Shown: positions 1-64,000, counted from the first letter of the stretch. The stretch is 64,000 bases of DNA from Candidatus Bathyarchaeia archaeon (GCA_049512075.1 JBEKXL010000002.1:32001-96000); one strand, 5' to 3'. Program-made: numbers and translations. Notes: generated by a model from the sequence alone, not told the origin.

Positions 1-158
1 ACCGAACGAAGAAAGAGCTGAATTTTCTGATTGCACACGGCTTCATAAACGAAGTCAACTTCGAAAACTCGAAGAAGTTCAGAGCAACAAAGTGGGGACT
101 AGAATACCTCGAAACATTCAAGCGCATGCGAAAGTTCTTCGCCGCACTAGAAAAATAG
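1..158 (+). CDS. Winged-helix transcriptional regulator, 3' part (runs off window start)
   Basis: Frame 3 reads RTKKELNFLIAHGFINEV...FRATKWGLEYLETF..LEK-stop(156-158); resembles a wHTH recognition helix/wing (L..GLI...T.KG..YL). Confidence 0.6.
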   Translation, partial: RTKKELNFLIAHGFINEVNFENSKKFRATKWGLEYLETFKRMRKFFAALEK

Positions 159-710
159 AAGACACTGGCACCTTTGGCTGCCGAACGTCCTTGATATTCA
201 ATGTTCACGCCCAGATTTGTCTACCATCGATCTGCGGCACCTTTCCTACAACACTAAATCCCAACATAAAGAGCAATAATAGGCAGGTGTGATTCGCCGT
301 CAGACCAGACAGTTTGAGACTACTAGATGTGTTCTCCTCATGTGCGTCGCCTTTTAAGGGATCCGTTGGCTTACCAATTCTCAACAAGAGAATGAGGTGG
401 TAAGAATGGCAAGACAAGTTAGAAGGAAAATGGGTTGGGACGAAGGATGCGACAATAAAATCGCTAACAGGACTGGACTCTCAGGTATCATCCACAACAT
501 CTTAGGACTCGATCATCGTGTACACGAACCTACATCTTCCATAACATATGGATGTATTGAGGGTTTTCGGGCACCCCTTAGCTTTGCATCGGCGAAAGAA
601 ACGGAAGCCCTGCTCAGAAGAGCCCGAATGCTTCAATGAGTGGGTACTAGTCACGAAATGTGAGTGCCCCTTTTAAAGTGGTGCAGCATGTTCAATGTGG
701 AGGGTGTGAA

Positions 711-1931
711 ATGAGCGGTAGAACATCAGTTCCTTCGAGGAGCACGATTACACTTGACAACGTGAACGGAGACCTAGAGATCGGTCGGCATGTGACCGTG
801 AAAGGATCTTCGTCACCGCCCAAGGTGACGGTTTCTGGCACCGTTCATTGCGAAGGCGACGATACCTTTGAATGCAGCCTTTCTGCGGAAAGCTTTGAAG
901 CTGAAGACAGTGTGACAGTTCACGGAGACCTAGAAATAAGAGACGAGGTTGAAGTTGAAGACGGCAGCTTGGAAGTCAAAGGAAACATGACCGCAGCGAA
1001 AGTTGACGTTGACGAGAGGTTGTGCGTGAGCAAGAACCTCACTGTTGAGGAAGTTGAGGTGGGAGGAAGCTTGAGGGTTGATGGAAACGTGAAGGCTGAA
1101 GACGTGGATATTGGCGGCACGTTTGAAGCCCAAGGCGAAGCTGTTGCAGACCGCATAGAGGCGGGGGGAAGCCTCAGGATAAGATCCAGGAGTGATATCA
1201 GGAGCTTGGAAGTAGGCGGCACTGCAAGCGTCGCGGGAGGAAGAATCCGCGAAATAGACGTGGGAGGGACTTTCGAGTCGGTGAGTCCTCTGGAATTTGA
1301 AGAAATCGACGTAGGCGGCACAGTGAGACTTGCGGGAAAGAGCAAGGGAGGCGTAATAGACGTCGGAGGTTCATTCAGGGTTGAAGGTGACTTGGAATTT
1401 GAAGAAATCGATGTGGGCGGCACGGTTGAGATAGCAGGCTTGACTCAAGGTTGCCACATGGAAGTCGGGGGCAAAGTTGACATCTCAGGCTCTCTGAAAC
1501 TCTCGGGAAGGCTGGAGGTGGGAGGAAGAGTGAATGTAAGTGAAGAAATCGCAACGAGAGACATAGAGATCGGTGGAACAGTGCGCGCACGCAAAATAGT
1601 AGCTGAAGAACGCGTGGAAGTCGGCGGTTCAATCACAACGAATGAAGGTGTAACTGCCCGCATCGTTGAAATAGGAAGAAGAGGCGAAGTGCACGGGCCC
1701 ATAAGGGCAGACAAGGTCATTATCGATAGGGATGCCCGCGCAGAAAATGTCTACGGAAGGGAAATCCTTCTGCGAACTGGCGCAAGCGCGGACAACATCT
1801 ACGGCCAGACAATTACAATCGAATCCTACTGTGACGTGCACGGCGAAGTGCAATATACTGACGAGTTGAGGGTAGGGGAAAAAGCTTCGCTTTCAAAACA
1901 GCCACAAAAAGTGGACAAGCTTCCATTTTAG
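711..1931 (+). CDS. Bactofilin-like / polymer-forming beta-helix repeat protein
   Basis: Many tandem [IV][DE]VGG[ST] repeats with ~17-aa spacing; GGAGGGTG RBS before ATG 711. Confidence 0.7.
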   Translation: MSGRTSVPSRSTITLDNVNGDLEIGRHVTVKGSSSPPKVTVSGTVHCEGDDTFECSLSAESFEAEDSVTVHGDLEIRDEVEVEDGSLEVKGNMTAAKVDVDERLCVSKNLTVEEVEVGGSLRVDGNVKAEDVDIGGTFEAQGEAVADRIEAGGSLRIRSRSDIRSLEVGGTASVAGGRIREIDVGGTFESVSPLEFEEIDVGGTVRLAGKSKGGVIDVGGSFRVEGDLEFEEIDVGGTVEIAGLTQGCHMEVGGKVDISGSLKLSGRLEVGGRVNVSEEIATRDIEIGGTVRARKIVAEERVEVGGSITTNEGVTARIVEIGRRGEVHGPIRADKVIIDRDARAENVYGREILLRTGASADNIYGQTITIESYCDVHGEVQYTDELRVGEKASLSKQPQKVDKLPF

Positions 1932-1942
1932 GGATAGAACCC

Positions 1943-2926
1943 TCAGGGTTTTTTGGGAACCGCTAGGTCGGCTATGTCCACGCTGTGTTCGTAGATTTGT
2001 CTCAGGAATGAGGCTGCTGAGAGGATTTGAGCAACGATGTCGAGTGACTGTGCTCTGGCAACTTCCTCGATTTTGGCAAACTCTTTCTCAACCTTATCCC
2101 GCATCCCCCGAACCTTCTCCGCCACGTCTATGGCGCCTGCCAAGAAAGCCGTCAGGGCGTCTTCGTGAGCTTCAAAGCAAATCGCGTGAAGAGCCAAAAA
2201 CTGTTTTCTCAGGTCTTCATCTAATTTTTCACCATCTAATTCAACCGTCTTCATGGATATGCGCACGCACTCGTCGCCAATGGCTTCCACGAGGCTTGCG
2301 GCCAAACGATAATCTAAACATTCAATCGGCCCAACACCCAGCTTTTCACTCAGACCCGGATTCTGAATTATCGTCCGAAGAATGCGAACAAGAAGGAAGT
2401 AGAGCCTGTTCCCCTCATCGTCCCTTGCCATCACACTCCTCGCCAACGCAACATCGCCATCCACGAAAGCCTTGGCAACGTCGCGGTGCATACTAGCAGC
2501 GATGGTGTACCCACGGCGCAGAATCTTTTCAGGCGGAAAACCCGATGGTTCCAACAAACACTGTAAAACAATGCTGGCATAATCCTCCTCAACTATCTCC
2601 AGCCCGACTAGATGACTAACCGTGTTTTTGACGGTATCTCGCATCTCAAAGCTAATGCGATCTCTTCCTTCAACGCGGATGGCATCAAAACCAAGTAGGT
2701 ACGTTCCAATGATTTCACGGCCCAAATAAGGCCCAGGTTTCAAGGTGGCAACACGCGGCGAAGGCTCAACACCGTGTTTCGCGTCTATGACCAGTTTGCC
2801 CTCACCCGTCTCGCTCAGAGCGAGAATCGATCCTTTCCTTAAGCCGTACTGTTCAGCCCAAGGCTTTGGCAGGCACACAAAAAAGGTACCGCCCGGAGTG
2901 CGTTGCACCTTGCGTAGTTCACTCAT
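1943..2926 (-). CDS. phoU: Phosphate uptake regulator PhoU with N-terminal AbrB-like domain
   Basis: RKVQRTPGGTFFVCLPKPW AbrB motif; PhoU-type DDE..RLY and E.IGD motifs; GGTGA RBS before ATG 2926. Confidence 0.85.
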   Translation of the reverse strand: MSELRKVQRTPGGTFFVCLPKPWAEQYGLRKGSILALSETGEGKLVIDAKHGVEPSPRVATLKPGPYLGREIIGTYLLGFDAIRVEGRDRISFEMRDTVKNTVSHLVGLEIVEEDYASIVLQCLLEPSGFPPEKILRRGYTIAASMHRDVAKAFVDGDVALARSVMARDDEGNRLYFLLVRILRTIIQNPGLSEKLGVGPIECLDYRLAASLVEAIGDECVRISMKTVELDGEKLDEDLRKQFLALHAICFEAHEDALTAFLAGAIDVAEKVRGMRDKVEKEFAKIEEVARAQSLDIVAQILSAASFLRQIYEHSVDIADLAVPKKP

Positions 2927-3362
2927 TGCATCACCAAGCATGTGACTATCGATTACTGCCATCTAACAAGAAACATCCCGTATAGATTAGCGTATTGTTG
3001 TTAGAACCAAAGAGTCGAAGTATGATCAACATACATGCTGCTGAGAAACCAGAAACGAGAACGGGTTTGAGGAAACAGAGAAGCGGAGGCGTGAAATCAG
3101 CGTTAGTAGGCTGCATGCCATTGCGGCACTCAACAATTGAAGTTTGCAAAGCCCGCTGCAGACTAAACACGTTAATAGAAGAAGAAGGATACAGAACAAT
3201 AGAAGTGCGTTCCGCCCCAGCAAGAGCACGTTATCTCCGATCAGAGAGACTTCGGAACAGTTGCGTTGAGGGGGATGTCTTCCACAGCCAAACCAAACAG
3301 AGGCGATGTGGGACGAGGAAGGAGCCTTCGTAGTCGCCCAGGACATGAATGGAGAACTCGGG

Positions 3363-4928
3363 ATGAGTGATGGAGAAAAACTGCAAAAAGCTGTAGAATT
3401 AACCCTTGCGGCAGGGTATCAGATGAATAAGGAAGCCTTCGAATTCTTAAACATAATAATGGCGACGGAAGACCCAGCCGAAGTCATGAGCAAAGCAATC
3501 AAACAGCTAGAAGAACTCGGACAAAGACCGTTCTTCATTGAAAGAAACTTTTTGGAACGAATGGTAGAAGTGGAGAAACCCGCAGAAGAAATTGCCGGCG
3601 AACCCCTTGAGGACCGGCCAGAGCCATTGATAGAACCACAAACGCCACAGATTACAGAGAGCAAGACGCCCTTCCACCCCTACGCAAAAGACGTTGACGC
3701 AAGCATCACCATAATCGACGACCCAAGCACCAAGCTTAGCTCAAGCGGAACAATCGAGGATTACCTAGAGTATTTCCAAGACCGATTCAAACAGACAGAG
3801 AAACTGCTCAGACAAAGAATGGATGTGAAAAGCGCAGCGTCAGTTATGGACGCCTTGAGGTCCCAGTCAGGGACGAGGCTCAAAATAATCGGCATGATAA
3901 CCGAGAAGAGAGAGTCGAAACAGAAGACGATACTCACGGTCGAGGATTTGACAGCGAACATGACCGTGCTTGTGCCCCAGAATGCCTCATCTGACCTTCA
4001 GAAAAAGGCACGGTTCCTCATGCTCGATCAGATTGTCTGTCTAGACGTGGTGAAAACAAGAAGCAATCTGCTAATCGCAGAAGACATTGTCCTACCAGAC
4101 GTACCTCAAAAAACACCTCACAAAGCTCCAGTGCCAGTCTATGCGGCACTTACCTCAGACATGCACGTTGGCAGCACAAAATTCACGCGAGAAGCCTTCG
4201 ACCGCTTCATATTGTGGCTCAACGGCAAATACGGCAATGAAAGGTCACGGGAAATTGCAAGCCACGTCAAGTATGTCCTAGTGGCAGGCGACATAGTCGA
4301 CGGTGTAGGAGTCTACCCTAACCAAGTGAAAGAGCTAGCCATCAAAGACGTGCACAAACAGTACAGGCTCGCCTCAAAGTACCTTGAACAAATCCCAGAC
4401 TACATAGAAGTAATAGTAACACCTGGAAACCACGATGCTCCCAGAAAAGCCTTGCCGCAGCCAGCAATAGCAGACACTTTCCTCGAGACCCTGCAGGACT
4501 CAAGAAAAGTCCGTTCCCTAGGCAACCCATGCACCCTCAGTCTGCACGGTGTTGAGATACTAGTTTTCCATGGACGCAGCTTGGACGATGTGATTTCAAC
4601 AGTGCCGGACATGAGCCACAACCATCCCGAAAAAGCGATGAGACTCCTGATGCAGAGCCGGCACTTGGCACCAGTATACGGTGGAAAAACACCCCTGTCT
4701 CCCGAAAACAGAGACCCGCTCGTCATCCAGCGAGTCCCAGACATTTTCCACGCCGGACACGTGCATGCATTAGAATACGCAAACTACCGCGGGGTGCTGA
4801 TCGTGAACTCAGGATGCTGGCAAGAACAAACAGACTACATGCGGAGAAACGGCTTCATGCCAACACCTGCCAAAGTTCCCGTTGTGAACCTTCAGTCCAT
4901 GGAAGTCACAGTTATTCCGTTCGCATGA
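3363..4928 (+). CDS. polB: DNA polymerase D small (proofreading exonuclease) subunit DP1
   Basis: OB fold plus calcineurin-like motifs SDMHVGS, GDIVDG, PGNHD, HGRS, HAGHVH; start may be 3306. Confidence 0.95.
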   Translation: MSDGEKLQKAVELTLAAGYQMNKEAFEFLNIIMATEDPAEVMSKAIKQLEELGQRPFFIERNFLERMVEVEKPAEEIAGEPLEDRPEPLIEPQTPQITESKTPFHPYAKDVDASITIIDDPSTKLSSSGTIEDYLEYFQDRFKQTEKLLRQRMDVKSAASVMDALRSQSGTRLKIIGMITEKRESKQKTILTVEDLTANMTVLVPQNASSDLQKKARFLMLDQIVCLDVVKTRSNLLIAEDIVLPDVPQKTPHKAPVPVYAALTSDMHVGSTKFTREAFDRFILWLNGKYGNERSREIASHVKYVLVAGDIVDGVGVYPNQVKELAIKDVHKQYRLASKYLEQIPDYIEVIVTPGNHDAPRKALPQPAIADTFLETLQDSRKVRSLGNPCTLSLHGVEILVFHGRSLDDVISTVPDMSHNHPEKAMRLLMQSRHLAPVYGGKTPLSPENRDPLVIQRVPDIFHAGHVHALEYANYRGVLIVNSGCWQEQTDYMRRNGFMPTPAKVPVVNLQSMEVTVIPFA

Positions 4929-5050
4929 TAAGCCAGACTCTTCGGCTCCTGCCTTGCCGATATATGGCAAGACCAAGTTCGAAAAAAGCCTGCGTTCTAG
5001 TCGAAAGATTTTAGTCCTCAGCCATTCCAGAAGGAACCAGAGGTGACATC

Positions 5051-5239
5051 ATGCCAGTAGTAATCGTGGAGATGTGGCAAGGAAGAAGCGAGGAACAGAA
5101 GGCAAAGCTCATCAAAGGTATCACAAAGGCGTTTGAGGACATGGACGTTCCAGCCGATCGCCTGCACATAATAATCCACGACGTGCCAAAATGCAACTGG
5201 GGCACATGCGGAGAACCAGCATCCAAGGCAAACCCATAG
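5051..5239 (+). CDS. 4-oxalocrotonate tautomerase family protein
   Basis: N-terminal Pro (MPVV), GRSEEQK, 62 aa, GAGGTGA RBS. Confidence 0.9.
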   Translation: MPVVIVEMWQGRSEEQKAKLIKGITKAFEDMDVPADRLHIIIHDVPKCNWGTCGEPASKANP

Positions 5240-5415
5240 ACGCGCGCCAATATCCTCAGTCCCCCAGACGTGAACACCCGTCCACACGCCAGCCTGTTTC
5301 AGCACAGTTTGTTATAACACAACATTACATCTGAACAAATAGAGGAAGGGGTCGATTCTGAAGGATATACCGTCCGTTTTCTTCATGGTTTATTACAATG
5401 ACAGATTGCATCTTC

Positions 5416-5436
5416 TTACAAACGAAATGAGGGGGT
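5416..5436 (+). promoter_or_regulatory. ORB-like Cdc6/Orc1 binding box downstream of cdc6
   Basis: TTACAAACGAAATGAGGGGGT, 15/21 identical to the box at 7217-7237; weaker copy at 5334-5355. Confidence 0.45.
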
Positions 5437-5645
5437 CGACGACAAGCGTTACAAAGCAACAACTTTGAAGGATATGACACGTTTCTGCTGAAGCACAGCT
5501 TCAACTCCCAGACACCACCGTTTTCGGGTGCCAGAGCCCAGACGAGACGCTAATCGCTGGTTGCATGAGAAGAGAGACAAAGTATGACTCTGCTTGCGAT
5601 TCGAATCGCGCGAGCTATATTTCCCTTTCACTTCGGTTTCATGCT

Positions 5646-6887
5646 TCAGTTGGGGTGTTTCATGAGGCATCTCGGGCTGTAATCGGTTAGACGACCGAGC
5701 CTACTGTCGCCAGCAAACACGTCCTTGATGGTGCTGCGTTGGATCTCCAACCGTATCTTCTTTGTACGACCATACCTTCCCATGCTCACAACCTTCGCGT
5801 TAACCAGCCCCATAGCGTCAAGCTCGTTCACCAACGTGCTCAACCGACGTTGCGTGAGAGGCGTGACACCCACTTCAGCACACAGTTCGTCATAGATTTC
5901 AGAAATCTCACCAGTGATCGCGCCGTTAGCGTTTGTCCTAGTCAAGTGGTAAACGCTCAAAACGACGAGCTTGGAATGCAGAGTCAGGTTCTGAAGACCC
6001 TCGAAAACACGGTTATGCTCAATATGTTTCTCAGCGTCACGCACGTGCTCTTCAACAACGACACCCGCCCCCTTCCGTTCCGCAACTTCGCCAGCCACAC
6101 GCAACAGATCCAGGGCTCGCCTTGCATCTCCGTGTTCAGCAGCGGCCAACGCGGCGCAGAGACCGAGAGCAGCATCAGACAGCGCGTTGTCGCAGAAAGC
6201 CGTCCTCGCACGTTCCGAAAGGATATTCCTCAGTTCGCTCGCATCGTAAGGCTTGAAGACAATCTCCTCTTCACTGAGTGAGCTGAGCACTCGTGGGTCA
6301 AGAAACTCTTTGAACCGAAGGTCGTTTGAGATGCCAATAAGTGTTACTTTGCTCTTGTTCAGGGTCTCATTTATCCTCGTTAACTCGTAGAGAAGGCGAT
6401 CGCCGCGTGATTTCACGAGCGCATCGGCCTCGTCTAGCACGATGATGAAGATTACCCTTGAAACGTCGAGCCCGGCCCTGAGTCTGTCAAAGACCTCACC
6501 TACAGACAACCCAGTGAAAGGGATAGACACGCCCATGCTTTGACACAGACTGGCGAAGACACGGTACTCGGACCCAGCCATGCGACAATTGACGTAGCAG
6601 AACTTTACAGGAGCGTTGAACTCCTTAGCCCTGAACTCAAGGTGGCTAAGCACATACCTTGTCACGGCTGTCTTGCCCGTGCCGGTTTTTCCATAAATAA
6701 ACAGGTTAGAACTTCTAGCGCCTTTGAGCACGGGAGCTACAGTTTCGCCAAGTCGTTTAATCTGTTCGCCCCTGTGAGGCAGCTTATCAGGAATATAGTC
6801 GTGGCGCAACACTTCCCGGTCCTTGAATATCCGCACGTTACTTACAAATCTCTCGAAAACATCGTCAAGAACATCGATGTCACTCAT
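5646..6887 (-). CDS. cdc6: Orc1/Cdc6 replication initiator
   Basis: Walker A GKTGTGKT, Walker B IVLDEAD, GDARRALDLLR, C-terminal wH with S.GRYGRT. Confidence 0.97.
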   Translation of the reverse strand: MSDIDVLDDVFERFVSNVRIFKDREVLRHDYIPDKLPHRGEQIKRLGETVAPVLKGARSSNLFIYGKTGTGKTAVTRYVLSHLEFRAKEFNAPVKFCYVNCRMAGSEYRVFASLCQSMGVSIPFTGLSVGEVFDRLRAGLDVSRVIFIIVLDEADALVKSRGDRLLYELTRINETLNKSKVTLIGISNDLRFKEFLDPRVLSSLSEEEIVFKPYDASELRNILSERARTAFCDNALSDAALGLCAALAAAEHGDARRALDLLRVAGEVAERKGAGVVVEEHVRDAEKHIEHNRVFEGLQNLTLHSKLVVLSVYHLTRTNANGAITGEISEIYDELCAEVGVTPLTQRRLSTLVNELDAMGLVNAKVVSMGRYGRTKKIRLEIQRSTIKDVFAGDSRLGRLTDYSPRCLMKHPN

Positions 6888-6899
6888 CCTAACCCATCC

Positions 6900-7500
6900 C
6901 GAAATTTCAAAGGCAACACCCCCCTTTCCTGTGCAGAGGGATAAGCTATGCCGTACAGAAAACTAAATGCACAACACCACAATCCTAAAAGAAGAGTAGG
7001 CTCACCGTGACGTTACCCGTTTCAAACATACACAGGCCCCACAATTTCCGCTGGAACTCTGTATTAATTCTTGAAATAATGCTGATCCCTTCCTCTTTAA
7101 AGAATATACTCTGAACGGTAAGTATGCACAAGCTATTATAATGATCACTGTTAAACATTTTAGATGGACACACGAAAAAGTTGCTGAACAAAGCACCTGT
7201 TAAACTTGATACCACATTCCAATGGAAACCAAGGGGTGGCCGTCGCCAGAAACTCAATATGATTCATGATTGTCCAAAACAAACCTAGTGTGGACTTTAA
7301 AATATTCACTAGCCTTTTTCAGCAAGACATGATGAAGCAGTAGTAACGAACACTCTGTTACACTCCTTTTCGTTCACTTTTTGTGAAGGCATTGTGAAGT
7401 TGATTTAGCAATGTCTGTTTTTCAGCCTTATTGATCAATTTATTGATTTATTTGTGGCTCTTTCTTGTGAAGGCACCACCCCACGGTTTCTACTGCAGAA
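6900..7500. other. Probable chromosomal replication origin (oriC)
   Basis: Non-coding AT-rich region upstream of cdc6 with ORB boxes at 7037-7057(-) GTTCCAGCGGAAATTGTGGGG, 7217-7237(+) TTCCAATGGAAACCAAGGGGT, 7478-7498(-) CTGCAGTAGAAACCGTGGGGT and a degenerate one near 6918-6936(-). Confidence 0.85.
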
Positions 7501-7673
7501 CCACATCCGCGTCAGGCTCAGCCAGTTCTAGTCCTTCTGCAACCGTGTGAAGGCTGTAACACCAAAGAAACTGCAAATCAGACTTTATTTCAATTTTCCT
7601 CTCCTTTGATTGATTCTCGATATTATGCGCTTCACCGTAACACCTATAACTTGTGAACTGTAAAGTTGTGAAC
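7381..7673 (+). repeat. Array of TGTGAA(GGC) direct repeats
   Basis: TTGTGAAGGC 7381 and 7465, GTGTGAAGGC 7545, TTGTGAAGT 7392, TTGTGAAC 7651 and 7666. Confidence 0.7.
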
Positions 7674-7697
7674 ACCACCTTTAGGTGCATACTGTTC

Positions 7698-8126
7698 ATG
7701 CCGGCGAGAAAAGTACGCGTGGATCTGTTCGACACTGAGGGGAATCGCTACTCGATAAGCTTCGAGGGGCAAGTGACCAGAGACAAGGCTTTGCGCCTCT
7801 TGGACCTTGTGGAATTGCTCGGGGGAATGCCTGCGGGTGGCAATCCGGGGAGTGGGTATATGGCACCCGGTAACGAGCTATCGAAGTACGACAAGGTGCG
7901 GGTCATCGTCCAGAGACACTTTCCGGCTGTCTGGTTTTCTTCGTTGGAGGTTCAATCCGTGTATGAGCAAGAGCTAAAAGAACCCATAAGCCTCAGCACA
8001 GTGTCCACATACTTGTCCAGATTGGCAGCGAAAGGGATAGTCCTGAGAACGGGGTCATCCAACAATTTGAGGTATAAAGCGGCTCAAGGTGTTCCGCAAG
8101 CAACTATAAAACAAAAGGTTACCTGA
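7698..8126 (+). CDS. Hypothetical protein with C-terminal winged helix
   Basis: FSSLEVQ..YE....ISLSTVSTYLSRL..KG wHTH; AGGTG RBS before ATG 7698. Confidence 0.75.
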   Translation: MPARKVRVDLFDTEGNRYSISFEGQVTRDKALRLLDLVELLGGMPAGGNPGSGYMAPGNELSKYDKVRVIVQRHFPAVWFSSLEVQSVYEQELKEPISLSTVSTYLSRLAAKGIVLRTGSSNNLRYKAAQGVPQATIKQKVT

Positions 8127-8226
8127 TGCAGCTCGAGTGAACTCATTTGCAAGCACGCGTGCTCGCAACGAATCAGCAAGCGCCACTTGTTTTACTTGCA
8201 GCATTTCATTCTGGGACCAGTACCGA

Positions 8227-8934
8227 TTATGTTGCTTCGCTTTTCTTCAGAAGCTTCTCCATCTCTTTCTTGACACTGTACTTAAATGGAATCTTCTGAG
8301 TCTCCCTTTCCAAATATCCTCCTTCGTAAAGCTTTTTCATCAGTCTGGCCGTATGTTCCCGACTGAGTTTGACTCTTTCCTTGATTTCAGGCGCAGTCTT
8401 GGCACCCTCAGAAACTAGCAATTCCAGCACCGCTACTTCGGTGTCGGTCAACTGAGCCATGGCTTTTTCCCTCTTTAATGGTATTACACCTTCAAAATGC
8501 GTTTCAGGCGCTATCTTGAACTGGTTAGCCTGTTCCTCTAGAGTGGAGATCTTGGAGGTAATCGCCTCTTGTGATGCAACAAAATCAGATGTTCTCTTTT
8601 CAACCTCGATCAGGCGCGTGGAAATGCCTTTTCTGTCCTCTGAATCGGCGGCAACTTTGCTTTCGAGAGCCCTCATCATTCCGTCAAGTTCCTCTGATTT
8701 TCTCGTAGCACCCTCAGTCCTCGACGCGGCAGCTTCAATTTTGTATCCGAGAGCTTCCAGCTTGCTGGCTTCATGTTTGAGTTGCCTGTTAAAGCTCAAG
8801 ACTATGTCCTCAACGGCGCCTCTGGCCTTCTCATACTCTCTTTGCGCCCTGTGAAGCTGCCTATAGTATTCGACTGCCGCAACAATGGTCGTACCGAGTA
8901 GTATGCTCAGAAGGACAAGCAATGGATCCGGCAA
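8227..8934 (-). CDS. Membrane-anchored coiled-coil protein with C-terminal MarR-like wHTH
   Basis: N-terminal hydrophobic helix LLVLLSILLGTTIVAAV, long charged helical middle, LTDTEVAVLELL...LSREHTARLMKKLYEGGYLER. Confidence 0.8.
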   Translation of the reverse strand: MPDPLLVLLSILLGTTIVAAVEYYRQLHRAQREYEKARGAVEDIVLSFNRQLKHEASKLEALGYKIEAAASRTEGATRKSEELDGMMRALESKVAADSEDRKGISTRLIEVEKRTSDFVASQEAITSKISTLEEQANQFKIAPETHFEGVIPLKREKAMAQLTDTEVAVLELLVSEGAKTAPEIKERVKLSREHTARLMKKLYEGGYLERETQKIPFKYSVKKEMEKLLKKSEAT

Positions 8935-8946
8935 CTAGCACGCCTC

Positions 8947-9233
8947 TGTGATTGTTCTGTGATTGTTTGTGATTCACACATGTTGCGTCACACATCACAA
9001 GTTTACCATTCAGAATTTAAGGATTATGGTGATCACCATCAGACAGGGCCCTCATGACGTCACACGTCACAGTTTGGATGGTAAATGTTGGAGGATGTTG
9101 TGCTCTGCGTAGGTTGCTGTATAACTCGAATTTGCGGTCCTTTTCAGATTTGCGGCCTCGTATTGTGTCCTGTCTTATTAGATGTTGTATGACCTGCACA
9201 ACCGCGTTTGAAGGTGTGATTTGTGACGTCACG
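8947..9233. repeat. Array of TGTGA(T/C)/(A/G)TCACA repeats, direct and inverted
   Basis: TGTGAT at 8947, 8958, 8968, 9215; TCACA at 8974, 8988, 8995; GGTGATCACC 9028; GTCACACGTCACA 9059; TGTGACGTCACG 9222. Confidence 0.75.
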
Positions 9234-9708
9234 AAACGGTTTCTGATGGACTTGAGAGCTGTTTTAGGCTTGATTCGAGCTGTTCTCTTATCATTTCTAT
9301 GACTTTTAGATGGTCGCCTAGCTCCTCGCCCTTGTTCGGGATGTCCTTGTAAGCCTCGAGGTACTCGTGAAGTTTGTTCGCGATTTCGAGGTAGGGGTCG
9401 AGAGTTGTGCTTTCGAAGACTCCTAAGTACCCTAGTAGTAGTACCGTGTAGATAGACTTTATGACGTTTTCTTTAGCCTGTCGTAGAGTCCTGTTAAAGG
9501 CGCCGCGGCTTATTTTAGCCTTCGTTAGTCTCAAGCTGGCCTTTTCGTCGTATTTTAGCGGTTTGCCCGCGATATTTTCGGATAGGATGTCTATTAGCAG
9601 TGTTTCAAGCTGGGTTTTTGTTAAATGGCTGTTCCTAGCGATGATTTTGACAATGGGGTCGTTTATGGAGCCTGTTAGCCAGGATTGTACGCTGTCTTTT
9701 AGCTTCAA
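9229..9708 (-). CDS. Hypothetical HTH protein
   Basis: LTKTQLETL...ISRGAFNRTLRQA resembles HTH_10/Tfx-like helix-turn-helix; GAGGT RBS. Confidence 0.7.
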   Translation of the reverse strand: MKLKDSVQSWLTGSINDPIVKIIARNSHLTKTQLETLLIDILSENIAGKPLKYDEKASLRLTKAKISRGAFNRTLRQAKENVIKSIYTVLLLGYLGVFESTTLDPYLEIANKLHEYLEAYKDIPNKGEELGDHLKVIEMIREQLESSLKQLSSPSETVS

Positions 9709-9819
9709 AGTCTTACCTCTGGAACATTGCTAAATGGATACGCTTTTGTATACTGGGTGCGCTTTTAAAGGTGCCGCTTCCGACGAGTCTAAGGGTTCTT
9801 TTGGAGATGCAAGATTCTT

Positions 9820-11028
9820 ATGTTGGTCGACACAATGAGCATTGAGGAATGTGGATTGGTTTCGCATTGGGAGCCCGTGGAGCGCTTGAAATTGATAAAA
9901 ACCTCTGGAATACGGCGTTTCTCCGCTTTGGCTCAAGAAATGCCCGTATGCTTCAATTTGAGCGTAGGCGAGCCCGATTTTTGCGTTCCCACACACGCAT
10001 TGGATGGCGGTTGGCGAGCCGTCAAGGAAGGCAGAACGCACTATGCGCCGACAAATGGCGTTCCTGAATTGCGGGATGCGTTAGCGCAAAAGGCAAACCG
10101 CGATTATGGGCTCAATTATGACCCAAATTGTGAGGTTCTGGTTACGGTGGGTGGGACACAGGCCATTTCCACAGCTCTGATGGGATTGTTGAACCCGGGC
10201 GACGAAGTGTTAATTCCTGATCCTGGGTTTGTCGTATATGAACCTGGTGTTTTGTTGGCGGGAGGGGTTCCTATTCATGTCCCCTTGCGTGAAGACAACG
10301 ATTTCAGGCCTTCTATGAATGATGTGACGTCACTCATCACGGACAGGTCACGTGTGATGATACTGAATTACCCGAATAATCCTACGGGCTCGGTTCTTTC
10401 CTATGATGAAGTCGCTGCGCTGTCGAAAATTGCTGTCGACTGTGACTTGGTTGTGATATCAGATGAAGTGTACGAAAAAATGGTTTACGACGGGGTGAAG
10501 CACTACTGCCTCGCAACGTTTCCTGGGATGCGTGAACGCACCTTGGTTATCAACTCTTTTTCGAAGACGTATGCCATGACTGGTCTTCGAGTTGGATGCG
10601 TGTACGGTCCGAGAGACCTTGTTTCGCCCCTTTGGCTGGTGAATCAATATACCGTTGCGTGTGTAGACACTTTTTCGCAATACGTTGCTTTGGCCGCGTT
10701 GAAAGGGCCGCAGGAGTGCGTCGAAGAAATGGTGAGGGAATTCGATAGAAGGCGTCACCTTGTCCATAAGAGGCTCAATGAAATCGAAGGTTTCAGGTGC
10801 CAGCTTCCTAAAGGTGCTTTCTACGCTTTTCCAAACATTAGAGGTTCAGGTCTCTCTTCGGAGCAGCTTGCAGAATTGCTCGTGAAAGAAGCTAGTGTTC
10901 TAACGGTTCCGGGCTCCTCTTTCGGTGCCTGCGGTGAAGGCTATCTCAGGTTGTCTTACGCCTCTGCCTATAAAGACCTGGAAGAGGCATTGGACAGGAT
11001 GGAAATGGCCCTTAGAAAACTTGGATAA
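9820..11028 (+). CDS. PLP-dependent aminotransferase class I/II (aspartate aminotransferase-like)
   Basis: GEPDF, NYPNNPTG, SDEVY, SFSKTYAMTGLRVG. Confidence 0.93.
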   Translation: MLVDTMSIEECGLVSHWEPVERLKLIKTSGIRRFSALAQEMPVCFNLSVGEPDFCVPTHALDGGWRAVKEGRTHYAPTNGVPELRDALAQKANRDYGLNYDPNCEVLVTVGGTQAISTALMGLLNPGDEVLIPDPGFVVYEPGVLLAGGVPIHVPLREDNDFRPSMNDVTSLITDRSRVMILNYPNNPTGSVLSYDEVAALSKIAVDCDLVVISDEVYEKMVYDGVKHYCLATFPGMRERTLVINSFSKTYAMTGLRVGCVYGPRDLVSPLWLVNQYTVACVDTFSQYVALAALKGPQECVEEMVREFDRRRHLVHKRLNEIEGFRCQLPKGAFYAFPNIRGSGLSSEQLAELLVKEASVLTVPGSSFGACGEGYLRLSYASAYKDLEEALDRMEMALRKLG

Positions 11029-11035
11029 GCTTTTG

Positions 11036-11869
11036 CTAGAGTTCTTCTGCGCTTTTCTTCAATTGTTCAAACAGCTCTGGCCTAAGGTCTCTTAGTGTGG
11101 GGACGAAGGCTTCGATGGCCCTTATGTCAGGATAGTTAACCTCACCCATGACAAAGTCATCCTCGTCGTACTTGGCTTGAACAAGAATTCTGCCGCTGGG
11201 CCCCACAAGCCTGCTGCCTCCCCAGAACTGCAGTCCGTCTTGAATTCCAGCTAGGTTCACGAATGCTAGGAAAGCCGTGTTTTCAATTGCCCTGGCCACC
11301 GTGAGCACTTCGAAGAACGATCGCCTGACTCCTGGTGAAGCAGAAATGCAGACGATCAACTCGGCCCCCTTGAGACGCGTTAGTCGAGTTACTTCCGGGA
11401 AATATATGTCATAGCATATGATGAGGCCCAGTTTTCCAAGCTCAGTGTCAAACACTGCCGTTTGATAGCCGGGGCGGAAGTATCTTTTCTCTTCAAAAAT
11501 GCTGTGTGTTGGAAGGTACATCTTGTGATATTTTCCGATAAAGCCTTCTGGGCCTATGAGAACGGCACTATTGTGGAGCGTGGCTTCTGTCTTGTCGCTT
11601 ATCTCTGGCATGCCAAAAACAAGGTGAATTTGGTTCTTCTTCGCCACATCTTCCATTATTTTTGTTGATGGGCCGGGTATTCTCTCTGCCAACTCGTAAA
11701 TCTCATCTCTGACAACATAGCCCGTAAGTGAAAGCTCCGGGAAAATAACCAGTTCTGCTCCCTGCTTCTTGGCCCTTGCCACGGTTTTCCTGATTTTCGT
11801 CAGGTTTTCTGCTTTGTCTGCTTGCTGGCAGCTTATCTGGGCGAGTGCGATCTTGAATACTTCCTTCAT
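11036..11869 (-). CDS. Carbon-nitrogen hydrolase (nitrilase family), probable glutaminase partner of NadE
   Basis: FPELSLTGY, YHKMYLP, ICYD (E-K-C triad). Confidence 0.9.
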   Translation of the reverse strand: MKEVFKIALAQISCQQADKAENLTKIRKTVARAKKQGAELVIFPELSLTGYVVRDEIYELAERIPGPSTKIMEDVAKKNQIHLVFGMPEISDKTEATLHNSAVLIGPEGFIGKYHKMYLPTHSIFEEKRYFRPGYQTAVFDTELGKLGLIICYDIYFPEVTRLTRLKGAELIVCISASPGVRRSFFEVLTVARAIENTAFLAFVNLAGIQDGLQFWGGSRLVGPSGRILVQAKYDEDDFVMGEVNYPDIRAIEAFVPTLRDLRPELFEQLKKSAEEL

Positions 11870-11884
11870 ATGTTATCCTCTCGT

Positions 11885-12727
11885 CTAAGGCGGATTTCGC
11901 TGGAGCCTAAAATCGGCTCCAACCGTTCGATATTGAAGCTTTGCCGTTAATAACATTCGCCTCTTATGTTCTGCGGATAGCCATTTACACTTGATCTCGT
12001 CGATTAAATGCTTCTCCATATGCAGCTGAGCTGCTATCTCCTCAGGTCTCATGAAACGTTCTAGTCCGAAAAGAATGAGGTCGAGTTGCTCGTATTTTAT
12101 GCCGAGCTCATTCTCTGCAAGTTGACCTGGCCATAAGGCTGGAGAAGACGGTTTCTCAACTATCGCCTCGGGAACCCCGATGTATTGAGCCAGTTTTCGG
12201 ACCTGTGTCTTGTACAAATCCATTATCGGCGAAATGTCGGCTGCAACATCTCCCCACTTGGTGAAGTAGCCCATCATCGTTTCCGACTTATCCGAGCTTC
12301 CACAGACGATTAAATGTAACCTGTTGGCGTAGTAGTATACGTAAATCATGCGCGTTCTCGCTTTTGCGTTGCCTTTGTTCAGCTTGTCGGTCCGGTCGAA
12401 GATAGGCGTTGAACGGTAGAAGGCTTCTAACGTAGGTGTGATGTCAACCGTTTCTGTTTTGAACCCAAACTCTTTAGCGACAAGCTCCGCATGTCTGACA
12501 TCTTCGGTTCTACGCGTCTCCTTCTCGAACAGCAAGAGCCCCAGAACGTTGTGGCCGCCCAGAGCTCGTGTCGAGAGGGCCGCTATGGTGCAACTGTCAA
12601 TGCCGCCTGAGAGTCCTAAAACCACGCCTTTGGCTTTGGATCTTTCAACATAATCTTTGATGAAACGGCAAACCCTTCTATCCACTTCTGGCCAGTCTAG
12701 GTTTAGAGCCTGAGCCGTCAGCTTCAA
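11885..12727 (-). CDS. nadE: NAD+ synthetase
   Basis: GLSGGIDS, NAKARTRM, GYFTKWGD, LYKTQV, KPSSPAL; TTG start at 12727 after GGTG. Confidence 0.95.
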   Translation of the reverse strand: MKLTAQALNLDWPEVDRRVCRFIKDYVERSKAKGVVLGLSGGIDSCTIAALSTRALGGHNVLGLLLFEKETRRTEDVRHAELVAKEFGFKTETVDITPTLEAFYRSTPIFDRTDKLNKGNAKARTRMIYVYYYANRLHLIVCGSSDKSETMMGYFTKWGDVAADISPIMDLYKTQVRKLAQYIGVPEAIVEKPSSPALWPGQLAENELGIKYEQLDLILFGLERFMRPEEIAAQLHMEKHLIDEIKCKWLSAEHKRRMLLTAKLQYRTVGADFRLQRNPP

Positions 12728-12820
12728 GCGGTGCACCTTCAACGTGTATGGTTGTAGGCAACTATTTAAGGACAAACGTAAATATGGGAGTAATAATATC
12801 GGGCTGAGCAGAAGGATCTG

Positions 12821-13090
12821 ATGATGGGAAGAAGAAGGAAAAAGGTCGTTCGCATTCCCAAGAAGCATTTGCCGAAACTCTTTTCTTGTCCCCGATGCGG
12901 GAAGGAATCTATCAGAGTCGAGATAATTCGGGACCAGGGACGTGCAATCGTGGCTTGTGGCAGTTGTGGTCTCAAGGATGAGTTTCCGGTCAAACCCGCG
13001 CAGGGCGAGATTGACGTTTACTGCATGTTTACTGACAAGGTTTACGGGGGTTCACGAACACCCTCTGCACCGGCGATTAAAGGTGCTTGA
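12821..13090 (+). CDS. elf1: Transcription elongation factor Elf1
   Basis: MGRRRKK, FSCPRCG...CGSCG Zn ribbon, IDVY. Confidence 0.9.
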   Translation: MMGRRRKKVVRIPKKHLPKLFSCPRCGKESIRVEIIRDQGRAIVACGSCGLKDEFPVKPAQGEIDVYCMFTDKVYGGSRTPSAPAIKGA

Positions 13091-13857
13091 TGAGGCCTGC
13101 TGATATGTTGGGAAATGTTGAGAAATACCTCCTTGACAAAATCGAGTCCGAAGGCTCAATACACATAACCCTCATAGATCCTGAAGAGGTAACTCCTCCT
13201 CAGGCTTCCAGAATCGTGAACAAGGCAAAACTGAGCGACACGTCGGCAATAATGATTGGCGGTTCAACGTTCGTTTCCTCAGCGCATCTTGATGACGTGG
13301 TCAAGGCTGTAAAACGCACCGTAAAGATACCGATAATCCTCTTTCCGAACAACGTGACGGGCATAAGCCGTTACGCCGATGCCATATGGTTCATGTCTCT
13401 CTTAAACTCTGTCGATCCATATTTCCTGATGGGAGCCCAAATTCTGGGTGCACCACTCGTCAAAAAGTTCGGTATAGAACCCATTCCCCTCGGATACCTG
13501 ATCGCCGGCGAAGGCGGTACGGCAGGCGTCGTGGGCAAGGCAATTCCAATCCCTTACAACAAGCCTGAACTCGCCGCGGCACATGCACTGGCTGGGCAGT
13601 ACCTCGGAATGCGCTTCATCTACTTGGAAGCTGGATCAGGAGCGAAGAACCCTGTTCCCCCCGACATGATTCGAGTTGTAAGACATTACGTTGACATTCC
13701 GACGATTGTGGGCGGAGGCATCAGATCGCGAGAACAAGCGCTAGCCGCCGCCTCGGCAGGCGCGGATATCATAGTCACGGGAAACGTCGTAGAAGAATCC
13801 GGCATGAGACGCCGAGTTTCAGAGATTATCGAGGGCATAAAACGCGGCAGAGCGTGA
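13087..13857 (+). CDS. Geranylgeranylglyceryl phosphate synthase
   Basis: HITLIDP, IMIGGS, YLEAGSGA, VGGGIR, ADIIVTG. Confidence 0.95.
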   Translation: MMRPADMLGNVEKYLLDKIESEGSIHITLIDPEEVTPPQASRIVNKAKLSDTSAIMIGGSTFVSSAHLDDVVKAVKRTVKIPIILFPNNVTGISRYADAIWFMSLLNSVDPYFLMGAQILGAPLVKKFGIEPIPLGYLIAGEGGTAGVVGKAIPIPYNKPELAAAHALAGQYLGMRFIYLEAGSGAKNPVPPDMIRVVRHYVDIPTIVGGGIRSREQALAAASAGADIIVTGNVVEESGMRRRVSEIIEGIKRGRA

Positions 13858-14174
13858 AAAGCCCTTTGACGGCTTTTGAAAACTACTTTAACGCTTTGAA
13901 AAAGCTTTGCGACGATCCGATATATGAAATATGGCCGGATTTTGAACCGCAGTACGATGAGCATGAATACTCATGGACAACGTTGCGAGGCTTAGGCGAG
14001 GTTTTGCTGTTGAATTGCGGTGTGTGCGACGGTCCGTCTGATATGAGGCATGCTCTGTGCAAAGATTGTGCCGAGACGAGAGGCAAACTCGCGAAAGAGG
14101 CATACCAAGAAGCCACTGGGCGTCCGAAGGAAAAATGGGTCACACTGTTTTTGTGTAGAATCCACACGGAATAG
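13854..14174 (+). CDS. Small Cys-rich hypothetical protein
   Basis: Overlaps GGGPS stop (GTGA); CxxC...CxxC motif. Confidence 0.65.
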   Translation: MKSPLTAFENYFNALKKLCDDPIYEIWPDFEPQYDEHEYSWTTLRGLGEVLLLNCGVCDGPSDMRHALCKDCAETRGKLAKEAYQEATGRPKEKWVTLFLCRIHTE

Positions 14175-14263
14175 ACCTCTCTAGACAGTTGCTTTTTGAC
14201 TTTTTTCTGTAGGAAAACAGAAATAGGCTTCTTTCAAACAGAAAGGTCTGCGAGGGGGAGAAC

Positions 14264-17200
14264 GTGGACGGGCAGATGAGCGAAGGTTACAAACAGTACG
14301 TAGAGTCATTGGAAGCCAAGCTTGAGCAGCTTTATGCAATCAGCAATGAGGCAAGACGAAAAGGACTCGATCCCTCGTTGAAGACCGAGTGCATAATTGC
14401 CAAGGACTTGGCCGATCTCGTGGAGGGACTTGTAGGGCCAAAAGGCGTTGCCCAGAGCATTCGGGATCTAAGCTCCAAGCTTCCTCGAGAGGAACTTGCC
14501 TTCAAAGTTACTGAAGAGATAATTTACGGCAAGTTTGGGCATTTGGAAGCCGAAGCCGCCGCTGAACAAGCCATACGAACGGCTCTGGCAATCTTCACGG
14601 AGGGACTGACCGCTGCTCCAATCCAGGGTGTAGCAAAAGTAAGCATCAAGACGAACAGCGATCATACGCGTTATCTTGCCATTTACTTCGCCGGGCCCAT
14701 ACGGTCAGCCGGCGGGACTGATCAGGCCTTGACGCTGGTCGTGGGAGACTTCGTTCGAAAGCAGCTGGGACTTGACCGTTACAAGCCGACTGAAGAGGAG
14801 ATATCAAGGTTCATTGAGGAACTGAGAGTCTACGAGCGGTCCGTGGCAGGTTTCCAATATCACATTCCAGACGATGAGCTGCGGAAAGCGCTGCAGTGGA
14901 TTCCCGTGGAAGTAACCGGCACCGAATCTGACCCTATTGAAGTTTCTTCTTACAGAAATCTTCCGCGCATAGAGACGAATCGTGTCAGGGGGGGAGCTCT
15001 CAGAGTCGTGAACGACGGCATTGTCGGAAGGGCTCAGAAGGTTCTGAACATTATTGGAAAGCTTGGTTTCCAAGGATGGGATTGGCTCCAAGAGCTTCAC
15101 GTCAAATCCGAAAAAAAATCTGCAGGTTTCATGGATGATGTTATCGCAGGCAGACCAGTATTCTCATTCCCATCTAGACGCGGCGGTTTCCGTTTGAGGT
15201 ATGGCAGGTCACGAAACACTGGGCTAACTGCCGTTGGTATAAGCCCGACAACAATGCTTGTGCTGCAAGGGTTTCTGGCGGCAGGAACCCAATTGAGGAT
15301 GGAGCTTCCTGGAAAAGGAGGAATCGCCATTCCAGTCGATGTATTGGAGGGCCCAGTGGTTCGTCTGAACGATGGATCTGTTTACCGAGTCACCAATGAA
15401 AGCTTCGGCGGGGTGAAAGACAAGATTGAGAAGATACTGTTCTTGGGCGACATCCTCATCAGTGTTGGAGATTTCCTATACAGTAGCAGACTGCTGGAGC
15501 CCTCGGGGTATGTTGAAGAATGGTGGGCTGAAGATGTCCAAAAAGCGATTATGGAAAAATACAGTGGAAACCTGGAAGACGCAGGCAAAGCCGCGAAAAT
15601 CCCTGCGGAGAAACTGAAGACTTTCCTAGAGGATCCGTTCACCAACAAGCCTGACATCGCAGAGGCCGTAGCCCTTGCATTCACTTTGAACGTGCCTCTG
15701 CATCCGGCTTTCACCTTCTTTTGGTCGAACCTCACCTCGGTTGACGACATCACATTGTTAAGAAAGTGGCTTCTCAGCTCCGAAGTCCAGACTGAAGATG
15801 GCGTTGTCTGCAGGATAACTGGAGACACAGACCCGACCGTCAAACATGCTTTAGAATTGATATACCTGCCCCACAGAGTGTCCGCCGGCAAGATCACCCT
15901 CGCTGATGAAGATGCACAAGCGCTTGCGCTTTGCTTAGGTTACACGTCTTCGTGCAGCATAGACCTGTCCTCGGCCAAATCCGTTCTGCAAGCGATTTGC
16001 ACGCTTTCAAGCGTCAAAATACGGGATAAGGCTCCAACCTTCGTAGGGGCTAGAATGGGAAGGCCGGAGAAAGCAAAGAGAAGGGAGATGAAACCGCTCG
16101 TTCATGTTCTCTTTCCGGTGGGTCTAGCGGGAGGCTCACAGCGAGACCTGGTTGAAGCTGCAAAACGGGCGCCAACGTTCGTGGAAGTCGTCAGGCGTAA
16201 GTGTCCCAACTGCAAGACCTTCGCCTTTCGCATCAAGTGCCCTGTCTGCGGAACAGAGACTATCCCCGAGAAAAGTTGCCCCAGATGCGGAAAGAGTCTG
16301 AGGGAAAATGAATGTCCAGTGTGCAAGGTTCCTGCCAAGCAGTTTCAGAAGCAGGTTATTAACTTCAAGGAATCGCTTGAAAGTACGTGTGGCTGCTTAG
16401 GCGTTTCGATGCCGAAGATCCTTAAGGGCGTCAAGGGTCTTACGAATGAGACGAAGACACCAGAGATACTTGAGAAGGGAGTACTGCGAGCAAAACACGA
16501 TCTGTCGGTCTACAAGGATGGGACAATCAGGTTCGATGCCACCAATGCACCGCTAACGCATTTCAAGCCTGGCGAAATCGGAGTTCCTGTTGAGAAGCTC
16601 AGGCAGATGGGATACACTTGCGACATTTTTGGCGCAAACTTGACGGATGAGAATCAAGTTTGCGAGTTGAAAATTCAGGACGTGGTTATTCCAATGACAG
16701 GTGCAGAATACTTTCTAGGAATAGCAAGCTTCATGGACGAACTCTTAACAAAGGTCTACGGACTCCCACATTACTACAACGTCAAACGTGAAGAGGACCT
16801 TGTGGGGCACGTCATCGTCGGTCTGGCCCCTCACACCTGCGTCGGCATCCTGGGACGTATCGTGGGCTTCACAAACCTAAGCGTCTGCTATGCTCATCCG
16901 GTTTGGCATTCTGCCAAGCGTAGGGACTGTGACGGCGACGAAGACACTCTGATGCTCGCGATGGACACTCTGCTCAACTTTTCACGCGAGTACCTGCCTG
17001 CCCAAATAGGCGGCATAATGGATGCTCCGTTGCTCCTGATTCCGGTTGTTAACACGAAAGAGGTGCAGAGACAGGCACACGACTTTGATGTTGCCCGCGC
17101 TTATCCACTCGAGTTCTACGAAAAAACATGGGAGAGAGTTGAGGCCAAACAGGTCAGTTCTCTCGTAGACCTTATCGGACATCGCCTCGGCACCGAGGCA

Positions 17201-17680
17201 CAGTTTGAGGGTTTCAACTACACAACTCCCGTGTCAAACATCAGCATGGGAAACCCCAGAAGCGCCTACAAACAGTTCAAAACGATGGTTGAAAAACTGA
17301 ACGGTCAACTTGAACTAGCAGATAAAATTGAGGCTGTAGACGCGAAGAAAGTGGCCTTGAAAGTCCTGACTAAACACTTCATGCGAGACATCGCTGGAAA
17401 CCTGCGGGCCTTCTCAACGCAAGGGTTCAGGTGCAAAGCGTGCAACAGGCACTTCCGACGCCTGCCGCTACGCGGCAAATGCCCCTCGTGCGGGGGACAA
17501 CTGAGTCTGACCGTCTACCGTGGCGGAATCGAGAAATACTTGGAAGCGGCTCAAAGCCTAGTTGATAGATACGATCTGCCCAAGTATTACACACAGAGAA
17601 TCGATCTCATTAAAGAAGAGATCAGAGCCCTGTTTGATAGCAAGAAACAAAAACAGATTTGTCTGACAGACTTTGCCTAA
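14264..17680 (+). CDS. polC: DNA polymerase D large subunit DP2
   Basis: AGPIRSAGGT, GGFRLRYGRSR, catalytic RRDCDGDED, Zn fingers, C-terminal PIP-like QICLTDF; no intein evident. Confidence 0.98.
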   Translation: MDGQMSEGYKQYVESLEAKLEQLYAISNEARRKGLDPSLKTECIIAKDLADLVEGLVGPKGVAQSIRDLSSKLPREELAFKVTEEIIYGKFGHLEAEAAAEQAIRTALAIFTEGLTAAPIQGVAKVSIKTNSDHTRYLAIYFAGPIRSAGGTDQALTLVVGDFVRKQLGLDRYKPTEEEISRFIEELRVYERSVAGFQYHIPDDELRKALQWIPVEVTGTESDPIEVSSYRNLPRIETNRVRGGALRVVNDGIVGRAQKVLNIIGKLGFQGWDWLQELHVKSEKKSAGFMDDVIAGRPVFSFPSRRGGFRLRYGRSRNTGLTAVGISPTTMLVLQGFLAAGTQLRMELPGKGGIAIPVDVLEGPVVRLNDGSVYRVTNESFGGVKDKIEKILFLGDILISVGDFLYSSRLLEPSGYVEEWWAEDVQKAIMEKYSGNLEDAGKAAKIPAEKLKTFLEDPFTNKPDIAEAVALAFTLNVPLHPAFTFFWSNLTSVDDITLLRKWLLSSEVQTEDGVVCRITGDTDPTVKHALELIYLPHRVSAGKITLADEDAQALALCLGYTSSCSIDLSSAKSVLQAICTLSSVKIRDKAPTFVGARMGRPEKAKRREMKPLVHVLFPVGLAGGSQRDLVEAAKRAPTFVEVVRRKCPNCKTFAFRIKCPVCGTETIPEKSCPRCGKSLRENECPVCKVPAKQFQKQVINFKESLESTCGCLGVSMPKILKGVKGLTNETKTPEILEKGVLRAKHDLSVYKDGTIRFDATNAPLTHFKPGEIGVPVEKLRQMGYTCDIFGANLTDENQVCELKIQDVVIPMTGAEYFLGIASFMDELLTKVYGLPHYYNVKREEDLVGHVIVGLAPHTCVGILGRIVGFTNLSVCYAHPVWHSAKRRDCDGDEDTLMLAMDTLLNFSREYLPAQIGGIMDAPLLLIPVVNTKEVQRQAHDFDVARAYPLEFYEKTWERVEAKQVSSLVDLIGHRLGTEAQFEGFNYTTPVSNISMGNPRSAYKQFKTMVEKLNGQLELADKIEAVDAKKVALKVLTKHFMRDIAGNLRAFSTQGFRCKACNRHFRRLPLRGKCPSCGGQLSLTVYRGGIEKYLEAAQSLVDRYDLPKYYTQRIDLIKEEIRALFDSKKQKQICLTDFA

Positions 17681-17723
17681 CAAGACTTTTCTACGCAGAG
17701 GGATACATTATCTGTGAACAGGC

Positions 17724-17996
17724 ATGTTGAAGGAGATTTACCATCCGAACGCTTACTTGACGAACCTAAGGAACGTACGCCTCGGGCTTAGGGCTCGAAC
17801 CAAGATAATTAACGCTCTGGAAAGAGGTTCAGGCGATGCGAAAACGATTGCAAAAGAAACTGCGATGCACTATGGCGTCGCCATGCACCATTTGAAGCTT
17901 CTTCAATCAGAGGGGATTGTACGGCGCGTAGGCGGAAAAAACGCTGTTTGGACGCTTACGGGAGCGGGACAGAAACGCCTCGTGAACACGGGCTAG
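17724..17996 (+). CDS. ArsR-like winged-helix protein
   Basis: RTKIINAL...IAKET...AMHHLKLLQSEGIVRR. Confidence 0.75.
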   Translation: MLKEIYHPNAYLTNLRNVRLGLRARTKIINALERGSGDAKTIAKETAMHYGVAMHHLKLLQSEGIVRRVGGKNAVWTLTGAGQKRLVNTG

Positions 17997-18280
17997 AATG
18001 TGCACGCGCATGGTGAACATCCGCACTTTGGACATTTATGGTTGTATTTTGCAACAGTGGCCCTCTCAAGATCCACCCCGGTAATGTTTGCAAGAGAAGC
18101 CAACCATGCGATAACATCAGCAAACTCTTTCTGCAACTCTTCTTTGTCGGTTCCGTTCAACGCTTCACCGAGTTCCTTAACTTCATCCACAAGCCAATCA
18201 TAGGTTCCGGCTACTCCACGCTCTGAGTCTCTGTGGAGGTACAGATTTCTCATCATCTCCTGAAACTCCCTAATGTGCAA
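17993..18280 (-). CDS. MazG-like nucleotide pyrophosphohydrolase
   Basis: WLVDEVKEL..A, EFADVIAWLASLAN, C-terminal CPKC. Confidence 0.88.
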   Translation of the reverse strand: MHIREFQEMMRNLYLHRDSERGVAGTYDWLVDEVKELGEALNGTDKEELQKEFADVIAWLASLANITGVDLERATVAKYNHKCPKCGCSPCACTF

Positions 18281-18391
18281 GTCTCCACCTCCCCTCTCTA
18301 TCTAGGAAAAGACGGGCAAAACCAAAGATGATCGCTTCGGTTGGCAAACGGGGGAATGGCTGCGTGTGCACATTTGAAAGCGCCGCGACAC

Positions 18392-19708
18392 TTAGCGAAT
18401 TCTTATGTACTTGTAGGCTTCTGTGGCGTCCTCGAAGCAGTAGTGCACTTTCTGGTATTCTTTTCTGAAAAGAGCAACGTCCGCACGCACCTTCTCCAAG
18501 GGTTCCTTGTCGATAATCACACGTTTGACGAACTCTGCAATCTCCACCATCTCACTCTCTTTCATTCCAAGCCTTGTAACTTCTGAAACGCCCATTCTTA
18601 TGCCGCCGGGGTGCATAAAGTGCCTTCCTTCTTTGATGTCGTATGGCAACAGGTTTCTGTTTATGATTATATTCGCCTTTTCCAGAGTCTCTTCGATCGT
18701 GCCACCCTCACCGAGTTTCACTATGTCTATGAGAATCACGTGTGACTGTGTGAACCCTTTGTGCTCGGCCAAAACGTTGAAGCCTCTCTCGTAAAGCGCC
18801 TGTGCCAAGGCCTTGGCGTTCTTGACTACCTGAGCCGCGTATTCATTTCCGAATTCAAGCATTTCAGCACATGCAACGGTCAGCCCTGCCACCGCGTGCA
18901 GATGATGATTGCTCACCATGCCTGGAAACGTTGCTCTTTTTATCTTCTCGGCGTTCTTCTCCCAAGACAGGATTCCACCATGCTGGGGTCCGAAGAATGT
19001 CTTGTGCGTGCTTAGACTCACAACGTCTGCGCCTTCTCTTAGAGGGTCTTGGAATTTGCCGCCGGCAATCAGTCCTGCCACGTGTGCTGCGTCGTAGCCT
19101 GCCGTGGCGCCTACGGAGTGGACGGTCTCAACCAGCTCCTTGACTGGGTGCGGAAATGGAAAGACGCTTGCCCCGAACATGACGAACTTCGGCGGCTTGC
19201 CCTTTGCAGTGAGTTCCTTAATTTTCTCCTTGGCCTTGTCCACATCTATGTTCAACTCCTTATAGTCCAACGGCAGATACTCCACGATTAAGCCTTTAAC
19301 AGCGCCCGCTGTGCCTCCCAGCTCCTTCTTGCCGGACGTTATGTGCCCGCCGCTTGGAATGGACAAGGCCAGCAGCGTGTCTCCCGGTTCAGTGAAGGCC
19401 GTGTAGACAGCCAGGTTTGCTACGACGCCTGAGATAGGCCTGACGTCCACAAATTCAGCGTTGAAAAGCTTCTTCATGAGTTCGATGCACTTAAACTCCA
19501 CTTGGTCAATGAAGCGGCAGCCTGCGTAAACCCTTTCTCCAGGCCAGCCTTCCGCGTAACGGTTCCCAAAATCCGTCATCAAAGTCTCCCGCACGGCTGG
19601 ACTCGGGATGTTCTCGCTTGCTATCAGTGGAATGCATTCTTGAAACCACTTGTGGTGCTGCTGAAGTAGGTCGAAAACGTGATTATACTCATCTCTAGGA
19701 GACGACAT
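18392..19708 (-). CDS. glyA: Serine hydroxymethyltransferase
   Basis: LIASEN, RYAEGWPGERVYAG, DAAHVAGLIAG, STHKTFFGPQHG. Confidence 0.97.
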   Translation of the reverse strand: MSSPRDEYNHVFDLLQQHHKWFQECIPLIASENIPSPAVRETLMTDFGNRYAEGWPGERVYAGCRFIDQVEFKCIELMKKLFNAEFVDVRPISGVVANLAVYTAFTEPGDTLLALSIPSGGHITSGKKELGGTAGAVKGLIVEYLPLDYKELNIDVDKAKEKIKELTAKGKPPKFVMFGASVFPFPHPVKELVETVHSVGATAGYDAAHVAGLIAGGKFQDPLREGADVVSLSTHKTFFGPQHGGILSWEKNAEKIKRATFPGMVSNHHLHAVAGLTVACAEMLEFGNEYAAQVVKNAKALAQALYERGFNVLAEHKGFTQSHVILIDIVKLGEGGTIEETLEKANIIINRNLLPYDIKEGRHFMHPGGIRMGVSEVTRLGMKESEMVEIAEFVKRVIIDKEPLEKVRADVALFRKEYQKVHYCFEDATEAYKYIRIR

Positions 19709-19826
19709 CTCGACACCTTGTTGCGCATGATTATCCACTCCTCAGAAATAAAAACTCTTTGAACCGACACAACATTAATAATGGAGAAACAACACAAATT
19801 AGACGGCAAACATAAGAGGATTGCTC

Positions 19827-20000
19827 ATGAGCAGCAAGAAGAAGAAGAAGAAAGACAAAAAGTCACCGATGCCCGCTGCAAGCGCAGGGCTGCTCAGGTT
19901 CTTTGAAGAGGAAACGGAGGGCATCAAGGTTAGACCAGAACTCTTGGTCGTTCTAGCAATCGTATTGATAGTTGTCGTAGCCTTAATGCATGCGGTCTAG
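19827..20000 (+). CDS. secG: Protein translocase subunit Sec61-beta/SecG (57 aa, below ORF-track cutoff)
   Basis: Translates MSSKKKKKKDKKSPMPAASAGLLRFFEEETEGIKVRPELLVVLAIVLIVVVALMHAV; AGL.RFF.E motif plus C-terminal TM. Confidence 0.92.
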   Translation: MSSKKKKKKDKKSPMPAASAGLLRFFEEETEGIKVRPELLVVLAIVLIVVVALMHAV

Positions 20001-20009
20001 ACGTGCTTC

Positions 20010-20297
20010 TCAGCGGTGAGAAGGCCCGTGTATTACTTCTATCCGTTGCACTGAATTAAGGTGCACGAATATCTCGCTTCTCTCCTCTCGGCTTGCGACC
20101 TGTGGTATAGGCTGAGCGATGGTTGCGCGCAGGATGACCGCCTCCGCGTCTGATAGCCATATCCCAGCGGGTTCACGTGTGACGGCGGCCAAGGTGCCCT
20201 CAAAACCGTAGGATGGATCCAGTATCACGCGTATCTGGTTCCCTACGTTCTTCTCGAGCATATGAAATATCGTTAAGGGCAGATCTTGCTCTGGCAT
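20010..20297 (-). CDS. Sm/Lsm-like small protein
   Basis: L.K.VG..IRV.L....FEGTL...L.DAE...IFV....V..I pattern of Sm fold. Confidence 0.55.
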   Translation of the reverse strand: MPEQDLPLTIFHMLEKNVGNQIRVILDPSYGFEGTLAAVTREPAGIWLSDAEAVILRATIAQPIPQVASREERSEIFVHLNSVQRIEVIHGPSHR

Positions 20298-20548
20298 TGT
20301 TTTCGCAAAACCCTGTAATAGACACTTACACAATAAAACAGTTCCTCTATAAATATGCGCTGTTCAGATAGCACTGCCAATTGCCCCAGACCCTCCGTGC
20401 TCCTGCCAAGTTCAAGTCGAAGCCAGCACTTAACACTGTCAACGATTTTTTGAGCGGTGCTTTCCCGTTATTATTTGGAGGCGCGGTTTCGCGACAGTTT
20501 AATATGCTTGGGCTTTTCTCTTAGGAAGGTCTCCGTAGGGGAATTTGA

Positions 20549-22381
20549 GTGGAAGCTGGGGACTCGCTGAAACAGTCGATGGACGTTGCTGTTAAACGTT
20601 ATTCATCACTGTTCAGACTGCCCTCAGCGCGCAAAGTGCCCCTGCTGCTCTCACTCTTCTGCGTCGGAGGCGGCGTGCTTTCAACAATAATTCTTTTTCC
20701 AACTTTCTTAGGAATAGAGAAGGGCCTGCTCTTGGGCCTGGGTATTCTCTTCTCAAGTCTGTTTGCTGATTATGTCATCAGCGCACTGTTCCTGAAGAAA
20801 GATGCAGTCTTTGATTTGAGGAGAACTATGGCGCTTTCGATTTTTTGCTGGGGTGTGTGGCTGTTCTTCTTGTTCGTAGGCGCGGTCGTGGGTGCAGCAA
20901 CGTCTGATTTGAAATGGTGGATACGACTCAGTCTCCTAGGGTTCTCGGCAACACTGATTCTTCGTTTCACAGTTTTCAACGCAGTTTCCTCAACGACACG
21001 CAAGAGGCTGTTCGTGGCTTCTCTTCTTCAACCCTTTCTGAGCGTAGTTCCCTTTCTTGTTTTCTGGACAAGAATAGGTTATCCCTTTACTGTCACGGTC
21101 AGCATGCTTGCGTTTCTGTTTTCTTCGGTCGTCATCGGTTTTGCCGCGAGTTTCAGCTTTCTCTTTCTACTGAATCGGATGGGTAAGCAAGCGGTTGGAC
21201 TTCAATCTGTAACGCTTTTCAGAGCCTTCATGCTTAGCTGGGTGTCGAACTTGAACGCACCGTTCGAAGAACTTCTTGAGAAGTTGGGTGAAGAACGAGA
21301 AGTCGAGGTTTCCTTGATGAAGTTCGGTTCTCCCGATACGAAGGCGCTTTTGGTCGTTCCTTCCGTACACCCTGGGCCCTTCAAGAACATCGGGAGCAGC
21401 CTCCTGCCCGCCATGCTCAAGGCTGACTTGGAGAAGGAGTTCGGCTGCGTGGCATGCGTCCCTCACGGCCTCTTTGGTCACGAATACGATTTGGCCTCTC
21501 AGTTTCAGAACAAGAAGGTCATCGCCGATGTTATGGCATGCGTGAGAAGCTTGGAAACTCGAGACCAGAATGCCTCTCCGTTTGTGACGGTCAGTAACGG
21601 TCTGGCTACTGCTTGCTGTCAGCTGTTCGGAAAATCTGCTTTCATATCTTTCACACTTGCCCCGAAGACCATCGAGGATTTGCCGGAGGAGTTAGGTATA
21701 TTTGTGCGTGAACAAGCAGAGAAACGCGGTCTGGATCTCTGCGCGGTCGTGAACGCGCACAACAGCATCGACGCAACGGCGGAAATGCCGGACTCCTTGG
21801 CTTCATTGAAAGACGTTGCAACCAAGTGCCTAGACAAGGCGCTGTCGCTCAAGCAGTCGCCGTTCGAAGTCGGTGTTGCCTCTGTGTTGCCCGAGGAGTT
21901 CAGTCTTGAAGACGGGATGGGATCCGGCGGCATCACGGTCGTCGTGATCAAGGCTGGTCAGCAGAAGGCTGCCTACGTGGTCATCGATGGTAACAACATG
22001 GTTTCTGGACTGCGTGAACGAATCCTTTCGTCACTGCTTTCCATAGGCATGGACGCGGGCGAGATCTTCACGACCGACACACACGCGGTGAACGCTTTGA
22101 TATTGACCGAACATGGCTACCACTCTGTCGGCGAGGCTATCGAAAACGAAAAGCTCATCAGCTACATCAAAGATGCGACGCACTCCGCATTAGCCAAGCT
22201 GGTGAGTGTGGGGGTTTCATGTCGCAACATGACGGTTCCCAGCGTGAAGGTCATCGGAGCAAAGCAGCTTGAAGCGTTGTGCCTTTTGATAGACAAAGTG
22301 ATTCAAAGAGCTAAAAGAGCGGTTGTCCCAGTCTTCGGAGTCAGTGGACTGCTTCTTATGTTGCTTTTATTGCTTGTTTGA
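20549..22381 (+). CDS. DUF2070-type membrane protein
   Basis: Several N-terminal TMs; VHPGPF, PHG..H, AHN, DGNN, TTDTH motifs. Confidence 0.85.
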   Translation: MEAGDSLKQSMDVAVKRYSSLFRLPSARKVPLLLSLFCVGGGVLSTIILFPTFLGIEKGLLLGLGILFSSLFADYVISALFLKKDAVFDLRRTMALSIFCWGVWLFFLFVGAVVGAATSDLKWWIRLSLLGFSATLILRFTVFNAVSSTTRKRLFVASLLQPFLSVVPFLVFWTRIGYPFTVTVSMLAFLFSSVVIGFAASFSFLFLLNRMGKQAVGLQSVTLFRAFMLSWVSNLNAPFEELLEKLGEEREVEVSLMKFGSPDTKALLVVPSVHPGPFKNIGSSLLPAMLKADLEKEFGCVACVPHGLFGHEYDLASQFQNKKVIADVMACVRSLETRDQNASPFVTVSNGLATACCQLFGKSAFISFTLAPKTIEDLPEELGIFVREQAEKRGLDLCAVVNAHNSIDATAEMPDSLASLKDVATKCLDKALSLKQSPFEVGVASVLPEEFSLEDGMGSGGITVVVIKAGQQKAAYVVIDGNNMVSGLRERILSSLLSIGMDAGEIFTTDTHAVNALILTEHGYHSVGEAIENEKLISYIKDATHSALAKLVSVGVSCRNMTVPSVKVIGAKQLEALCLLIDKVIQRAKRAVVPVFGVSGLLLMLLLLLV

Positions 22382-22440
22382 GCTAACCCTAATAAGGTTG
22401 AAGTTTTTCATGTTTAATTCCCAACTGGAGGGGTGAAGCA

Positions 22441-23010
22441 GTGATTAAAGAAATAAGGATCCACGGTCGTGGTGGACAGGGAAGCGTCACTGCCGCTGAG
22501 GTTCTGGCCCACGCTGCTTTTTTCGAAGGTAAATGCGTCCAAGCTTTCCCTTACTTCGGAGCAGAGCGACGAGGAGCCCCTGTTAAAGCCTTTGCGCGGA
22601 TAAGCGATGAACCGATGCTTGTGCACAGTCAGGTCTACACTCCTGACTATGTCATAGTGCTTGACCCTTACATCTACAAGGTTGTAGACGTTACAGAAGG
22701 CTTGAAGAAGAATGGAGTTATCGTCATCAACACCAAGAAGAAGCCTGAAGAAATCGGGTTGAAAGGTTGGCGGGTGGCGACGGTCGACGCGACTGGCATC
22801 GCCTTGGAGCTAGGCCTGCTCGTGGCCGGCTCTCCTGTGGTTAACACTTCGATTCTTGGGGCTTTCGCCAAAGCCACTGACGAGGTAAAACTTGAGAGTG
22901 TTTTGAAAGCCGTGAGAGAAACTTGGTCAGGTGTTGCCGGGGAGAAGAACTCGAAAGCAACGGAACTGGCCTATGAACGGCTGACCAAGTGGTGGGATGG
23001 TGAGGCCTGA
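22441..23010 (+). CDS. porG: Pyruvate/2-oxoacid:ferredoxin oxidoreductase gamma subunit
   Basis: EIRIHGRGGQG, FGAERRGAPV. Confidence 0.95.
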   Translation: MIKEIRIHGRGGQGSVTAAEVLAHAAFFEGKCVQAFPYFGAERRGAPVKAFARISDEPMLVHSQVYTPDYVIVLDPYIYKVVDVTEGLKKNGVIVINTKKKPEEIGLKGWRVATVDATGIALELGLLVAGSPVVNTSILGAFAKATDEVKLESVLKAVRETWSGVAGEKNSKATELAYERLTKWWDGEA

Positions 23011-23294
23011 TGACTGCGGTTCCGATGAAACGTAAAGACCTTCCGATAACCCCGCTTTCTTGCCCAACTGTCGGAAGCATGGGAAAAACAGGGTCCTGGA
23101 GAACCTTCCGCCCTGAAATTAACTACTCTAAATGCACAAGGTGCACTCTGTGTTGGGTCTACTGCCCAGACGCGGCTATAACGAGGGAGGAAGATGACTC
23201 TCCAAAGATCGATTACGACTACTGCAAGGGCTGTGGAATATGCGCCAACGAGTGTCCGACCAAGGCGATAATGATGAAGAGGGAGGAAGAATAG
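23010..23294 (+). CDS. porD: Pyruvate/2-oxoacid:ferredoxin oxidoreductase delta subunit
   Basis: TGSWRTFRP, two CxxCxxCxxxCP motifs. Confidence 0.95.
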   Translation: MTAVPMKRKDLPITPLSCPTVGSMGKTGSWRTFRPEINYSKCTRCTLCWVYCPDAAITREEDDSPKIDYDYCKGCGICANECPTKAIMMKREEE

Positions 23295-24473
23295 ATGGGG
23301 CAAACGATCATCGACACGGCGAACCACATTGCCGGTTACGCGGCAAGAGCAGCTCGGGTCAAAGTTGTTGCAGCATACCCGATTACTCCTCAGACAACCA
23401 TTGTCGAGAAAATCGCGGAGTTTGTTGAAAACCATGAGATGGACGCAGAGTTCATCCGTGTGGAATCGGAACACAGCGCGATGGTGGCTTGTATAGGCGC
23501 CGCTGCAACTGGGGTCAGAACGTTCACAGCGACGTCTGCGCACGGTTTGGCTCTTATGCACGAGGCTTTGCACTGGGCGTCTGGCTCACGCCTGCCGATA
23601 GTGATGCCCGTTGTCAACCGCGCCATGGGGGCGCCTTGGAGCATATGGCCCGACTTGAGCGACTCGCTTTCTCAGCGGGACACGGGGTGGATCCAGTTCT
23701 ACTGCGCTGACAACCAAGAAGTATTCGACACGATAATTCAAGCCTACAAACTCTGTGAGGATGAGCGCGTGTTTCTCCCCGCCATGGTGTGCCTTGAAGG
23801 CTTCATCTTATCACACACTTACACCCCTGCAAAGATTCCGGATCAAGAAGAAATCGATGCTTACCTGCCGCCTTACAAGGCCGGCTGGGCTCTAGACGTT
23901 GACCATCCCTGCTCCCACGCAAACCTGGTCTCGCCTGAATGGTACATGGAGTTCCGCTACATGATTCAGGAAGCGATGGACAACGCGAAGAAACTCATTC
24001 CACAAATCGACAAAGAGTATGGAAAACGCTTCGGCTCCGAGTACGGAGGTCTCGTTGAGAAATACAAGTGCGAGGATGCAGACCTGATAATGCTCACGAT
24101 GGGAACCATCGGAAGTGAAGCCAAACTGGCCGTGGACAAGCTGCGCAAGGACGGACTAAAGGTCGGGTCAGCAAGAGTCCGCGTGTACCGCCCGTTCCCG
24201 GTGGAAGAAATAATGAAGCTTGCAGAAAACACCCACCTGCTTGCAACGATAGACCGCCACATCTCCTTCGGCATGGAAGGGTTTCTAGCCTCAGAAACCA
24301 AAGCCTCCCTGTTCAACCAGAAAGACCGTCCTCTGGTCGCAGGCTTCATCGCTGGGCTGGGAGGAAGAGACGTAACCTCTGAAACGATTGAAAAGATAGC
24401 CAAGAAATCGCTGAAGTCGATGAAGGACGGCAAGGTGGAAAAAGAAACCGAATGGGTCGACCTAAGAGAGTGA
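23295..24473 (+). CDS. porA: Pyruvate/2-oxoacid:ferredoxin oxidoreductase alpha subunit
   Basis: AYPITPQT, VESEHSA, GLGGRD. Confidence 0.95.
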   Translation: MGQTIIDTANHIAGYAARAARVKVVAAYPITPQTTIVEKIAEFVENHEMDAEFIRVESEHSAMVACIGAAATGVRTFTATSAHGLALMHEALHWASGSRLPIVMPVVNRAMGAPWSIWPDLSDSLSQRDTGWIQFYCADNQEVFDTIIQAYKLCEDERVFLPAMVCLEGFILSHTYTPAKIPDQEEIDAYLPPYKAGWALDVDHPCSHANLVSPEWYMEFRYMIQEAMDNAKKLIPQIDKEYGKRFGSEYGGLVEKYKCEDADLIMLTMGTIGSEAKLAVDKLRKDGLKVGSARVRVYRPFPVEEIMKLAENTHLLATIDRHISFGMEGFLASETKASLFNQKDRPLVAGFIAGLGGRDVTSETIEKIAKKSLKSMKDGKVEKETEWVDLRE

Positions 24474-24478
24474 ACAAG

Positions 24479-25405
24479 ATGGTGACCGTGAAAGAGCTTC
24501 CGAGGGAAGAATACTTGCTCAAGGGGCACGCTGCCTGCGCAGGCTGCGGTCCGGCCATTTCCCTTCGACTGCTTTTCAAGGCGTTGGGGAACAAGATAAT
24601 CCTGGTCGTACCCGCGTGCTGCACAACTGTGATACAGGGGCCATATCCCTACACTTCGTTCGCTGTTCCCCTTCAGAACATCCTGTTCGAAGCCACAGGC
24701 GCCGCGGCATCCGGAATCACTGCAGCCCTCCGCATGAGAAAACTTGAGGATATAACAGTCGTCGGCTGGGCAGGAGACGGCGGTACAGCCGACATAGGAA
24801 TTCAAGCACTATCCGGAGCGGCTGAAAGAGAAACCAACTTCATATACATCTGCTACGACAACGAAGCTTACGGCAACACCGGGATGCAGCGTAGCGGAGC
24901 AACACCGTACGGCGCATGGACAACCACGACACCATTTGGCAAGAAGGAACGAAAGAAAGACATGCCCTTAATCATGGCCGCACACAGAATACCCTACGTG
25001 GCCACGGCCTGCACATCCTACCCGATGGACTTTGTAAGCAAGCTGAGAAAGGCCAGGGACATCAAGGGCACGAAGTACATTCATCTTCTGACGCCTTGTC
25101 CAACTGGATGGCGGTACGACACGAGCAAAACCGTTGAAATAGGCCGACTTGCGGTGCAGACTGGCATGTGGGTTCTTTACGAGATTGAAGACGGGAAGTT
25201 CAGGCTCAACTCTCCAAGCGACCGCCTCGTCGACAAGTCCAAGCGCAAGCCCATCAAGGAATACTTTGCCACGCAGGGCCGCTTCCGCGGTCTGGCCGAG
25301 GATGACTTCGGAAAGATCCAGAAGTGGGTTGACGAAGACTGGGAGAACTACCGTAAGCTCGCCTCAACCTGTGTGTCTGATCCGGCTCTGTACGGAAAAA
25401 TATAA
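24479..25405 (+). CDS. porB: Pyruvate/2-oxoacid:ferredoxin oxidoreductase beta subunit
   Basis: GHAACAGCG, GDGGTADIG, YDNEAYGNTGMQRS, PCPTGW. Confidence 0.95.
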   Translation: MVTVKELPREEYLLKGHAACAGCGPAISLRLLFKALGNKIILVVPACCTTVIQGPYPYTSFAVPLQNILFEATGAAASGITAALRMRKLEDITVVGWAGDGGTADIGIQALSGAAERETNFIYICYDNEAYGNTGMQRSGATPYGAWTTTTPFGKKERKKDMPLIMAAHRIPYVATACTSYPMDFVSKLRKARDIKGTKYIHLLTPCPTGWRYDTSKTVEIGRLAVQTGMWVLYEIEDGKFRLNSPSDRLVDKSKRKPIKEYFATQGRFRGLAEDDFGKIQKWVDEDWENYRKLASTCVSDPALYGKI

Positions 25406-25476
25406 GGCAAGGTCCATGAAATAGACTGCCTTACGATGCAAACCACTGATAATCAACTGAAGAAGAGTGATTGAAA

Positions 25477-25836
25477 ATGACGGAACAAGAGCCCAACAAT
25501 ACCGAGAGAAAAGAGAAAGCGAAAAGAGCCCCGCGAACTACCCCACAGAGCAACCCGCAGGGCGCCGCCGGAAGCGTCGTGTTCGTCGGAAACAAGCCAG
25601 TGATGAACTACGTGCTTGCCTGCATGATGCACCTCAACTCTGGTTCAAACAAGATCGTTGTCAAAGCCAGGGGGCGCGCAATTCCGAGAGCCGTGGACAC
25701 CGTTGAAGTGCTGAGACGCTCGTTTGCAAAAGGCGTCGAACTGGAAGGCATAAACCTGTCCACTGAGGAAGTCGACAGGGAGCAGGGCCAGAAGGCAAAG
25801 GTTTCAGCTATTGAAATATCGATAATCAAACAGTAG
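25477..25836 (+). CDS. albA: Chromatin protein Alba with N-terminal extension
   Basis: VFVGNKPVMNYV, KARGRAI.RAVD, VSAIEI. Confidence 0.93.
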   Translation: MTEQEPNNTERKEKAKRAPRTTPQSNPQGAAGSVVFVGNKPVMNYVLACMMHLNSGSNKIVVKARGRAIPRAVDTVEVLRRSFAKGVELEGINLSTEEVDREQGQKAKVSAIEISIIKQ

Positions 25837-25981
25837 CCAGCTTCTCTTTCCCGCAGAGCTAACGGACTGTCTGAAAATCAGTTTTGACTGTTGACCCCTA
25901 ACGTTTCTTTTCATAGCGGGAGTATCGATAGCTATATAAAACCTCTTTTCTAATCGTTTAGCTCCAAGCTGGTGGCGTGCA

Positions 25982-27319
25982 ATGGCCGATTACCCCAAGA
26001 TAGTTGTTACTCCCCCCGGTCCGAAGGCGAGAGAACTCGTCAAGAAAGACGAGGAGTTCATTTCACCTTCGTACGGCAGGTTTTATCCTCTTGTCGTTGA
26101 ATCTGGCAAGGGCTGTATCGTGAAAGATGTTGACGGAAACGAGTTCATAGACTTCAACTCGGGCTTGGTGTGCATGGCCGTAGGTCACAATCATCCCAAG
26201 GTCGTTGCGGCCATAAAGAACCAGTGTGACCGTTTCCTGCACTATTCGAACACGGACTTTTTCTACAGAGAAGTCGTTGACCTCGCGGAGAAACTTGCCC
26301 AGATTACGCCTGGGGGTCCTGAGAAGAAAGTTTACTTTGGCAACAGCGGCGCTGAGGCGATTGAAGCAGCCGTTAAGCTTGCGAAGTGGCACAGTCGAAG
26401 ACAATTGTTCATCGGGTTCACAGGCGCCTTTCACGGACGGACGATAGGAGCCTTGTCCTTAACGGCAAGCAAGCCAACTCAGAAGCGTTACTTTTTCCCG
26501 CTTATGCCAGGCGTAACTCACGTGCCCTACGCGTACTGTTACCGTTGCGCCTACAAACTAACCTATCCTGACTGTCACTATTGGTGCGTGGACTTCATCG
26601 ATGAGCAGGTCCTGCAGAAGTACGTACCTCCTGAAGACACTGCGGCCATAGTCTTCGAGTCCATTCAGGGTGAAGGCGGGTACGTCGTGCCTCCTCCAGA
26701 GTACTTCCAGCGAATAAAGAAGTTGGCCGACAAGTACGGTCTGCTGCTCATCGACGATGAAGTGCAATCAGGCATGGGCAGGACTGGAAAATGGTTTGCA
26801 ATCGAACACTGGGGAGTCGAGCCCGACATAGTGTGCGCCGCGAAGGCTTTAGCATCAGGCCTGCCCTTGGGAGCAACGATTGCCAAAGCAAAAATCATGG
26901 ACTGGGTTCCAGGTTCGCACGCGAGCACGTTCGGCGGTAACCCGCTGTCCTGTGTTGCCGCGAGTGCAGTCATTGACGTTGTGAAGGAGGAGAAGCTTCT
27001 TGAGAACGCGAACAAGCAGGGCGCATATATCCTGAAGAGGCTGGGGGAGCTGAAGGAGCAGTGCGAAATCGTGGGTGATGTGAGAGGTAAAGGCTTGATG
27101 ATAGGAATGGAAATCGTCGAGGACAAAGAGAGCAAGAAGGCAGCCCCTCAGAAAGTCACCGAGATCATGATGCGCTCATGGAAACGTGGTATCAACGTTA
27201 TCAGTTGCGGAGCTTCAACCATAAGAATTGCGCCGCCTCTAATCATCACAAGAGATCTTGTAGATTCCGCGTTGGACATAATTGGAGACGTAACGAAAGA
27301 AGTTGGAAAAGAAACGTAA
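25982..27319 (+). CDS. Class III aminotransferase (acetylornithine/4-aminobutyrate type)
   Basis: DVDGNEFIDF, NSGAEAIE, FHGRT, DEVQSGMGRTG, STFGGNP. Confidence 0.93.
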   Translation: MADYPKIVVTPPGPKARELVKKDEEFISPSYGRFYPLVVESGKGCIVKDVDGNEFIDFNSGLVCMAVGHNHPKVVAAIKNQCDRFLHYSNTDFFYREVVDLAEKLAQITPGGPEKKVYFGNSGAEAIEAAVKLAKWHSRRQLFIGFTGAFHGRTIGALSLTASKPTQKRYFFPLMPGVTHVPYAYCYRCAYKLTYPDCHYWCVDFIDEQVLQKYVPPEDTAAIVFESIQGEGGYVVPPPEYFQRIKKLADKYGLLLIDDEVQSGMGRTGKWFAIEHWGVEPDIVCAAKALASGLPLGATIAKAKIMDWVPGSHASTFGGNPLSCVAASAVIDVVKEEKLLENANKQGAYILKRLGELKEQCEIVGDVRGKGLMIGMEIVEDKESKKAAPQKVTEIMMRSWKRGINVISCGASTIRIAPPLIITRDLVDSALDIIGDVTKEVGKET

Positions 27320-27333
27320 TTCCCGTGTCCTGA

Positions 27334-27762
27334 ATGGAAATTCGAAGGCTGACAATAGCTGACTACGAAGAAATCACCAGCCTCTGGTCTCGAGCAAATC
27401 TGCCCTTCAAGCCTGAAGGAAGAGACAGCAGACAGGCAATTGCAATTCAGATAAGTGCAAACCCCGATTTCTTTCTCGGAGCATTCGAAGGTCGTCACCT
27501 TGTCGGAACGGTAGTCCTCAGCAGTGACATGCGAAAGGGCTGGATAAACCGATTGGCTGTTGACCCTGACTACAGGCGTCGCGGTGTGGCAAAGACCTTG
27601 ATTGAAGAGTCTGAGAAAACATTTAGAAACCATGGCCTCAGAATATTCTGCAGCTTAATCGAGGGTCCCAACAAGGCGTCGAAAGCGCTGTTCGAGAAGT
27701 GCGGGTACAGCGAATACACAGATGTTTCCTACTTCACTAAACGCGACAGCGACGCAGTCTAA
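27334..27762 (+). CDS. GNAT acetyltransferase
   Basis: LAVDPDYRRRGVA, N..S..LF.K.GY. Confidence 0.9.
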   Translation: MEIRRLTIADYEEITSLWSRANLPFKPEGRDSRQAIAIQISANPDFFLGAFEGRHLVGTVVLSSDMRKGWINRLAVDPDYRRRGVAKTLIEESEKTFRNHGLRIFCSLIEGPNKASKALFEKCGYSEYTDVSYFTKRDSDAV

Positions 27763-28598
27763 CCTTGTTTCTTGCCCACGAGGAGGAAGTGTTCAGCACT
27801 TCCCACGACTGACGGGTGCGTGCAGGTGTCAAGCAATATCTCAACCCACATCCTCCACTTTCCCTGATCCTTGTAAAGTCTGTTGGTTTCCTTCTTTTGA
27901 TGAGAGGACAGCCCTTCTAAACCCGCCATCTCCAGAACATCTGTGCCTCGCTGCTCGAAAAGCTCACGCAACTCTTCCGGCAAAAACCAGTGCGCTGCTG
28001 TGAAGCCTTCTCCCTGCAAACCTGGGACGTAATCACCGACTTCCAAGTGATGCTTCGCATACTGCATCTCTTGCGGAAAATTCACCATAATGGTTTTCAG
28101 TAGTCCAATGCGGCTTATGACTGAAACAAAAATCGGAGCCTTCTTCTTTGCAACACGTATAAGCTCATCTGCAGCCTTTTCCCTACGCTTAGGTTCGAGC
28201 AGATGGTTCAAGGGTCCACCCAAACACAGCACTGCGTCAAAAGATCCGTCGGAAAATGTTGACAGATCCTCCACGGAGCCCTGTACGAACTGTCTGGCTT
28301 TTCGCATGACTCCTGCCCGTTTCATTTTCTTTCTCGCCATTTCCAGCATTTCTGGAACAAGATCCAGGAGAACGATGCTGTAACCCTGCCTCGCCAATTC
28401 AATAGAATATCTGCCCGGTCCTCCACCTGCGTCCAAGACTGTACCGCGTCTTGGCAAGTATTTTTCAAGGAAACGCATGGTTACCATGAACTCTATCTGG
28501 TGATACGGATCCTGCTGCAGACGGCGCCATTCATGGCGGGCGTTACTTGCGTACCAATCTTTGACGATTCTGTCGACTTGCCTGTCAACGTCCTTCAT
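27759..28598 (-). CDS. Class I SAM-dependent methyltransferase
   Basis: VLDAGGGPGRY, FDAVLCLGG. Confidence 0.9.
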   Translation of the reverse strand: MKDVDRQVDRIVKDWYASNARHEWRRLQQDPYHQIEFMVTMRFLEKYLPRRGTVLDAGGGPGRYSIELARQGYSIVLLDLVPEMLEMARKKMKRAGVMRKARQFVQGSVEDLSTFSDGSFDAVLCLGGPLNHLLEPKRREKAADELIRVAKKKAPIFVSVISRIGLLKTIMVNFPQEMQYAKHHLEVGDYVPGLQGEGFTAAHWFLPEELRELFEQRGTDVLEMAGLEGLSSHQKKETNRLYKDQGKWRMWVEILLDTCTHPSVVGSAEHFLLVGKKQG

Positions 28599-28628
28599 GA
28601 CGTTTTCTTCAGCCTCTGAACGTGTTTC

Positions 28629-29204
28629 CTAGAAGTCGGCGGGCTTTGCTATTATTTCCCTTATTTTCATGTCGAAGAATCTGGCGGCGTTTGCGGGGTG
28701 TATGCGAAGTGCGGTGTCTGCTCCTCTTCCCGTGCCGGCGATTGCGACAACGTCTTTGTCAGCTGGGATCAGGCCAGCGTCTGCGGCCATCATGGTGATT
28801 TCGATGCACACTTTGGTTCCTTCTCCCAAGCGTCTGAGAACGTTGGCCATTAGTTCCAAAGGTTGGATTGTGCCAAAATCCTTGCGCACCGCGCGTTCGG
28901 CACTGCTTAGCGCATGGATGCCTGTGAATATTTTTGCGCCTTCAGCTAGTATCTGTTTCTTGTGTTCTTCCTGCAATTCGTTCTTTCCAGGTTCTTGGAA
29001 GCCGAAATTGTGTGTGACGACGACAACGTTTCGGCCTTTAAAAGTATTGGCCGCTCTTGCTCCTGTCTTACCGGTTGTTGAGGCAACAATGATGTCTCTT
29101 ATGTCTTCTTTTTCCACGTACTCTTTTGCAGATTTCAACAGGATGTCAGTGTTCTGTTCTCCTGCTTTGTCGAAATAGATTGTCTTCTTCTCGAATGAGC
29201 TCAT
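28629..29204 (-). CDS. Pyruvate kinase C-terminal-like (MTH1675/DUF1867-type) protein
   Basis: YF..AGEQNT, VASTTG.T, G.KVCIEI..MAADAG, GTGRGADTA. Confidence 0.85.
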   Translation of the reverse strand: MSSFEKKTIYFDKAGEQNTDILLKSAKEYVEKEDIRDIIVASTTGKTGARAANTFKGRNVVVVTHNFGFQEPGKNELQEEHKKQILAEGAKIFTGIHALSSAERAVRKDFGTIQPLELMANVLRRLGEGTKVCIEITMMAADAGLIPADKDVVAIAGTGRGADTALRIHPANAARFFDMKIREIIAKPADF

Positions 29205-29264
29205 GAGTTCGCCTCACTGTTTAGTTTGTAAGACTCTGGCTTTTGCTTTATAGTTTTGTGTTTT

Positions 29265-29813
29265 TTAATGGTTCAAACTGTTCTTTTTCAACGGTTTTCT
29301 CTTCAATTTTGTTCCGCAGACTTCGCATTTCTGTGACTCGTAGTTTGCTGGATATTTTTTGTGGCAGGCTGGGCAGTAGCGTATCCATTGTAGTCGGCGA
29401 CGAATTCCAAAGGTGGTTAAGGCGGCAAATTCGATGTTCATTTCGCTTGCAACGTTCTGTATCGAATAATCGTCTGTGGCAATCAGCGGAGTATAGCCGT
29501 CTGTCTTGAGTTCCAGAGCCAGTGCCAAGACTTGAAGGTCTGTCTCTGAAAGGAAAAAAGAGTCTCCCACAGCTGAGGCGAAGACTTTGGTCTTCTCTAA
29601 GAAGATTTTTTGCGGGTTTTTTACTGTGACTTTTCCGCTTTCCATGGCAGTTTTGAATCTAACCCCGGACATACTGTCTTCTGTTATCTCTTCTCTGACT
29701 TTTGGGGGAGTGTATTGTTCTTCGTTGATTGAGAACGGGTCAAAACCGGCAATGAGTGCGGACGTGTCTATGACTATTGCTCTTTTGCCTAGTTTGTCCG
29801 AGGGGCTTTTCAC
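29265..29813 (-). CDS. nob1: Nob1-family PIN endonuclease with Zn ribbon
   Basis: VIDTSA, LSETD, TDDYSIQNVA, C-terminal CPAC...CEVCG. Confidence 0.92.
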   Translation of the reverse strand: MKSPSDKLGKRAIVIDTSALIAGFDPFSINEEQYTPPKVREEITEDSMSGVRFKTAMESGKVTVKNPQKIFLEKTKVFASAVGDSFFLSETDLQVLALALELKTDGYTPLIATDDYSIQNVASEMNIEFAALTTFGIRRRLQWIRYCPACHKKYPANYESQKCEVCGTKLKRKPLKKNSLNH

Positions 29814-30649
29814 TTCATCCCTCGGAAGAGCAGCCTGCTCCTCAATCTGTGGTAGAAGTTCTCTCCAAATCGTATGAAGGATGTCTCGTTCTTGGAACGT
29901 GTGACGGTTAAACCCGGCTGTCTGCAGCTTACTAGCTGACGGCTGTGTCCATCGATGAGTATGTGAGTGTTCTTAGGTTTGTTGACTTCGATTGTGAGGA
30001 CTGAGTCCGCTGGAAAAACAATCGGGTGAAAAACGCTTAATGGACAAATGGGCGTCAGGACAAACGCGTCTACGCCAGGATCCAGCACAGGTCCTCCGGC
30101 TGAGAGAGAATATCCGGTGGAGCCGGTCTGTGTGGCCACCATCAGCCCGTCTGATTGACAGTTTATGATTGGATCTTTGTTTCTCAGGACACGTGTGTAA
30201 AGCAGTTTTGCGGGTTCATCGGCTGAGATGACAACTTCATTCAAAGCGTCTGGAAACTTGGCGCCGTCTGCAGTTACCGCGAGTTTCATGCACTTTTCAA
30301 TCTTGAATTCGCCGGCCAAACACTTGTCCACGGCGGAAAGAGCCTGTTTGGGATCAACTTCCGTGAGAAAGCCTCGAACACCCATGTTTATTGCAAGTAT
30401 AGGCGGCTCCGGCTTCGGAATCGAAAGGCACGTTCTGAGAATTGTTCCGTCGCCGCCAACGGTGATTATGAAATCGGGTTTCATCTTTTCTATCGGAATA
30501 GCTTCTAGTGTGCTGTTCATTTTTCCAGCTAATGTGTCTTCCGCGTATACTGCTAATCCGTTTGCTTTCAGATGTTCGGTTAGGTCGTCGGCGAGTTTCA
30601 GGGCGTTCTTTCTGTCGAAACGCACGACCAAGCCTACGCTTTTGAACAC
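29810..30649 (-). CDS. nadK: NAD kinase
   Basis: GGDGTIL, ALNE, DG..VATQTGSTGYSLSAGGP. Confidence 0.95.
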   Translation of the reverse strand: MFKSVGLVVRFDRKNALKLADDLTEHLKANGLAVYAEDTLAGKMNSTLEAIPIEKMKPDFIITVGGDGTILRTCLSIPKPEPPILAINMGVRGFLTEVDPKQALSAVDKCLAGEFKIEKCMKLAVTADGAKFPDALNEVVISADEPAKLLYTRVLRNKDPIINCQSDGLMVATQTGSTGYSLSAGGPVLDPGVDAFVLTPICPLSVFHPIVFPADSVLTIEVNKPKNTHILIDGHSRQLVSCRQPGLTVTRSKNETSFIRFGENFYHRLRSRLLFRGMK

Positions 30650-30925
30650 GGGCGTTCCACCTTTAACCTACTACCGACACCTTAATCTATAATATAAAAG
30701 GCTTTTCGAAGAGTTCAGCTCGTTCATTAGCAAAAGTGCACAGGAGATTCAGGCAGATTATGAGGCTTTTGACGATGGAACATTCGGAAGGAAATATGCT
30801 CAATATATCATTGCTTGGATTGCGTAACTGACCCAAAAAAGGAATCTGACTGCGCGCGCGGACGCTTTGTTCTTCTGCAAAAACGCGCAGGTCGTGATGG
30901 TACCCAGCTTTGCTAGAGGCGTGGG

Positions 30926-31861
30926 TTATGGGTAGTGTTGTGCGTAGTGTTTTGCCAGGATGGATAGATCTGACAAGCTGACTTTGCCGTCGCCGTTTAT
31001 GTCCGCGTTGGCGTTCCAGTTTGGACTAGAAGGCGTGGTGCCATAAGCCTTTACGAGCACGGACAGGTCAGAGAGTCCGACTCTGAAGTCTCCGTTGACA
31101 TCGCCTGGAATCGTTAAGACTACTGAACTTTCGGCTGTTAGGTTGCCTGCTGTGACATTTAGGTTATAGTTACCGCATGGAAAATTAGTCGTATTCCAAG
31201 GGAACGAGAGAATTGAACTCCCAGAAACATTAACGCCTGTTTCGGTTCCTATGGTCGTCGCGTTACTGGACAGTGTGACGTCGAAAGCCCAAGGAGGATC
31301 ATCCAAATTTATGAGAGACACATTCAAAGGCAGGACGTATCCTTGTCCAACAACAGTCTTCGAGGGCACGAGACTTATCGGCTGATCTACGTTCACTTCA
31401 ATGGGCCCTGTTTCAAGCTCATACAAGCCATCTTGCGAGGAACCATAACCGTATATGTAGTAGGCTCCGGGCGAAACAGGAGTACCTTGGGAGAATAACG
31501 TGTCGTTACAGGTCTGTGGCCACGTCAAGACTCTAGTTATGTTCTCTCCAGGATCAAGGGACAAATCAACGATGACAAACGGGAAAATTCTGGATTTTGA
31601 CCATTGATAAATATAGCCTGTGTCATTGTGAACCAGAAGGTCAAAGGTTTTTGCCCAGTATTGGAAGGTTATTGTTTGATTGCTAATGTTCGTGACCGTG
31701 AGCGTTACGTTTATCGGTTCACCCACATAGTAGTCGGTCTTTTCAACGGTCATCGTGAGCTCAAGCTGTTCGTCCGCCTTCACAGGTTGAATCCTTAACG
31801 CTAATGCCGACACGCCTAGGCAAAGCATAACAATAATTATACCCGAAAATAACCGCTTCAA
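30926..31861 (-). CDS. Secreted protein with Ig-like domains and C-terminal dockerin
   Basis: Signal peptide; two Ca-binding repeats GDVNGDFRVGLSDL / ADINGDGKVSLSDL. Confidence 0.85.
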   Translation of the reverse strand: MKRLFSGIIIVMLCLGVSALALRIQPVKADEQLELTMTVEKTDYYVGEPINVTLTVTNISNQTITFQYWAKTFDLLVHNDTGYIYQWSKSRIFPFVIVDLSLDPGENITRVLTWPQTCNDTLFSQGTPVSPGAYYIYGYGSSQDGLYELETGPIEVNVDQPISLVPSKTVVGQGYVLPLNVSLINLDDPPWAFDVTLSSNATTIGTETGVNVSGSSILSFPWNTTNFPCGNYNLNVTAGNLTAESSVVLTIPGDVNGDFRVGLSDLSVLVKAYGTTPSSPNWNANADINGDGKVSLSDLSILAKHYAQHYP

Positions 31862-32094
31862 CTCACCTTCCTCCTAACTCACTATTAGTTCAACTAGTAG
31901 ATAAGCCTTTAGACGCGTTCCAAAAATGTTTCCGCAACATCGCCTACATCAATTCCATACATAGTGAGCCTGCTCGTAGTAGCCCGCGCATAATGTTGAT
32001 AGCTAGTTAGACAATCACTAGCCATTCCTTCCCCTCTTAAGCGCACGCGCTCTTATCCAACGTTTTTCCAACGTATAGCGCGCACTAGAACAGG

Positions 32095-32817
32095 TTAGGG
32101 GTATTGTTGTCCATAGTGTTTTGCTAGTAGGGATAGGTCTGAGAGGCCGACTTTGCCGTCGCCGTTTATGTCCGCGTTGGCGTTCCACTTTGGACTGTCT
32201 GGTGTGGTGCCGTAGGCTTTTGCGAGGATGGATAGATCAGACAGGCTGACTTTGAAGTCGCTTTTGATGTCGCCTGAAATTGTTACCGTTACAGTGCCCG
32301 TGTAAGTGAAGTTGTTGGCTGCTTCATTGACTCCGTTTGGCTCGCAATAGGCACTCAGTGTGTAGTTGCCATAGGCGCAGTTTGAAGTGTTTCCACCACA
32401 AACGAGGTTAACTGAAGATCCATTCAACAAGTTGAAAACATTGGTGTTGTTCAGAGTTGTTGCGTTAGCAGACAGAGTCAGCGTAACGTTTTCAGGGTTG
32501 TCTCCAGCGTTGTTGATCGTAACGTTCATTGGAATTGGGTAACCTTGGCCAACTACGGTTTTGGAAGCTGTAAAACTTGCTACACAAGGCGCAGTAAGAT
32601 TGACATTCTGACCTGCATCTATTTGCGAAGTCAAGACATCAGAGATTGAGCAGCCTTGCTGAGTCGTACTGAAACAGGTGACGGTGGCATTCAACACATT
32701 GTCTCCAGCACTTATTGACAATCCTGAACTCGAAGGTGTGAGGGTGTAATTGAGGTAGCCTTGAGTTGTCGATGCATTCAAAAAGTACGTATATCCAACA
32801 ATCTGACCAGATGCGTA
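32095..32817 (-). pseudogene. 5'-truncated dockerin-tailed surface protein
   Basis: C-terminal dockerin; frame continues upstream of TTG 32781 (YASGQIVGYTYF) to the (GC)5 tract at 32818, with no signal peptide, ATG or promoter space. Confidence 0.75.
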
Positions 32818-33792
32818 GCGCGCGCGCTGGAGAAAGGTTGCTTCGTTGTAAGGGACAAAGAACAGAATGTTCAGCGTTATCCTTTGTTCGAGAACGAGAT
32901 AGGGGAAGTAGTTCTGAAAAGCGGCAATCTTGTTTCAACAGGAGCCTTAGCTTCTCTGGGATTCTGGGACATAGACGTTCTGATCGTTACCCAGAGGGGT
33001 CAGCCTGTCGCCATGTTGAAAGGCCTAGACGATGATAGCCACGTTAAAACTCGAATCAGTCAATATGAAGCCTCTGAGAATGGCAAGAGAGCCTCCGTCG
33101 CTAAGAAGATAGTAGCCTCTAGAATTGAAACCGAGAACCTTGTCCTAAGAAAATATGGCTTGCGACAACATGACCTACTTACAGTTAAGAGGGCAATTGA
33201 AGAAGTCAATTCTGGAAACATAACAACCAAGCTCATGGCAATTGAAGGCCATTGTTCAAAACAATACTTCAAACAGGTCTTCCAACTATTCCCCAGTTTC
33301 ATTCGAGTTGAGAATCGTAAAACCTTCAAGGCCTACGATGGACTCAACAATCTTTTCAACCTTGCCTACACCGTTCTGAAATGGAAAGTTTACAGAGCCA
33401 TAGTTAGGGCGAAACTTGAACCGTATCTGGGCTTCTTGCATTCTGAACAGTTCGGTAAACCTTCTCTGGTCTGCGATCTGATGGAGCCATATAGGTGCCT
33501 AATTGACGATTTTGTTATCCAATATTGCCAGAGCCTGAAAAGGAAAGATTTTGGTATGAAACACGAAGACTACTCTTCCAACAGAAAGGGAGAAAGGGAA
33601 TATTTGAACAAGGGTTTGGCAAAAGACATGATGAACAAGCTGAACTTCTTCTTTGAATCAACAATTCAAATACCTAGAGTGAAGCACGGCAACAAACAAA
33701 CCGTGGAGACTCTGATTAACGAAGAAACAATGCTATTCGCCAGATACCTGAGAGACGAGAAACCGAATTGGCATCCAAGGATCGTCAAGTAA
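32761..33792 (+). CDS. cas1: Solo Cas1 endonuclease/integrase, apparently 5'-truncated (Cas1-like from ~32827)
   Basis: IEG (E), NNLFNLAY, LEPYLGFLH (H), SLVCDLMEPYR..ID catalytic motifs; first 22 codons are antisense of the neighbouring gene plus the GC tract. Confidence 0.9.
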   Translation: MSCRCIQKVRISNNLTRCVARALEKGCFVVRDKEQNVQRYPLFENEIGEVVLKSGNLVSTGALASLGFWDIDVLIVTQRGQPVAMLKGLDDDSHVKTRISQYEASENGKRASVAKKIVASRIETENLVLRKYGLRQHDLLTVKRAIEEVNSGNITTKLMAIEGHCSKQYFKQVFQLFPSFIRVENRKTFKAYDGLNNLFNLAYTVLKWKVYRAIVRAKLEPYLGFLHSEQFGKPSLVCDLMEPYRCLIDDFVIQYCQSLKRKDFGMKHEDYSSNRKGEREYLNKGLAKDMMNKLNFFFESTIQIPRVKHGNKQTVETLINEETMLFARYLRDEKPNWHPRIVK

Positions 33793-33812
33793 GGCGCTAG
33801 GGACGAAATGGT

Positions 33813-34508
33813 CTACACAGTTTTCTTTTTCATCCACAGAAGCCCGATTATCATCCACACAGTAAAAGGTCTTTTACTATGCGTTCCTAACGCAAACCAT
33901 GTGTCATATTTCTCTTTCATGTTGTGATAGCACATTTCGGTTACTTTCTGTTTTGCAGTCTCCTTGTTCGGATAGTTGTTCCAAAGTACATGCGCCCCCC
34001 AGTCGAAGCATTCCATATAATGGGGATGCCTCTGACAAACTTCACAGGGTTCTTCGCAGTTCCATTTATAGAAAAGACCAACATTGCCATAAGGCTGCTT
34101 CCGGAAAACTCTGCCATTCAAGGTTAGCTGGACCACTTGCTTCTTACGTTCAATGATATCAAATCCGACGATCTGTGGTTTTACAAGGACGAGTGATCGT
34201 TTCTCGCTGATTGGCACGTCCAGCGACTTCTCGGACAAATCAACAAGAAAACGCCTTCGCTCTTCCCTGTCAGTTAGCTTCTTGCCCGATTGGATGATGG
34301 AGAAAGGTTCTATTTTTCTGCTTTCAATTCGCGGATCGCGATCGGGTTCTGTGGTCCTTACTTTAATAAAATCCCAACGGTGTATTTTTCTCGCAACACT
34401 ACCCAAACGCATCGGATAAAGGCGCCTCCATTCCTTTTTCTCATTTACACCGGCTGTGCAAACAAGGTAAGACCCATGTTTACCGCTCCAATTCGGGGCA
34501 GCTTCCAC
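33813..34508 (-). CDS. Hypothetical protein (VCTAG...WRRLYP family)
   Basis: 231-aa ORF co-oriented with ParB-ASCH; motifs VCTAG, WRRLYP, DPR.ES, DWG, LGT; frame open to 34547. Confidence 0.75.
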   Translation of the reverse strand: MEAAPNWSGKHGSYLVCTAGVNEKKEWRRLYPMRLGSVARKIHRWDFIKVRTTEPDRDPRIESRKIEPFSIIQSGKKLTDREERRRFLVDLSEKSLDVPISEKRSLVLVKPQIVGFDIIERKKQVVQLTLNGRVFRKQPYGNVGLFYKWNCEEPCEVCQRHPHYMECFDWGAHVLWNNYPNKETAKQKVTEMCYHNMKEKYDTWFALGTHSKRPFTVWMIIGLLWMKKKTV

Positions 34509-34547
34509 AAGTACCAGGACTGATTCATCTTGATAAACCGTAGGAAT

Positions 34548-35552
34548 CTACTCCGTCCTCTGAAATCCTATCACACAGACGATTTCATTATCATCCCAGT
34601 TCTCATGAAGATTCCGCCAAACTTCCTTGAACTCCTTCAATGTATAGCCGCCTTCTTTCTTAGCATCGTTTTCTGTGAAATCTCCAAGTCGTTTCCTTTG
34701 GATGGAAGTTATGCGCAGATTAGCAAAATGGGGTTCCCAAACAGCAGCATGAATTGTCGCCCCAACAACAATTTTTGGATCTGGCAGTCCTTTCCGTGAG
34801 GTTTGAGTCTTTGTACCTTCAAGAATCGGCTGCATATGGGTGAGTCGAAAAGGCATTTCGTAAGGGGCCTCTACGACTTCTTTGAAGATTTGCTGTATTG
34901 ACTTTTCAGGTTCTTTTGCGGCTTTTGATATCACTTCTCTTGCCTGTCTTCGATAAATGGGTCTTCTTGCAATTTCCTTCGCTATCGACACTTGTTTCGA
35001 GGGTTCCTTTATCTGTCGAGTTATTGTTACGGCCGTGTCCCAATCGATTTTGCCCTGTTCACGAGGAACCCCGATCTTGGCAGCAGGTGCTATCATGACC
35101 TGCAATTCTCTAGGCGCGTTCACTAATTCAAGCCACGCATTAATCGTCCTATCAGAGACCCCTAACGTTTTGGCCACGGCGGCAGTATTGGGAAACTTTG
35201 AAGAGTATCTCTCCATAAGCTGCTTGCAACTATTGCCTTTTTCGACTGCATTCAAATCCGCGCGCTGAATATTCTCAATTAAGCTGAGTTCGATAACGTC
35301 CTCATCTGAATAGTCTCGTATCATTACAGGAACTCTTTCGAGTCTGGCCTTTTTTGCAGCCCTGTAGCGTCTTTCACCCACGACAACTTCGTAATGATCC
35401 CCCACAGGACGTATGATGATTGGTTGGAGCAAACCTTTTTCTTTTATGTTCTGGGCCAACAGATCGAGTTCTTCATTATCAAAATCCAATCTTGGATTGA
35501 AACGGTTCGGCCGAATTTTGTTCAATTCAATTTCTTTTATATCTCCAGCCAT
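34548..35552 (-). CDS. ParB/Srx-domain protein with HTH and C-terminal ASCH domain
   Basis: NPR, GLLQPIIIR, VVGERRYRA, ENIQR.DL; C-terminal ILEGTKTQTSR...DAKKEG..L.EF ASCH signature. Confidence 0.88.
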   Translation of the reverse strand: MAGDIKEIELNKIRPNRFNPRLDFDNEELDLLAQNIKEKGLLQPIIIRPVGDHYEVVVGERRYRAAKKARLERVPVMIRDYSDEDVIELSLIENIQRADLNAVEKGNSCKQLMERYSSKFPNTAAVAKTLGVSDRTINAWLELVNAPRELQVMIAPAAKIGVPREQGKIDWDTAVTITRQIKEPSKQVSIAKEIARRPIYRRQAREVISKAAKEPEKSIQQIFKEVVEAPYEMPFRLTHMQPILEGTKTQTSRKGLPDPKIVVGATIHAAVWEPHFANLRITSIQRKRLGDFTENDAKKEGGYTLKEFKEVWRNLHENWDDNEIVCVIGFQRTE

Positions 35553-35695
35553 CCCAATCACTCTCCCATGATGCAAATTCCACAACCGACTTAACTATGA
35601 CTGCCTCGCCGGATTTATAAGACTTGCAGGGCGCACCATCGCGCACGTGATGCGTGAGTTTTTTATCCCAGCACTTTTGATAGTGTAAACGTTGG

Positions 35696-37786
35696 TTGGT
35701 CAAAATGGAGATATCGCAGCTGAGAGAGTTGCAAAACCATTTCGAAGTTGCTCGAGCAAGCACCCAAGAAGCCCAACAATTGTATAAAGAATGTGAGGAC
35801 CTTACTTCGCAGTTCCAGCAGAAGTTTCGTCGAGATAAAATAGGTTCAATGACTCTCCCAGAGTACGTTGTAGGTCACGAAAATAAGGATTCCTTTTGCT
35901 ACTGGCTGCAATTCAAAACTAGTAAGGTTGGAGAAATCTTCGTTGGTGGCGCAGCTTTAGCGTTTGGAGTCTATTATAGCAAGAAAGACAACGCCTACAG
36001 GGTTTTTGACGGAAGTAAAGTTGGCGTAGTGCCTGACGATGAGGCATCTAAGCAATTGGAAAGGATTAAGGCCGGATTAGTTGAACTGTTGAGTTTTGCT
36101 GAAAAGAAAGCTTTTGCAGATATGATAAGGGTCTCAAAACAATTACTTCTCGATTACCAAGTCGTAGGGAAAATTCTAACTCTTTATTTTCCTGAAAAAT
36201 ACTTGGGTGTCTTTTCGAATGGACATGTGAACGAATTCCTTGAAAGTTTTGGAAAACTAGACGATAAGACAAAAGATTCACACATCTTTGAAAGAAGATC
36301 GATACTTCTGGAATTCAAAGAGAACGATGAAATAATGAAGAATTGGACAAACAAGAAGTATGTTGATTTTCTTTATAAGGAAATACTCAAAACGCATGTG
36401 CCTGCATCCTATTTCGTTTTGCGGACAGGCAGCGAAGAATACTCAGATCAGCCGGAATCAAAATACAATTTCAAGGAATCTATCCCGGGTTCTGTCCAGC
36501 TTCGAGTAGCTGAAAACAATGGCTGGTTCGTCTATCTCGAGAAAGATGTCTTCTATGGAACTGGCAGAATTGGCAAAATTTCATCTTATGAAAAAGATGG
36601 CGTAACGTACTACGATGCCGAAATACTGGATTACATTAAGATAGATCCTGTAAAGTTCGACACCATTAAAGACAGACTAAGCTTCAAATCCATAGGCCAA
36701 CCTGGCATCCAAAGAATATCTGAGGCTGACTTCAAAATCATTGCAAAAAGCCCAAAAATTCCGGCCCTTACTCTTCACCCAATTGAAGATATCGTCAAAT
36801 ATATAAAATCAAAAGGATTCTTCTTTCCTATAGAGACTATAATCAATTATCACACATGTCTGTTGACGAAGCCTTTCGTCATTCTGTCAGGAATTACAGG
36901 AACAGGCAAGACCAAACTAGCAGAACTTTATGCTAATGGTCTATACGGAATTGAAAAGGATAATCCATACTACAGAAAAGTAGCTGTCCAATCAAACTGG
37001 AGCGACAGCAAACCACTTCTGGGTTATTACAACCCGTTCATAGGAGCGTATCACACGACTCCTTTCCTTCAGTTTGTTCTGAAAGCAATTGAAGACTGCG
37101 ACAGCTGCGGCCTCAACAACGGGGGGAAATGTTCAGATTCCACCAAATGCAGCTCAAAATATTTCGTATGCTTAGATGAAATGAACCTCGCCCACGTAGA
37201 ATATTACTTCGCAGATTTTCTAAGCGCAATGGAGACAGAAAACAAGACGATAAATCTTCACCCTGCAGGTACAAAAACTGAAGAAGGAACGTCAATACCT
37301 AGTAAGATTCGAATACCTGATAATTTCTACGTCATCGGCACCGTCAATATTGACGAGACAACCAAGGAGTTTAGTCCCAAAGTACTAGACCGGGCCAACA
37401 CAATTGAGCTAGACATCGTAGACCTAGAGAAGTGGAAAGAAATCCAGCTGAGCTTAGGCATCAAAATAAACGAGGAAGCATTCAAGGTCATAAACGAAAT
37501 CCACTCTATACTGAGAAAATATAGTCTGCACTTCGGCTACAGAGTTTGCAACGAAATAATCAAGTATATCGAAAACTCGAAACTGAGCCTCTACGAATCT
37601 CTAGACCTTGAGATAAAACAAAAAATACTACCAAAACTAAGTGGAGACGACAATCCCCGACTCAGAAAAAGTCTTGAAGAACTCAACCAATATCTCACAG
37701 GTAGACAGTGCGAACAGTCGCGAACCAAAGTCGCAAACATGCTTGAAAAATTGAATCAGTATGGTTTCACATCCTTCTATGACTAG
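35696..37786 (+). CDS. mcrB: McrB-family AAA+ GTPase (type IV restriction)
   Basis: ILSGITGTGKT, LDEMNLAHVEYYFADFLS, GTVNIDET, SPKVLDRA, QKILPKL. Confidence 0.9.
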   Translation: MVKMEISQLRELQNHFEVARASTQEAQQLYKECEDLTSQFQQKFRRDKIGSMTLPEYVVGHENKDSFCYWLQFKTSKVGEIFVGGAALAFGVYYSKKDNAYRVFDGSKVGVVPDDEASKQLERIKAGLVELLSFAEKKAFADMIRVSKQLLLDYQVVGKILTLYFPEKYLGVFSNGHVNEFLESFGKLDDKTKDSHIFERRSILLEFKENDEIMKNWTNKKYVDFLYKEILKTHVPASYFVLRTGSEEYSDQPESKYNFKESIPGSVQLRVAENNGWFVYLEKDVFYGTGRIGKISSYEKDGVTYYDAEILDYIKIDPVKFDTIKDRLSFKSIGQPGIQRISEADFKIIAKSPKIPALTLHPIEDIVKYIKSKGFFFPIETIINYHTCLLTKPFVILSGITGTGKTKLAELYANGLYGIEKDNPYYRKVAVQSNWSDSKPLLGYYNPFIGAYHTTPFLQFVLKAIEDCDSCGLNNGGKCSDSTKCSSKYFVCLDEMNLAHVEYYFADFLSAMETENKTINLHPAGTKTEEGTSIPSKIRIPDNFYVIGTVNIDETTKEFSPKVLDRANTIELDIVDLEKWKEIQLSLGIKINEEAFKVINEIHSILRKYSLHFGYRVCNEIIKYIENSKLSLYESLDLEIKQKILPKLSGDDNPRLRKSLEELNQYLTGRQCEQSRTKVANMLEKLNQYGFTSFYD

Positions 37787-37810
37787 CACCCATTAGAGGG
37801 CAACGCTTGC

Positions 37811-39421
37811 ATGGAAGACAAAAAACTCATCTTCAAGATAGACGGGGTAGAGAAGGACCTATCCGAAATCATAGAAGTCGACGAGCTTCAAAAATGCGTT
37901 TTCTCAATAGAACTTGACCAGGATGTGCCCCTTTCACTCTTCATAAATCAAAAAGAGGTTGAAATGGATCAAATCCTTAAGAAAGAAGCTCACGCGGGAT
38001 ATTACTACCGCTCAAGATTGCCTTATCCCTTTGATGAAATTGGGATTTATGTTCTTAAGCTGGTCACAGATGGAAGGCAAATAACTCAAAAGATTAGAGC
38101 TAGGCCGATAAAGATCTCCATGGAAGACTACCGAGTTATTTTGGAGGATATTAGGAAAGAGACTTACAACTTGGTTTTCTCCGTTTTTGGACAGAGTTCA
38201 GAAGATATCCGGTTGGCCCATCTCTCTGGGCAAACAAGCTTCATAGAATACATTTCATTTTTCAGAAGAAATTTCAGCGATTTCTGCGAGGTATTCAGAA
38301 GGATTGAGAAGGACCCCAACTGCGATCTAATTAAAAGGGAAAGAATAGCCGAGATATACGATACGAACATTTTCGATGATATAATCGAGTTTGAGAAGAC
38401 AGAAGACGCTATTTCTCCAATTGAGCGAAAACTTGGCTTCTACCCGAAGCGAGTTTCACTTCTTGAGAGTGCAAGATCCTTCAATGTCTATGAAAATAGG
38501 CTACTCAAACATTTCTTAGGACTTATCATCAACAAGACAGCCTTTTTGGAATCGGCACTGATTGAGGAAATAAAGACAACACAAGATAACAGTGATTTTT
38601 TTGCCGGTTCGAATGAAAGGATAAAGAAGTTGGAGGAGCTCAAGAAGGAATGTGGAAGATACGAAAAAGTCGCTCAGAACATGTGGAAAAGAAACTTTCT
38701 TGATAACGTTTCCAAGATGAATGTCGTGAAAACATCAATGGTTCTGCAAAAAGAACCGAGGTACCGATCTTTTTACAAGCTGTATCAAGATTTCAGAAAA
38801 AATTCTTTGGTAGAAATCAATTCTGATTATTTCTATATACCCATCAGACGGGCTTGGCAAGTATATGAGATCTGGGCGTTTCTGAAGGTCGCAGAGGTCC
38901 TCGTTAGAAAAGGGTTCGTTCCTCAACAAGGGTTGTTCAATACTTCAGAAAGAATGAGCCATGACGTCAAAAATGTTAATTTCAATTTTAATCTGAAAGA
39001 GAATATTCCTCTACTAGAACTGAAGGGAAAAAACCTTGCGGCAAGAGTGTACTACCAGCGGTCTTATGCAGTTGCTTTCATCAGTGGCTACGGGTCTACA
39101 GATCCTTATGAAAAGAAACCAGACATAGCAATCGAGTTTTTCACAAATAATAACCCAATCCCTGAAATAGTCATTCTTGACGCCAAATACAAAATAGTCG
39201 AAGAAAGACCTCCGCAAAGTACCCTGAAAGATATGAGCTATTATGTTGAAACTATCTGCGATGAGGATAAAAACAGAATCGTGAAGAGTGCGCACGCAAT
39301 ATACCCGGGCAAGTACACAGAAAGCTACGGAAGATGCGGTTATGTCGGGCTTATTCCAAAAGGAGACATGTCCAAATTCGACAAAGATATCGAAAAACTA
39401 ATCTCAGCATATTTGCAATGA
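37811..39421 (+). CDS. mcrC: McrC-like DUF2357 / PD-(D/E)xK nuclease
   Basis: YENRLLK, YEIW, KPDI, ILDAKYK; directly downstream of McrB. Confidence 0.85.
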   Translation: MEDKKLIFKIDGVEKDLSEIIEVDELQKCVFSIELDQDVPLSLFINQKEVEMDQILKKEAHAGYYYRSRLPYPFDEIGIYVLKLVTDGRQITQKIRARPIKISMEDYRVILEDIRKETYNLVFSVFGQSSEDIRLAHLSGQTSFIEYISFFRRNFSDFCEVFRRIEKDPNCDLIKRERIAEIYDTNIFDDIIEFEKTEDAISPIERKLGFYPKRVSLLESARSFNVYENRLLKHFLGLIINKTAFLESALIEEIKTTQDNSDFFAGSNERIKKLEELKKECGRYEKVAQNMWKRNFLDNVSKMNVVKTSMVLQKEPRYRSFYKLYQDFRKNSLVEINSDYFYIPIRRAWQVYEIWAFLKVAEVLVRKGFVPQQGLFNTSERMSHDVKNVNFNFNLKENIPLLELKGKNLAARVYYQRSYAVAFISGYGSTDPYEKKPDIAIEFFTNNNPIPEIVILDAKYKIVEERPPQSTLKDMSYYVETICDEDKNRIVKSAHAIYPGKYTESYGRCGYVGLIPKGDMSKFDKDIEKLISAYLQ

Positions 39422-39561
39422 CATAAAACTTGTTCAATATTGTCTAAGAGAATGAAACCAATGTGACGTGCACATTTTTGTGAAGGTTAGTTTTTACTAA
39501 AACTGCACTACTCGTCACACGCGCAACATTGTCCACGGGGTAATGAGTTTCGAATTCTGCT

Positions 39562-42500
39562 CTAGCGCGGGCTAAATAGACTCTTCCTCAGTATGTCTGC
39601 ATCCTTTAGTGCCATAATTAACGCAGCCAAAGAAAGGTCGCCCATATTTGTCTTGCCTTGGGACAAGGTAACCATCTTCGCATTTCGGGCATGCTTTCGC
39701 CTGAAAAGAGCATTTATCATTGGAGCACAGATATTTTGAGTTATCCTTGTATAGAAAACCGTTGCCACCTTCTGAGTAATCCTCTCTGCATTTTGGACAA
39801 CTCCTCGGAACATAGCTGCAATACGGGCTGTTGCTACATTCGTACCATCCGCGCATTTCATTCCTAACAATAATTCCAGTTGTGCAGACTGGACAATTAA
39901 TACTCCTTTTCAGCTTCTGCCCAGTTGTATTAATCTCATAACCGTTATTTTCTATCTCAGTGACAAAAGTTGAAACATTGAATGGTTCATCAACAACTAA
40001 GTAGACATGCTTTCGAGCTCTTGTGATTGCCACATAGAATAGTCGTCTTTCTTCGGCGTTCGGGAAATTTTCACTTTTGGCCTTAACCAAATCCAATACA
40101 GGGTCATTTTCGATTTGGCAAGGAAAACCGCGTTCTCCGCTTCTTAACCCTATTACTATGACAGAATGGACTGTGCGTCCTTTTGACTTATGTATTGTCG
40201 TGTACTCTATCTCAAGCTTAGGATTATTCAATATTAATTCGTCGATATTACTTGGTTTTCCTATTTCTTCATACCTGTTTAATATCAAGATTTTTTCTTT
40301 TTCTTGGGCGTCTCGATTTATTTCTTGAATTATTCTTTCGAGTGCGGATTCCGTTTTTTCTTTGACAATGGTCACAGCAGGTTTATTGTCTTTCTTTTTG
40401 CTTATGATTTGTTTGCGTATCTGGTATGAGTTTTCAAGGATAAATCTGGTTGAAAAGTCACACAATTTGTCGCTGAATCTGTGGGTCTCCTGTACTAATC
40501 GTATTTCGCTGGGACCAAAATATCTTTCGAAATGAGTCATAATAGAGATATCGCTACCTGCGAACCGATTGATTGACTGCCAATCATCACCCACGCAGAA
40601 GAGTTTGGAGTTATTTTGGTTAAGCAAGGCTTTTAGAAACCTGTATCTACTTTGCGAAATGTCCTGAAACTCATCAACTAATACATATTGGAATGGAGAT
40701 ACGTACTTGTTCTGTTCAATCAAGTTGGTAGCTTTGTTGATCATGTCGTTGAAGTCAATTTCGCCATTTTGCCAAAGACATTCTTCATAGTCTTTGTAAA
40801 TGACTGAGAATATATCTAGGAAAGCTTTTGTTCTCGTATCATCTGGACTAATTTCGCTTTTCAGTGTCTCGAGACTTTTTCCACTTGACTTGAACAAGTT
40901 TAGGAAGGTAGACAGAAGCGAGGCTAGAGAATTGACTTTGCCCATTTCGTTCAATTTATCGAAAATTTGATTACTTGGGAGTGGAGCAAATACTACTCCT
41001 CGTCTTAAAAGTTCCGTTTCGAGCTTTTTCAACAGGTTGCCCGCCTGCCTTTCGTAGGTGAAGGTTTTGATCAATGTCGTTTCGTTCTTCTCATGCAGGG
41101 CAACTTTCCAATTCATGTCTGCTATGTACTTTTCCCGTGGAACCCAGGGCGCTGTTCCTCCATTTTCATCTATGCCGAAATGCTCTATGTAAATTCCTGA
41201 TTCTGGAAGGGTGAAATCGGGTTTGTATTGACCGTGCTCTGCATCCGATGTTTTTTCTTTATAGGGGTGTTCGTAGATGTAATTTACTCCGTTTACGTAG
41301 AGGAAATTGGCAATTTCGCATTCTTCAAGACTCTCCACCCTATGCCCTTGCAGTGCGCGGGTTCCGTTATCCCTTAGGTATTGATAGTATTCTCCCAGAG
41401 AGTTGAACTCGAATATGCTCCTATACATTTGGAAATTCCAAAGGAAGTAATCATTAATGAGTCTGGCAAAATTCTCTTCTTTCATTCTATTTCTTATCAA
41501 TTCAAGAATTCTTGATTTGGAGGCAAGCTCATCTTTTGCTAAGGGGGATAGGGTTGGCATGTCCTTTTTTGACTTGCCAATTATTCCACGTCCTAAGCTG
41601 TGAAACGTCTTCACTGTAAACTTGATACCAGTTTTATTGTTGACTTTCTTTTCATTCTCCTTAGCAACAGACTTGTTGAAAGCTATGAGTAGTATGTTTT
41701 CTGGAGCTGCCAGTCCTTTTGACACTATATAGAACGCTTTTCCTAAGAGGGTTGTAGATTTTCCAGTTCCTGCGCCTGCAACTACAAGGTTATTGGCTTC
41801 GTCTACGACAATTGCTCTTTTTTGTTCTTCAGTCAAAGTATTTCCATCGATTTTTTCAAATAACTCGGATTTTAGAATCTCTTCTTCAACATAACTCTTA
41901 TTACGCTCTCCTAAGAGCCGCTCACCATCGTTATGGATTGATACAACTAAGTCAAGCGAATCCTGAAAATCGATTTCTGTGACACCTTTTGCCTTACATT
42001 GTTCGGCGATGGGGACTAGGTTTCTCCATTGTTCTTTCCACGACTTCAGTTCTCTCTTGGAGAAGTATTGTTGCCTATTATAGAGTGATGTGAAGTCTTT
42101 CTCAGCTTGCAAAAATGTTTCTCCAAGTTTCATTGTTTTCTGTTTTAGTATGTTTCTTTCAAGCTTCTCGTTATAGCCAATAACAAACTGCCTTGACTGC
42201 GCTATTTCACTAAGTGTTGAAGAAATGAGTTCTGAATCAAGAAAGTTCAAGGGCTTCAGGTATTCCATATCCGCTTTGAATGTCCCAAAAAGATTCAGTA
42301 ATTTCTCCTCTTGTTCGTTTGACAAGAATTCGTGATGGGCCTCGATGGCTTTAAGTTGCTGTCTTTGAACCTCCAAAGTGTCCCTGATGCGAGATTCAAC
42401 GTTCTTTGTCAGAAGAGCTTTCTGCGTCTCATATTGCAGTATGTGCTGATCGACGTCTCTATAAATGAAACGGCCAATTCCAATTTTCTTCAAGATTCTG

Positions 42501-42677
42501 CGAATACGCTTAGCTCTCATTAGTTTAACGATTTGCCGGTGTAGATTTTTCAACTCTTCAACTGCCGATCGCAACGGCATCGTTTCAGTCACTGATTTTC
42601 AGGCCACCGCGATCCCCATTACATTTCTTATCTTATATTGAGTTTTCCAAATTAGCGTTAGTTAGCCCGCGCGCTAG
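39562..42677. mobile_element. Inverted-repeat-bounded unit carrying the helicase gene, no transposase
   Basis: Left CTAGCGCGGGCTAAATA (39562) vs reverse complement of right end CTAGCGCGCGGGCTAACTA (from 42677). Confidence 0.5.
39572..42592 (-). CDS. UvrD/helicase IV-like SF1 helicase with embedded PD-(D/E)xK-like domain and C-terminal topoisomerase-type Zn ribbons
   Basis: AGAGTGKST, TFHSLG, VDEFQD, VGDDWQSI.RF, TIHKSKG, EERRLFYVAITRA; insert IANFL...YE.PY...YKPDF..IEHFG; repeated CP.C. Confidence 0.92.
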   Translation of the reverse strand: MTETMPLRSAVEELKNLHRQIVKLMRAKRIRRILKKIGIGRFIYRDVDQHILQYETQKALLTKNVESRIRDTLEVQRQQLKAIEAHHEFLSNEQEEKLLNLFGTFKADMEYLKPLNFLDSELISSTLSEIAQSRQFVIGYNEKLERNILKQKTMKLGETFLQAEKDFTSLYNRQQYFSKRELKSWKEQWRNLVPIAEQCKAKGVTEIDFQDSLDLVVSIHNDGERLLGERNKSYVEEEILKSELFEKIDGNTLTEEQKRAIVVDEANNLVVAGAGTGKSTTLLGKAFYIVSKGLAAPENILLIAFNKSVAKENEKKVNNKTGIKFTVKTFHSLGRGIIGKSKKDMPTLSPLAKDELASKSRILELIRNRMKEENFARLINDYFLWNFQMYRSIFEFNSLGEYYQYLRDNGTRALQGHRVESLEECEIANFLYVNGVNYIYEHPYKEKTSDAEHGQYKPDFTLPESGIYIEHFGIDENGGTAPWVPREKYIADMNWKVALHEKNETTLIKTFTYERQAGNLLKKLETELLRRGVVFAPLPSNQIFDKLNEMGKVNSLASLLSTFLNLFKSSGKSLETLKSEISPDDTRTKAFLDIFSVIYKDYEECLWQNGEIDFNDMINKATNLIEQNKYVSPFQYVLVDEFQDISQSRYRFLKALLNQNNSKLFCVGDDWQSINRFAGSDISIMTHFERYFGPSEIRLVQETHRFSDKLCDFSTRFILENSYQIRKQIISKKKDNKPAVTIVKEKTESALERIIQEINRDAQEKEKILILNRYEEIGKPSNIDELILNNPKLEIEYTTIHKSKGRTVHSVIVIGLRSGERGFPCQIENDPVLDLVKAKSENFPNAEERRLFYVAITRARKHVYLVVDEPFNVSTFVTEIENNGYEINTTGQKLKRSINCPVCTTGIIVRNEMRGWYECSNSPYCSYVPRSCPKCREDYSEGGNGFLYKDNSKYLCSNDKCSFQAKACPKCEDGYLVPRQDKYGRPFFGCVNYGTKGCRHTEEESI

Positions 42678-42846
42678 CTCCACGCTAACGTACTGTTTCC
42701 TTGCTAACTAACTAACCCCCTACTGTGATCTCCATTATTGTTTATTTTTGGCCGTGTTTTGCAAAATTAGCCTAGTTAGCTGGTTAGCAAAGGATCAATA
42801 CTATACGAAGATGTATAGCACAACCTAAGCTAACTTGCTAACTAAC
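42657..42846. repeat. CTAAC/GTTAG short-repeat cluster
   Basis: GTTAGTTAGC 42657, GCTAAC 42685, GCTAACTAACTAAC 42703, TAGTTAGC 42773, GGTTAGC 42782, GCTAAC 42829, GCTAACTAAC 42837. Confidence 0.7.
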
Positions 42847-42903
42847 CGTAAGGGTGGCAAAATCAGTGACCCGTAGAGTAGGTGACCATGGCATTGGTTG
42901 GTT

Positions 42904-42920
42904 GGGGTAAAGTTTACCCC
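42904..42920. repeat. 17-bp palindrome GGGGTAAAGTTTACCCC (copy 1)
   Basis: Perfect 8-bp arms; 16/17 copy at 47490-47506. Confidence 0.8.
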
Positions 42921-43229
42921 TTAGAACGCACGCACGCTCTCTCGCTCTCTACTACTCTCTGCTTCTTACTCGCACAACACCATGCCCTTTACCTTCCAAC
43001 CTACCTACATATACATACCTACCTAGTGACACTCGCACGCTGTGCGAGTGTGATCATATAAAACGGGGGGAGAGGAGAGACACACGAGCACAAACACGCA
43101 CAAGAGAGAGACAAGACTATCTACGGCGGCTACTAGGTGTAGTTGTTTTCTGCTTTTGTGTGCTGCTACTACTATTAGTTAACCTAGTACACCTTGTTTT
43201 CTGACGCTCAAGCAAGCGTTGATTCTGAA

Positions 43230-43395
43230 TAGCGCGCTAGCGTGTTCCTAAATTCCCTTTTCTGGGCGTGACGAGTTGGTTCATGTCCTACAGACGATAC
43301 TTCTCGCATCAATAGTCACACGGTCATCCACGAACCAAGCGAGCCTATAACAAAAACCAGCTCGCGAATGAATTTAGGAACAGGCATGCGCGCTA
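43230..43395. mobile_element. 166-bp MITE-like element with 26-bp terminal inverted repeats
   Basis: TAGCGCGCTAGCGTGTTCCTAAATTC (43230-43255) vs revcomp of 43370-43395 TAGCGCGCATGCCTGTTCCTAAATTC, 23/26; internal IR 43272-43281 / 43355-43364, 9/10. Confidence 0.75.
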
Positions 43396-43554
43396 GACAG
43401 CGGATTCTTCGACAATCTAGTAACCACTGACGACTTGAACGGCATAGACAACGACAAGGTGATCAGCATCATTCAGGACATCAAGAGCGATAGTCTGAAG
43501 GTTTCAAAAAGCGACAAATTCTCGAAACATCACTATGAGCTCTGCACAAATTAA
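43393..43554 (+). pseudogene. Start-less coding fragment between two junction motifs
   Basis: Open 53 codons LDSGFFDNLVTTDDLNGIDNDKVISIIQDIKSD...HHYELCTN-stop beginning at the MITE end. Confidence 0.4.
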
Positions 43555-43588
43555 GGGTCGAAACTCGCCCTAGTCAACCGCCTGAAAC

Positions 43589-46500
43589 GCCTAGCGCGCG
43601 CACTACTGTTGCGAGTGCTCTTGAGAGTACGAGAACCACCCAGTTGTTTTCGCTAGCCGGACTTTCAGTTCACAACCCTGCGTGCTCAGAACCCTCAGAT
43701 TGAGTTTTGTAGCCTTCACTTGGTCCTCTGTTCCAGCCATGAGTAACGCAAGCAATGCGTAGATCTTGCGGTATTCCAGACCAACAATGCCTTCCATGTA
43801 TTCTTGATCGTCTAGTGGAAACTTCAATTGATCCTTCCCCTCAAACGCTTCTATGAACCTCTCCACTTCCATTTTTGTCAGTTCGATCGGTGTCAGTGTT
43901 TCGCGATCCTTAAAATTACCGAAACTGAAAAGGGAATCACTTGGACTTGCGAACCTGAAGCAGTCAGGTTTCAGAAGCCTCAAATATGCGTTGTTCATGT
44001 CCATCATGAAGCGCATAGATTTTTGCAGGAAACTGTAAACATAATCTTGCTCAGGTGCTCCTATCGAATCTTCCTTCATATGCGCCACTCTTATATTGAA
44101 GTCAGCGAATGTGGCAAGATAACTGTCCAATTCTTGTTCACTCCCCTTAAAAATGGACGTGAATAAACAATTCCAGTTATGTCGTCCTTCCGGGCTACCA
44201 TGCATTCCTGTCATCAAATTCCTGTATTGCCCTCGATTCAATTGCTGAAACTCATTGCGGGACACTGAAAAACCTTTGGATGTCTCCTGTTCAATGTTCT
44301 TGGCTATGTACTTTCTGGAGTCTGCGTCAAGAAATCTCATTCTGTTCTCAAAGCTGCCATACAATATCGTGAAGACATTGTACAGAAAGGTCCGAAGTTT
44401 TCTCTCTGTTACCCTTGTCAATCTGCCAGCGACTTCGTCATATCGGTTCTCTCTCCACAAATCTCTACATTCATGAAGCAATCTTATCTCGTCATTTTTC
44501 AGACCAACTAAGGGTATGTGCAGCTGTTGGGATTTCTCATATTCTTCCTTAAAGAAGTTGAAGACCAATGGGAAAGCTTCTCGATAGATTGACACAACCT
44601 GGGCCACGAGTCTCCTTTTGTCTTCATATTCCAAAGCAACTGCCCTTGTGAACTGCTGTATAACTTCTGGTGACCACCAAAAATCCTTCCAGAAGGACAG
44701 AATCTGCAAATCACTACCTCCGATAGATCTTGGGATTTTCTCATATGCTTGATATGTAGTGGTCAGCTTTGCAAGCGAAGTCTTGCATCTTTCTACAAGT
44801 GCATTTGCTTCTTCTTCACTGTCTAGGTATTTGTAACCTGACTCTATTATTTCACAATGAAGATTTCGGGCACTCTCTAGATGCTCACGAACCAAATCGT
44901 GTTTCATCTTGGATAGCATAGCGTCAAGACTCTGGATTTCTTCACTTCTTAGTTTCAGTTTTCTTTTCTCCGCTTGAGATTCTACAAAGTACAGTCTTGG
45001 CAAATAATCCTCCAAAGACAAATTGTAACGTCGTATTATCTGCCCGTTCACATGTAGCAATTCTTTCGAGATTCTCCAGACTAGTCTGCCCTCATCCACT
45101 TTCCGTATGAGACCTGCACGGGCGAGTTGCTGAAGAAAAGGTGCCTCTTGTTCTCGAATCTCAGAGTCTGGCAAGCTTTTCCTCTCATATATGGACACGA
45201 GTACTTCAAAGCATCGTCTTTTTTGAGCCGGCTTGAGTCCTTTAGCTCCATACAAAAGCTTATTGATTTGCCTTCTTGCCGCGTCGTCCTTCTCCAAAAC
45301 TGATTTTATCTCTTCTAGTGTGCTTACAGGAATCTTGACGGGATTAGCACTGAGCGCATCAAAATGATTAGCCTCGAATTCATTGATGACCTCACGCATT
45401 ATTCTTCTGAATGTTATTTCCTGTCCATTGTACTGCAGTCCCTTGTAGATCTTCTCAATGAAACGACGTTCCAGCTGACGAGGATTATCAGGGTTTTTTG
45501 CAAACGCTCGCAATCTCCTGTTAATGGCGTCGTGTGCAATATCCATCTTCAGCGGAGGTATGCGTTCTAGTGCATGCACAGAGCCAGAGAAAAGTGGGTC
45601 GTTTGTCATCTTCTTCTCCCATTCAAGTGAACCAGCAACAAAAAAGGCAATGTTCAATTTGGATTCCCTACGCAGTTTCGATCCAAGCACCTGAAGGTGG
45701 CTCATAAATCTCATCGCCTTTTCCAGATCACCTTTGTGTAAATCATCGATGAAAACTACGAAACCTTTTGCGAAACGCTCAATCTTCTGATCAGCCAGCG
45801 CAATAAGAAGCTGTGCAATCGCCTTCTCATCATCTGAAGCATCTAAGGATGGCAGACCCCTACCCGTCAGGACAGAATACAAACGAATTAGTTCCGTGTT
45901 CAGTTGCCGTCTGAACTCAAAAACCAACTCGCGGACCTCAAACTCTCCTCCAAGCTGGATGTAAATTGGGTATATCCTGCAATCATATAGCAAAGGCTCG
46001 ACATATTCAAAGAAAGTTGTCTTTCCAGAACCAAATTGGCCAAAGACAACGATATTTCTGAAAAGGTCTTTCGGGTTCTTTTCAATCAGGGTCACATACT
46101 TGTTGAAAATCTCCGTCTTGCATACAACCTGATCATACAGGGCACGGTCAATTTCCTCAAGCCCTTCTAGTCGGTGAAAAGGGTCTTCCCTCAGACCTAG
46201 CTTATTCCACCAAGGCACATATGGTATGTCTAGATCTGAGGACTCTCCGTTTTCAGGTATTTCAGGAACCATGTAGTCTTCTTCATCTAGAATTGATGGA
46301 ACGGAAAAATATTGTTCTGTCCTTTCCGCAATCTCTTGATCCAATTCTTGGAGTTCTTCTTTCTTTTCTTGAATGACCTCCTCTCTAGCTTGTTTTTTAA
46401 ATTCCTCTTTCAGTTTCTCTCCATATTCTGCCTCTTTGATTTTTGACACGTCGACTAAAGGTTCGTTCTTCTCAAGTTTGAGGCGTAGCCTCTCACGATA

Positions 46501-47069
46501 ATAGGTCTTATTTGACACTTTATCTCTGAAAAAAGGCAGGGCCAGAATACTTTCGAGGTCACTCTCATTTCCAATCTGGGCGCTGTTAATCATTCCCTCC
46601 AGAATTTCTGCGGCAATGTCAGAGTCTTTGGGGACGCTCCGCTCTCTAGCGAATTTCAAGAAGAATTCCTGTTTGAGCCTTTTGAATACCTCAGCGGGAA
46701 AAGGATCGACTCGGAACATTGCCGAATTTCGCTTTATGAACAAACGAATGGCTTCGCGCCTGTCCAAGATATTCGCATCCTTAACTCATCAAAAGTTATA
46801 TCCGTTGTCGAATTTAAGGTTGTGGCAAGTGTGACCTGGAGCGCGCAGGCGTGCTAAACTCCGAAGAGTTATCATAACCGTATGAAGGATGTTTTATTTA
46901 TTTACGACCAAAACAACAACCCGTAAGAGAATCAGAGAAGATGTAAGGATTCGAATCCTCACCTTATACCAGAATCAATGTTGAGACCTGACTTGCAACC
47001 TAACTGAATTAAACTTGCGTGGGCTTTCATTTCTTAGTAAATTACAAGCAACAGTCGCGCGCGCTAGGC
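43589..47069. mobile_element. TIR-bounded 3.48-kb unit carrying the P-loop ATPase gene, no transposase
   Basis: Perfect 13-bp IR GCCTAGCGCGCGC (43589-43601 / 47057-47069), followed inward on both sides by ACTGTTGC. Confidence 0.6.
43603..46767 (-). CDS. Large P-loop NTPase with probable C-terminal Swt1-like HEPN domain
   Basis: LGLREDPF, Walker A GQFGSGKT, Walker B VVFIDDLH; C-terminal ERKLRTFL...YG...NW..LF..IF...NIRVAH. Confidence 0.75.
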   Translation of the reverse strand: MDRREAIRLFIKRNSAMFRVDPFPAEVFKRLKQEFFLKFARERSVPKDSDIAAEILEGMINSAQIGNESDLESILALPFFRDKVSNKTYYRERLRLKLEKNEPLVDVSKIKEAEYGEKLKEEFKKQAREEVIQEKKEELQELDQEIAERTEQYFSVPSILDEEDYMVPEIPENGESSDLDIPYVPWWNKLGLREDPFHRLEGLEEIDRALYDQVVCKTEIFNKYVTLIEKNPKDLFRNIVVFGQFGSGKTTFFEYVEPLLYDCRIYPIYIQLGGEFEVRELVFEFRRQLNTELIRLYSVLTGRGLPSLDASDDEKAIAQLLIALADQKIERFAKGFVVFIDDLHKGDLEKAMRFMSHLQVLGSKLRRESKLNIAFFVAGSLEWEKKMTNDPLFSGSVHALERIPPLKMDIAHDAINRRLRAFAKNPDNPRQLERRFIEKIYKGLQYNGQEITFRRIMREVINEFEANHFDALSANPVKIPVSTLEEIKSVLEKDDAARRQINKLLYGAKGLKPAQKRRCFEVLVSIYERKSLPDSEIREQEAPFLQQLARAGLIRKVDEGRLVWRISKELLHVNGQIIRRYNLSLEDYLPRLYFVESQAEKRKLKLRSEEIQSLDAMLSKMKHDLVREHLESARNLHCEIIESGYKYLDSEEEANALVERCKTSLAKLTTTYQAYEKIPRSIGGSDLQILSFWKDFWWSPEVIQQFTRAVALEYEDKRRLVAQVVSIYREAFPLVFNFFKEEYEKSQQLHIPLVGLKNDEIRLLHECRDLWRENRYDEVAGRLTRVTERKLRTFLYNVFTILYGSFENRMRFLDADSRKYIAKNIEQETSKGFSVSRNEFQQLNRGQYRNLMTGMHGSPEGRHNWNCLFTSIFKGSEQELDSYLATFADFNIRVAHMKEDSIGAPEQDYVYSFLQKSMRFMMDMNNAYLRLLKPDCFRFASPSDSLFSFGNFKDRETLTPIELTKMEVERFIEAFEGKDQLKFPLDDQEYMEGIVGLEYRKIYALLALLMAGTEDQVKATKLNLRVLSTQGCELKVRLAKTTGWFSYSQEHSQQ

Positions 47070-47110
47070 AATATTGCTATGAGAAAAAAGAAGGGGCAGA
47101 TATTTTTGTT

Positions 47111-47416
47111 CTATTTCAGGAAGAGTTTCGCGCTTTCTTCAAGAGTCATTACTGGAAAAACTTCATTGTTGTGGAGCGCCCCCCAAGCCATCATTTCAGG
47201 TTCCATCGAAAGTTTCATCAATGCCTCGAAGCTTGCATCCCACAAAAATACAAAGCGGTGATTTCCCCCATCATGCCATCCCCCGACAAGCTTAACACCG
47301 TGCTTCTTTGTTAGTTTATCCAGTTTTGCGCTGAGGTTGCTACTTGCCTTCATCGCTTTCTCATTGTTCAGCGGACAACTTTCAGGCGAATGTCTTGAAA
47401 TCTGCATAAAGAGCAT
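47111..47416 (-). CDS. Small hypothetical protein (DUF3303/GYD-like)
   Basis: MLFM..SRHSPESCP, GVKLVGGW, PVMTLEES; TATA-like element upstream. Confidence 0.7.
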   Translation of the reverse strand: MLFMQISRHSPESCPLNNEKAMKASSNLSAKLDKLTKKHGVKLVGGWHDGGNHRFVFLWDASFEALMKLSMEPEMMAWGALHNNEVFPVMTLEESAKLFLK

Positions 47417-47489
47417 AATACAACCTTCTAGGACAACTGTTTGCTTGTCTAAGTATATATAATGTTCGCATCGCGTCTTTGTGTGTGTG

Positions 47490-47506
47490 GGGGTTAAGTT
47501 TACCCC
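47490..47506. repeat. 17-bp palindrome GGGGTTAAGTTTACCCC (copy 2)
   Basis: 16/17 to 42904-42920, near island right end. Confidence 0.8.
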
Positions 47507-47678
47507 AACCCAAATTCTTAATCCACCACTCTCTTACACATACACTCACTCAGCGCGCACAGAAAGAGTCTCTAAGGCCAGCTAGGGCAGTAAAGTATCG
47601 AAAAGTAGTGCCTAAATATATATATGCTTGTAGCTTAAGAATGGCTCTGTAGTTAGTCAGTTGCAGGTTGGCTTGCAC

Positions 47679-48071
47679 ATGACCAAACCAGTTCACGTTG
47701 GCGAGTTGAGAGTCGGCGGGTACATGGTAATCGACGGCGAACCATGTCATATTGTTGACATAGACAAGTCGAAGCCGGGAAAGCACGGTTCAGCCAAGGC
47801 TAGAATAACGGCCGTAGGTGTTTGGGATGGGGTTAAGAGAAGCTTTGTGAAGCCTGTTGATCTTGGCGCGGAGGTGCCAATAATCGATAAGCGTACGGGC
47901 CAAGTGTTTGCAGTGAACCCGACCGGTGTTCAAATTATGGACCTAGAGACTTACGAGTACTTTGATGCTCCCTATCCGCAAGAAGAAGAGCTGAAGGCAA
48001 AACTGGCGCCCGGCGTGGAAATTGAGTATTGGCGGATACTCGGAAAAATGAAGATCATGAGAGCAAAATAG
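47679..48071 (+). CDS. eif5a: Translation factor aIF-5A
   Basis: Hypusine loop SKPGKHGSAK, QIMDLETYE. Confidence 0.97.
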   Translation: MTKPVHVGELRVGGYMVIDGEPCHIVDIDKSKPGKHGSAKARITAVGVWDGVKRSFVKPVDLGAEVPIIDKRTGQVFAVNPTGVQIMDLETYEYFDAPYPQEEELKAKLAPGVEIEYWRILGKMKIMRAK

Positions 48072-48127
48072 ATTGAAACTTCGGGTTTCCGTATTGCATT
48101 AATGATCCCTGTTCTCTGATGATGGCT

Positions 48128-48334
48128 TTATTCCCACCATTTCCACTTAAGTGCACTGAACAAGCTGTAGAGAGCCAGCAGGATTATTCCCCAACTTAAC
48201 GCGATTCCTGCGATTCTGAGCAAATCATTTAGTGTGTTGTTGTAGATTATGTAACCGCTTATTCCACACAGCCCGACTAGAACGAGAATGAAAATCGCGA
48301 TATGGATTGCTCTTTCGCCTGCCAGATTCCTCAC
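48128..48334 (-). CDS. Small two-TM membrane protein
   Basis: 68-aa ORF with two hydrophobic helices. Confidence 0.55.
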   Translation of the reverse strand: MRNLAGERAIHIAIFILVLVGLCGISGYIIYNNTLNDLLRIAGIALSWGIILLALYSLFSALKWKWWE

Positions 48335-48420
48335 CCACTAAACTGTTCTAGTTCGTATCGTCTTTTGTTGTTAAAAGACTTTCGTCAAGGTTTATTTCAG
48401 CGTCTTACATATCGTGGTTT

Positions 48421-48480
48421 GAGGCCGATGATGCTAGAAGAGCCGTCGGATTTGTGAAGATAGTTAGGTGCTGAGGCTTC
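48421..48480 (+). ncRNA. Box C/D methylation-guide sRNA
   Basis: Terminal stem GAGGCC/GGCTTC; C ATGATGC 48428, D' CGGA 48447, C' GTGAAGA 48454, D CTGA 48471; 12- and 10-nt guides; intergenic. Confidence 0.7.
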
Positions 48481-48507
48481 ATTGCTGTTTCTGACGGAGA
48501 TTGTGTG

Positions 48508-48930
48508 TCAGCGTTTGCGGGGTAACTTGATTTCCAGGATTCCTTTCTTGTGTTGAATCTTCATTTTGTCCATGTTGACTGTTACTGGGATGCGGATCCA
48601 AGCATGGAATCTTTGAATCACGCCTTTCCTGTGTGTTATCCCAAGTTCGGTGAGACGTATTTTCTTCTTCATTTCAGCGAGTATCTCGAGAGAAGAACCA
48701 TCAACTGCTTTGACTTGAACGGTATCTTCCTTTGCGTAAGGTAAGTCAACTGTGACTATCACTTCTGTGGGCGTTACCGTTATTTCACGCAGAGGTTCTA
48801 TCGCGCAGGTTTTCAGATCCCAGCATGGTCTTTCACTCAGGGTTTCTCTGACCATGTCAGCCCATTTTTCCATATCTTCAAAGTACTCGTCTATCATGTC
48901 AGAAATTGACGCCTTCTTCCTAATGGACAC
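48508..48930 (-). CDS. Small heat-shock protein (Hsp20/alpha-crystallin)
   Basis: VTVDLP, I.IP..V, GILEIKLPR. Confidence 0.85.
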   Translation of the reverse strand: MSIRKKASISDMIDEYFEDMEKWADMVRETLSERPCWDLKTCAIEPLREITVTPTEVIVTVDLPYAKEDTVQVKAVDGSSLEILAEMKKKIRLTELGITHRKGVIQRFHAWIRIPVTVNMDKMKIQHKKGILEIKLPRKR

Positions 48931-48944
48931 CGGTCATCTCCTCC

Positions 48945-49691
48945 TTATGAAACGTACATTGGGATGTCGTATTCTTGGCCCTTCTTCATCTTTGTCATCT
49001 CTTCCTGAGTTCGTTTCATCACGTCTCTCGCTCTTAGTCGGATTTCCTCGCCTTTCTCCAACAATTTTGCAACGTTCACTTTCAATCCCGTTATCTTCGC
49101 GAGTTCCTTCAGAACTTCTGCCGCCGCCTCTGGATCTGGATAGTTGGGGAAACACTGAGCGAGCAGTGTTATGGCAGGTGATCCTGCTTCTGCAGCGCGT
49201 TGAAGCACAACTGCCTGGGGGCCAACCATGTATCCTTCTGTCAGAATCTCCAGGCCCTTTTCTTTAGCGGTCTTCAATGCCTCAGCGTTTGATGCTGCGG
49301 CGAAGGATTTCAGTTCTGTAACATCTTGTCTGTCTTGGATGGGCATTCCGCTGAGTGAAATCATCATTTTGACGTCTTTGCTCTTTGCCCAGTTAATTAG
49401 CGCGTCCATTATCGGATAGATCACGTCTGTGGGTATCGGTACTTCTGAGACCGCCAAGAGAGTGTCTTGGCCTGCGAAGATCCTTATCGAGGAGTGCGGT
49501 AAGCCCTCATGCAGAACGATGAGTGGCGGGAGTAGATTCGAATTCAGGTAGGCTACTTCAGTCAGTCCTAGCTCGTCGATTAAGTGTGAAGCAGCTATCA
49601 CTCCTACCAGTCCAACGTCTGGGAAAGCGAAAATTAAGGTGGCCCTAGGCGGTACGTTCTTTATCTCGATAATTTTGACTTCTTCATTCAA
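48945..49691 (-). CDS. Proteasome assembly chaperone (PAC2 family)
   Basis: FPDVGLVG.IAA.HL, YPDPEAA. Confidence 0.9.
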   Translation of the reverse strand: MNEEVKIIEIKNVPPRATLIFAFPDVGLVGVIAASHLIDELGLTEVAYLNSNLLPPLIVLHEGLPHSSIRIFAGQDTLLAVSEVPIPTDVIYPIMDALINWAKSKDVKMMISLSGMPIQDRQDVTELKSFAAASNAEALKTAKEKGLEILTEGYMVGPQAVVLQRAAEAGSPAITLLAQCFPNYPDPEAAAEVLKELAKITGLKVNVAKLLEKGEEIRLRARDVMKRTQEEMTKMKKGQEYDIPMYVS

Positions 49692-49808
49692 ATTTATCCA
49701 CTCAAACCCCTCTAGAAGAAGTGTGAAATCTAAAAAGCTTACGGAAGCAGGGCCTGAAGAACGGAATAGCTATTAATGGCATGAAACGATGTAAATCTGG
49801 AGAAAAAC

Positions 49809-51143
49809 ATGTCTCTCGATCACCTGGGTTCGTCACTTTACGAAGCTTTGAAGAAGGTTTTCAAGGCTTCCGTTGTAGACGAAGCCACAGTCAAGGAGCT
49901 TGTGCATGATGTGCAGAAGGCTCTGCTCCAAGCGGATGTTAACGTTAAACTCGTGCTCGACATTTCCAAAAGAATAGAAGAAAGGGCACTGAAAGAAAAA
50001 GTTCCACCTGGCATTTCAAGACGCGAGCACGTGGTAAAAGTCGTCTATGAAGAGATGACGCGTTTCCTAGGAGAAAAGCCAGCTCCGATAAAAATGGAGC
50101 CGGGAAAGAGAAGAATAATAATGCTCGTCGGCATCCAGGGTTCTGGAAAGACAACTGCCGCAGCTAAACTGGCAAGATACTTTCAAAAGAGGGGCTTGAA
50201 GCCCGCTGTGATTTGCGCCGACACTTTTCGACCCGGCGCTTACGCTCAGCTTCAACAACTCGCAAACAGAATCAACATCCCCCTCTATGGGGACCTAAAA
50301 GCGAAAGATCCCGTTAAGGTCGTTACTGAAGGTTTGAAACAATTTGGCGACAAGGACATGGTCATAGTCGACACTTCCGGCCGTCATAAAGAGGAACACG
50401 AACTCATCAAAGAGATGAAGATGCTTGAGAGAAGCATCAAACCTGACGAAGTTATGCTCGTTATCGACGGAACAATTGGCCAGCAAGCGTTGGCCCAGGC
50501 CAAAGCCTTCAATGAAGCCACGCCCATTGGCTCGATACTCGTCACGAAACTCGATGGGTCTGCAAGGGGAGGCGGCGCTCTCTCTGCGGTAGCGGCCACC
50601 GGTGCGCCCATAAAGTTCATTGGCACCGGAGAAAAAACGGAGGACGTGGAGGCTTTCGTTCCTTCGCGTTTTGTTGGTCGTCTGCTTGGAATGGGTGACT
50701 TGGAAACGCTCCTTGACAAGGTGCGTGAGGCCGAGATAACTGTTCCAGAAAAGAAAGCCAAGGCTATCCTGAGTGGCAAATTCACGTTGACAGACATGTA
50801 TGAACAGTTCGAAGCTATGAAGGGAATGGGCACCTTCAAGAAACTCTTGAACTTGATTCCAGGAATGTCTTACAAAATCCCGGATGAAATGTTGAACACT
50901 GCTGAGGGCCGTTTGGAAAAGTGGCGCGTGATGATTCAGTCTATGACGGCAGCTGAGAAGGAGAACCCGAAAATCTTCAACGCTTCAAGGATGAAACGCG
51001 TAGCCAGGGGTTCTGGCACCAGCGAGAAAGAAGTGAAGGAGCTTCTGAAACAGTACACGATGATGCGACGCATGTTGAAGACGATGCGCAGACAAAAGAA
51101 ACTTCCCTTCTTCGGAAAAGGGCTGCCAGCGGGCCTCAAGTAG
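49809..51143 (+). CDS. srp54: Signal recognition particle protein Srp54
   Basis: GIQGSGKTT, DTSGRH, TKLDGSARGGGALS, M domain. Confidence 0.98.
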   Translation: MSLDHLGSSLYEALKKVFKASVVDEATVKELVHDVQKALLQADVNVKLVLDISKRIEERALKEKVPPGISRREHVVKVVYEEMTRFLGEKPAPIKMEPGKRRIIMLVGIQGSGKTTAAAKLARYFQKRGLKPAVICADTFRPGAYAQLQQLANRINIPLYGDLKAKDPVKVVTEGLKQFGDKDMVIVDTSGRHKEEHELIKEMKMLERSIKPDEVMLVIDGTIGQQALAQAKAFNEATPIGSILVTKLDGSARGGGALSAVAATGAPIKFIGTGEKTEDVEAFVPSRFVGRLLGMGDLETLLDKVREAEITVPEKKAKAILSGKFTLTDMYEQFEAMKGMGTFKKLLNLIPGMSYKIPDEMLNTAEGRLEKWRVMIQSMTAAEKENPKIFNASRMKRVARGSGTSEKEVKELLKQYTMMRRMLKTMRRQKKLPFFGKGLPAGLK

Positions 51144-51172
51144 CAGTGCCAGATTCTCAGAAGGCATGTTGA

Positions 51173-52507
51173 ATGAGCATTTTGCAAGAAGCTCAGAGGA
51201 TGCTTGAGAAATATCCCCTCTGTGACCGTTGTCTGGGCCGACAATTTGCGCTCCTGGGACATGGCGTTGAGAACGAGGACAGGGGAAGGGCGATAAAACT
51301 GGCGTTGACGCTTGAGGCTCATGCGTTGGCGTTTTCGGAAAGCAAACGGGGCGTGAAGGCTCTCAAGGTTTTGGAGACGAATGGTTTTTCCAAAGTCGCA
51401 AAGGAAATACTCAACAGACTGGGAGAGCACATTGGGGCTGAAGATTATCCGGAAACATGTTTCTTGTGTGAGGGCAAGCTTGATCTTCGTAATGAGTTGG
51501 CGGAGAAAACTCTGGGTCTTCTCAGTGATTACGAGTACAGCAGTTTCCTCGTGGGCGTAGAATTGCCCTTGACAGTTGGCGAACGAGAGGATGAGTTTAG
51601 GGCAGAGTTTGGCGTCAGCCAGGGTGAGAGTCTCCGCAAAGAGTTCGCGAGGACTATCGGTAAAAGAGTTGCAGAGCGGAGCGGGAAGGAAGTAGACTTC
51701 AAAAAGCCAGAGATCGTCGCGCTCGTCGAGCCCTTCTCTGGTCTTGTGAGACTTCAAGTCAACCCTCTCTTCATAGCTGGCCGATACAAAAAACTCGTCA
51801 GGAGCATTCCTCAGTCGAAATGGTTCTGTTCGGGATGCTGGGGGAAAGGTTGCGAGAAATGTAACTGGACTGGAAAAATGTATCCGGAGTCGGTGCAGGA
51901 AATAGTTGAGAAGCCGTTGTTGGAGGCAACAAGTGGTTCAGGTGCTTCGTTTCACGCTTCTGGAAGAGAAGACATCGATGCTCGCATGCTGGGCAACGGC
52001 AGGCCTTTTGTGATTGAAATCGCGGCTCCGAAAAAGCGTTTCCTGGACCTTGAAAAAATGGAAGACGCGGTGAACGCGCATGGGGTGAGCAAGGTCGAGG
52101 TTTCAGGTCTGAGGTTCGCAAATAGAGATGTCGTCAGGAAGTTGAAGGGAGACGAATCTAAGCAGAAAGAATATCGGGTGTTCATAGAATTTGAAAACAA
52201 GATCACGGCCAAGGACATGCGCTTCTTGGAGAAGAGCCTTACAAACGTCATGATTAAACAGAATACCCCTGTTCGCGTTTTGCACAGACGCGCTGATCTG
52301 ACGCGGGAAAGGTACATATACGACGTGGGCGTTAAGAAACTGTCGCCAAGAAAGGCTGAAATGAGATTACGATGCCAAGGAGGGCTCTACGTTAAAGAAT
52401 TGGTTACTGGGGATGAGGGAAGAACGGTGCCCAGCGTTTCAGAACTTCTCAAAAACAAAGCGAAGCCCATGGAACTTGATGTTCTGAACATAATTATGGA
52501 AGATTAG
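51173..52507 (+). CDS. pus10: tRNA pseudouridine(54/55) synthase Pus10
   Basis: LCDRCLGRQFA, SGREDIDARMLG.GRPF, GGLYVKEL. Confidence 0.96.
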   Translation: MSILQEAQRMLEKYPLCDRCLGRQFALLGHGVENEDRGRAIKLALTLEAHALAFSESKRGVKALKVLETNGFSKVAKEILNRLGEHIGAEDYPETCFLCEGKLDLRNELAEKTLGLLSDYEYSSFLVGVELPLTVGEREDEFRAEFGVSQGESLRKEFARTIGKRVAERSGKEVDFKKPEIVALVEPFSGLVRLQVNPLFIAGRYKKLVRSIPQSKWFCSGCWGKGCEKCNWTGKMYPESVQEIVEKPLLEATSGSGASFHASGREDIDARMLGNGRPFVIEIAAPKKRFLDLEKMEDAVNAHGVSKVEVSGLRFANRDVVRKLKGDESKQKEYRVFIEFENKITAKDMRFLEKSLTNVMIKQNTPVRVLHRRADLTRERYIYDVGVKKLSPRKAEMRLRCQGGLYVKELVTGDEGRTVPSVSELLKNKAKPMELDVLNIIMED

Positions 52508-52517
52508 GAGAAGTGTT

Positions 52518-52817
52518 ATGATCAAGAAGTCGAAGGGTTTTCGTTCGAGTGCACGCCGTCTCTTGACAAAGGGGATTAGAGAGCATGGAAAACTGAGGCT
52601 GAGCAAGCTGCTCCATGAGTATCAGCCTGGGACCAGTGTTGTCGTCAAGATAGACTCGAGTGTCCACAAAGGCATGCCGCACAGGCGCTACCACGGGAAA
52701 GTCGGCATTATACTCAACAAGCGGGGACGGAGTTATGTAGTGAGTGTTTCGCAAGGAGACGCTATTAGAGAGATCATTGTCAGACCTGAACATTTGGAAC
52801 CTTGGAAGAGTGATTAG
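52518..52817 (+). CDS. rpl21e: 50S ribosomal protein L21e
   Basis: KGMPHRRYHGKVG, VRPEHL. Confidence 0.97.
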   Translation: MIKKSKGFRSSARRLLTKGIREHGKLRLSKLLHEYQPGTSVVVKIDSSVHKGMPHRRYHGKVGIILNKRGRSYVVSVSQGDAIREIIVRPEHLEPWKSD

Positions 52818-52818
52818 A

Positions 52819-53157
52819 ATGTCGGAAAAGAGCCTGACCGAAAAGAAACTGAGTCTCCCCCAGGTTAAGAAGCTGCTGGAGTCTATAGGTGAAGCAAACC
52901 TTGATCAGCTACAGCGCCGTACGTTCGATTACGTGTCAAAGTTTTCGAAAACCGACCCCGAATCTGCCATAAAACTGGTTGGAAAACTCGTGGCAGATTA
53001 CGGTCTAGACGAGGTAGAGGCAGTGCAAATAGTCAACTGCATGCCCAAGAGTATTGAAGAGTTGAGAGTGTTTCTGGCGGGTGGACGAAAAATCATCGAG
53101 ACAGCCAAACTAGAAGCTATAGTGAACTTGTTGGATGAACATCGAAAATTGAAATAG
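52819..53157 (+). CDS. rpo4: RNA polymerase subunit Rpo4 (F)
   Basis: Conserved position after rpl21e; AVQIVNCMP.S.EELR. Confidence 0.9.
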   Translation: MSEKSLTEKKLSLPQVKKLLESIGEANLDQLQRRTFDYVSKFSKTDPESAIKLVGKLVADYGLDEVEAVQIVNCMPKSIEELRVFLAGGRKIIETAKLEAIVNLLDEHRKLK

Positions 53158-53208
53158 GCTGGTCGATGCTAACTATTTTAAGCAATAAGAGACTAAATAG
53201 AGGAAATT

Positions 53209-53784
53209 ATGACGATGATGGAGAAGCGGTACGAAGAGTTCGCTCGTATCTTGGACTTTCTGCAGCACGGTCGCCCTGGGGTGCACGTTTCAGGACGAGC
53301 CGGCTACCGAGCGGGAGCTTTGGTCCAGTTGGTGGGCGAAGAGTTCTTCACCCTTCTAGAGGCATTGGTTAAGGAAGGCATGATACTAAAGCCTCATGAT
53401 CGTGTTTTCGTTGGCAAGGAGGCCCGTGAAGAAATAACGTACATTATCGGTCGAATAAGCTATGATGAGTTAACCGCAGCCGCCAAAACAGAGCTTCCAA
53501 CGGTGATCAACGAGATCGTGCTGAACCGTGAGAAGTGGTTCGTTCAATTCTTCAACACTGCACGGGCTGTCACACCGAGGATGCACGCTTTGGAGCTGGT
53601 TCCAGGAATAGGCAAAAAATACATGTGGCAGGTTATAAATGAACGAGAGAAGAAACCTTTTGAGAGTTTTGAAGAATTACAGAAACGCACGGAATTGCCT
53701 AACCCGGTTAAATTGATAACAAAGAGAGTAATGGAAGAGTTGGGTGGCGACAGCAAGTATCGACTATTCACGAGGGCACAATAG
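53209..53784 (+). CDS. DUF655 family RNA-binding protein
   Basis: FFTLLE, RMHALELVPGIGKK, PFESFE. Confidence 0.92.
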   Translation: MTMMEKRYEEFARILDFLQHGRPGVHVSGRAGYRAGALVQLVGEEFFTLLEALVKEGMILKPHDRVFVGKEAREEITYIIGRISYDELTAAAKTELPTVINEIVLNREKWFVQFFNTARAVTPRMHALELVPGIGKKYMWQVINEREKKPFESFEELQKRTELPNPVKLITKRVMEELGGDSKYRLFTRAQ

Positions 53785-53810
53785 CCCAATCCATCGTCTA
53801 GCGGGGTAGA

Positions 53811-54632
53811 ATGAGTCTCCTAGAAGAAACGAAGTCTCTGCTTCGAAGATATCGAATTGAGCCGAAGAAGACTTTAGGCCAAAACTTCATGGTTGAATCA
53901 CAAGTTTTTCAAAAGATGGTCCACTACGCCTCACTCGATTGTGATGATACGGTGTTGGAGATAGGTGCTGGGCTGGGTTTCTTGACTCGTTTCCTGAGCG
54001 GGAAATGCAAGAAGGTTCTTGCAGTTGAAGTTGACGCGAGGCTTGTTAGCATTTTGCGTGAACAGCTTAGCTGCGCATCCAACGTGAAAATAATCGAAGG
54101 CAACGTTCTCAGGATCACTCTCCCTTCATTCAACAAAATCGTTTCAATTCCGCCCTATCAAATCTCGTCCCGTCTACTCGTATGGCTATTCAAAAGGGAC
54201 TTCGACTGTGCAGTCTTGGTTTTTCAAAAGGAATTTGCAGATCGGCTTATGGCCACTGTTGGAAGTGAAGACTACGGATGGTTGACGGTTTTCACGTACT
54301 ATCATGCACAAGTTGAGCTTCTGGATGAGATTCCCAAATCTATGTTTTATCCACATCCAAAAATAGATTCAACCATAGCATGCCTGAGGCCAAAGAAACC
54401 ACGGCCATCTCTGCTAAGGAATGAGGCATCCTTCCAACGCCTCCTTCAAGTTCTCTTTACGCGGCGCAATAGGACGGTTAGAAACGCAGTTCTGACATAC
54501 CTAAAGTATGGACGTGGTGCAACAAAGGAAGACGTGGTCAAAATTGCTGATTCTCTCCCTCTGGGCAGCAAGCGAGTGCGGGAACTTGCACCCGAAGATT
54601 TCGGAGCATTAGCTAATGCGATTGTCAAGTAG
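53811..54632 (+). CDS. rsmA: 16S rRNA adenine dimethyltransferase KsgA/RsmA
   Basis: LGQNF, LEIGAGLG.LT, PPYQIS, QKEFA.RL. Confidence 0.95.
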   Translation: MSLLEETKSLLRRYRIEPKKTLGQNFMVESQVFQKMVHYASLDCDDTVLEIGAGLGFLTRFLSGKCKKVLAVEVDARLVSILREQLSCASNVKIIEGNVLRITLPSFNKIVSIPPYQISSRLLVWLFKRDFDCAVLVFQKEFADRLMATVGSEDYGWLTVFTYYHAQVELLDEIPKSMFYPHPKIDSTIACLRPKKPRPSLLRNEASFQRLLQVLFTRRNRTVRNAVLTYLKYGRGATKEDVVKIADSLPLGSKRVRELAPEDFGALANAIVK

Positions 54633-55233
54633 GGTGGTCTTTGCCGACTGTGTTTTCAACATCTTGGAAAACGTTTACGAGCCGGCCGAGGATTCTTTCC
54701 TCTTTGCTGAAAACTTGAGGGTTAGAGGTGGCTGTAAGGTCGTTGACATGGGCACTGGTTGCGGGATATTGGGCGTGATTGCAGCGAAGAAGGCAAATAG
54801 GGTGATTGCGATTGATGTAAATCCCTACGCTGTCAAATGCGCGAAGAATAACTCGGAGATCAATGGTGTTGGCAATCACATGTCTTTTATTCAAGGAGAT
54901 CTGTTTGCGCCCCTCAGAACTAGAAAAGAATTCGATCTAATCCTATTCAACGCTCCGTACCTGCCATCAGAAGAGAATGAAAAGGACTCTTGGATGGGGT
55001 GGGCTTGGGCTGGAGGTGTTTCTGGAAGAAACGTGATTGACAGGTTCCTTTGTGAAGCTCCAAAATATCTTAGACCCGGCGGAGAAATCATGTTGATGCA
55101 ATCAACGCTTTCTAATGTGGAGCAGACTTTACGCCTTCTCGAGGAGAGAGGCTTGGAGGCAAACGTTATTGCGAAGCAAGATCTTCCATTCTTTGAGTCG
55201 ATAGTCCTTGTCAGAGGAGTGTGCAGCTCGTGA
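54616..55233 (+). CDS. HemK2-like methyltransferase
   Basis: VYEPAEDSFL, DMGTGCG, FNAPYLP. Confidence 0.9.
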   Translation: MRLSSRVVFADCVFNILENVYEPAEDSFLFAENLRVRGGCKVVDMGTGCGILGVIAAKKANRVIAIDVNPYAVKCAKNNSEINGVGNHMSFIQGDLFAPLRTRKEFDLILFNAPYLPSEENEKDSWMGWAWAGGVSGRNVIDRFLCEAPKYLRPGGEIMLMQSTLSNVEQTLRLLEERGLEANVIAKQDLPFFESIVLVRGVCSS

Positions 55234-55274
55234 AACGTGCAGGCCTATCAAAAATTGACAAGAAATGAAGAGGG

Positions 55275-58073
55275 TTGAGTTTGGCGACAAAATCTTGGCA
55301 CGCATTGAGTCCGGAAGAAACATTGAAGGAATTGAACTCCTCTGAACATGGTTTGAGTCAGGCAGAAGTGCAGAAACGCTTGGCCGAATATGGTATGAAC
55401 GAACTGCAGAAAGAAAGAGGGCCTTCTCCCGTAAAGATGTTCTTAAAACAATTCAAAGATATACTAATCATCATATTGCTGGTCGCCACAGCGCTTTCGA
55501 TTGCCACTAATGAAATTGTAGACGCTGTGGTTATAATTGCCATAGTTATAGCCACCGCGGTTTTAGGATTCGTGAACGAATTCCGTTCGGAGAAAGCTGT
55601 TGAAGCTCTGAAGAGGATGACGGCGCCAACCGCAACAGTACTGCGAGATGGGAAAGAAGTGAAGGTTGTTGCGAGTGAGATTGTTCCTGGCGATGTTGTT
55701 CTCTTATTCACGGGGGATAAGGTTCCGGCCGATGCGCGACTCATCGAATCCGTGAACTTGAAGGTGGATGAAGCTTCGCTGACCGGAGAGTCATCTCCTG
55801 TTAACAAGAATGTTGATGCTTGTGCTAAGGGACTCCCGATAAATGACCGGCGAAGCATGGCCTTTGCTGGAACAGTGGTAGTTTTCGGTCGAGGCAAGGC
55901 AGTTGCCACGTCAACAGGTATGAACACAGAGTTTGGAAAAATCGCCAAAATGGTCCAGCTGAGCACCGAAAAGGAAACACCGCTTGAGAAGAGAACTCGG
56001 TCTATCGGCAAGTGGATCGGCATCTTATGCGTTGCAATCTGTCTCGGTGTAGGTGCGATTGGCTTTGTAGAAGGAAACAAGATACTTGACATGATATTGT
56101 GGGGCATCAGTCTGGCTGTGGCAGCCGTTCCTGAAGCCCTGCCTGCAATAGTAACCGGCGCACTTGCCGTGGGTATGTACCGAATGGCAAAGGTGAACAC
56201 GATAGTGAAGAAGCTGCCTGCTGTAGAGACGTTGGGCTGCACTGGCGTCATATGCTCTGACAAGACTGGAACCATGACAAAAGGCGAAATGACTGTGCAG
56301 AGAATCTATCTCGATAATCAAAGCTTCAAAGTCTCAGGAGTTGGCTACGAGCCCGAGGGAGAATTCCTCTTCGAGGACCGGAAGATAGAACCGGAAGAGG
56401 GGCTCCGCACACTCTTGATTGCTGCGGTCTTGTGCAATGACGCCAAACTGGAAAAAGACACTGCGTCGGAAAGATGGGCTGTCAAAGGAGACCCCACCGA
56501 AGGAGCACTAGTCGTCGCAGCGGCAAAAGCAGATTTGTGGAAGGAAGAGCTAGAAGGGCAACAACCCCGCATAGGTGAGCTGCCGTTCTCTTCTGAGACA
56601 AAGCGCATGACAACCATGCACATCGTTTCTGGCAAGAAGAAAATAGCATACATGAAAGGGGCCCCTGAAATAGTTCTCAGCAAATGTACAAGAGTCTTTG
56701 CAAACGGAAAGGCGGCCAAACTGACCGATAGTGGTAGGGCCAGCATTCTCTCCGTGAATGAAGCCATGGCTAGACAAGCCCTGAGGAACTTGGGCATTGC
56801 ATTCAGGCAGCTGCCTGACACAGTAGAGGCTTGCGACGAAAGAATCGAGAAAGGCTTCACCTTCTTGGGCATCGTGGGCATGATTGATCCGCCCCGCGAC
56901 GAAGTCAAAGACGCAATATCCACCTGCAAAAGAGCCGGTATAAACGTCGTGATGGTCACAGGAGACCACAAGCTCACCGCAGTAGCCGCGGCCAAAGAGC
57001 TCAACCTGCTTGGCGAAAATGAAGAAGAAGGAAAAGTTCTCACAGGCACAGAATTGGAAACGCTGACCGATGAACAATTAGCCGCCATGGTGGACAAAGT
57101 TGTAATCTATGCACGTGTTTCGCCTGAACACAAGATGAGAATCGTCAAGGCTTGGAAAGCTAAGAGCAAAGTCGTGGCGATGACTGGAGATGGAGTTAAC
57201 GACGCTCCCGCGTTGAAAATGGCTGACATAGGCGTTTCGATGGGTGTAACCGGAACCGAGGTAACCAAAGAAGCGTCGGACATGATATTGACAGACGACA
57301 ACTTTGCCTCTATAGTAAAGGCGGTGAGAGAAGGGCGCGAAATCTACGACAACATCAAGAAATGCCTGACTTACCTGATGCGATGCAACATAATGGAAAT
57401 CCTAGTAATGTTCATTGCAGTAATCTCCGTCCCATTTCTAGCAAGGATGAACTCGTCAGCAACAGATGCCGCCGTGGTAAGCAGCGCAACGATAGCGTTG
57501 ACCGCGGCGCAACTTCTATGGGTAAACCTGACCACCGATGGGTTGCCCGCAATTGCGTTAGGCATTGACCCCGCCGACCCGGACATTATGGACAGAAAAC
57601 CGCGTGATCCAAACGAGAGCATCTTCACACCGGAAGTCAAAGCCTACATGTCTCTGGTACCGATACTGATGACAGCTCTGCTCCTGTTCGGATACTTCTA
57701 TTATCAACCATGGCTGCCGCCTACGCTGGACATATCTGGCAAAGTGATATACAACCCGCTGCTTGAAGCTCGAACACAGTTGCTTACGTCCATGATCCTT
57801 ATGGAATTAGCCAATGCCATATCGGCACGATCACTAAATTACCCCATTTGGAAGGTAGGCGCGTTTAAGAACAAGCTCCTGTGGTTCGCTGTTGCCTTAT
57901 CTTTCATCCTTCAACTCTTCGTACTCTACACGCCAGGCGTCAACTCAGTTTTCGCCGTGGCCGCCCCCGAACCGCTTGACTGGGCGTTTGCGATACTGTT
58001 CACGGCGATAACCTTCGGTTCACTGGAGACTGCAAAGTGGATAAGAAGCAGGAGACGCAGGAAACAGGGTTAG
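55275..58073 (+). CDS. P-type cation-transporting ATPase (type II, Ca2+-like)
   Basis: TGES, PEALP, DKTGT, MIDPPR, TGDGVNDAPAL, TDGLPA. Confidence 0.96.
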   Translation: MSLATKSWHALSPEETLKELNSSEHGLSQAEVQKRLAEYGMNELQKERGPSPVKMFLKQFKDILIIILLVATALSIATNEIVDAVVIIAIVIATAVLGFVNEFRSEKAVEALKRMTAPTATVLRDGKEVKVVASEIVPGDVVLLFTGDKVPADARLIESVNLKVDEASLTGESSPVNKNVDACAKGLPINDRRSMAFAGTVVVFGRGKAVATSTGMNTEFGKIAKMVQLSTEKETPLEKRTRSIGKWIGILCVAICLGVGAIGFVEGNKILDMILWGISLAVAAVPEALPAIVTGALAVGMYRMAKVNTIVKKLPAVETLGCTGVICSDKTGTMTKGEMTVQRIYLDNQSFKVSGVGYEPEGEFLFEDRKIEPEEGLRTLLIAAVLCNDAKLEKDTASERWAVKGDPTEGALVVAAAKADLWKEELEGQQPRIGELPFSSETKRMTTMHIVSGKKKIAYMKGAPEIVLSKCTRVFANGKAAKLTDSGRASILSVNEAMARQALRNLGIAFRQLPDTVEACDERIEKGFTFLGIVGMIDPPRDEVKDAISTCKRAGINVVMVTGDHKLTAVAAAKELNLLGENEEEGKVLTGTELETLTDEQLAAMVDKVVIYARVSPEHKMRIVKAWKAKSKVVAMTGDGVNDAPALKMADIGVSMGVTGTEVTKEASDMILTDDNFASIVKAVREGREIYDNIKKCLTYLMRCNIMEILVMFIAVISVPFLARMNSSATDAAVVSSATIALTAAQLLWVNLTTDGLPAIALGIDPADPDIMDRKPRDPNESIFTPEVKAYMSLVPILMTALLLFGYFYYQPWLPPTLDISGKVIYNPLLEARTQLLTSMILMELANAISARSLNYPIWKVGAFKNKLLWFAVALSFILQLFVLYTPGVNSVFAVAAPEPLDWAFAILFTAITFGSLETAKWIRSRRRRKQG

Positions 58074-58138
58074 AAAGACTTAAATTTGAAACGATGTGAA
58101 AAAAGCTTCTAACAACAGAAATTGAAGGCCGAAAAGAA

Positions 58139-58714
58139 ATGAGCGAGAAATTGGCAAATCCAGCGCCGCTTGGACTGTTAGCCTTCGGACTAACAACCGT
58201 TCTGCTGAATCTGAGCAACGCTGGCATTTTTACAAACGGTCTTAGCATGATATTGGCAATGGGCATAGCTTACGGTGGCCTAGCTCAGATCATAGCTGGA
58301 GCGATGGAATTTAGGAAGGGAAATACGTTTGGCACAGTTGCATTCTCTTCCTATGGCTTCTTTTGGTGGTCTCTTGTCCTCCTTCTGTTACTTCCAAAGG
58401 TTTCGGGTCTCGGGTTTCTAGCACCCGAAGCAAACGCTATGGCAGCGTATTTCTTCATGTGGGGCCTGTTCACCTTCGTGATGTTCTTTGGGACGTTGAA
58501 AGCAAACCGGGCAATCCAGTTTGTTTTCATGAGCCTGGCAATTCTGTTCTTCCTTCTGACTGCTCATGAGTTGACTAATGACGCAACGCTGGGCACAATA
58601 ACAGGCTACGAGGGGGTCATTTGCGGACTGAGCGCCGTATATCTAGGCTTGGCTGAGGTGTTGAACGAGGCTCATGGAAAGGCTTTCCTGCCCATAGGTC
58701 CTATGAACAAATAG
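58139..58714 (+). CDS. satP: Acetate uptake transporter (SatP/GPR1/FUN34)
   Basis: ANPAPLGL signature, YGG..Q, SYG.FW. Confidence 0.93.
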
Positions 58715-58798
58715 ATGCCTTCACCTTCCTATTTTCAGCCAAAAACGTTTATATTTCTGAAAGGGCGTTTGTCCACGAACTTCACGGAAGGATGAAAC

Positions 58799-60739
58799 AT
58801 GTCGGAAGCCAGTTTGCCATTCAATGATAAGGTGTATCCGGAAAGCAAGTTGAAAGAAGAATGGGAGAAATCCATAAAGAACCCGCAGGAGTTTTGGGCT
58901 GAAAAGGCTAAAGCCATCGATTGGTTCAAGACATGTGACAAGGTTCTGGACGATTCCAACCGACCCTTCTACAAATGGTTCTCAGGTGGCGTTCTGAACA
59001 TATGCTACAACGCGCTTGACAGACATTTGAAAACATCCAGGAAGAATATGCTGGCCTATATTTGGGAAGGGGAAGATGGAGAAGTTAGGACTTATTCGTT
59101 CTATCAACTTTATCGCGAGGTAAACAAGCTCGCAAAAATCTTCAAAGATCTGGGGCTCAACAAAGGCGACAGAGTGGCTGTCTATCTGCCGATGATCCCG
59201 GAGCTTCCGATCACGCTGCTCGCATGTGCTCGAATAGGCGCCGTTCACACAGTGGTCTTTTCAGGTTTCAGCGCAGAGTCCCTTGCGGACAGGATGAACG
59301 ATTCAGGAGCAAAGCTTCTGGTGACTGCTGACGGTGCTTATCGCCGTGGAAAGACGATGACTCTCAAGGACACTGCGGATCGTGCATTGCAGAGTGCGCC
59401 CGGCGTCCAAAAAATGGTCGTTGTCAAGAGAACTGGACAGGATGTTCCCATGAAAGAAGGAAGAGACGTCTGGTACAATGAGGCAATGAGCAAAGTCGAA
59501 CCAAATGCGTACGTTGCGCCTGAGCCCATGGAAGCCACAGAACCTCTGTTCATTCTGTACACGTCTGGAACTACAGGCAAGCCCAAGGGGATCCAGCATG
59601 GCATCGGAGGCTACCTAGTCTGGGCGTACTGGACTCTCAAGTGGGGTTTCAACCCTAACGAGGAGGACATTTGGTGGTGTACAGCCGACATAGGCTGGAT
59701 CACCGGGCACACGTACAACGTTTATGCTCCATTAGCATTGGGAGTGACCTCGCTGATTTTCGAGGGAACACCAGACTATCCAGCTCAGGACAGATGGTGG
59801 GAGATAATCGAGAAGCACGGAGTGACAATACTCTACACTACTCCCACAGCGATTAGGATGTTCATGAAGTTCGGCGAGCAATGGGCAACGAAACACGACA
59901 TCAGCTCCCTTAGACTCTTGGGAACAGTCGGAGAACCGATAAACCCCGAAGCGTGGAAATGGTACCACCGCATCATAGGAAAAGGAAAACTGCCCATCAT
60001 AGACACTTGGTGGCAGACCGAAACGGGCGGATTCATGATAGCCCCGCTTTCAGGCCTAGAACTCGTGCCCTTGAAACCCGGGTCAGCCACAAACCCTTTG
60101 CCCAGCGTCTACGCAGAGGTCTATGATGAAAACGGGCAACCGACGCCGACGGGCACGAAAGGATTCCTGGTGATCAAAACCCCTTGGCCCGGAATGCTTG
60201 AAACAATATGGAAGGATCCTGAAAGGTACAAGCAAACCTACTTCGGAAGATGGCCGAACATCTACTACTCAGGCGATTACGCAGTGAAGGATCCAGAGGG
60301 CTACTTCTGGCTGCTCGGGAGAGCTGATGAAGTGTTGAAGGTGGCCGGGCACAGGATAGGCACTGTCGAACTTGAAAGCGCGCTCGTATCACACCCCGCT
60401 GTTTCGGAGGCAGCGGTTATGGGTAAAGAAGATGCGCTCAAAGGCGAAGTTCCAGTAGCCTTCGTCACGTTGAGAAGCGGCTTCCAACCGTCAGACGAGC
60501 TGCGGGCCGACCTTGTGAAACACATAAGAAACACCATAGGCCCAATAGCAACACCAGACGCAATCGTAATCGTAAACAGGCTTCCCAAGACGCGGAGTGG
60601 GAAAATCATGAGAAGGCTCCTGAAGGCAGTGCTAGCCGGCGCAGCCTTAGGCGACGTCTCAACCCTGGAAGACGAAGCTTCAGTCGACGAGATCAAAGCA
60701 ACATACGATGAACTGAAAAGGCAACTCGAAAAGAAGTAG
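58799..60739 (+). CDS. acs: AMP-forming acetyl-CoA synthetase
   Basis: YTSGTTGKPKG, VGEPINP, DTWWQTETG, LPKTRSGKIMRR. Confidence 0.96.
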   Translation: MSEASLPFNDKVYPESKLKEEWEKSIKNPQEFWAEKAKAIDWFKTCDKVLDDSNRPFYKWFSGGVLNICYNALDRHLKTSRKNMLAYIWEGEDGEVRTYSFYQLYREVNKLAKIFKDLGLNKGDRVAVYLPMIPELPITLLACARIGAVHTVVFSGFSAESLADRMNDSGAKLLVTADGAYRRGKTMTLKDTADRALQSAPGVQKMVVVKRTGQDVPMKEGRDVWYNEAMSKVEPNAYVAPEPMEATEPLFILYTSGTTGKPKGIQHGIGGYLVWAYWTLKWGFNPNEEDIWWCTADIGWITGHTYNVYAPLALGVTSLIFEGTPDYPAQDRWWEIIEKHGVTILYTTPTAIRMFMKFGEQWATKHDISSLRLLGTVGEPINPEAWKWYHRIIGKGKLPIIDTWWQTETGGFMIAPLSGLELVPLKPGSATNPLPSVYAEVYDENGQPTPTGTKGFLVIKTPWPGMLETIWKDPERYKQTYFGRWPNIYYSGDYAVKDPEGYFWLLGRADEVLKVAGHRIGTVELESALVSHPAVSEAAVMGKEDALKGEVPVAFVTLRSGFQPSDELRADLVKHIRNTIGPIATPDAIVIVNRLPKTRSGKIMRRLLKAVLAGAALGDVSTLEDEASVDEIKATYDELKRQLEKK

Positions 60740-60835
60740 CATCCACTTCATCTCTTTTTCCATTCTAGACGGTGCCAGTGTAATCTCAAGAGTTCATGGA
60801 GAAGTCAGTTTGTCAGCTGTACCCACCGTGCTTTT

Positions 60836-62119
60836 TTATGGGTAGAATCTTCTGGTGGTCCTTGGGAAGGGTATGGCGTCTATTATGTTGTCCAGATCAA
60901 GCATCCATGTTATCAGTCTTTCTAGTCCCATTCCGAACCCGACGTGCGGTACAGTTCCGTAGCGTCGCAGGTCGATGTACCAGTCATAGTCTTCTTCTTT
61001 CAGTCCTAGTTCTTTAAGTCTTGCAACGAGTTTTTCCTTGTCATCTTCTCTCGCACCGCCGGTGGATATTTCCCCTATTCTTGGAACAAGCATGTCGGTT
61101 GACATGGCTAGGTCCGGTTTGTCCCTGTGGATCTTGCAGTAGAAGGCTTTGATCTGCTTGGGATAGTCGTATATGAAGAAGGGTTTGCCGAAGTCGTCTG
61201 CGAGAGCCTTCTCTTCTTCGTATCCGAGATCGTCCCCCCATTTTGTCTTGAAGTTCTTCGCGTTCAGCTTTTCGATTGCTTCCGTGTATGTTATTTTCGG
61301 GAAGGGCGTCTTCACCGAAGCGAGTTTTGCAAGGTCTGCGCCCAATTCTTGAAACTCTGGTTTGCAGGTCTCAACGGTTCGCCGGCAAATGTGGGCCAGG
61401 AGCTCTTCTTCCAGCCGTGTTAAGTCGTTCATGTCTGCGAAGGCTTGTTCGGCTTCGATGTGCCAATACTCGGTCAGGTGCCTGATAGTTCGGCTCTTCT
61501 CTGCCCTGAAGGATGGAGCTATGCAGTAGACTTTTTCCAGCGAGTATATCAAGATCTCAAGGTATAACTGGGCGCTTTGGGTCAGGTACATGTTCTGGTC
61601 AAAGTACTTCAAGCCGAAGAGCGTTGAACCGCCTTCGCAAGCGCTCGTAATAAACATTGGTGGAGAGACTTCGGTGAATTTCTGGTTCTCAAAGAATTCA
61701 CGCGTGAACTTTTGCACCTGGCTTCGCACTTTCATCACTAGGCTCATCTTGCGGCTTCGAAGCCACAGGTGACGCACATCGCGCAAGAACTCTTCGCTCT
61801 TATCTTTCGTTATTGGAAAGAGGTCGGCCAAGCCTATTATCGCCATTTTTTCTGTGACAACTTCATACCCGCCCGCAGCGCGTGCATCTTTCCTCACAAC
61901 CCCTTCCAGCGCCAGTGAAGATTCGATCGTGATCTTCTCAGCATCTTCCCAAGCCTGGCTCTCTTTCTTGACTGGGCATTGGATGATTCCAGTTGAGTCA
62001 CGTATCAGTAGGAATACTGTCTGTTTTCCCTCTCTCTTGCGGTAGATCCACCCTCTAATCGCGATTCTCTGGTCTTCAAATCCCCCAGAAAGAACCCGTT
62101 GAATCGGCGTGAAGCTCAT
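60836..62119 (-). CDS. asnS: Asparagine--tRNA ligase
   Basis: OB domain, YLTQSAQLYLE, FRAEKSRT.RHLTEY, WYIDLRRYG.VPH.GFG.G.ER. Confidence 0.92.
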   Translation of the reverse strand: MSFTPIQRVLSGGFEDQRIAIRGWIYRKREGKQTVFLLIRDSTGIIQCPVKKESQAWEDAEKITIESSLALEGVVRKDARAAGGYEVVTEKMAIIGLADLFPITKDKSEEFLRDVRHLWLRSRKMSLVMKVRSQVQKFTREFFENQKFTEVSPPMFITSACEGGSTLFGLKYFDQNMYLTQSAQLYLEILIYSLEKVYCIAPSFRAEKSRTIRHLTEYWHIEAEQAFADMNDLTRLEEELLAHICRRTVETCKPEFQELGADLAKLASVKTPFPKITYTEAIEKLNAKNFKTKWGDDLGYEEEKALADDFGKPFFIYDYPKQIKAFYCKIHRDKPDLAMSTDMLVPRIGEISTGGAREDDKEKLVARLKELGLKEEDYDWYIDLRRYGTVPHVGFGMGLERLITWMLDLDNIIDAIPFPRTTRRFYP

Positions 62120-62172
62120 ACGTGTCAACCTTCTCTTCCAATACTGTTTGCAGACCTAAAAATCTATCCTGA

Positions 62173-62188
62173 ATTAGCGCGCGCTAAT
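62173..62188. repeat. Perfect 16-bp palindrome ATTAGCGCGCGCTAAT (junction motif)
   Basis: Same TA-(GC)n-TA motif as in the island, between asnS and the GT2 gene. Confidence 0.8.
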
Positions 62189-62505
62189 CGATTTGTTACG
62201 TTTGATGTTTCTCCCAACATTCCAAAAAGCTATCACAGTTTGCTACTGTTACGTTTTGGAGTTGTGAAGAAGAATTTTGCGCCCTTGATGAAAGTTTTGA
62301 TCTGATTGACAATAGGTAGCAGGCGTGATGATTGCGCGCGCGGTGAACTATCATGTGAAGTCGATTTGCTTGGCTGTTCAGCGAGAGGTTACGTGCTGTT
62401 GAGGGAAGACAAGCAGACTTGACACATTTTCCCTAGCGGAATAATCTGTATATGCATGTCTTGGTTCGGTTGGCTAGTGAGAACAACTGTAATGATGTTT
62501 AAAGA

Positions 62506-64000
62506 ATGTTGACCAAGTTTGTTTCACTGATTCTTGCAATCTCTTTAGTAGTTACATTAGGCGTGTTTATCCCCCTGGCGATTGATCATTTCAATGACAA
62601 TACGTTTAGCGACATCACGATTTTGGACACTCCTCCTCTTCTTGAAGCTCTACAGCAGGTGCAAGATAGAGGGATTTATATGTGCATTCATGGATGGCGC
62701 CACGAGGATTTCTCTACGCTTACAGCTCAGCAAGCCTTGGACGCTGTTGAGAAGAGCCTTGAAGTCTTTAGGAAAGCAAACCTCGTTCCAGCCGCCTTCA
62801 TACCTCCCTACCAAGACTTTGGCACGCTTCCCCCATCTGTCAGAGCAGCCATAGAAAGCACAGGAATAGCTACAAGCCTTCCAGTGCTCAAGTCGAACGG
62901 CACTCGAGTTGCTGGTTACGGTTGGCTCTGGCGCACGATGAAGAGTTTCGAGGATAATCGATACCGAGCCGCGGCTGCTTCTATCATCTCTGAACAACCT
63001 ACGTCGATTTACCTGCACGTAGAAGATTGGAATCCTTTTCTGAAACAGTTGATGTGTGACTACCTTCAAGAAACTCAAGTCGTCAACGTGACTATCCGTA
63101 TCGACGATATAGAAGTCAACACTCCGGTGGAAAAAATCATTGACATGGCTGATTTACTAAACTACACTTCTGTGGGGCGTGTCGCGTATTCCATCATTCC
63201 TTCTGGAACCTGGCGAGGCGGCGACCCAACGATTTACGGCATTAGCGTAAACAACATATTCCATTCATACTGGTTCTTCTTCTTGGCAACAGCATTCTTC
63301 CCTTTCGCATTCCTGTTTCTGTGGCGGGGCATGTCGTCGCGAAATAGAGGAGGGGGTAAGACCGACGAAAATCACGCATCTGATGACCCTCATGCAAAGC
63401 CTCCCGAGGGCGGACAGCTTGTTTCAGTTGTCGTTCCAGCTTACAACGAAGAAGAAAACATCGGCAGATGCATAGAAAGCATTCTAACCCAAGATTTCAC
63501 CGGCCAGCTGGAGCTTATTATCGTTAACGACGGCTCAACCGACAAAACCTCCGAGATCGCTTCAAAATATCCTGTGAAATTAATTGATCTCCCGAAGAAT
63601 GGCGGCAAAGCCCAAGCTTTGAACGTTGGAACAAGAAGCGCGCGAGGCGAAATCATAGTATTTTCTGATTCAGACTCCGAAATGTCACATGGGGCTTTGA
63701 CGTCGATTTCAAAATGTTTCGAAGATGATCCAGATGTTGAAGCAGTCGCCGGGAATGTTCTCGTTAAGACCTCAGACGGAAAACACAGTTTTCTACGAGA
63801 TTTCCAGGAAATCGAGTACCTTTTGGAGCAGGAAGTCAGTCGTTTCCTTCAGAGTAGCGAAGGCAAAGTGCTGGTCTGCCCTGGGCCGCTCTTTGCCGTG
63901 AAGCGAAGAATCGCCGAGAAAACACCGTTTAGCAGCGTCACAGTCGTAGAAGATGCGGATTTCACCCTTTGCGTTCTGAGGAAATATTCAAAAATAGTTC
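62506..64000 (+). CDS. Polysaccharide deacetylase-like domain fused to GT2 glycosyltransferase (runs off window end; not in ORF track)
   Basis: Open frame from ATG 62506: N-terminal TM, HGWRH, FIPPY, IRIDDI, TM, then VSVVVPAYNEE, VNDGSTD, GKAQALN, DSD, VEDADF. Confidence 0.88.
   Translation, partial: MLTKFVSLILAISLVVTLGVFIPLAIDHFNDNTFSDITILDTPPLLEALQQVQDRGIYMCIHGWRHEDFSTLTAQQALDAVEKSLEVFRKANLVPAAFIPPYQDFGTLPPSVRAAIESTGIATSLPVLKSNGTRVAGYGWLWRTMKSFEDNRYRAAAASIISEQPTSIYLHVEDWNPFLKQLMCDYLQETQVVNVTIRIDDIEVNTPVEKIIDMADLLNYTSVGRVAYSIIPSGTWRGGDPTIYGISVNNIFHSYWFFFLATAFFPFAFLFLWRGMSSRNRGGGKTDENHASDDPHAKPPEGGQLVSVVVPAYNEEENIGRCIESILTQDFTGQLELIIVNDGSTDKTSEIASKYPVKLIDLPKNGGKAQALNVGTRSARGEIIVFSDSDSEMSHGALTSISKCFEDDPDVEAVAGNVLVKTSDGKHSFLRDFQEIEYLLEQEVSRFLQSSEGKVLVCPGPLFAVKRRIAEKTPFSSVTVVEDADFTLCVLRKYSKIV

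Follow-up and report, generated by a model that had tools for sequence, protein, structure and literature searches.

Short GC palindromes in a Bathyarchaeia lineage: possible ends of a DDE transposon group and joints left behind by it

Excision footprints of Tc1/mariner transposons in eukaryotes are short, end-derived sequences at the donor site that mark former insertions, and in their classic form they are flanked by the two copies of the target duplication. In prokaryotes, the donor site is generally assumed not to survive. To our knowledge, excision footprints are rarely reported for prokaryotic insertion sequences (IS), and a literature search returned no report of IS excision footprints in archaea. 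Two further systems serve as points of reference: REPs are imperfect palindromes of 20-40 nt, and casposons combine Cas1 and a family-B polymerase with terminal inverted repeats and a duplication of ~14-15 bp. HIP1 (GCGATCGC) of cyanobacteria is tied to orphan methyltransferases and is very abundant, with more than one copy per gene in some genomes, as described in two reports (PMC5861425, PMC4390886).

The motif considered here, TA-(GC)3-5-TA, was noticed in a stretch of 64,000 nucleotides (the window) of contig C2 of a Bathyarchaeia genome, that of a peat archaeon (G000; 2.73 Mb searched, 99.8% complete). We call a (GC)3-5 repeat a run, and a run without an IS or MITE end beside it a solitary run. 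Coding and intergenic counts are based on a crude ORF map. Breakpoints were mapped against a close relative that is 95% identical to G000 (G002), in a first and a held-out contig set; every genome compared is a metagenome bin, and the relatives do not count as independent.

The sequence-only reading of the window had listed twelve motif copies at the module junctions of an accessory island, and all twelve are present where it placed them. Nine (32076, 32816, 42663, 43230, 43388, 43592, 46839, 47057 and 47551) hold a (GC)>=3 run, and three are degenerate: 31980 (GCCCGCGC), 33790 (AGGCGC, weak) and 39563 (GCGCGGGC). Across the window, TAGCGCG occurs 12 times (4.1 expected) and GCGCGC 27 times (12.1 expected), counts that were each reached in 0/100 shuffles; 9 of the 12 TAGCGCG matches fall in 31980-47560. 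The intergenic DNA of the island carries nine runs in ~2.45 kb, where the genome-wide figure is 1.68 per kb (on the crude ORF map, Poisson p = 0.025). The three stop codons said to use the TA of the motif (33790, 39572 and 43603) read as claimed. Contigs of public short-read assemblies span every listed site with zero differences, so the junctions did not arise as chimeras during this assembly; these contigs break only inside the MITE of Table 1. The statement that all sites lie between modules was too broad, as 32816 is inside the longest cas1 ORF call, though probably upstream of the true start. Likewise, TAGCGCG had been reported absent from intact core genes but occurs within an ORF at 49398, and GCGCGC lies inside ORFs of the window at 1583, 5242, 20125, 20627, 25674, 35260, 60378 and 63638.

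Table 1. Features of the window, with coordinates counted from its first nucleotide.
Feature	Coordinates	Strand	Remarks
Variable island, 16.9 kb	30696..47610	.	Comparison with same-genus genomes
Run GCGCGCGCG	30852..30860	.	G002 homology (96% identical up to there) ends exactly at first base
Degenerate run TAGCCCGCGCATA	31980..31992	.	Between conserved 50-bp leader of dockerin paralogues and gene 30926-31861
TAGCGCGCACTA, run 32078-32083	32076..32087	.	Between two dockerin genes
Solo cas1 gene	32761..33792	+	Not counted as part of the motif system
TAGCGCGCGCGCTG, run 32818-32827	32816..32829	.	Start of cas1-paralogue DNA repeat directly after
TAAGGCGCTAG	33790..33800	.	Weak, degenerate match; motif-family membership cannot be demonstrated
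Degenerate run TAGCGCGGGCTA	39563..39574	.	Right-hand TA is part of helicase stop codon, minus strand; pairs as 14-nt inverted repeat with 42659-42672
TAGCCCGCGCGCTAG, run 42668-42674	42663..42677	.	Upstream of helicase gene
MITE, 162 bp	43232..43393	.	Ends GCGCGC-TAGCG-TGTTCCTAAATTC and GAATTTAGGAACA-GGCAT-GCGCGC, TA on both flanks
TAGCGCGCGCACTA, run 43594-43601	43592..43605	.	CTA 43603-43605 is ATPase stop codon, minus strand
GAGCGCGCAGGCGTGCTA, run 46841-46846	46839..46856	.	Upstream of ATPase gene
CGCGCGCGCTA, 9-nt run	47056..47066	.	Listed site 47057
CAGCGCGCAC, run 47553-47558	47551..47560	.	38 nt inside resumption of G002 homology (47591)
Perfect 12-mer TAGCGCGCGCTA	62175..62186	.	Outside island
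Run GCGCGCGCG	62334..62342	.	Same intergenic region as 12-mer 62175..62186

The motif is not a mark of the island. It also occurs outside it, at 62175 and 62334, and 918 intergenic runs are spread over 28-37% of the tandem, convergent and divergent intergenic regions of G000 (about 30% overall). GCGCGC is found 1873 times in 2.73 Mb, compared with 203-543 times for the other six-letter palindromes counted, and its density rises about 10x from ORFs (238 per Mb) to the DNA between them (2475 per Mb). Furthermore, TAGCGCGC is 23x denser between ORFs than inside, and (GC)n-TA words are the commonest and most enriched intergenic 8-mers of this genome. Solitary runs, of which there are 816, measure 6-10 nt with a sharp upper limit (5/816 exceed 10 nt); 253 are exactly 6 nt and 69% are longer. 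Their left and right flanks are statistically independent, and the outer flank is TA in only 20% of them versus 60% of element ends.

The same hexamer forms the tips of mobile elements. Indeed, GCGCGC is the outermost hexamer of inverted ends of the form GCGCGC-N5-TGTYCCKAAATT on IS5/IS1182-like IS and MITEs, as expected from the earlier suggestion that the motif might be an element end. An autonomous element with TAGCGCGC ends had been proposed as something to look for, and such an IS exists outside the window: it is 1109 bp long (G000 C32:7469-8577), has the ends GCGCGC-TGCCT-TGTCCCGAAATT, and carries a 289-aa transposase ORF with DDE_Tnp_1 (E = 5.9e-17) and DUF772 (E = 6.6e-6) matches. No transposase reaches a curated NCBIfam cut-off; the best models are IS1182 (77 and 127 bits; cut-off 270) and IS5 (IS5_4; 50 and 87, cut-off 140). 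Identical ends occur on IS copies of G001, G003, G004 and G021 and on a 41%-identical IS of G002, and the hexamer stays at a fixed 5 nt from TGTYCC even between lineages whose transposases are only 41% identical. In G000, 153 GCGCGC-N5-core ends were found; 35 elements have such ends as a pair, and 32 of these are of MITE size (131-503 bp). The paired elements have their inverted ends in common with the autonomous IS of five genomes. Of 94 runs at element ends, 77 have a length of exactly 6 nt, as opposed to 253 of 816 solitary runs, which fits a fixed tip and not a duplicated target. TA/TA flanks are present in 11 of the 35 paired elements, and among the 35 no other direct repeat and no consistent target-site duplication was seen. 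The listed sites 43230 and 43388 proved to be the two tips of a single MITE, with five further copies at 96-98% identity in G000 and more in G002.

Motif and transposase also co-occur across genomes. Counts of the 12-mer TAGCGCGCGCTA are 16, 3, 9, 10 and 23 in the five genomes of the genus, 10 in G021 and 0-3 in the rest; its reversed control has 0 occurrences in every genome. The motif is found in at least 8 separate genome bins, and it was rare or not found in most sister genera searched. Transposase copies of at least 70% identity are present in G000, G001, G003, G004 and G021. G024 has a fragment, and no copy was found in the 33 genomes holding at most one 12-mer.

Comparison with G002 places the runs at rearrangement breakpoints; the sequence-only reading had set out this check, with a lack of enrichment as a refuting outcome, and came through it. 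A run lies within 3 nt of an end in 77 of 151 homology breaks, and 119 of 604 break ends are this close to one, as against 2.3% expected for random intergenic positions, an enrichment of ~8x. The first contig set (33/67 gaps, 52/268 ends; p = 5e-32) and the held-out contigs (44/84 gaps, 67/336 ends; p = 1.6e-41) give the same picture. Clean GC-run blocks account for 5 of the 12 in-alignment indels of at least 10 bp, and fillers of 5-16 nt standing opposite at least 60 bp contain GCGCG or CGCGC in 11 of 13 cases, the twelfth being GCGTGC|GC. In one such locus, a run takes up the middle of a helicase gene: G000 has ACCGCGCGCGT in the place of 776 bp of G002 that encode the DEAD_2 part of an XPD-like helicase, and there the run is the derived state. 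Polarity is established in this case alone, and a second case gives a hint of it. Enrichment at breaks and run fillers agree with the earlier view of solitary copies as joints or scars.

Runs are poorly conserved. Only 24 of 61 and 29 of 69 intergenic runs (two contig sets) are identical in G002, compared with 59% and 62% of length-matched random intergenic words (p = 0.003 and 0.0014), and this deficit makes a functional role of the runs improbable. Most differences are C>T or G>A substitutions or the loss of an entire run, and runs are denser in variable (2.5 per kb) than in aligned (0.97 per kb) intergenic DNA.

In view of the observed distribution of the runs, their identity with element tips, their co-occurrence with a transposase, their gain and loss as blocks, their presence in place of deleted DNA, their enrichment at breakpoints and their low conservation, we consider it an even call that TA-(GC)3-5-TA marks a lineage-specific group of DDE transposons and the joints left behind by them, and is not an island site. 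The DDE transposase is the best candidate enzyme, and it, or the element ends, would produce the solitary runs. These, more than 800 in number, may be joints where DNA beside or between such ends was excised, lost or exchanged. Two palindromic end-hexamers, being mutually direct as well as inverted repeats, could fuse via their self-complementary GC overlap into runs of 6 to 10 nt, either by transposase cutting and end joining or by slippage or microhomology joining. Since intergenic and accessory DNA tolerates such events, runs would accumulate at gene-module borders, and each run would afterwards decay through transitions. Fusion of hexamers in phase predicts even lengths; against this prediction, 9-nt solitary runs (149/816) outnumber 10-nt runs (87), and CGCGCG-phase runs occur. 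Furthermore, neither runs nor elements are present at the ends of the long alleles that face run fillers, so one-step excision of a run-ended element does not account for them and several steps, or another process, would be needed.

The elements resemble described IS5/IS1182 IS and MITEs in their DDE_Tnp_1 and DUF772 transposase, their terminal inverted repeats, their many short non-autonomous copies and their subterminal TGTTCC-AAA core, which we take to resemble IS5- and PIF/Harbinger-type ends. They differ in transposases that fall below curated cut-offs, in that no consistent target duplication was seen, in a tip that is a pure GC palindrome, and in solitary tips that outnumber elements by about ten to one. 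The runs recall Tc1/mariner footprints in that they are made of the letters of the terminal hexamer; unlike those footprints, they have independent flanks and also replace hundreds of bp of flanking DNA. The pair of alleles expected of a classic excision footprint was not found: among 41 elements compared between G000 and G002, none has both flanks collinear or forms a clean filled/empty pair, and no locus was seen at which one genome has an element and the other a footprint or bare run in its place. The nearest case is at G000 C4:14726, where a MITE tip faces the run GTGCGCGC at the same G002 junction. REP/BIME sequences with their RAYT are similar in that hundreds of palindromes outside genes are linked to a transposase, domesticated or resident, but the unit here is 6-10 nt; Y1_Tnp, present in G000, G001 and G002, was not found in the run-rich G003, G004 and G021, and this candidate was set aside.

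If the transposon reading holds, this lineage keeps a readable record of its rearrangements, written as 6-10 nt scars at places of DNA removal or exchange and present at about half of all structural differences between two close genomes. The scar would then allow gene flux and deletion in uncultured archaea to be mapped directly, and the lineage would be an unusual prokaryotic case of abundant transposon-derived joints. Annotators would also be cautioned not to take the motif for a regulatory or island-specific recombination site.

A bolder proposal, which we regard as unlikely, is that bare (GC)3-5 runs are both product and substrate of a break-and-join activity, the actor most likely being the GCGCGC-tipped transposase acting without its subterminal binding site, or else an unrecognised enzyme. 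DNA between two runs could then be deleted, copied or exchanged, each event writing a new run, and TIR-less repeat families, mosaic intergenic regions and GC-run fillers at deletions would all be accounted for. This would amount to genome-wide shuffling of modules via a 6-10 bp palindromic site, for which we know of no prokaryotic precedent. As a rival to the transposon reading, namely that bare runs suffice for a transposase or another enzyme to cut, join and so move or swap any DNA between two of them (the cassette shuffling of the sequence-only reading), it seems rather unlikely. A 287-bp repeat family speaks for it: most of its eight listed copies carry GCGCGCGC at both ends as their sole inverted repeat (two copies are cut short on one side). 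So does a 302-bp insertion of G002 made of four sub-modules parted by runs, parts of which recur singly elsewhere in G000 and G002. In addition, 48 of the 52 run-abutting break ends of the first contig set have no inverted-repeat core alongside, and of 773 intragenomic repeat alignments, a set that includes the same families more than once, a run lies within 8 nt of both ends in 99 and of one end in 203. However, only 7 of 104 variable segments of at least 50 bp are run-bounded at both ends, with 4.4 expected by chance, and the long alleles facing run fillers, the borders of the island itself and the lack of any enzyme tied to bare runs argue in the same direction. Were bare runs sufficient for mobilisation, a new minimal recombination system would have been found.

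The same counts bear on the integron-like capture system of the sequence-only reading, which had described the sites as recombination sites, element ends or fused-end scars: element ends and scars at module junctions find support, whereas the capture system and a role for Cas1 do not. Gene modules separated by a recurring site do recall attC cassettes, but the site here is, as read from the sequence, a 6-10 nt run and not an imperfect inverted repeat of attC size; it is scattered across core intergenic DNA, no adjacent integrase, attI or array was seen, and modules are rarely site-bounded at both ends. No dedicated integrase or other recombinase was found among the 10 ORFs of the island, and 22 Phage_integrase matches lie elsewhere in G000.

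It is distinctly unlikely that runs pre-exist as a preferred landing site into which IS, MITEs and other DNA insert, duplicating the run. Two insertions, of 110 bp in G000 (GCGCGCG) and 302 bp in G002 (AGCGCGC), are flanked by a duplicated run where the empty allele has a single one, element flanks beyond the hexamer are not direct repeats, and some junctions have a run common to both genomes with divergence after it. A duplicated target should, however, mirror the lengths of solitary runs instead of being mostly 6 nt, and the fixed hexamer-TGTYCC spacing and the derived run of the XPD case do not fit either; nor does this model explain the origin of ~900 runs.

Selection of the run for a host function, for instance as the binding site of a protein dimer, as a terminator or insulator, or through Z-DNA formation, is very unlikely. 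The motif is palindromic and strongly intergenic, and runs are most frequent within 20 nt downstream of a stop codon and between convergent genes. Set against this are a broad placement relative to gene starts and stops, a conservation that falls short of random words in each of two independent contig sets, gain and loss as blocks, a higher density in variable intergenic DNA and the rarity or absence of the motif in most sister genera searched.

Integration by the solo Cas1 at runs, which would duplicate the run like a CRISPR repeat, is highly improbable. G000 has four full cas1 copies (that of the window included) and two fragments, two insertions have a duplicated flanking run, and an 89%-identical DNA repeat common to the window cas1 and its C1 paralogue (C2:64828-65485 and C1:349804-349147) starts at distance 0 from the run at 32818-32827. 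Across genomes, however, it is the IS5/IS1182-like DDE transposase and not the solo-cas1 family that tracks the motif: the run-rich G002 has only a broken fragment of the family and none was found in G001, while G008, G012 and G030 have it and zero 12-mers. Moreover, the runs have no regular spacing, and no duplication of casposon size was seen at runs. Least credible of all is a HIP1-like iterated palindrome arising from methylation or mismatch-repair bias, or an assembly or sequencing artefact: the motif matches HIP1 as a lineage-specific, hyper-abundant, short GC-rich palindrome and decays mostly by C>T and G>A, but it is not coding-enriched (its coding density is ordinary), is less conserved than random words and arises by insertion, not substitution; no C5 methyltransferase (PF00145) was found in G000, G001, G003, G004 or G021 (G002 has a sub-threshold match only), and its presence in separate bins and in independent short-read contigs speaks against an artefact.

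The island that first framed the motif is missing from two same-genus genomes (G004 and G001), in which window position 30695 is joined directly to 47611 in the empty-site sequence CCGACA[CCTTAATCTATATAT]GYGTGTAGC; in two others (G002 and G003) the site holds unrelated cargo without cas1. By Pfam, its 10 ORFs include two dockerin proteins, Cas1, ParB-ASCH, a UvrD helicase, a STAND-like ATPase and an AAA_5 protein with a DUF2357/PDDEXK_7 protein. A solo cas1 and imperfect direct repeats of 15-16 nt at the island ends (CCTTAATCTATAATAT and CCTAAATATATATAT) are reminiscent of casposons; this identity was rejected, as no terminal inverted repeats were found on the island, no family-B polymerase is among its 10 ORFs and unrelated cargo occupies the same site in relatives. 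Its outer borders lie in AT-rich, TATA-like DNA and not at a run. In G002, a run (GAGCGCGCGC) abuts exactly the point of resumed homology (window 47591). Finally, the perfect 12-mer of the window lies exactly at the edge of a second, 13.4-kb segment that differs from G002 (G002 C5:162455-170752 vs G000 C2:94175-107624).

The sequence-only reading had placed twelve copies of a short palindromic motif, a GC-rich centre bordered by TA, along a variable segment of the window (the island), and all twelve were found where it had put them. Nine contain an alternating G/C run of at least six letters, and the other three (31980, 33790 and 39563) are degenerate and look like decayed runs. In the window, 4.1 copies of TAGCGCG and 12.1 of GCGCGC would be expected; the actual counts, 12 and 27, were reached in none of 100 shuffles. 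Reading of the sequence also confirmed that three gene stop codons use the TA of the motif. Pfam resolves the island into modules encoding two dockerin proteins, Cas1, ParB-ASCH, a UvrD helicase, a STAND-like ATPase, and an AAA_5 protein adjoining a DUF2357/PDDEXK_7 protein. The junctions at all twelve sites are bridged without differences by contigs from four public peat/wetland sequencing runs, two of which may be the source sample and two of which are independent; these contigs break only inside a MITE of 162 bp. Short-sided "joints" in them (sides of 21-33 nt) were read as other repeat copies and left uncounted, as most fall inside the MITE and the remainder join repeated island parts.

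The motif is spread genome-wide, which rules out an island-specific site. In the source genome (G000; 2.73 Mb, 86 contigs), of which the window is C2:32001-96000, GCGCGC is present 1873 times, while other six-letter palindromes were counted 203-543 times. On a crude map of greedy, non-overlapping ORFs of at least 90 aa (2549 ORFs, 80% coding), its density is an ordinary 238 per Mb within ORFs and 2475 per Mb between them, and TAGCGCGC is 23 times denser between ORFs than within. (GC)n-TA words rank first among the intergenic 8-mers in both frequency and enrichment, with TATA-like words behind them. Runs, here alternating G and C of at least 6 nt, number 1445, of which 918 are intergenic; their lengths are 6-10 nt, with just six exceeding 10 nt. 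A run is present in 28% of intergenic regions between tandem genes, 37% of those between convergent genes and 29% of those between divergent ones; positions relative to gene starts are broad, with a peak in the first 20 nt past stop codons. Compared with average intergenic DNA, that of the island carries only about double the density of runs (9 in ~2.45 kb, p = 0.025). The 12-mer TAGCGCGCGCTA has 16 copies in G000, 3-23 in each of the genus's four other genomes and 10 in G021, which belongs to another genus; the remaining 35 relatives have 0-3, and the reversed 12-mer, used as a control, is absent from all 41 genomes. The literature searched (passages of PMC13343696 included) holds no description of the motif or of scars of this kind in archaea.

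The proposal that synteny breaks fall on the motif held in both of the separate contig sets in which 1.52 Mb of the closest genome, G002 (~95% identity), were compared with G000. Of the 67 gaps between collinear alignments in the first set (480 kb aligned), 33 have a run within 3 nt of one or more of their four ends; counted by individual ends, the figure is 52 of 268 (p = 5e-32), where the null is 2.3% for intergenic positions drawn at random and 0.7% for positions of any kind. By the same measure, 44 of the 84 gaps in the held-out contigs (515 kb aligned) and 67 of their 336 ends lie at a run (p = 1.6e-41). An inverted-repeat core, the TGTYCC-type sequence inside the GCGCGC tips of transposable elements, lies beside only 4 of the 52 run-near ends of the first set, and the break signal is therefore not simply MITE presence or absence. 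Roughly half the gaps lack a run at all four ends, an example being a gene-sized difference from G004, another genome of the genus. Runs stand at both ends of only 7 of 104 variable segments (4.4 expected). The window itself holds three run-associated breaks relative to G002 (table).

Coordinates of features in the window and in the source (G000) and closest (G002) genomes; C numbers denote contigs
Feature	Location	Remarks
Run-associated break vs G002	window 30852	G002 homology ends exactly at the run
Run-associated break vs G002	window 47591	G002 homology restarts, exactly after the run in G002
Run-associated break vs G002	window 62175	12-mer at the exact edge of another differing segment, 13.4 kb
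Run-free gap vs G004	window 27799-28592	
MITE	window 43232-43393	
Paired element with transposase	G000 C32:7469-8577	1109 bp
287-bp non-coding repeat	G000 C8:6408-6694	7 other copies; no other inverted repeat
XPD/Rad3-like helicase, decaying	G002 C2:53484-56159	DEAD_2, HBB, Helicase_C_2; frameshift
XPD/Rad3-like helicase, decaying	G000 C13:23643-25591	internal deletion
Solo cas1	window 32761-33792	DNA homology with the C1 paralogue (protein 81% identical) begins right at run 32818-32827
Other solo cas1 copies	G000 C1:348849-349808, C43:4-969, C37:3461-4210	
50-bp repeat	window 31989-32038	
Other 50-bp copies	G000 C11:16578, C11:17319, C1:104603, C12:70087, C3:106024	
Inverted pair GGTTGGGGTAAAGTTTACCCC	window 42900-42920 and 47490-47510	21-nt near-palindrome, 4.6 kb apart
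Inverted pair GCGCGGGCTAAATA / TAGTTAGCCCGCGC	window 39565-39578 / 42659-42672	14 nt
Insertions between direct repeats (examples)	G000 C30:13482-19122, C13:41021-61149, C12:45909-51931, C18:31915-34891	

Elements carrying the motif at their tips were identified both within and outside the window. The MITE has five more copies in G000 at 96-98% identity, and others in G002, with conservation spanning exactly from GCGCGC to GCGCGC. A genome scan recovered 153 ends that fit GCGCGC-N5-TGTYCCKAAAT. Paired elements number 35, and 32 of these are MITE-sized (131-503 bp). One GCGCGC-ended pair encloses a 289-aa transposase (DDE_Tnp_1 + DUF772), so that an autonomous element with TAGCGCGC ends, for which the sequence-only reading had advised a search, does exist, outside the window. 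The nearest NCBIfam models of this transposase are IS1182 and IS5, with matches under every curated cut-off. Copies of at least 70% identity occur in G000, G001, G003, G004 and G021, and G024 holds a fragment; the 33 genomes with at most one 12-mer have none. G002 has relatives at 41-45% identity, whose IS bears MITE-type ends.

An inverted-repeat core adjoins 94 of the intergenic runs; 816 are solitary. The tip is exactly 6 nt long at 77 of the 94 element ends, compared with 253 of the 816 solitary runs, which are capped at 10; this fixed tip length, set against the longer solitary runs, argues that the hexamer is part of the element rather than duplicated target. On the outside, TA borders 60% of element ends and 20% of solitary runs. 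A TA target duplication is not supported: what flanks a solitary run on the left is statistically independent of what flanks it on the right, and TA stands on both sides of only 11 of the 35 paired elements.

Runs are poorly conserved. Only 24 of 61 and 29 of 69 aligned intergenic runs (two contig sets) are identical in G002, compared with 59% and 62% of random intergenic words matched for length and drawn from those alignments (p = 0.003 and 0.0014). This counts against a binding or terminator site under selection and implies that runs are continually regenerated. Intergenic DNA holds 2.5 runs per kb where it is variable and 0.97 per kb where it aligns. Most changes are C>T and G>A substitutions or the loss of an entire run; this decay occurs although no C5 methyltransferase (PF00145) was found in G000, and a C5 methylase link to the motif was rejected on that account.

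Runs also appear, disappear and take the place of other DNA. Within alignments, 5 of 12 indels of at least 10 bp are clean GC-run blocks of 10-15 nt. Where 5-16 nt of filler stand opposite at least 60 bp, GCGCG or CGCGC is part of the filler in 11 of 13 cases, and a twelfth reads GCGTGC|GC, while by our own arithmetic estimate from intergenic densities about one case in ten would be expected by chance. For instance, ACCGCGCGCGT in G000 occupies the place of 776 bp in G002, which code for the DEAD_2 portion of an XPD-like helicase that is frameshifted in G002; here, the run in G000 is the derived state. An HhH-GPD glycosylase gene neighbours this decaying helicase gene. GCGCGCG in G002, in turn, stands opposite an 835-bp G000 segment with small ORFs. 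The opposite picture is given by insertions of 110 and 302 bp, each lying between duplicated run copies where the other genome has a single run. When four run indels were polarised with outgroups (G001, G003, G004 and G021), three sites proved unalignable and the remaining one suggests a gain in G002.

On the best-supported reading of these data, an IS5/IS1182-like group of transposons carries the motif as its tip, and events at such tips left the solitary runs as joints, presumably by fusion of two self-complementary hexamers. This reading has weak points. No target duplication is visible at runs or at the 35 paired elements. The 41 elements examined for filled versus empty MITE sites between G000 and G002 lie at edges of homology, none with both flanks collinear, and yielded no pair of element and run alleles. 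Furthermore, the long alleles opposite the fillers lack runs at their ends, and polarity is shown for one case only. Finally, 9-nt runs are in excess (149 solitary runs of 9 nt versus 87 of 10 nt across G000) and CGCGCG-phase runs are common, neither of which is predicted by simple fusion of two GCGCGC hexamers.

A bolder reading holds that bare runs alone suffice for mobilisation. It draws on a 287-bp repeat family that is bounded only by GCGCGCGC, mostly at both sides, and on the reuse of run-bounded sub-modules at other loci. An Rfam search and an ORF scan of this family returned no Rfam match and no convincing ORF. The Cas1 family of the window, considered as the motif enzyme, does not track the motif across genomes: G000 has four full copies and two fragments, G002 only a broken fragment and G001 none that was found, while G008, G012 and G030 possess the family and no 12-mer. 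G004 carries one full solo cas1 copy and seven fragments. A link to Y1 transposases was rejected, these being not found in G003, G004 or G021. Tyrosine-recombinase matches number 22 in G000, none of them in the island.

In G004 and G001, window position 30695 is joined to 47611 and the island is absent; the island therefore lies in a TATA-like divergent promoter, not at a run. It is flanked by imperfect direct repeats of 15-16 nt, and a casposon reading was ruled out because no terminal inverted repeats were found. Other, unrelated cargo occupies the same site in G002 (4.6 kb, with only the first 156 bp and last 20 bp in common with the island) and in G003 (7.2 kb), and no recombinase was found among the eight ORFs of these two cargos. 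The site behaves as an integration hotspot, with no integrase in any of the three cargos.

Several smaller repeats of the island were also considered. The 50-bp repeat was rejected as a mobile end, being a conserved leader of paralogous dockerin genes; it lies just upstream of these dockerin-domain paralogues, which probably share it as promoter or leader. The near-palindrome GGGGTAAAGTTTACCCC was ruled out as a second genome-wide motif, having only four genome matches. The GGTTGGGGTAAAGTTTACCCC pair, with only four loose genome matches, encloses the MITE together with the STAND-like ATPase gene; low-complexity CT/CA/GT tracts adjoin both copies. The UvrD-type helicase gene lies between GCGCGGGCTAAATA and TAGTTAGCCCGCGC, two degenerate runs with the same GGCTAA extension, a pairing that chance may account for, there being 29 inverted pairs of such size.

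A second class of differences between G000 and G002 consists of insertions of 1.5-20 kb that lie between direct repeats. The repeats measure 7-22 bp and are in most cases AT-rich (TTATAAATA, AAGCTTAATT, AGCTAAGTTAAA, TAACCATAATTA and AATTTATAAG). The insertions look like integrated elements with promoter-like attachment sites.
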